DNA of 18,746 nt. It comes from Candidatus Phoenicimicrobium oleiphilum (GTDB taxonomy: Bacteria; Atribacterota; Phoenicimicrobiia; Phoenicimicrobiales; Phoenicimicrobiaceae). A program made the position numbers and the translations under genes. The DNA is taken from NCBI GenBank assembly GCA_039638295.1, contig JBDIWJ010000036.1:1520-20265 (forward strand), given 5' to 3'. The notes beneath the pieces were generated by a model. That model saw nothing but the letters and a program-made list of their open reading frames with translations. It was not told the DNA's origin and searched no databases. Of the stretch, positions 1-18,746 are shown in pieces. Position 1 is the first letter of the stretch. Each line of letters opens with the position of its first letter.

Positions 1-14
1 CTATATGCTGATCA

Positions 15-69
15 CACTATTCACTATCGACTAATTTAATTGGCAAATTGGAGAATTGGAGAATCGGTT
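15..69. repeat. Heptamer array plus octamer array
   Basis: CACTATT-CACTATC-GACTAAT (15-35); AATTGGCA-AATTGGAG-AATTGGAG-AATCGGTT (38-69). Confidence 0.8.
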
Positions 70-71
70 AA

Positions 72-695
72 TCAAATATAAGGATTTGTCCTTCTTTCCT
101 CACCTATAGTGGAATCAGGACCATGTCCAGGATAAATTATTTTATCATCACTTAATACTAGCAATTTTTCTTTAATCGATTTTTGTAAATCCTGGTAAGA
201 ACCACCCGGTAAATCAGTTCTACCCACCCCACCTGCAAATAATGTATCACCCGTAAAAACAATGTTATTGAGAATAAGGCAAATACCTCCAGGAGTATGG
301 CCTGGCGTATGAATTATTATTAACTTTAATTTACCCAAAGATATCTCATCTCCCTCCTCCAAAAAACTATCTGCCGGAGGAGAACATCTTTTATTGCCCA
401 TAAAAATAGAAAAATTCTTATTGACATCATTTAACATAGGGGCATCTAATTTATGGATCAATAACATAGCTTTAGTTTTTTCCTTCAATACTTTATTTCC
501 AGCAATATGATCTATATGCCCATGAGTATTTATAATATATTCTAAATTAAAATCATTATCTTGTAAATTTTTTAAGATTAAATCGACCTCTTCTTCCCCT
601 CCTGGGTCAATTACTGCTGCTTTTTTAGTCTTTTTACACGCAATTAGATAACAATTGGTTTCTAATGGTCCTACTACCAATCTTTTTAAGAACAT
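72..695 (-). CDS. MBL-fold metallo-hydrolase (glyoxalase II/YcbL-like)
   Basis: THGHIDH (HxHxDH) motif, HTPGHTPG, FTGDTLF and YPGHG motifs; usual position downstream of rel-dtd. Confidence 0.93.
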   Translation of the reverse strand: MFLKRLVVGPLETNCYLIACKKTKKAAVIDPGGEEEVDLILKNLQDNDFNLEYIINTHGHIDHIAGNKVLKEKTKAMLLIHKLDAPMLNDVNKNFSIFMGNKRCSPPADSFLEEGDEISLGKLKLIIIHTPGHTPGGICLILNNIVFTGDTLFAGGVGRTDLPGGSYQDLQKSIKEKLLVLSDDKIIYPGHGPDSTIGEERRTNPYI

Positions 696-773
696 TTCGC
701 CATAATCCTTTCATTAGTTAAATATTTTTTAAGGTCTTTGCTTATTTCTTTTTATTTTTGGATGAAATAATCT

Positions 774-1778
774 TTAATAAAAATCACCTAAAATAGATTT
801 TGTTACTTTACTTATTTTTTTTAACACGTGAGGATAATTAGTAATAATCCCATCAACTCCATACAAAACAAAACGCAATATATCCATATCTTGATTAACT
901 GTCCACACATATATAGTCTTGTCCCTCTGATGTAAATATGAAACAAGCTTTTTTGTTCCCCAAAAATAGTGTGGATTTAATCCATCCAATCTATTAATAT
1001 AACTTTTGGGAATTATTGGCTTAGCAAAGAGCAGGTTCACTTTAAGTTGAGGATATCTTTCTTTTAACAAAATCGCAGTATCTCTATCAAAACAAGAAAA
1101 AAGAATACTATTATATCCAAAGTTCTCTGTCTCTTTAATTAATTTATCTATAATTCCAGGATAAATTCTTTCTCCACCTTTAATCTCAATATTTACAAAA
1201 AGTTTCCCTTTTAAAACATTAAGTACTTCACTAAGTAAGGGGATACGCTCATTATAGTATGACCTTATTGTTTCTCCTTTTAAATCCAATACTTCTTTCT
1301 TCTTAATTTTTAATTGTCTAAAACCTATTTTTTCTCCCTCAATTCGGGGAAAAATTAACTTTTTTACTTTATCAAATTGTTTACCATCCCAATGTAAATA
1401 AAAGCTAATCTTTCTTTTATTAATTTGCTCAAAAATATTAAGATAAAATACATTATTTTGAATTGCTCTTAATTCCATAAAATAAATTTTTTCTTCAGGT
1501 AATTTCTTCAATAATTTTTCTTGTTCTCGAGTAAAAAATTCAGAAATATCATATTCTTTTAATTCTTTAAAAGTAAGTTGGTTAATTAAAACTTTTTGTC
1601 CGGTTAATCTTTTTAAATCTGTATCATGAATCACTACTAACTGGCCATCCTTAGTAAGATGAACATCCAACTCAACTCCATCTATCCCCAATTCAACTGC
1701 TTTTTTAAAACCGGAAAGGCTATTTTCAGGGGCAATTCCTTTGGCTCCTCTATGTCCGATAACAAGGGGTATTTCCAT
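774..1778 (-). CDS. Glycerophosphodiester phosphodiesterase (GDPD/GlpQ-UgpQ family) with a ~90-aa internal insertion
   Basis: IGHRGA...PENS, ELDVHLTKDG..VVIHD, ERIP-L-EVL, NIEIK, WTVN and GVDGIITNYP motifs. Start moved to the ATG at 1778, preceded by GAGGAGG. Confidence 0.92.
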   Translation of the reverse strand: MEIPLVIGHRGAKGIAPENSLSGFKKAVELGIDGVELDVHLTKDGQLVVIHDTDLKRLTGQKVLINQLTFKELKEYDISEFFTREQEKLLKKLPEEKIYFMELRAIQNNVFYLNIFEQINKRKISFYLHWDGKQFDKVKKLIFPRIEGEKIGFRQLKIKKKEVLDLKGETIRSYYNERIPLLSEVLNVLKGKLFVNIEIKGGERIYPGIIDKLIKETENFGYNSILFSCFDRDTAILLKERYPQLKVNLLFAKPIIPKSYINRLDGLNPHYFWGTKKLVSYLHQRDKTIYVWTVNQDMDILRFVLYGVDGIITNYPHVLKKISKVTKSILGDFY

Positions 1779-1821
1779 TTTTTTCCTCCTCGAATAAACC
1801 ATTTTAATTATGTTAATGCTT

Positions 1822-2271
1822 TTAAAATAACTTTTCGCTATCTAACAAAATTGTAACCGGGCCATCATTATAAATTTTTACCAACATCATTGCTTGGAAC
1901 TCTCCGGTTTCTACTTTAAGACCATAATTTTTTATACATTTTATAAAGTAATTATATAATTTTACCGCTTTTTCTGGAAGAGCTGCAGAAATAAAGCTCG
2001 GACGTCTTCCCTTTTTACAATCCCCATATAAAGTAAATTGAGATATCACTAAAATTTGGCCTTTTATATCTTTAATAGAAAGATTCATTTTCCCCTGTTT
2101 ATCTTCAAATATTCGTAAATTTGCTATTTTCTCAGCTAAATATTCTGCATCTTTTTCCTGGTCATTCTGTCCTACGCCTAACATGATTACTAAACCTTGC
2201 CCTATTCTACCCACTTCTCTATTCTCAATCTCTACTGCTCCCTCTTTTACTCTTTGCACTACTGCCCTCAT
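1822..2271 (-). CDS. dtd: D-aminoacyl-tRNA deacylase
   Basis: MRAVVQRV N-terminus, SQFTL, GRRPSF and NDGPVT motifs; GGAGG before the ATG at 2271; directly follows rel. Confidence 0.97.
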
Positions 2272-2316
2272 TCTTATTTCCTCCAAATATTGATAGCCTG
2301 CACTAAACACTTTAGG

Positions 2317-4446
2317 CTAAAAATTTTCTATTCTTTTTATAGACAAAACACTCTTTACTTTTTTTATACTTTTGACTATTTCTTGAAATTGTTTTAAACT
2401 ACTAACAGAGAAATTAATGTCTATAGTAGCAATCCCCCTTTTATTAGTTATAGCATGTATTGCATTGATTGAGATTTTATAGTTGGAAAAGATCAACATA
2501 ATATCAGAAACTAAACTTGCTCTATCGTCAGCAATTATCTTTATTTTTACTGGAAAAAATAATTCTTCAGTTTTCAGCCATTCTACTTTTACTAAACGAT
2601 CTTTGTCAGAAGAGATAATATTAATATTAGAACATCCTATTTTATGTATAGACACTCCTCTTCCTCTAGTAATATAACCAATGATTCTATCGCCAGGTAC
2701 AGGATTGCAGCATCGGGCAAATCTTACCAGTACTTCATCGATTCCTTCAACTCTTACACCTTGCTCAATTCTTTTTTTTAATTTGACCGGGGGGATTACT
2801 GGGGGAATTCTTTCCTGGGGAATTATTTTAGATAAAACCTGATACGGGGTTAGTTTTCCATATCCAATGTTCTCAAACATTGTTTCTAACTCAGAAAAAC
2901 CTAATTCAATACATATATCATTCAACTTTTTAGTAAGTTCAGCAGAGGATTCTATTCGTAACCTTTCCATTTCTTTTTCAAAAATTTCCCTACCCTTTTG
3001 AATATTCTCCTCTCTCATCTCCTTTTTAAACCAGGCCCTGATTTTATTCTTTGCTCCTGATGTTTTAACCACTTTTAACCAATCTCTACTAGGACCTCGA
3101 CTTAATTTAGAAGTCAATATTTCCACTATATCTCCACTTTTCAACTTATAATCTAATGGTACTATCTTTTTATTAACCTTGGCTCCTACACAACTATGTC
3201 CTACATCTGTATGGATGAGATAGGCAAAATCAATCGGGGTAGATCCCGCAGGTAATATTTTTACGTCCCCTTTGGGGGTAAAAGTAAAGACTTCGTCCTG
3301 AAAAAGACCAATTTTTAAGTTTTCCATAAATTCTCTCGGATCCTTTAAATCTTTTTGCCATTCTAATATCTGTCTCAACCAGGAAAGTCTTTCTTCAATT
3401 TTTTTATCTTTTTTAAAATCCACCTTTTCCTTGTACTTCCAATGAGCAGCTATTCCATATTCAGCAGTACGATGCATGTCCCAAGTACGAATCTGAATCT
3501 CTAAAGGCTCTCCCTGCGAAGTGATTACAGTAGTATGTAGAGACTGATACATATTTGATTTAGGCATAGCAATATAATCTTTAAATCGTCCAGGCATAGG
3601 TTTCCAAATTGAATGTAATAACCCTAAAACCGCATAACAATCTTTAATAGAATTGCAAATTACCCTGATCGCAACTAAATCATATATCTGGAAAAAATCT
3701 TTTTCTCTCTCTTCCATCTTTTTATAAATACTGTATATATTTTTGGGTCGACCCTGGATTTCAGCTTCTATGTTTACCTTTTGCAATTCCTTTTTTATAG
3801 ATTCTTTTATCGATTCAACATATTTCTCTCTTTCTAATCGATTTTTCGCAATTCTATTAACCACTGCTTTATATTTCATTGGCTCTAAATAACGTAGAGA
3901 AAGGTCTTCTAATTCCCACTGAATCCTGGAAATACCTAACCTATTAGCAATAGGAACATATATTTCCAAAGTTTCTCGGGATATTCTTGCCCTTTTAAAA
4001 GGAGGAACATATTGCAAAGTCCTCATATTGTTAAGACGGTCTGCTAACTTTATCAGAATAACTCTTACATCTTCAGCCATTGCTAAAAACATCTTACGAA
4101 AATTCTCAGCTTGTTGTTCCTCGAGAGTCTTAAAAGAAATCCTGCTTAATTTAGTAACTCCATTAACCAACATTGATATTTCTTCACCAAATTCTTCTTT
4201 TATTGTAGCTAATTGGGTAGGGGTATCCTCCAATATATCATGTAAGATTCCGGCTGTAATGGTGATTACATCAAGTTCCAAATCAACTAGTATTTTAGCC
4301 ACCTCTAAAAGATGTAGAATATAAGGTTCCCCAGAATATCTATTTTGATTCTTGTGAGCCTTTACAGCATATCTATAAGCATTTTTTATTAAGCTTAAAT
4401 CAGCCTGGGAAGCATATTCAGGTATTTTTTTTAAAATATATTTCAT
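2317..4446 (-). CDS. relA: Bifunctional (p)ppGpp synthetase/hydrolase (long RSH, Rel)
   Basis: HD hydrolase motifs (RYSGEPYILH, LHDILED, KLADRLNNMRTL), synthetase RFKDY and YQSLHT, TGS domain (TPIDFAY..HT), CCNP zinc-finger region, C-terminal ACT. Exact start is uncertain. Confidence 0.97.
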   Translation of the reverse strand: MKYILKKIPEYASQADLSLIKNAYRYAVKAHKNQNRYSGEPYILHLLEVAKILVDLELDVITITAGILHDILEDTPTQLATIKEEFGEEISMLVNGVTKLSRISFKTLEEQQAENFRKMFLAMAEDVRVILIKLADRLNNMRTLQYVPPFKRARISRETLEIYVPIANRLGISRIQWELEDLSLRYLEPMKYKAVVNRIAKNRLEREKYVESIKESIKKELQKVNIEAEIQGRPKNIYSIYKKMEEREKDFFQIYDLVAIRVICNSIKDCYAVLGLLHSIWKPMPGRFKDYIAMPKSNMYQSLHTTVITSQGEPLEIQIRTWDMHRTAEYGIAAHWKYKEKVDFKKDKKIEERLSWLRQILEWQKDLKDPREFMENLKIGLFQDEVFTFTPKGDVKILPAGSTPIDFAYLIHTDVGHSCVGAKVNKKIVPLDYKLKSGDIVEILTSKLSRGPSRDWLKVVKTSGAKNKIRAWFKKEMREENIQKGREIFEKEMERLRIESSAELTKKLNDICIELGFSELETMFENIGYGKLTPYQVLSKIIPQERIPPVIPPVKLKKRIEQGVRVEGIDEVLVRFARCCNPVPGDRIIGYITRGRGVSIHKIGCSNINIISSDKDRLVKVEWLKTEELFFPVKIKIIADDRASLVSDIMLIFSNYKISINAIHAITNKRGIATIDINFSVSSLKQFQEIVKSIKKVKSVLSIKRIENF

Positions 4447-4507
4447 TAAAGTTAATTGAGAAATAATTTACACCTTCTTTATTGATCAAAAGTGAATAGA
4501 GCCTAAT

Positions 4508-4752
4508 CAGTATATAGTATTTAGTTGTTACATAACATAGAGCTGGTAGCGTTTAGCGTATAGTTTTAGATTAATAAGATACTTATCCTATACCCAGCTG
4601 TTTTTACGAACACATGGTTTTTCAGTATCTTGACTAACAAGTTAGATGGGTCAGACCCCTACATAGACAGTCGAGATGTCTGTCCTATGGAGTATATGTT
4701 TTTGCATTCTGATAAGTTTACTCTGCTCTATGTATTTCCAATTAACGACTAA
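4508..4752. repeat. Composite palindrome-rich element in the apt-rel spacer
   Basis: Terminal IR ACATAGAGC (4535-4543)/GCTCTATGT (4725-4733); inner IR AAGATACT (4576-4583)/AGTATCTT (4624-4631); GGGTC-A-GACCC (4648-4658); CATAGACAG/CTGTCCTATG (4662-4689); TAGCGTT-TAGCGTA heptamers. Confidence 0.65.
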
Positions 4753-5271
4753 TCAATCATACTGTACTATGGAAAAGATATTATATCCTTTCAATTTCTC
4801 CCTGGGATTTAAAAATTCGAGTTCGATTATAAAAGAAGCTCCCACAACTTCTCCACCTAATTTTTCAATCAGTTTAAACACCGCTGCAGTAGTACCTCCG
4901 GTAGCCAAAAGGTCATCAATCACCATAATTTTATCACCATTATTTATGGCATCTTTATGAATTTCTAAAATATTCTCACCATATTCTAACTGATAAGATA
5001 CTCTTTCAACTTCACTGGGAAGTTTTTCAGGCTTTCTAATAGGTAAAAATCCTACCCCTAATTGATAAGCAACGGGAGCACCTATAATAAAACCACGGGC
5101 TTCTATTCCCGCAATATAATCAATTTGATATTTTTTACAATATTCGATTATTTTATCAATACTATATTTAAAGGCATCTTTATCTTTTAATAGAGTCGTA
5201 ATATCTTTAAATTGAATGCCCTTTACCGGAAAATCTGGAATATTCCTGATTTTTGTTTTTAAATCTATCAC
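4753..5271 (-). CDS. apt: Adenine phosphoribosyltransferase
   Basis: IPDFP..GIQFKDIT, EARGF, LEYG and VIDDLLATGGT PRPP-binding loop; GTG start after GGAGG. Confidence 0.97.
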   Translation of the reverse strand: MIDLKTKIRNIPDFPVKGIQFKDITTLLKDKDAFKYSIDKIIEYCKKYQIDYIAGIEARGFIIGAPVAYQLGVGFLPIRKPEKLPSEVERVSYQLEYGENILEIHKDAINNGDKIMVIDDLLATGGTTAAVFKLIEKLGGEVVGASFIIELEFLNPREKLKGYNIFSIVQYD

Positions 5272-5285
5272 TTTTTATCTGCCTC

Positions 5286-7031
5286 CTAAAAAATATTTTT
5301 TATATCTTTTATATTTAATTGAATATTTTCTAAGCCATTCCATTTGTTCATTTCAATGTTAAAAGCTAAATCTGCTACCTTACTCTCCGAAAATATCTGG
5401 TTTCCTCCTTTGTATAATCCAAATCCAATCCCGTCAAATACCTTATTCTTATCCATAATTTTCAGTTTCAGGTGTTCTCTATTTTCGCCAACCACCCTCC
5501 AATCTGATATCATATTATTATAACTACAAAAAATAGGTTGAGGATTCCCTAAACCAAATGGTTCTAAGTTATTTATATCTTTAATTAAGCTAAGATTAAT
5601 ATCACTTAATGAAAGTTGAGCATCCACTTCTAATCCAGGAATTAAATCACTTTCTTTAATATAATTTTGAGCTATTTCATTAATTCTTGATTTAAATTTA
5701 GAAATTTGATTACAATCTATAGTGATACCCACAGCATATTTGTGCCCACCAAAATTTATTAAAATATCTTTGCAGGTTTCCAGGGCTCGATATAAGTGAA
5801 AGCCTTTGGTACTCCGCCCAGACCCTTTTCCGGTTCCGTCTTCTTTAGAAATAACTATGGCAGGCCGATTAAATTCATCTACTAACCTGGAAGCTATTAT
5901 TCCGATGACGCCCTGGTTCCAGCCTTCCGATGAAAGAACTAATATTTTGTTATTCTCTTCTTCTATTTGCTTAAAAGCAAGCCCTCTTGCTTTTTTTAAA
6001 ATATTATCACCAATATCTCGTCTGGATTTATTTATTTCATTCAATTTTTTTGCTAAAAATTCAGCTTTGGAAGGAGAATCAACCAACAATGATTCTAAAG
6101 CTAATTTAGGGTCACCCAATCTTCCTGCTGCATTTAACCTTGGGGCAAGAGCAAAATTAATCTCTTTAGTATTTAAATCTCCATAATCTACTCCGCTTTC
6201 CAACATTAATGCCTTTAAGCCTTCTCTCTTAGTTTGGTTAAGTACTTTTAATCCATGTTTAATTAAAATACGATTTTCATCGAGAAAAGGTACAGAATCA
6301 GCAATTGTTCCTAAAACCACGTAATCAAGGAAACTGTATAAATCTTCTTGTCTCTTTTTCAACTTTTCATATAGAGCTTGGGCCACTTTAAAACATACCC
6401 CTACTCCAGCTAACTCTTTAAAGGGATAACTTTCATCATACTGGGGGTTTATTATGCTTATTGCAGAAGGTATTTCTTTTTGTGGCTTATGATGGTCAAT
6501 TATAATAACATCTATACCATAGTTCTCTGCCTTTGCTACCTCATAAACAGAACTAATTCCACAGTCAACAGTGATAATTAATGTAAAATCATTTTGATTA
6601 GCCAGGTCTACAACCTTTTCATTCAATCCATATCCTTCTTTGAATCGGTTAGGTAAATAGTAGTATAAATTAGAAGTAAGTTCCTTTAAAATTGAAAATA
6701 ACAGAGCTGTACTTGTTATACCATCAACATCATAGTCTCCAAAAATTAATATTCTTTCCTCGTTGTTTATCGCTTTTAATATTCTATCAATAGCTTTTTC
6801 CATATCCTTAAAAGAATAAGGATCTCTTAAATCTTTGAAATCAGACTTTAAGAATTTTCGAGCACTTGTTAATTCTCTTATCCCCCTATTTATTAATAAT
6901 TGAGACAAAATTGGAGAAATATTTAACTCTTTTGCTAATGCTATCTGTAATTTTTTATCTTCTTTTAAGATATGCCATTCTATTTTATCTACACTCCCTC
7001 CTTGTTTCTCGTATCGCGTATCGCGTATCAC
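5286..7031 (-). CDS. recJ: Single-stranded-DNA-specific exonuclease RecJ
   Basis: GDYDVDG, TVDCG, IDHH, APRLNAAGR, GSGRS and GGH motifs of DHH/DHHA1 domains. Start is ambiguous (see findings). Confidence 0.96.
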   Translation of the reverse strand: MIRDTRYEKQGGSVDKIEWHILKEDKKLQIALAKELNISPILSQLLINRGIRELTSARKFLKSDFKDLRDPYSFKDMEKAIDRILKAINNEERILIFGDYDVDGITSTALLFSILKELTSNLYYYLPNRFKEGYGLNEKVVDLANQNDFTLIITVDCGISSVYEVAKAENYGIDVIIIDHHKPQKEIPSAISIINPQYDESYPFKELAGVGVCFKVAQALYEKLKKRQEDLYSFLDYVVLGTIADSVPFLDENRILIKHGLKVLNQTKREGLKALMLESGVDYGDLNTKEINFALAPRLNAAGRLGDPKLALESLLVDSPSKAEFLAKKLNEINKSRRDIGDNILKKARGLAFKQIEEENNKILVLSSEGWNQGVIGIIASRLVDEFNRPAIVISKEDGTGKGSGRSTKGFHLYRALETCKDILINFGGHKYAVGITIDCNQISKFKSRINEIAQNYIKESDLIPGLEVDAQLSLSDINLSLIKDINNLEPFGLGNPQPIFCSYNNMISDWRVVGENREHLKLKIMDKNKVFDGIGFGLYKGGNQIFSESKVADLAFNIEMNKWNGLENIQLNIKDIKNIF

Positions 7032-7275
7032 GTTTGTTTCCCCCTCACCCCTCTAAACCCTCTCCCTAAAAGGGGAAAGGGAGCAAAGATTCCTCCTCTT
7101 TTAATTTTATCTGTCTGCTAAACCCTGGACGCTCTATATCAACCTGCGAGATACGATTCACGAGATACAAGATACGAATTCATCCTGACTTCTGGCTCCT
7201 ATCTTTCCTTCCTTAAACCAGCTAACCAGGTTACTAACCAACTAACCAATTCTATCCGCTAAATGTTATATGCTA
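7010..7275. repeat. Stack of tandem arrays in the recJ-DUF2905 spacer
   Basis: CGTATCG x2 plus CGTATCA (7010-7030); GAGATAC-GATTCAC-GAGATAC-AAGATAC (7148-7175); TCCTGAC-TTCTGGC-TCCTATC (7183-7203); AACCAGCT-AACCAGGT...AACCAACT-AACCAATT (7216-7251); CTATCCG-CTAAATG-TTATATG (7252-7272). Confidence 0.88.
7040..7083. repeat. BoxC-like pyrimidine/purine palindromic element
   Basis: CCCCCTCACCCCTCTAAACCCTCTCCCTAAAAGGGGAAAGGGAG: a C-rich tail followed by a CCCTCTCCC/GGGGAAAGGG hairpin. It resembles enterobacterial BoxC-type repeats as I recall them; not searched. Confidence 0.65.
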
Positions 7276-7314
7276 GAATACGAAAATATAATTTTTCTTT
7301 TGCTTTTACGTTTT

Positions 7315-7536
7315 TTAATGTCTAAACAGGCGAAAAATGATGGTTAAAATAATGCTTAGTAAAATACATAAACCTAAAGGGAAGTAAAAAATAAAATTTT
7401 TTCTTTGAATTATAATGTCTCCAGGTAACCTCCCAGAAAAAGGTAATTTTCCTGCCAATAAAAATATTGCTCCCATTATAATTAATATTATCCCAAAAAA
7501 AAGAAGAGTTTTGCCAAATAGGTTAAATTCTGACAT
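7315..7536 (-). CDS. DUF2905-family small membrane protein
   Basis: GRLPGDIII..NF.FYFPL signature between two hydrophobic segments; AGGTG before the ATG at 7536. Confidence 0.88.
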   Translation of the reverse strand: MSEFNLFGKTLLFFGIILIIMGAIFLLAGKLPFSGRLPGDIIIQRKNFIFYFPLGLCILLSIILTIIFRLFRH

Positions 7537-7561
7537 TTTTATCACCTATTTTGTTTTAAAA

Positions 7562-8479
7562 TTATTTTTTACCCTTTTTCTTTGTAGTAATTTTAATCCC
7601 CTTTTGCTCTATTTTAAAAATTTTATTCCATTCTAATAGTAGAGGACTGGCAATAAAAATTGAAGAATATGTCCCTGCTACCATCCCCAAAAATAAAGCC
7701 AAAGCAAAATCAGAAAGTATATTTCCTCCAAAAAAATATAAGGCTAAAATGGGAAGAATTGTAGTTAGAGCTGTATTAATAGTTCTGGACAAAGATTGAT
7801 TAACGCTAATATTTATCAAATTTTCAAATGATTCTCTGGTTTTAAGCTTTATATTTTCTCTAAGTCTATCTAAAATTACGATAGTATTATTTAGTGAATA
7901 TCCCACAATAGTTAGAACTGCTGCTATTATCGAAATAGTTATTTCCTTGTGGAATAAAGAAAAGATACCCAGAACAATTAAGCAGTCATGTAAAAGTGCT
8001 ATTATTGAAATAATAGAAAATTTAAATTCAAACCTTATAGTAATATATAGAATAATCCCTATAAAGGCAAAAAGTAAGGCATAAATAGCTAACTTTTTTA
8101 AATTTTCTCCGATAACCGGCCCTACTGTTTCAACACGTAATATATCTAATTCAGCTAAATTCTCCCTAAAAGATGATAATATTTCCTTTCTTTGCTCTTG
8201 ATCAATCTTTTCCGTTCTTAATACAAATTCATTTTCCGATAAATTTTGAATAGTACTTCGACTTAAATTAAATTCACCTAAAACATTTCTGACTTCCTCA
8301 GTTGAAATTGGTTTATCAAATCTTATCTGGAGTAAAGTACCCCCTGCAAAATCAATCCCATAATCAAATCCTTGAAAAATAATTGAAATTAATCCAATTA
8401 GAATGATAACAGAAGAAATAAAATAAGCTATTTTTCTATTCTTTGTAAAATCAAACTTCTTCTCTCCAATCAAATCCAT
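7562..8479 (-). CDS. secF: Protein translocase subunit SecF
   Basis: GIDFAGGT, VGPVIG, HD in TM, GYSLNNTIVILDRLREN, RTINT, GTYSSIFIA. AAGGAGG favours the ATG at 8479 (alternatives 8482, 8488). Confidence 0.97.
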   Translation of the reverse strand: MDLIGEKKFDFTKNRKIAYFISSVIILIGLISIIFQGFDYGIDFAGGTLLQIRFDKPISTEEVRNVLGEFNLSRSTIQNLSENEFVLRTEKIDQEQRKEILSSFRENLAELDILRVETVGPVIGENLKKLAIYALLFAFIGIILYITIRFEFKFSIISIIALLHDCLIVLGIFSLFHKEITISIIAAVLTIVGYSLNNTIVILDRLRENIKLKTRESFENLINISVNQSLSRTINTALTTILPILALYFFGGNILSDFALALFLGMVAGTYSSIFIASPLLLEWNKIFKIEQKGIKITTKKKGKK

Positions 8480-8503
8480 CAAATACATCCTCCTTAACTA
8501 TAT

Positions 8504-9694
8504 CTATACTAAAGCTTTATAGCTAAACTTATTTGCTACTAATTCCAAAACTATCTTGGTTACTACAATTGCAGTGAACATACTAGCTAAAATACCTATA
8601 CTTAATGTTACTGCAAATCCTTTAATGGGCCCTGTGCCAAAATAAAATAAAGCAAGAGCTGCAATTAAAGTAGTAACATTGGCATCAAATATAGTGCGGA
8701 ATGCCTTACTGAAACCGGCGTCAATTGAGGCTCGAAAAGTTTTCTCTAATTTCAATTCCTCTTTTATTCTTTCAAAGATTAGAATATTAGCATCTACCGC
8801 CATACCGATGGTGAGGATTATTCCAGCTATTCCAGGTAAAGTCAAGGTTGCCTTTATACCGGCCAAAGCTCCTACTATTAGCAGCATACATACGACCAAG
8901 GCAAAATTTGCTATTAATCCAAACCCTTTATAATAAATTAACATAAAGAGTAAAATTAAAATTAATCCAACTATCCCTGCTTTTACCCCTTTAGAAATGG
9001 AATCTCTTCCTAAAGTAGGACCTACAGATCTATTCTCTAAAATTTCTACTTGTACAGGTAATGCACCTGCTCGCAAGAGGATAGCCAAATGTTTTGCACT
9101 TTCTACGGTAAATTTTCCAGTAATTTGGGCCTTCCCATCAAGAATTGGTTCCTGAACAACAGGAGCAGATATTTCTTTTCCATCTAAAGTAATCGCCAGA
9201 ATTTTCCCTACATTATTCTTAGTTGCCTCTCCAAATTCTTTAGCTCCAATCTTATCAAACTCAATTAAAACAATAGGACGACCAAATTGATCGAAACTTT
9301 CTTTAGCATTTAATAAATGAGCTCCAGTTAGTTGTGTTTCTCCTTTCTCATTTTTAAATTCCAGTAGAGCAGTTTTGCCAATTACTTCCACAGCTGCCTC
9401 AGGATCGTCTACCCCGGGTAATTGAACTAAAATGCGTTTTGCTCCCTGTCTTTGAATTACTGGTTCTGAAACACCTAATTGGTCGATTCGATTTCTTATA
9501 ATCTCCAAAACTCTATTTACAGAATCGCTATCTACAGGGGCATTTGGAGTGTCTACACACTCTAAAATAATATGAGAACCTCCTTGTAAATCTAATCCCA
9601 AATTTATCTTTTCATTTAGAGGAAACGATAATATAATTGCAATAAAAATTACTACAAAGATGCTGGTGACCCTCAATGTTTTAGTCCAATTCAT
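8504..9694 (-). CDS. secD: Protein translocase subunit SecD
   Basis: LGLDLQGG, RIDQLGVSEP, LRAGALP, VGPTLG, GMAVDANILIFERIKEE and DANVTT motifs. Confidence 0.97.
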   Translation of the reverse strand: MNWTKTLRVTSIFVVIFIAIILSFPLNEKINLGLDLQGGSHIILECVDTPNAPVDSDSVNRVLEIIRNRIDQLGVSEPVIQRQGAKRILVQLPGVDDPEAAVEVIGKTALLEFKNEKGETQLTGAHLLNAKESFDQFGRPIVLIEFDKIGAKEFGEATKNNVGKILAITLDGKEISAPVVQEPILDGKAQITGKFTVESAKHLAILLRAGALPVQVEILENRSVGPTLGRDSISKGVKAGIVGLILILLFMLIYYKGFGLIANFALVVCMLLIVGALAGIKATLTLPGIAGIILTIGMAVDANILIFERIKEELKLEKTFRASIDAGFSKAFRTIFDANVTTLIAALALFYFGTGPIKGFAVTLSIGILASMFTAIVVTKIVLELVANKFSYKALV

Positions 9695-9771
9695 ATAAAA
9701 ATCCTCTCTTTCTAATTTTTTCCTATCTTTTTGTCTTTAAATAATTTAAAATCCCGTTTATTAACTTAATA

Positions 9772-9801
9772 ATTATAATATTTTAACATTTTCTTTGTCA
9801 A
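9772..9801 (-). promoter_or_regulatory. Sigma70/SigA-type promoter for secDF
   Basis: Perfect TTGACA (9801-9796), 18-nt spacer, perfect TATAAT (9777-9772) on the minus strand. Confidence 0.75.
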
Positions 9802-9840
9802 CGATAAGAACAACTAAGATGTTAATATACAAAAATATAA

Positions 9841-9870
9841 AGGCAGGTATAATAAAATGAATACCTGCCT
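9841..9870 (-). terminator. Probable intrinsic terminator after yajC
   Basis: Perfect 10-bp inverted repeat AGGCAGGTAT/ATACCTGCCT with a 10-nt loop, followed on the minus strand by TTATATTTTT. Confidence 0.75.
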
Positions 9871-9929
9871 CTCTATTATTGGGGTTATATATGTCTCTAT
9901 ATACTTTTTCCCCTTTTTAGATTATTTTT

Positions 9930-10190
9930 TTATTTTTCTCGTTTTACCCCAATAGCACTGCGGGTAGTATTTATCATTACATCCTTGGCAATTTCTAAAG
10001 TTAAAGTTTCGCCCTTGATATCTCTAATTATGCCATATATACCCCCAATGGTAATCACTTTGTCTCCCTTTTGTAAACTATCCAGCATTAATTTATGTTT
10101 TTTCTGTTTTTGTTGTTGAGGACGAATAAGTATGAAATAAAATATACCAAATATAATAATCAAAGGTAAAAATTGTTGAAGAGATTCCAT
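9930..10190 (-). CDS. yajC: Preprotein translocase subunit YajC
   Basis: N-terminal TM ending YFILIRPQ, then L.KGDKVITIGGIYG; lies between tgt and secD. Confidence 0.96.
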   Translation of the reverse strand: MESLQQFLPLIIIFGIFYFILIRPQQQKQKKHKLMLDSLQKGDKVITIGGIYGIIRDIKGETLTLEIAKDVMINTTRSAIGVKREK

Positions 10191-10238
10191 TTTTATTTAT
10201 CACGCCTTTCTTTTTTTATTTTAAAAAATATCGTTTAA

Positions 10239-10267
10239 ATTATACACAATTTAATTTTATTTGGCAA
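10239..10267 (-). promoter_or_regulatory. Sigma70/SigA-type promoter for yajC
   Basis: TTGCCA (10267-10262), 17-nt spacer, TATAAT (10244-10239). Confidence 0.7.
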
Positions 10268-10356
10268 ATTATTTTTATATTTTTCCAACACGAAACCCGC
10301 CGATACACAATACATGATAACAGTATATTCTGTCTTCCAGCTACTTTTAATGTTAT

Positions 10357-11466
10357 TTAACTCAAAAAATTGGTAAGGGATTCTTCTTTAAATTCTAATA
10401 ATCTATCTTCTAATAACGCTAATCTTATATTTTTCATTAAATTAGACATAAAATAAAGATTATGGATAGTCCCCAGAATTGAACCAAGCATTTCCTTAGA
10501 AGTATATAAATGACGGAGATAGGCTTTAGTGAAATTCTGACAGGTATAACACTGGCATTTATCATCTAAGGGAGTGAAATCATTTTTGTATTTAGCATTG
10601 GTTATGGTTAATTTACCAGAAGAGGTAAACAAAGAACCGTTTCTTCCATTTCTAGTAGGGAGAACACAATCAAACATATCAATCCCCCTTACAACTCCTT
10701 CTAATATACTCTGCGGAGCTCCTACCCCCATTAAATATCGAGGTTTACTGATTGGCAAACAAGGTACTGTATAATCCAAAACTTCATACATTAAAGATTT
10801 TGGTTCGCCTACACTTAATCCTCCTATGGCATAACCCGGAAAGTCTAATTCTACTAATTTATTAGCATTCTCAATCCTTAAATCTTTAAAGGTGCCTCCC
10901 TGAACAATTCCAAATAAACTCTGATTAGTGCTATGATGTGCTTCTTTGCATCTCTTTGCCCATTGAATAGTCCTTCGAGCAGCAATTTCTACCTGATATT
11001 TCCCCGAAGGGTAAGGAGTACATTCATCAAAAGCCATTGCGATATCAGAACCCAAGGCCATCTGGATTTCCATAGCCTTTTCAGGATTTATAAAATGCCT
11101 TGAACCATCAATATGAGAATTAAAAAATACTCCATCATCATCTACTTTATTTAACTCCCCTAAACTAAAAATCTGAAACCCACCACTATCAGTTAATATG
11201 GTCCCTCTCCAGCCCATAAACTTATGCAATCCACCAGCTTGAGCAATCAAATTATATCCGGGCCTTAAATATAGATGATAAGAATTACTCAGGATAATCT
11301 TAATTCCCAGCCTTTCTAATTCTTGAGGAGTCATAGCTTTAACTGTTGCTTGAGTACCTACTGGCATAAATACTGGAGTTTCAATTGCCCCATGAGGAGT
11401 AAATAACTTCCCTAATCTTGCATTTGTATTCTTACATTCCTTAATAATTTCAAATTTAATAGACAA
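10357..11466 (-). CDS. tgt: tRNA-guanine(34) transglycosylase
   Basis: [39 protein letters not shown] and CQCYTC...H zinc site; TTG start after GAGGT. Confidence 0.98.
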
Positions 11467-11503
11467 ATGTATATAACCTCTTAATTCACATTTTTAAATT
11501 ATG

Positions 11504-11656
11504 CGAATATTGTATTTCGTATATCACATATAGTAAAGATGGTAATACGGTTAGCCAGTTTGCCGCTTACCCAGTCAAAGAATTAAAATCGACTTTCTTA
11601 ACTATGTAACTGGTAAACAGGGTAACTGGGTAACTAATACGCGATACTATATACTA
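11504..11656. repeat. Nested inverted 7-mer/8-mer arrays in the tgt-queA spacer
   Basis: CGAATAT-TGTATTT-CGTATAT-CACATAT, then ..CCAGTT octamers, spacer, then TAACTGG octamers and AATACGC-GATACTA-TATACTA. Perfect IR TTACCCAGT (11567-11575)/ACTGGGTAA (11625-11633). Confidence 0.8.
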
Positions 11657-11660
11657 ACAA

Positions 11661-12689
11661 TTATACAATCATCATCGAATCTCCAAAGCTATAAAATCTA
11701 TATTTTTCTCTTATTGCCTCTTGATATGCTTTAAAAATAAAATCCTTTCCGGCAAAAGCAGCTGAAAGCAATAAAGGGGTTGATTGAGGAAGATGAAAAT
11801 TAGTAATTAACACATCTACTATTCTAAATTTATAACCAGGGTAAATAAACATATTAGTCCAATTATTACCAATTAAAATTCCATCTTTATTAAAATTAAC
11901 AGCAGACTCTAAAGTACGAGTTGTGCTAGTTCCAACCGAAATAACTCGTCTCTTTTCACTACGAGCACAATTAATCTTTTGTGCAACATCTGGGGAGATA
12001 GAATAAAATTCTGAAGACATTTTATGCTTTTCTATTTCAGAAACTCTTATAGGTTCAAAAGTTCCTCGACCAACATGAAGAGTTATATAAACTATTTCTA
12101 TACCTTTGTTCTTAAGTTCTTTTAATAAAGGTTTAGTAAAATGAAAACCAGCGGTGGGAGCAGCAATTGAACCATCTTGAACCGCAAAAACCGTTTGATA
12201 ATCATCCCTTTCCTTCAATTCTTCTTTGATATAAGGAGGAGTAGGCATCTTTCCAATTTTTTTTAATATTTCTTTAAAGTCACCAGCAAAACTAAATTCG
12301 ATAATATAACTACCTTTTTTTTCATCCTTAGCTTTAACTATTCCACTTAATTCATTACCAAAGATTATTTTAGTTCCGTTATAAATGTTTTTGCCAGGCT
12401 TAATCAAAATTTCCCAGCATATATCGTTTAAAGATTTAAGCAGTAATATTTCTACTTTTCCTTTAGTTTTTTCTTTAATACCAAAGATCCTGGCGGGTAT
12501 AACTTTAGTATTGTTTAAAACTAAAAGATCCCCCTCTTTTAGATAATTTCCAATATTTTTAAAAATGTCATGTTTAATTTCTTTTTTTAACCTGTGCAAA
12601 ACCATTAAACGACTGTGATCTCTTGGCTTAATTGGCTTTTGTGCAATAAATCCAGGAGGAAGATAATAATTAAATTCTTCTAATTTCAT
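11661..12689 (-). CDS. queA: S-adenosylmethionine:tRNA ribosyltransferase-isomerase
   Basis: IAQ.P, N.TKVIPAR, PPYI, YQTVFA, AAPTAGFHF, TLHVG, TNFHLP and YRFYSFGD motifs. Confidence 0.98.
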   Translation of the reverse strand: MKLEEFNYYLPPGFIAQKPIKPRDHSRLMVLHRLKKEIKHDIFKNIGNYLKEGDLLVLNNTKVIPARIFGIKEKTKGKVEILLLKSLNDICWEILIKPGKNIYNGTKIIFGNELSGIVKAKDEKKGSYIIEFSFAGDFKEILKKIGKMPTPPYIKEELKERDDYQTVFAVQDGSIAAPTAGFHFTKPLLKELKNKGIEIVYITLHVGRGTFEPIRVSEIEKHKMSSEFYSISPDVAQKINCARSEKRRVISVGTSTTRTLESAVNFNKDGILIGNNWTNMFIYPGYKFRIVDVLITNFHLPQSTPLLLSAAFAGKDFIFKAYQEAIREKYRFYSFGDSMMIV

Positions 12690-12710
12690 TTCTAATCCAC
12701 TTCTGCAATT

Positions 12711-14123
12711 TCAATATTTTTTAATAATATTTATTCCTTGATAATAATATTTTAATATATCTTGATATTTATAACCTTGAAGAGCCATGCCATAAGCACC
12801 CCATTGAGACATTCCCACCCCATGTCCATTACCAGAACCAGAAAACAAAAAACTTAAAGGAACATATAAGGTCTTAACAGTTTCTACCGTGGTTATTTCC
12901 TGTTCTTTTTCCTGCTCTTTCTCTTTTTTCTCTTCCTCTCTTCTTTTTTTCATTAATTCTATTAATTCATTAATAGTCCATTCTTTTTTTTGCTCCAAAA
13001 TCTCTTTTATTGACTCTTTCTGAATTTGCTTCTCTTTAATTACCTCCTTATTTTCTACATTTTTTAAGTCATTTGATTCCTCTCTTGTTGGGTTAATTTT
13101 AAAAAGTGTACTTCTAATCAGATCTGGTCCAATCAATTTTCTAAAATCGTTAGCTTTTATATGGATAACTTCATTACTCTCAGAAATAAACGCTAATTTA
13201 CTCACTCTGCCAGTTTTAGTCTTTTCAACCGGTTCAATTGAAAGCACAGAATTTATTTTATATCCTTGTTTATTTAATTTATCTACCAATTCTTCTTTGG
13301 TTATTGAATAAATCCAATTATGATGAGGTGGTGAAACAATTTCTTCATATTTTGACTCTACACTTCTTAGATAAGGAACATATTCCCCCCATACGTTTTC
13401 ACTATCTTCAGTATATCCTCCACTGTCAGAATGATATACAGCATTAATTGGTTCTCCTTTATAAACCATAATCAATCCTCTGGTCTCATCAACTGCTCTA
13501 TTAGTTAATGGATCTTCATGGTTTACCCCGCCATAGGCTTGACTATTGGTAGAAGCACAAATATTATAACCTTTATCAATATATTTATTCATATTAAAGA
13601 TAGCAAAAGTTCGGGCAGCAATTGCTTGAGCCTTTAAAACCTCTATGGGCCAGCGCGGGGATATTTCTTTTTTCATAACTCCATAAAGGTACTCTTCAAT
13701 TCCTATTACATTAATTACATCCAACTTTTTATAATCTTTATTAATAACTACCTCGATATTCCCCCTATACCTATACTTTTGACCCTTAATAATGACTATA
13801 ATTTTTGTATCTCCTACTGGAACAATATTTAATAATCCAGAGTAAACTCCTATCCCCAGTACTTCTATTCCTTTTTTATGTGGTAATATCTTAATAATCT
13901 TATTTTTTTCTTCACTTATGAGTCCTTTTGTTTTTAGATTATAAATCTTAAAAGGGCCATCTCCGCTAATATTAACTTCATCTTGATTTAAAAAAATTCC
14001 TACTCGAAGTATAGGCTGTTTTTCTGCTGCTAACATACTATTAGAAAATACAAGCAGTAAAAAAATACAAATTCCTAAAAATAAAAAAATTTTTTTTGTC
14101 TTTCCTCTATCTATTTTTCTCAA
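12711..14123 (-). CDS. SpoIID/LytB-domain protein (putative lytic transglycosylase) with N-terminal signal/TM segment and a charged insertion
   Basis: YRG, EEYLYGV..E (catalytic Glu), LKAQAIAARTFA, YHSDSGG, PYLRSV and GHGVGMSQWGA...ILKYYY; TTG start after GAGGAG. Confidence 0.93.
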   Translation of the reverse strand: MRKIDRGKTKKIFLFLGICIFLLLVFSNSMLAAEKQPILRVGIFLNQDEVNISGDGPFKIYNLKTKGLISEEKNKIIKILPHKKGIEVLGIGVYSGLLNIVPVGDTKIIVIIKGQKYRYRGNIEVVINKDYKKLDVINVIGIEEYLYGVMKKEISPRWPIEVLKAQAIAARTFAIFNMNKYIDKGYNICASTNSQAYGGVNHEDPLTNRAVDETRGLIMVYKGEPINAVYHSDSGGYTEDSENVWGEYVPYLRSVESKYEEIVSPPHHNWIYSITKEELVDKLNKQGYKINSVLSIEPVEKTKTGRVSKLAFISESNEVIHIKANDFRKLIGPDLIRSTLFKINPTREESNDLKNVENKEVIKEKQIQKESIKEILEQKKEWTINELIELMKKRREEEKKEKEQEKEQEITTVETVKTLYVPLSFLFSGSGNGHGVGMSQWGAYGMALQGYKYQDILKYYYQGINIIKKY

Positions 14124-14200
14124 CTAATTTATCTCCTCTTTCAATTCTTCGTTCGTGTTTCTTTCTTAAAATATCTTATGATGGCATTATAACCGAGATT

Positions 14201-14294
14201 TTTTTACATTTTTACCTTTATATTTCCCTTTCTTTTTTCTTTCCTCATCACTACACTGCTGTGATACTATACGCAATCCGCTGGACACTCTACG
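14201..14294. repeat. Degenerate octamer and heptamer arrays in the spoIID-ruvB spacer
   Basis: TTTTTACA-TTTTTACC (14201-14216); CTATACG-CAATCCG-CTGGACA-CTCTACG (14267-14294). Confidence 0.55.
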
Positions 14295-14303
14295 ATTGCT
14301 TTA

Positions 14304-15332
14304 CTACAACAATTTTCCCTGAACATCCTCTTTTCTTTTCTTGCCAAAATATTTATAAGTTAAATCTGTTGCTACTCTTCCCTTGGGGGTTCGATGAAGA
14401 AAGCCCCTTTGTAAAAGATAAGGTTCATATACATCGCTAATAGTATCAGCATCTTCACTGATGGAAGCTGCTAATGTTTGCAGTCCTACAGGCCCACCTG
14501 AAAATTTTTCTATTATAGTCAGTAGTAATTTTTTGTCTACATCACATAAGCCAAAACTATCAATTTCCATCATCTTTAAGCCAAAATCAGCAATTTCTTT
14601 AGTAATAACACCTTGACCTTTTATTTGGGCATAATCACGAAGCCTTCGTAATAGTCTATTGGCAATACGAGGAGTTCCTCTTGACCTCTCTGCGATTTTC
14701 TTGGCTGCTTCTTTGGTTATTCCAACTTTTAAAATTTGAGAAGATCTCATCACTATCTGCTCTAATTCATTTTCTTGATAGTAACCAACTCGAGTTATAA
14801 CCCCGAAACGACTTCTTAAAGGCGAGGTAATTAATCCTGTACGAGTAGTTGCTCCGATAAGAGTAAATTTTGGTAAGCTTATACGAATAGAACGCGCGCT
14901 CGGACCTTTACCAATTAAAATGTCTAATTCGAAATCTTCCATGGCTGGATATAATATTTCCTCTACTGCCCGATTCAATCGGTGAATCTCATCTATAAAT
15001 AAAACATCATTCTCTTGTAGATTGGTAATTATTGCTGCTAAATCTCCTGCTCTTTCTATTACTGGTCCAGAAGTCATCTTAATATTTACCCCCATTTCAT
15101 TGGATATTATATAAGCTAAGGTAGTTTTTCCTAAACCTGGGGGGCCATATAAAAGAATATGATCAATAGGTTCCTTTCTTTTTCGCGCAGCACTGATGTA
15201 AATTTTAAAATTCTTTCTAATATTTTCCTGACCAATAAATTCTGTAAATAATTTTGGCCTTAAATTTATATCTAAATCTGGTTCTTCTTTTCTCAACCCT
15301 AAATCAATAGTTTTTTCTTTTTTAAATTCCAT
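14304..15332 (-). CDS. ruvB: Holliday junction branch migration helicase RuvB
   Basis: LRP, Walker [12 protein letters not shown], Walker [27 protein letters not shown] and RTPKGR. Confidence 0.98.
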
Positions 15333-15414
15333 TAAATTTCTCCATTAAAGTTTATAATAAAATCTACTAGAATGATTATAATAGTCCATACATAAAACTA
15401 TTAATGACTAAAAT

Positions 15415-16005
15415 TCATCTAATAATTTTTAAAGATTCTTTAATTAGTTCTTCAAGAGTTAATTCCCGATTAATTTTTTCTTGAGTTTTTTCCACCGCCA
15501 TTTTTGCTTTTTTATAAGTATAACCCAATGCTTTAAGGGCATCTATAGCATCGTCTATAATCCCTGGTTTATATTTTTTTTCTAGACCTACCTCAAAAAG
15601 AGTGGTCTTACTTATCTTTTCCTTTAGTTCTAATACAATTTTTTTTGCTAACTTATTACCAACTCCAGCTATCGTAGTAATTGAATCCAAATCTTCTTGT
15701 AAAATTGCTTTTTTAAAATCATCGGGAGTCATTTTGGATAGAATACTCAAACCCACTTTTGGACCAATACCTGGTGTACTAATTAGTAATTCAAAAAAAT
15801 TTTCTTCCTCCTTAGTAAAAAATCCATAAAGCATTATTTTATCTTCTCTTAAATATAGATAAGTATAAATTTTAGTTTTATCACCGACTTTTATAGGAAG
15901 ATTATTATAGGTGGGAATATTAATTTGATAGCCTATATTGCCTATGTTTAATATAAGATAATTTATTCCGACTGTATCAACTATTCCTTCCAGAAAAGAT
16001 ATCAA
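15415..16005 (-). CDS. ruvA: Holliday junction branch migration protein RuvA
   Basis: GY.I, LRED..LYGF, GIGPK and GVGNKLA HhH motifs, AL.ALGY. Start set to the TTG at 16005 after GGAGG. Confidence 0.96.
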   Translation of the reverse strand: MISFLEGIVDTVGINYLILNIGNIGYQINIPTYNNLPIKVGDKTKIYTYLYLREDKIMLYGFFTKEEENFFELLISTPGIGPKVGLSILSKMTPDDFKKAILQEDLDSITTIAGVGNKLAKKIVLELKEKISKTTLFEVGLEKKYKPGIIDDAIDALKALGYTYKKAKMAVEKTQEKINRELTLEELIKESLKIIR

Positions 16006-16025
16006 ATTTAGACCTCCCATAATAA

Positions 16026-16194
16026 TAGTTAGCTGGTTTGGTGCTAATTATTCAACTAATTAACCAAGTGACTAACTAACCAACTAACTAATTCTTAGTG
16101 ATATACGATTTATGAAATACGATAAATAAATTTGATTCCTGATTTTAGTTTTCTACTCTCTTAACACGATACGCAATACGCGATACTCGATACT
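16026..16194. repeat. Stack of tandem arrays in the ruvA-ruvC spacer
   Basis: CAACTAAT-TAACCAAG-TGACTAAC-TAACCAAC-TAACTAAT (16053-16092); GATATAC-GATTTAT-GAAATAC-GATAAAT (16100-16127); CGATACG-CAATACG-CGATACT-CGATACT (16167-16194). Confidence 0.88.
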
Positions 16195-16197
16195 TAT

Positions 16198-16668
16198 TTA
16201 ATACTTAGTATGCACATGACATATTGCTACAGCTAAAGCATCTGCGGCATGGTCAGGGCGAGGAATTTCGGGTAAATTGAGCAGGATTTTAACCATTGAT
16301 TGAACCTGGAACTTATCTGCTCTTCCATTTCCTACAGTTGCCTGCTTGACCTGTAGGGGAGTATATTCATAAAGCTCTAACCCGATTAAGGAAACGGTTA
16401 AAGCTACCGCACCACTCACTTTGCTCACCATAAGTGCAGTCCGAGTATTTTTATTAAAAAATATCTCTTCTATAACCACTTCATGGGGTTTATGTTTTTC
16501 AATAATTTCCTTTAGCCCATAATATATCTTTTCTAATCGAACCTTAAAGGTGTCTTTTTTATCAGTAGTTATGCAACCATAATCAATTAGAACAATTTCT
16601 TTCTTCTCATACTGAATTAGACCATACCCAATATGGGTAAGCCCAGGATCAATACCTAATATAATCAC
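16198..16668 (-). CDS. ruvC: Crossover junction endodeoxyribonuclease RuvC
   Basis: ILGIDPG, IEEIFF, EYTPLQVK, G.GRADK.QV and DHAADALAVAICH; GTG start overlaps the yebC stop (GTGA). Confidence 0.97.
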   Translation of the reverse strand: MIILGIDPGLTHIGYGLIQYEKKEIVLIDYGCITTDKKDTFKVRLEKIYYGLKEIIEKHKPHEVVIEEIFFNKNTRTALMVSKVSGAVALTVSLIGLELYEYTPLQVKQATVGNGRADKFQVQSMVKILLNLPEIPRPDHAADALAVAICHVHTKY

Positions 16669-17429
16669 GATTTGTTCCTACTTGTTGATATTTCTTCCAT
16701 AATTTTGTCATCTATATTAAAGTTAGCATAAACTTTTTGTACATCATCATGATCTTCTAATTGTTCCATTAAGTTAAGCATTTGCATCGCTTTTTTACCC
16801 TCTAAATCTATTGTAGTTTTAGGAATTAAAGTAATTTCTTTTAGTAAACAATCGATATTATGTTCTTTTAACAAATTATCAAAACTTTCATAATTTTCAG
16901 GTATGGTAATCACTTCAATATTTTGTTTATCAGTTCGCACATCTTCAGCTTCAGCTTCAAGAGCTAAATCAATAATTTTTTCTTCATCTATTGCTTCTTT
17001 TTCAAAGATAAAATAACCTCTTTTATCAAACATCCATGCAACGCAACCATTCTCGCCTAAATTACCACCGTTCCTGGAAAATATTTTTCTGATTTCTGGG
17101 GTTGTTCGATTTTTATTATCAGTTAAGGCTTCTACCAAAACTGCCACCCCTCCTGGACCGTAACCTTCATACACTACTTCTTCATAAGATACTCCTGCAA
17201 TTTCACCAGTTCCTCTTTTAATCGCTCTTTCAATATTTTCATTAGGCATATTATTTTCTTTTGCTAATTGGATAGCAGTTTTTAGTCTCACATTAGTTTC
17301 AGGGTCTCCTCCTCCTGAACGAGCAGCAACAGTTATTAGTCTAATTAATTTAGTAAACAATTTACCCCTTTGAGCATCCATTTTACCTTTCTTTCTCTTA
17401 ATTGTGCTCCATTTTGAATGACCAGACAT
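16665..17429 (-). CDS. yebC: YebC/PmpR family protein
   Basis: MSGHSKW, YEGYGPGG, TDNKNRT and DDVQKVYAN motifs; AAGGAG SD. Confidence 0.96.
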   Translation of the reverse strand: MSGHSKWSTIKRKKGKMDAQRGKLFTKLIRLITVAARSGGGDPETNVRLKTAIQLAKENNMPNENIERAIKRGTGEIAGVSYEEVVYEGYGPGGVAVLVEALTDNKNRTTPEIRKIFSRNGGNLGENGCVAWMFDKRGYFIFEKEAIDEEKIIDLALEAEAEDVRTDKQNIEVITIPENYESFDNLLKEHNIDCLLKEITLIPKTTIDLEGKKAMQMLNLMEQLEDHDDVQKVYANFNIDDKIMEEISTSRNKS

Positions 17430-17488
17430 AATTTATTTCTCCTTGAATATAAAATTAATAAAACTTTAATTGCGATTAATTTTAAATA

Positions 17489-17517
17489 ATTTTAGCATAT
17501 TAAAAGAGTAGTTTCAA
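17489..17517 (-). promoter_or_regulatory. Sigma70/SigA-type promoter for yebC-ruvCAB
   Basis: TTGAAA (17517-17512), 17-nt spacer, extended -10 TGcTAAAAT (hexamer 17494-17489). Confidence 0.7.
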
Positions 17518-17523
17518 TAATAT

Positions 17524-17551
17524 AGTATCGCGTATTGCGTATCGAGTATCG
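17524..17551. repeat. Heptamer array upstream of the yebC promoter
   Basis: AGTATCG-CGTATTG-CGTATCG-AGTATCG. Confidence 0.88.
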
Positions 17552-17742
17552 CCTGAAGAAAAAGAATTAGAGAAAAAAATAAAAACCATCCACCCCTAGA
17601 CCAGATCAGACTTTCACTGTTAAAACAGGTAACAAACTCCCCAAAAACCCCTCTACGCCTTTTGTTAATTCTTTTCGTTTTATGTTTTACCATTCCTGCT
17701 TCTGACAAACTTGTTAGAATCCATTCCTTATTCAGAAAAGAA

Positions 17743-17793
17743 TTTATTTTAGAGCATCGGAATTTTTTTGAAATACCGATGCTCTAAAATAAA
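17743..17793 (-). terminator. Long hairpin / probable terminator after nadE
   Basis: Perfect 18-bp inverted repeat TTTATTTTAGAGCATCGG (17743-17760) / CCGATGCTCTAAAATAAA (17776-17793), about 20 nt past the nadE stop, followed by TTCTTTTCT on the minus strand. Confidence 0.75.
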
Positions 17794-17812
17794 AGATATG
17801 CAGTATATTTAT

Positions 17813-18535
17813 TTAAAAGGTAGGTTTTTCAGGAATAGTTCGTTTATGTGCACTTTTATTTATTTTGTCTTGAATTTTTTTTTCTATCATTTTATTGTTT
17901 AATTTTCCAGTTCTCAAATATTCATCTATCTGTTTGTAACTTATTCCTATTTCTGCCTCATCGGTTTGACCTTCCCAAAGGCCAGCAGAAGGGGGTTTTT
18001 GGATAATTTCTTGAGGTATTTCTAAATATTCTGCTAATTCTACAACCTGACTCTTTAGTAAATTACCTAAGGGTAAAATATCTACTCCTCCATCACCATA
18101 CTTGGTAAAATATCCAATTGTTAACTCACTTTTATTTCCCGTTCCCACAACTATATAATTTAATTTATTAGCAAAATAATATAAAGTTATCATTCTTAAT
18201 CGGGGTTTTATGTTTGCCTTTTCTAATTTAAAATTTATATTTTTTTCCTCGCCATCTAATAAAGATATAAATGAATCATAAATTTTTGATAAATCAATTA
18301 TTTTATAATAAATATCATATTTTTCAGCAAAACTTACTGCATCTTCAATATCTTTACTTATACTGTGACAGGGCATAATTAAGGCTAAAGTATTATCAGG
18401 AAACACTTTTTTACATAGGATTGCTACCACGGCAGAATCAATGCCTCCACTTAGTCCTATTACCACTCCTTTAGCTTTTGCACTAATCACCTTATTTTCT
18501 ATCCAATTACTTAATTTTTGCGTTAAAGTTTTCAT
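17813..18535 (-). CDS. nadE: NH3-dependent NAD+ synthetase (no glutaminase domain)
   Basis: GLSGGIDS loop, N.KPRLRM, GTGNKSE..GYFTKYGDG, PSAGLW.GQTDE and HKR. Start set to the ATG at 18535 after GAGGAG. Confidence 0.96.
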   Translation of the reverse strand: MKTLTQKLSNWIENKVISAKAKGVVIGLSGGIDSAVVAILCKKVFPDNTLALIMPCHSISKDIEDAVSFAEKYDIYYKIIDLSKIYDSFISLLDGEEKNINFKLEKANIKPRLRMITLYYFANKLNYIVVGTGNKSELTIGYFTKYGDGGVDILPLGNLLKSQVVELAEYLEIPQEIIQKPPSAGLWEGQTDEAEIGISYKQIDEYLRTGKLNNKMIEKKIQDKINKSAHKRTIPEKPTF

Positions 18536-18564
18536 AAATTGAACTCCTCTATAATTCCCCAATA

Positions 18565-18661
18565 AATCAATTCACCAATTTACCAATTAATTAGTCGTCA
18601 GTGTATCGTATTGCGTTAAAAAAATCATAATTCAGAAACGGAGATGTGATGCATCGTCTCC
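18565..18661. repeat. Octamer/heptamer arrays and REP-like palindrome upstream of nadE
   Basis: AATCAATT-CACCAATT-TACCAATT (18565-18588); GTATCGTATTGCG (18603-18615); GGAGATGTGATGCATCGTCTCC (18640-18661). Confidence 0.65.
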
Positions 18662-18746
18662 TTTGTATATTAAATGGTACTATTTTCTTAAAACCAGATG
18701 CGAATTTGTTCGGGGGCAAACTGGTCACCCAGAAACACCTTACTTA

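Follow-up and report, generated by a model that had tools for sequence, protein, structure and literature searches.

The window, the whole analysed stretch of 18,746 nucleotides from Candidatus Phoenicimicrobium oleiphilum, carries a cluster of housekeeping genes with short tandem arrays of 7- or 8-nucleotide units in the spacers. An earlier note on this DNA had listed nine spacers with phased arrays. Seven of them are clear (15-75, 4477-4563 together with 4742-4751, 7005-7285, 11504-11656, 16026-16194, 17525-17552, and 18552-18617), and the segments 10303-10323 and 14201-14238 are weak. The arrays align on the expected side with the clade-specific arms of cassettes that carry a four-helix-bundle (FHB, TIGR02436) gene, and are called left and right arms below; all are given on the minus strand. 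The window contains no TIGR02436-type ORF and has no Rfam match at the gathering score, the Gut-1 RNA motif (RF01706) included.

At the low-coordinate end, an 8-mer left arm of family I8 (CCAATTCT-type, 43..75) begins at the stop codon of an MBL-fold gene and scores 45 against L187, where the best scores among shuffles are 20-25. Inner to it lies a family E left arm (TAGTCGT/TAGTGAA, 15..33) matching the upstream arm of FHB cassette L188. Upstream of relA, unit patterns and a cassette-arm match identify right arm(s) of E/A type (4477..4529), next to a family G right arm (CTATACG/CTAAACG, 4538..4563) that matches the L249 downstream arm. Right behind the apt stop, a short E-type left arm was recognized by direct reading (4742..4751); a single contig of run X15, with a low depth of 3.8, has 21 additional bases (3 x 7) there. 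In the next spacer, a family C right arm (CGCGATA x3-4, 7005..7034; score 50 against L182) is positioned immediately upstream of recJ. A GC-rich palindromic arm nested within the heptamer stack (7037..7085) resembles, in a by-eye comparison with the L407-L409 flanks, the sequence found upstream of DUF559 genes in relatives. The stack continues with a family D left arm (TATCTCG, 7147..7186; score 65 against L237), in which the variant unit GTGAATC occupies the same position as in filled cassettes, and with a left arm of family M/N assigned by unit patterns (CAGAAGT, formerly reported as TCCTGAC; 7183..7200), a unit that also flanks an FHB gene at C43:7673-8039 of G000, the genome to which the window belongs. 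An 8-mer left arm of family H8 (GTTAGTTG/GTTAGCTG, previously given as AACCAACT; 7216..7250) was identified by periodicity and cassette-arm match, and a degenerate family G left arm (7251..7285), read directly behind the stop of a small gene at 7315-7545, is clearer in L103 and L107.

The three degenerate GTAT-type heptamers after tgt (10303..10323) were read directly, and their match to cassette flanks is below the cut-off. Upstream of tgt there is a family B right arm (CGATATA-type, 11504..11535; unit patterns and cassette-arm match), two 8-mer arms that face each other (GTTACCCA-type left and AACTGGGT-type right, 11550..11640; arm match and direct reading), and, right behind the queA stop, a family A left arm (TAGTATA/TATCGCG, 11637..11656; unit patterns and cassette-arm match). 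The segment 14201-14238 is mainly A/T-rich, and 14253..14294 is a degenerate TAGCGTA-type left arm of family G after the ruvB stop, weak here but clear in the orthologous spacers L095, L100, and L103. Right behind the ruvC stop, a left arm of family A/C (TATCGAG/TATCGCG x4, 16152..16194; unit patterns and arm match) is accompanied by a degenerate B/D left arm (16103..16124; cassette-arm match) and by an H8 module (16026..16097; unit patterns and arm match) composed of a left arm (16054-16097) and a short right arm (16026-16045), which recurs at C10 and C19 of G000. A family C right arm (CGATACT/CGCGATA x4, 17525..17552; cassette-arm match) lies directly upstream of a promoter-like site of yebC. 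The last spacer (18552..18617; arm match and direct reading) contains right arms of C/E type (18594-18617) and then an I8 8-mer arm (18552-18589) that extends into the nadE ribosome-binding region.

The arrays occur in two orientations, as previously claimed, in the form of left arms and reverse-complement right arms. The presence of CG dinucleotides in the units holds for some families; TAATGAG, TAGTTAGC, AATTCACC, and CAGAAGT have none. The restriction to non-coding DNA is likewise a strong tendency with exceptions: strict-pattern arms number 1.81 per kb in intergenic and 0.015 per kb in coding DNA, yet some arms touch coding sequence, providing the stop codon of the upstream gene in at least 16 spacers and overlapping the C-termini of FHB genes.

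The proposed enrichment of periods 7 and 8 is present genome-wide. With an array defined by 14 comparisons with at most two mismatches, intergenic DNA contains 135 period-7 and 87 period-8 arrays, compared to 2–3 and 2–5, respectively, in three dinucleotide shuffles; the remaining periods between 4 and 13 give 6–21 arrays each. The intergenic rates are 0.53 (period 7) and 0.34 (period 8) per kb, against 0.017 and 0.004 per kb in the first 400 coding segments. Strict unit patterns detect 360 arms in 209 of the 955 spacers, and 4–8 in shuffles. Most arm-bearing spacers are one-sided, with arms on both sides in 49 of 182; left arms outnumber right arms, a difference that the ORF caller may have produced artificially by lengthening 5' ends. 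The arrays are one-sided arms rather than independent microsatellites. Scans for promoters and terminators were overall at chance level.

The placement of the arms could suggest that they are domesticated periodic binding sites of a host protein, involved in nucleoid organization or transcription-translation coupling, that regulate operons: 75 of 137 first left arms lie within 15 nt of a stop codon, arrays are also found close to ribosome-binding regions, and several left units carry stops in all three frames. However, close relatives have these spacers in bare form (a 26-bp queA-tgt and an about 90-bp tgt-yajC spacer), the unit family at one site changes from genome to genome, and stops are lacking in units C, D, B, and K. 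A regulatory role as such sites is a very improbable explanation of the arrays.

Intact cassettes reveal what the arms enclose. Of 189 full-length FHB genes from four phyla, 145 are bracketed by a left array and, on the other side, the reverse complement of that array; controls gave 38 in direct orientation and 17–21 with shuffled partners, and 44 of the 189 genes have no detected arms. Two FHB genes of different clades in G000 are the one at C3:956-1316, of TAGTATA type, and the one at C43:7673-8039, of CAGAATT type. In the FHB family that corresponds to the window, left and right units are reverse complements of each other, with at most one difference, in 37 of 59 cases (shuffled mean 6.9, maximum 15). 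An intact cassette opens with a left arm, which has a median of about 4.5 units (7 or 8 nt each), followed by a purine-rich leader and one ORF of about 120 amino acids; it closes with a right arm that repeats the left one in reverse complement and frequently overlaps the end of the ORF. The cassette is positioned directly after a host stop codon and has the same reading direction as the gene upstream, in 40 of 40 cases in which this neighbour was identified. The flanking genes encode proteins and are not 16S or 23S rRNA genes. Among 1437 ORFs of G000, 14 were flagged as lying between matched facing arrays; two are FHB genes, and the other 12, judged from their N-terminal sequences, are larger or housekeeping genes. 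TIGR02436 is thus the small gene family found between facing arrays. A TIGR02436 search in five single genomes of other phyla had little yield. We know of no catalytic activity of FHB proteins. The G000 FHB protein matches 2GSC (E 1e-22), which, according to the available parts of PMC10053308 and PMC4990558, is a solved homopentamer related to Avd.

The same cassettes might instead work through RNA: the arms would pair within the polycistronic transcript to form an RNase III-type stem, like that of 23S rRNA intervening sequences, or the cassette would move by way of an RNA intermediate, FHB serving as the Avd-like cofactor of a reverse transcriptase acting in trans, or both. The intact G000 cassette folds as one long stem around the ORF (z = -3.8), and the uniform co-direction with upstream genes would suit such elements. 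Further precedents are an intervening sequence of Coxiella with the same protein family, heptameric repeats, and RNase III cutting, as described in the accessible portion of PMC4990558, and the binding of diversity-generating retroelement RNA by Avd reported in the part available of 10.1101/2023.10.23.563531. Nevertheless, mismatches between arms show no G-U bias on the sense strand (84 G-U and 83 A-C) and include numerous purine-purine pairs, the sense strand is the more stable one in only 40 of 66 cases, the richest spacer of the window shows no better folding than shuffled sequence (z = -1.5), and arms on both sides are the minority state among arm-bearing spacers. We consider an RNA-based role of the arms unlikely, albeit the strongest of the alternatives.

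Arms and genes are coupled by clade. In the tree, each FHB clade has one unit type, and several clades are found at 2–5 different flank pairs. For the nearest FHB from another phylum, unit similarity is 0.564, compared to 0.488 ± 0.017 by chance (n = 45, pairs not independent). An amino-acid-to-base code was not recovered: among 45 non-redundant 7-mer cassettes, the top alignment columns are subfamily markers, and no column beyond these markers predicts a unit base, so that co-travel of gene and arm is not distinguished from recognition. Neither FHB genes nor one GTAT-type array pattern occur in the 23 genomes that represent families f4-f7, while families f1 and f2 commonly have both, a phylum-wide co-distribution confounded by kinship and by the use of one unit family. 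Certain genomes, such as G012, lack any FHB hit despite more than 100 pattern matches.

The order of arms within spacers implies nesting, since arms face inward, with left preceding right in 224 instances against 2 (103 to 1 in an earlier, smaller count), and the innermost arm matches the clade of the cargo in six of seven cases. The order was rejected as a sign of polarity relative to transcription, because an inverted pair has its left arm before its right arm whichever strand is read; it shows solely that arms face inward and do not stand side by side. Family E is outermost relative to family AC in 10 to 0 cases on the left side and 6 to 0 on the right. Arm pairs are nested in two cases and crossed in none; with two complete arm pairs in only two spacers, direct cases of nesting are few.

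The arrays had been proposed to be empty sites or scars of a system that inserts and removes small cassettes. Genome-wide, this agrees with 12 sites that have an FHB gene in relatives and a short gene-less spacer in G000, and with the gene family found between the arms. At the window's own nine spacers, neither a filled allele nor an FHB remnant was found in 25 related loci, where the longest closed ATG ORF is 76 amino acids. The removal part of the proposal was not supported. Four FHB remnants in G000 are 87–94% identical to intact genes, so that a site may be filled, decayed, or gene-less; in one remnant, short direct repeats bound a deletion, and the gene losses resemble ordinary internal deletions, not precise excision. 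Contig joints that skip the L196 FHB gene, with a short side of 22 letters, or the queA-tgt spacer were rejected as evidence of excision, because other arm copies or other organisms are possible sources. The dedicated enzyme that had been envisaged was not found: no transposase or recombinase was seen between matched arms in G000, and bare and filled sites are so diverged that no target duplication was established. Of the genes that the note linked to such arrays, FHB and GxxExxY were confirmed; the arms of the latter are 9-10-mers, found in the relatives L211 and L212, and the cassette in L212 is opposite a bare 14-bp spacer in G000. DUF559 and GIY-YIG genes were not, as their flanks are GC-rich palindromes instead of 7/8-mer arrays. 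Neither GxxExxY nor DUF559 genes were found in G000 (genome 91% complete).

The arrays could alternatively be slippage-born satellites, an STRR-like filler growing alone in intergenic DNA, among which FHB genes simply lodge. Arms are much more numerous than genes, the orthologous queA-tgt spacer varies from 26 to 492 bp, gene-less spacers have arm stacks in common, and the low-depth contig of run X15 differs by 3 x 7 bases. Self-growing satellites, however, do not predict matching of left and right arms, one unit per protein clade, coupling across phyla, variant units shared at fixed places, or the facing order, and contigs of runs X3, X7, and X12 show no change in array length, with the proviso that contigs drop rare variants. 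A satellite origin is already largely refuted and seems very doubtful to us; slippage may contribute to later changes of arms.

Because the arrays are real and matching inverted arms surround FHB genes elsewhere in the genome and in relatives, those of the window are most likely stacked cassette leftovers. We assign a probability of about 0.62 to the reading that they are end-arms of one-gene, mostly FHB cassettes, likely left after landing, nesting, and gene loss. The cassette would be promoterless and expressed from the host operon. A clade-specific FHB pentamer with the Xcc0516/Avd fold could bind its own units, about one per subunit, and mark or join the two cassette ends, enabling a host or in-trans enzyme to move the cassette. 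New cassettes would land preferentially between the arms of older ones and later lose their gene through ordinary internal deletion, and arm stacks may additionally be copied from spacer to spacer. Such loss and copying would result in the ratio of about 100 arms to one gene in this genome. A more tentative possibility is that these are a widespread, undescribed class of minimal selfish elements without an enzyme, in which an Avd-like pentamer reads its own tandem 7/8-nt end code and borrows a host or trans enzyme for movement; homing into older arms would build nested, datable stacks, and 23S rRNA intervening sequences, bacterial heptamer repeats, and perhaps also the Avd subunit of diversity-generating retroelements might all derive from such elements.

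The cassette reading offers a testable origin for long-unexplained bacterial intergenic heptamer arrays and a testable account of what the very common 'four helix bundle / S23p' proteins do. By strict patterns, at least a fifth of the spacers of this lineage are touched by the process. The pairing of clades with units supplies a binding assay with protein-ligand pairs as well as cross-controls; if FHB proteins read their own arms, they would form a natural family of small, diversified, Avd-related repeat-reading proteins.

A literature search found no description of a system of cassettes combining arms and FHB genes; several known systems share parts of it. MITEs carry small cargo with inverted ends; for the cassettes, bare and filled sites are too diverged for a target-site duplication to be called, and no partner transposase was seen between the arms. 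Integron cassettes are single, apparently promoterless genes oriented with transcription, whereas the FHB cassettes are scattered over operons without an attC/IntI array. The STRR sequences of heterocystous cyanobacteria are runs of 7-nt units that lie between genes and fall into several sequence families; they are, to our knowledge, a descriptive class without a linked gene; the arms share the intergenic tandem 7-nt units and differ in inverted pairing and in tracking FHB clades. The Avd protein of diversity-generating retroelements is a homologous pentameric four-helix-bundle barrel, which contacts nucleic acid as far as the available parts of PMC10053308 and 10.1101/2023.10.23.563531 describe; the cassette, by contrast, is one ORF without a reverse transcriptase or template/variable repeat inside. 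REP/REPIN-RAYT systems (GTAG, CGTC), as outlined in the part seen of PMC3733652, similarly combine many gene-less intergenic copies with few gene-bearing masters flanked by inverted repeats. REP sequences are tagged palindromes of 20–40 nt (PMC3733652, same part), whereas the arms are 7/8-nt tandem arrays that are not self-palindromic, and the flanked gene codes for a small helical protein instead of a Y1 transposase. No RAYT was found between matched arms in G000, which enclose FHB or housekeeping-type genes according to N-terminal sequences. Palindromes tagged with GTAG/CGTC occur separately in the same spacers as the arms. A parallel may also be drawn with the ORF-bearing 23S rRNA intervening sequences of Coxiella and Leptospira, which encode the S23p / PF05635 / TIGR02436 protein of the filled cassettes and share an inverted-repeat stem around the ORF, tandem heptamers beside it, ORF decay, and a patchy distribution; the protein family, stem, heptamers, decay, and distribution are described in the portion available of PMC4990558, and rRNA inserts with and without ORFs in that of 10.1101/2024.02.27.582315. 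Unlike these intervening sequences, the cassettes lie between protein-coding genes, their arms are clade-specific whole tandem arrays that nest within each other, and hundreds of gene-less arms persist.

The arrays of period 7 and 8 in the window are real. Among the nine spacers in which the earlier note described phased arrays, seven contain clear ones and two weak ones. The intergenic DNA of the host genome (G000; 1.65 Mb, 33% GC, 91% complete) holds 135 arrays of period 7 and 87 of period 8, against 2–3 and 2–5 in three dinucleotide shuffles, and the control periods yield 6–21 intergenic arrays each, genome-wide. Arrays are rare in coding DNA, in line with the note, with a per-kilobase density 30–80 times lower in the first 400 coding segments. 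Strict unit patterns, derived from gene-bearing cassettes, identify 360 arms, which are tandem arrays of 7- or 8-nucleotide units, in 209 of the 955 G000 spacers, and 4–8 in shuffles. Arms occur in 182 of 830 co-directional, 16 of 64 divergent, and 11 of 61 convergent spacers.

The genes of the window (C36:1520–20265 of G000) are all on the minus strand: nadE, yebC, ruvC, ruvA, ruvB, a SpoIID/LytB-domain gene, queA, tgt, yajC, secD, secF, a 76-residue gene, recJ, apt, relA/spoT, dtd, a glycerophosphodiesterase-like gene, and an MBL-fold gene. The encoded Tgt is 80–85% identical to those of the closest titled relatives, from Atribacterota/Caldatribacteriota, the presumed lineage of the genome. 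The membrane-protein-like 76-residue product (7315–7545, between secF and recJ), which we take to be DUF2905, had no match in an NCBIfam search; its gene follows ruvB in three related loci (L004–L006) and is absent from the secF–recJ position in several relatives. The window has no Rfam matches. Its last 110 bases are unlike the gene, presumably for 5S rRNA, that lies directly upstream of nadE in relatives (L084, L085, L087, and L089).

Arms occur in cassettes composed of a left arm, a leader, one ORF, and a right arm that repeats the left one in reverse complement. G000 has two intact four-helix-bundle (FHB; TIGR02436) genes and one fragment, and both intact genes are flanked by an array and its reverse complement. 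Of 1437 G000 ORFs, 14 were flagged between matched arrays, none of them a small orphan-type gene except the two FHB genes. FHB genes were found in 26 of 29 other genomes of the family. From 90 fetched loci, among those listed, and the second G000 copy, 71 full-length, non-duplicate cassettes were retained. Both arms could be scored in 59, and in 37 of these the left and right units are reverse complements of each other with at most one base of difference (shuffled mean 6.9, maximum 15). The best-scoring loci of other Atribacterota families and groups centered on loci titled Syntrophobacteraceae (L076), Brocadiaceae (L078), and Cloacimonadales (L073) extended the set to 189 cassettes, which as top hits are skewed towards canonical FHB genes. 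Inverted arrays flank 145 of them, with periods of 7 (106 cassettes), 8 (32), 9 (6), and 6 (1); direct orientation was found in 38, and shuffled partners gave 17–21. The median arm length is approximately 4.5 units.

Each clade of the FHB tree has its own unit: TAGTATA/TATCGAG, TCGTATA, TATCGCG, TATCTCG, TAGTCGT/TAGTGAA, TAATGAG, TAGCGTA, CAGAAGT/CAGAATT, or AAAGCGC; a branch with 8-mer units is separate. Because several clades occupy 2–5 different flank pairs, this pairing does not reflect one orthologous locus. Across phyla, unit similarity climbs from 0.45 to 0.54 with protein identity, and for the nearest foreign FHB it is 0.564, compared with 0.488 ± 0.017 by chance (n = 45, pairs not independent). 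Unit period is therefore a property of the cargo clade: units are 9 nucleotides long in one FHB clade (L312, L316, L318, L319, L323, and L325) from the order to which L078 belongs, and 9–10 nucleotides long in GxxExxY cassettes (L211 and L212). A column-by-column search of the FHB alignment gave no residue-to-base code, so the arms are presumptive recognition sites of the FHB protein. The whole unit vocabulary of the earlier note can be assigned to FHB clade units, and the window arrays align with arms of filled cassettes, either upstream or downstream ones as expected from the side of the spacer on which each array lies.

Within the phylum, FHB genes occur in 26 of 29, 17 of 22, and 5 of 11 genomes of families f1, f2, and f3, and in none of 23 from f4–f7; a three-unit GTAT-type pattern occurs in 29 of 29, 17 of 22, 3 of 11, and none of 23 (reversed-pattern control near zero), a co-distribution confounded by kinship. 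Some genomes, such as G012, are array-rich but without an FHB match.

Filled and empty states alternate between genomes, as predicted: at 12 sites a relative carries an FHB gene and G000 has the same flanking genes 124–267 bp apart without it, one of the 12 retaining an FHB remnant. Two sites have different FHB clades in different genomes, or arms of another family in G000. At L212 a GxxExxY gene lies between inverted 10-mer arrays, and the matching G000 spacer is a bare 14 bp. G000 contains four FHB remnants, 87–94% identical to intact genes; the one at C3:31150–31300 keeps the arm, leader, and both gene ends, the middle being missing between short direct repeats. A fifth candidate of 31 bp was rejected as arm sequence only. 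The expectation of filled alleles failed at the window's own spacers, where none of 25 related loci has an FHB gene or remnant. Over these loci, the array spacers vary in length (queA–tgt 26–492 bp, tgt–yajC 89–438 bp, ruvC–ruvA 110–439 bp), and the array-free neighbors are short (spoIID–queA 20–65 bp, recJ–apt 1–14 bp). Contigs of public runs X3, X7, and X12 list no array-length changes in the window; one X15 contig (depth 3.8) has a 21-base in-phase insertion at 4748. Spacers C4:70884–71259 and C8:1647–2125 of G000 have 219 identical bases in common, from either very recent duplication or a repeat in the assembly. The surroundings of an alaS-like gene (C43:8079–10740) are a hot region: FHB cassettes of relatives lie on either side of this gene, and an 8-mer FHB or a DUF559 cassette adjoins C43:12266–12917 in relatives.

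In 1195 spacers of G000 and relatives, a left arm precedes a right arm 224 times and follows it twice. With the two arms being reverse complements of each other, this count means that arms face inward and that cassettes do not stand side by side. This order was dropped as a sign of transcription polarity, because an inverted pair is silent on transcription. The true tie of cassettes to transcription is the orientation of the gene: all 40 identified upstream neighbors are co-directional (31 were not identified), as are 34 of 38 downstream neighbors, all four exceptions being one site. Of 137 spacers, 75 have their first left arm beginning no more than 15 nucleotides from the upstream stop codon; in at least 16 spacers, the arm's first TAG itself serves as this stop. 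Cassette nesting is supported by double arm pairs (two nested, none crossed), by innermost arms of the cargo's clade in six of seven multi-arm flanks, and by the consistently outer position of unit family E relative to family AC, 10:0 on the left and 6:0 on the right. Arm stacks recur with their linkers among unrelated spacers: the left stack at 15–75 matches a C32 right stack in reverse complement (88% over 58 bp); therefore, arms also spread as composites. The motif GACGACYGAARGGAGTC follows right-arm stacks before start codons (FHB flanks L184, L193, L197, L223, L229, and L233). An MSDYK-type FHB clade has it before the gene and at the gene end, as a direct repeat, and has right-type arms on both flanks.

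Other cassette types co-occupy arm-bearing spacers. DUF559 genes, for which the note suggested flanking arrays, have GC-rich palindromic flanks in three relatives, and these resemble window 7037–7085. Likewise, GIY-YIG genes of G000 are repeat-flanked, but palindromically: those at C3:13830–14390 and C2:85100–85580 have GTCATT-tagged palindromes with tandem partial copies (at C3 approximately eight copies of 20 nucleotides each), and such units are a second cassette type beside the heptamer arms. A repeat of approximately 160 bp at 17590–17800, which carries a palindrome of the form AGAGCATCGG...CCGATGCTCT and has GGGGAGTT at one end, has copies in over ten further spacers of G000 (72–79% identity) and a depth spike in the runs; it is unrelated to the arms. 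An element of approximately 230 bp with two GTAGGGGCAC-type palindromes, present in many spacers including C15:2346–2993 and others on C8, C9, C23, and C32 (73–92% identity), is REPIN-like.

An intact G000 cassette is predicted to form one long RNA stem (z = −3.8). On the sense strand, mismatches between arms are not biased towards G-U (84 G-U versus 83 A-C), and the richest window spacer has ordinary folding stability (z = −1.5). The arms resemble repeated recognition sites more closely than they do a stem selected for pairing, and RNA binding is compatible with this. The FHB protein matches structure 2GSC. Its pentamer may bind the cognate arms, the host operon would drive cassette expression, new cassettes would land inside older arms, and cassette genes may be lost through ordinary deletion. 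We put the probability that the arrays are cassette remnants in origin at roughly 80%; the full account, combining this origin with the proposed mechanism, has somewhat better than even odds. The window contributes the gene-less end state: orphan units that can be traced to protein clades, together with intermediates of decay and stacks that are nested.

Tandem inverted repeats may already have been reported on the flanks of FHB-type genes. No account of clade-specific inverted tandem arrays around FHB genes was found in the titles and abstract openings of mostly open-access literature, and the novelty of the system is uncertain. The Coxiella intervening sequence is excised by RNase III and has three tandem heptamers ahead of its S23p ORF (PMC4990558), PF05635 is similar to Avd (PMC10053308), and Avd forms a pentamer with RNA (10.1101/2023.10.23.563531); REPs (PMC3733652), Gut-1 (PMC2864571), and rRNA inserts (10.1101/2024.02.27.582315) are treated elsewhere. 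The window feature works like an ORF-bearing intervening sequence and like a REPIN-type element; however, it is a member of neither class.
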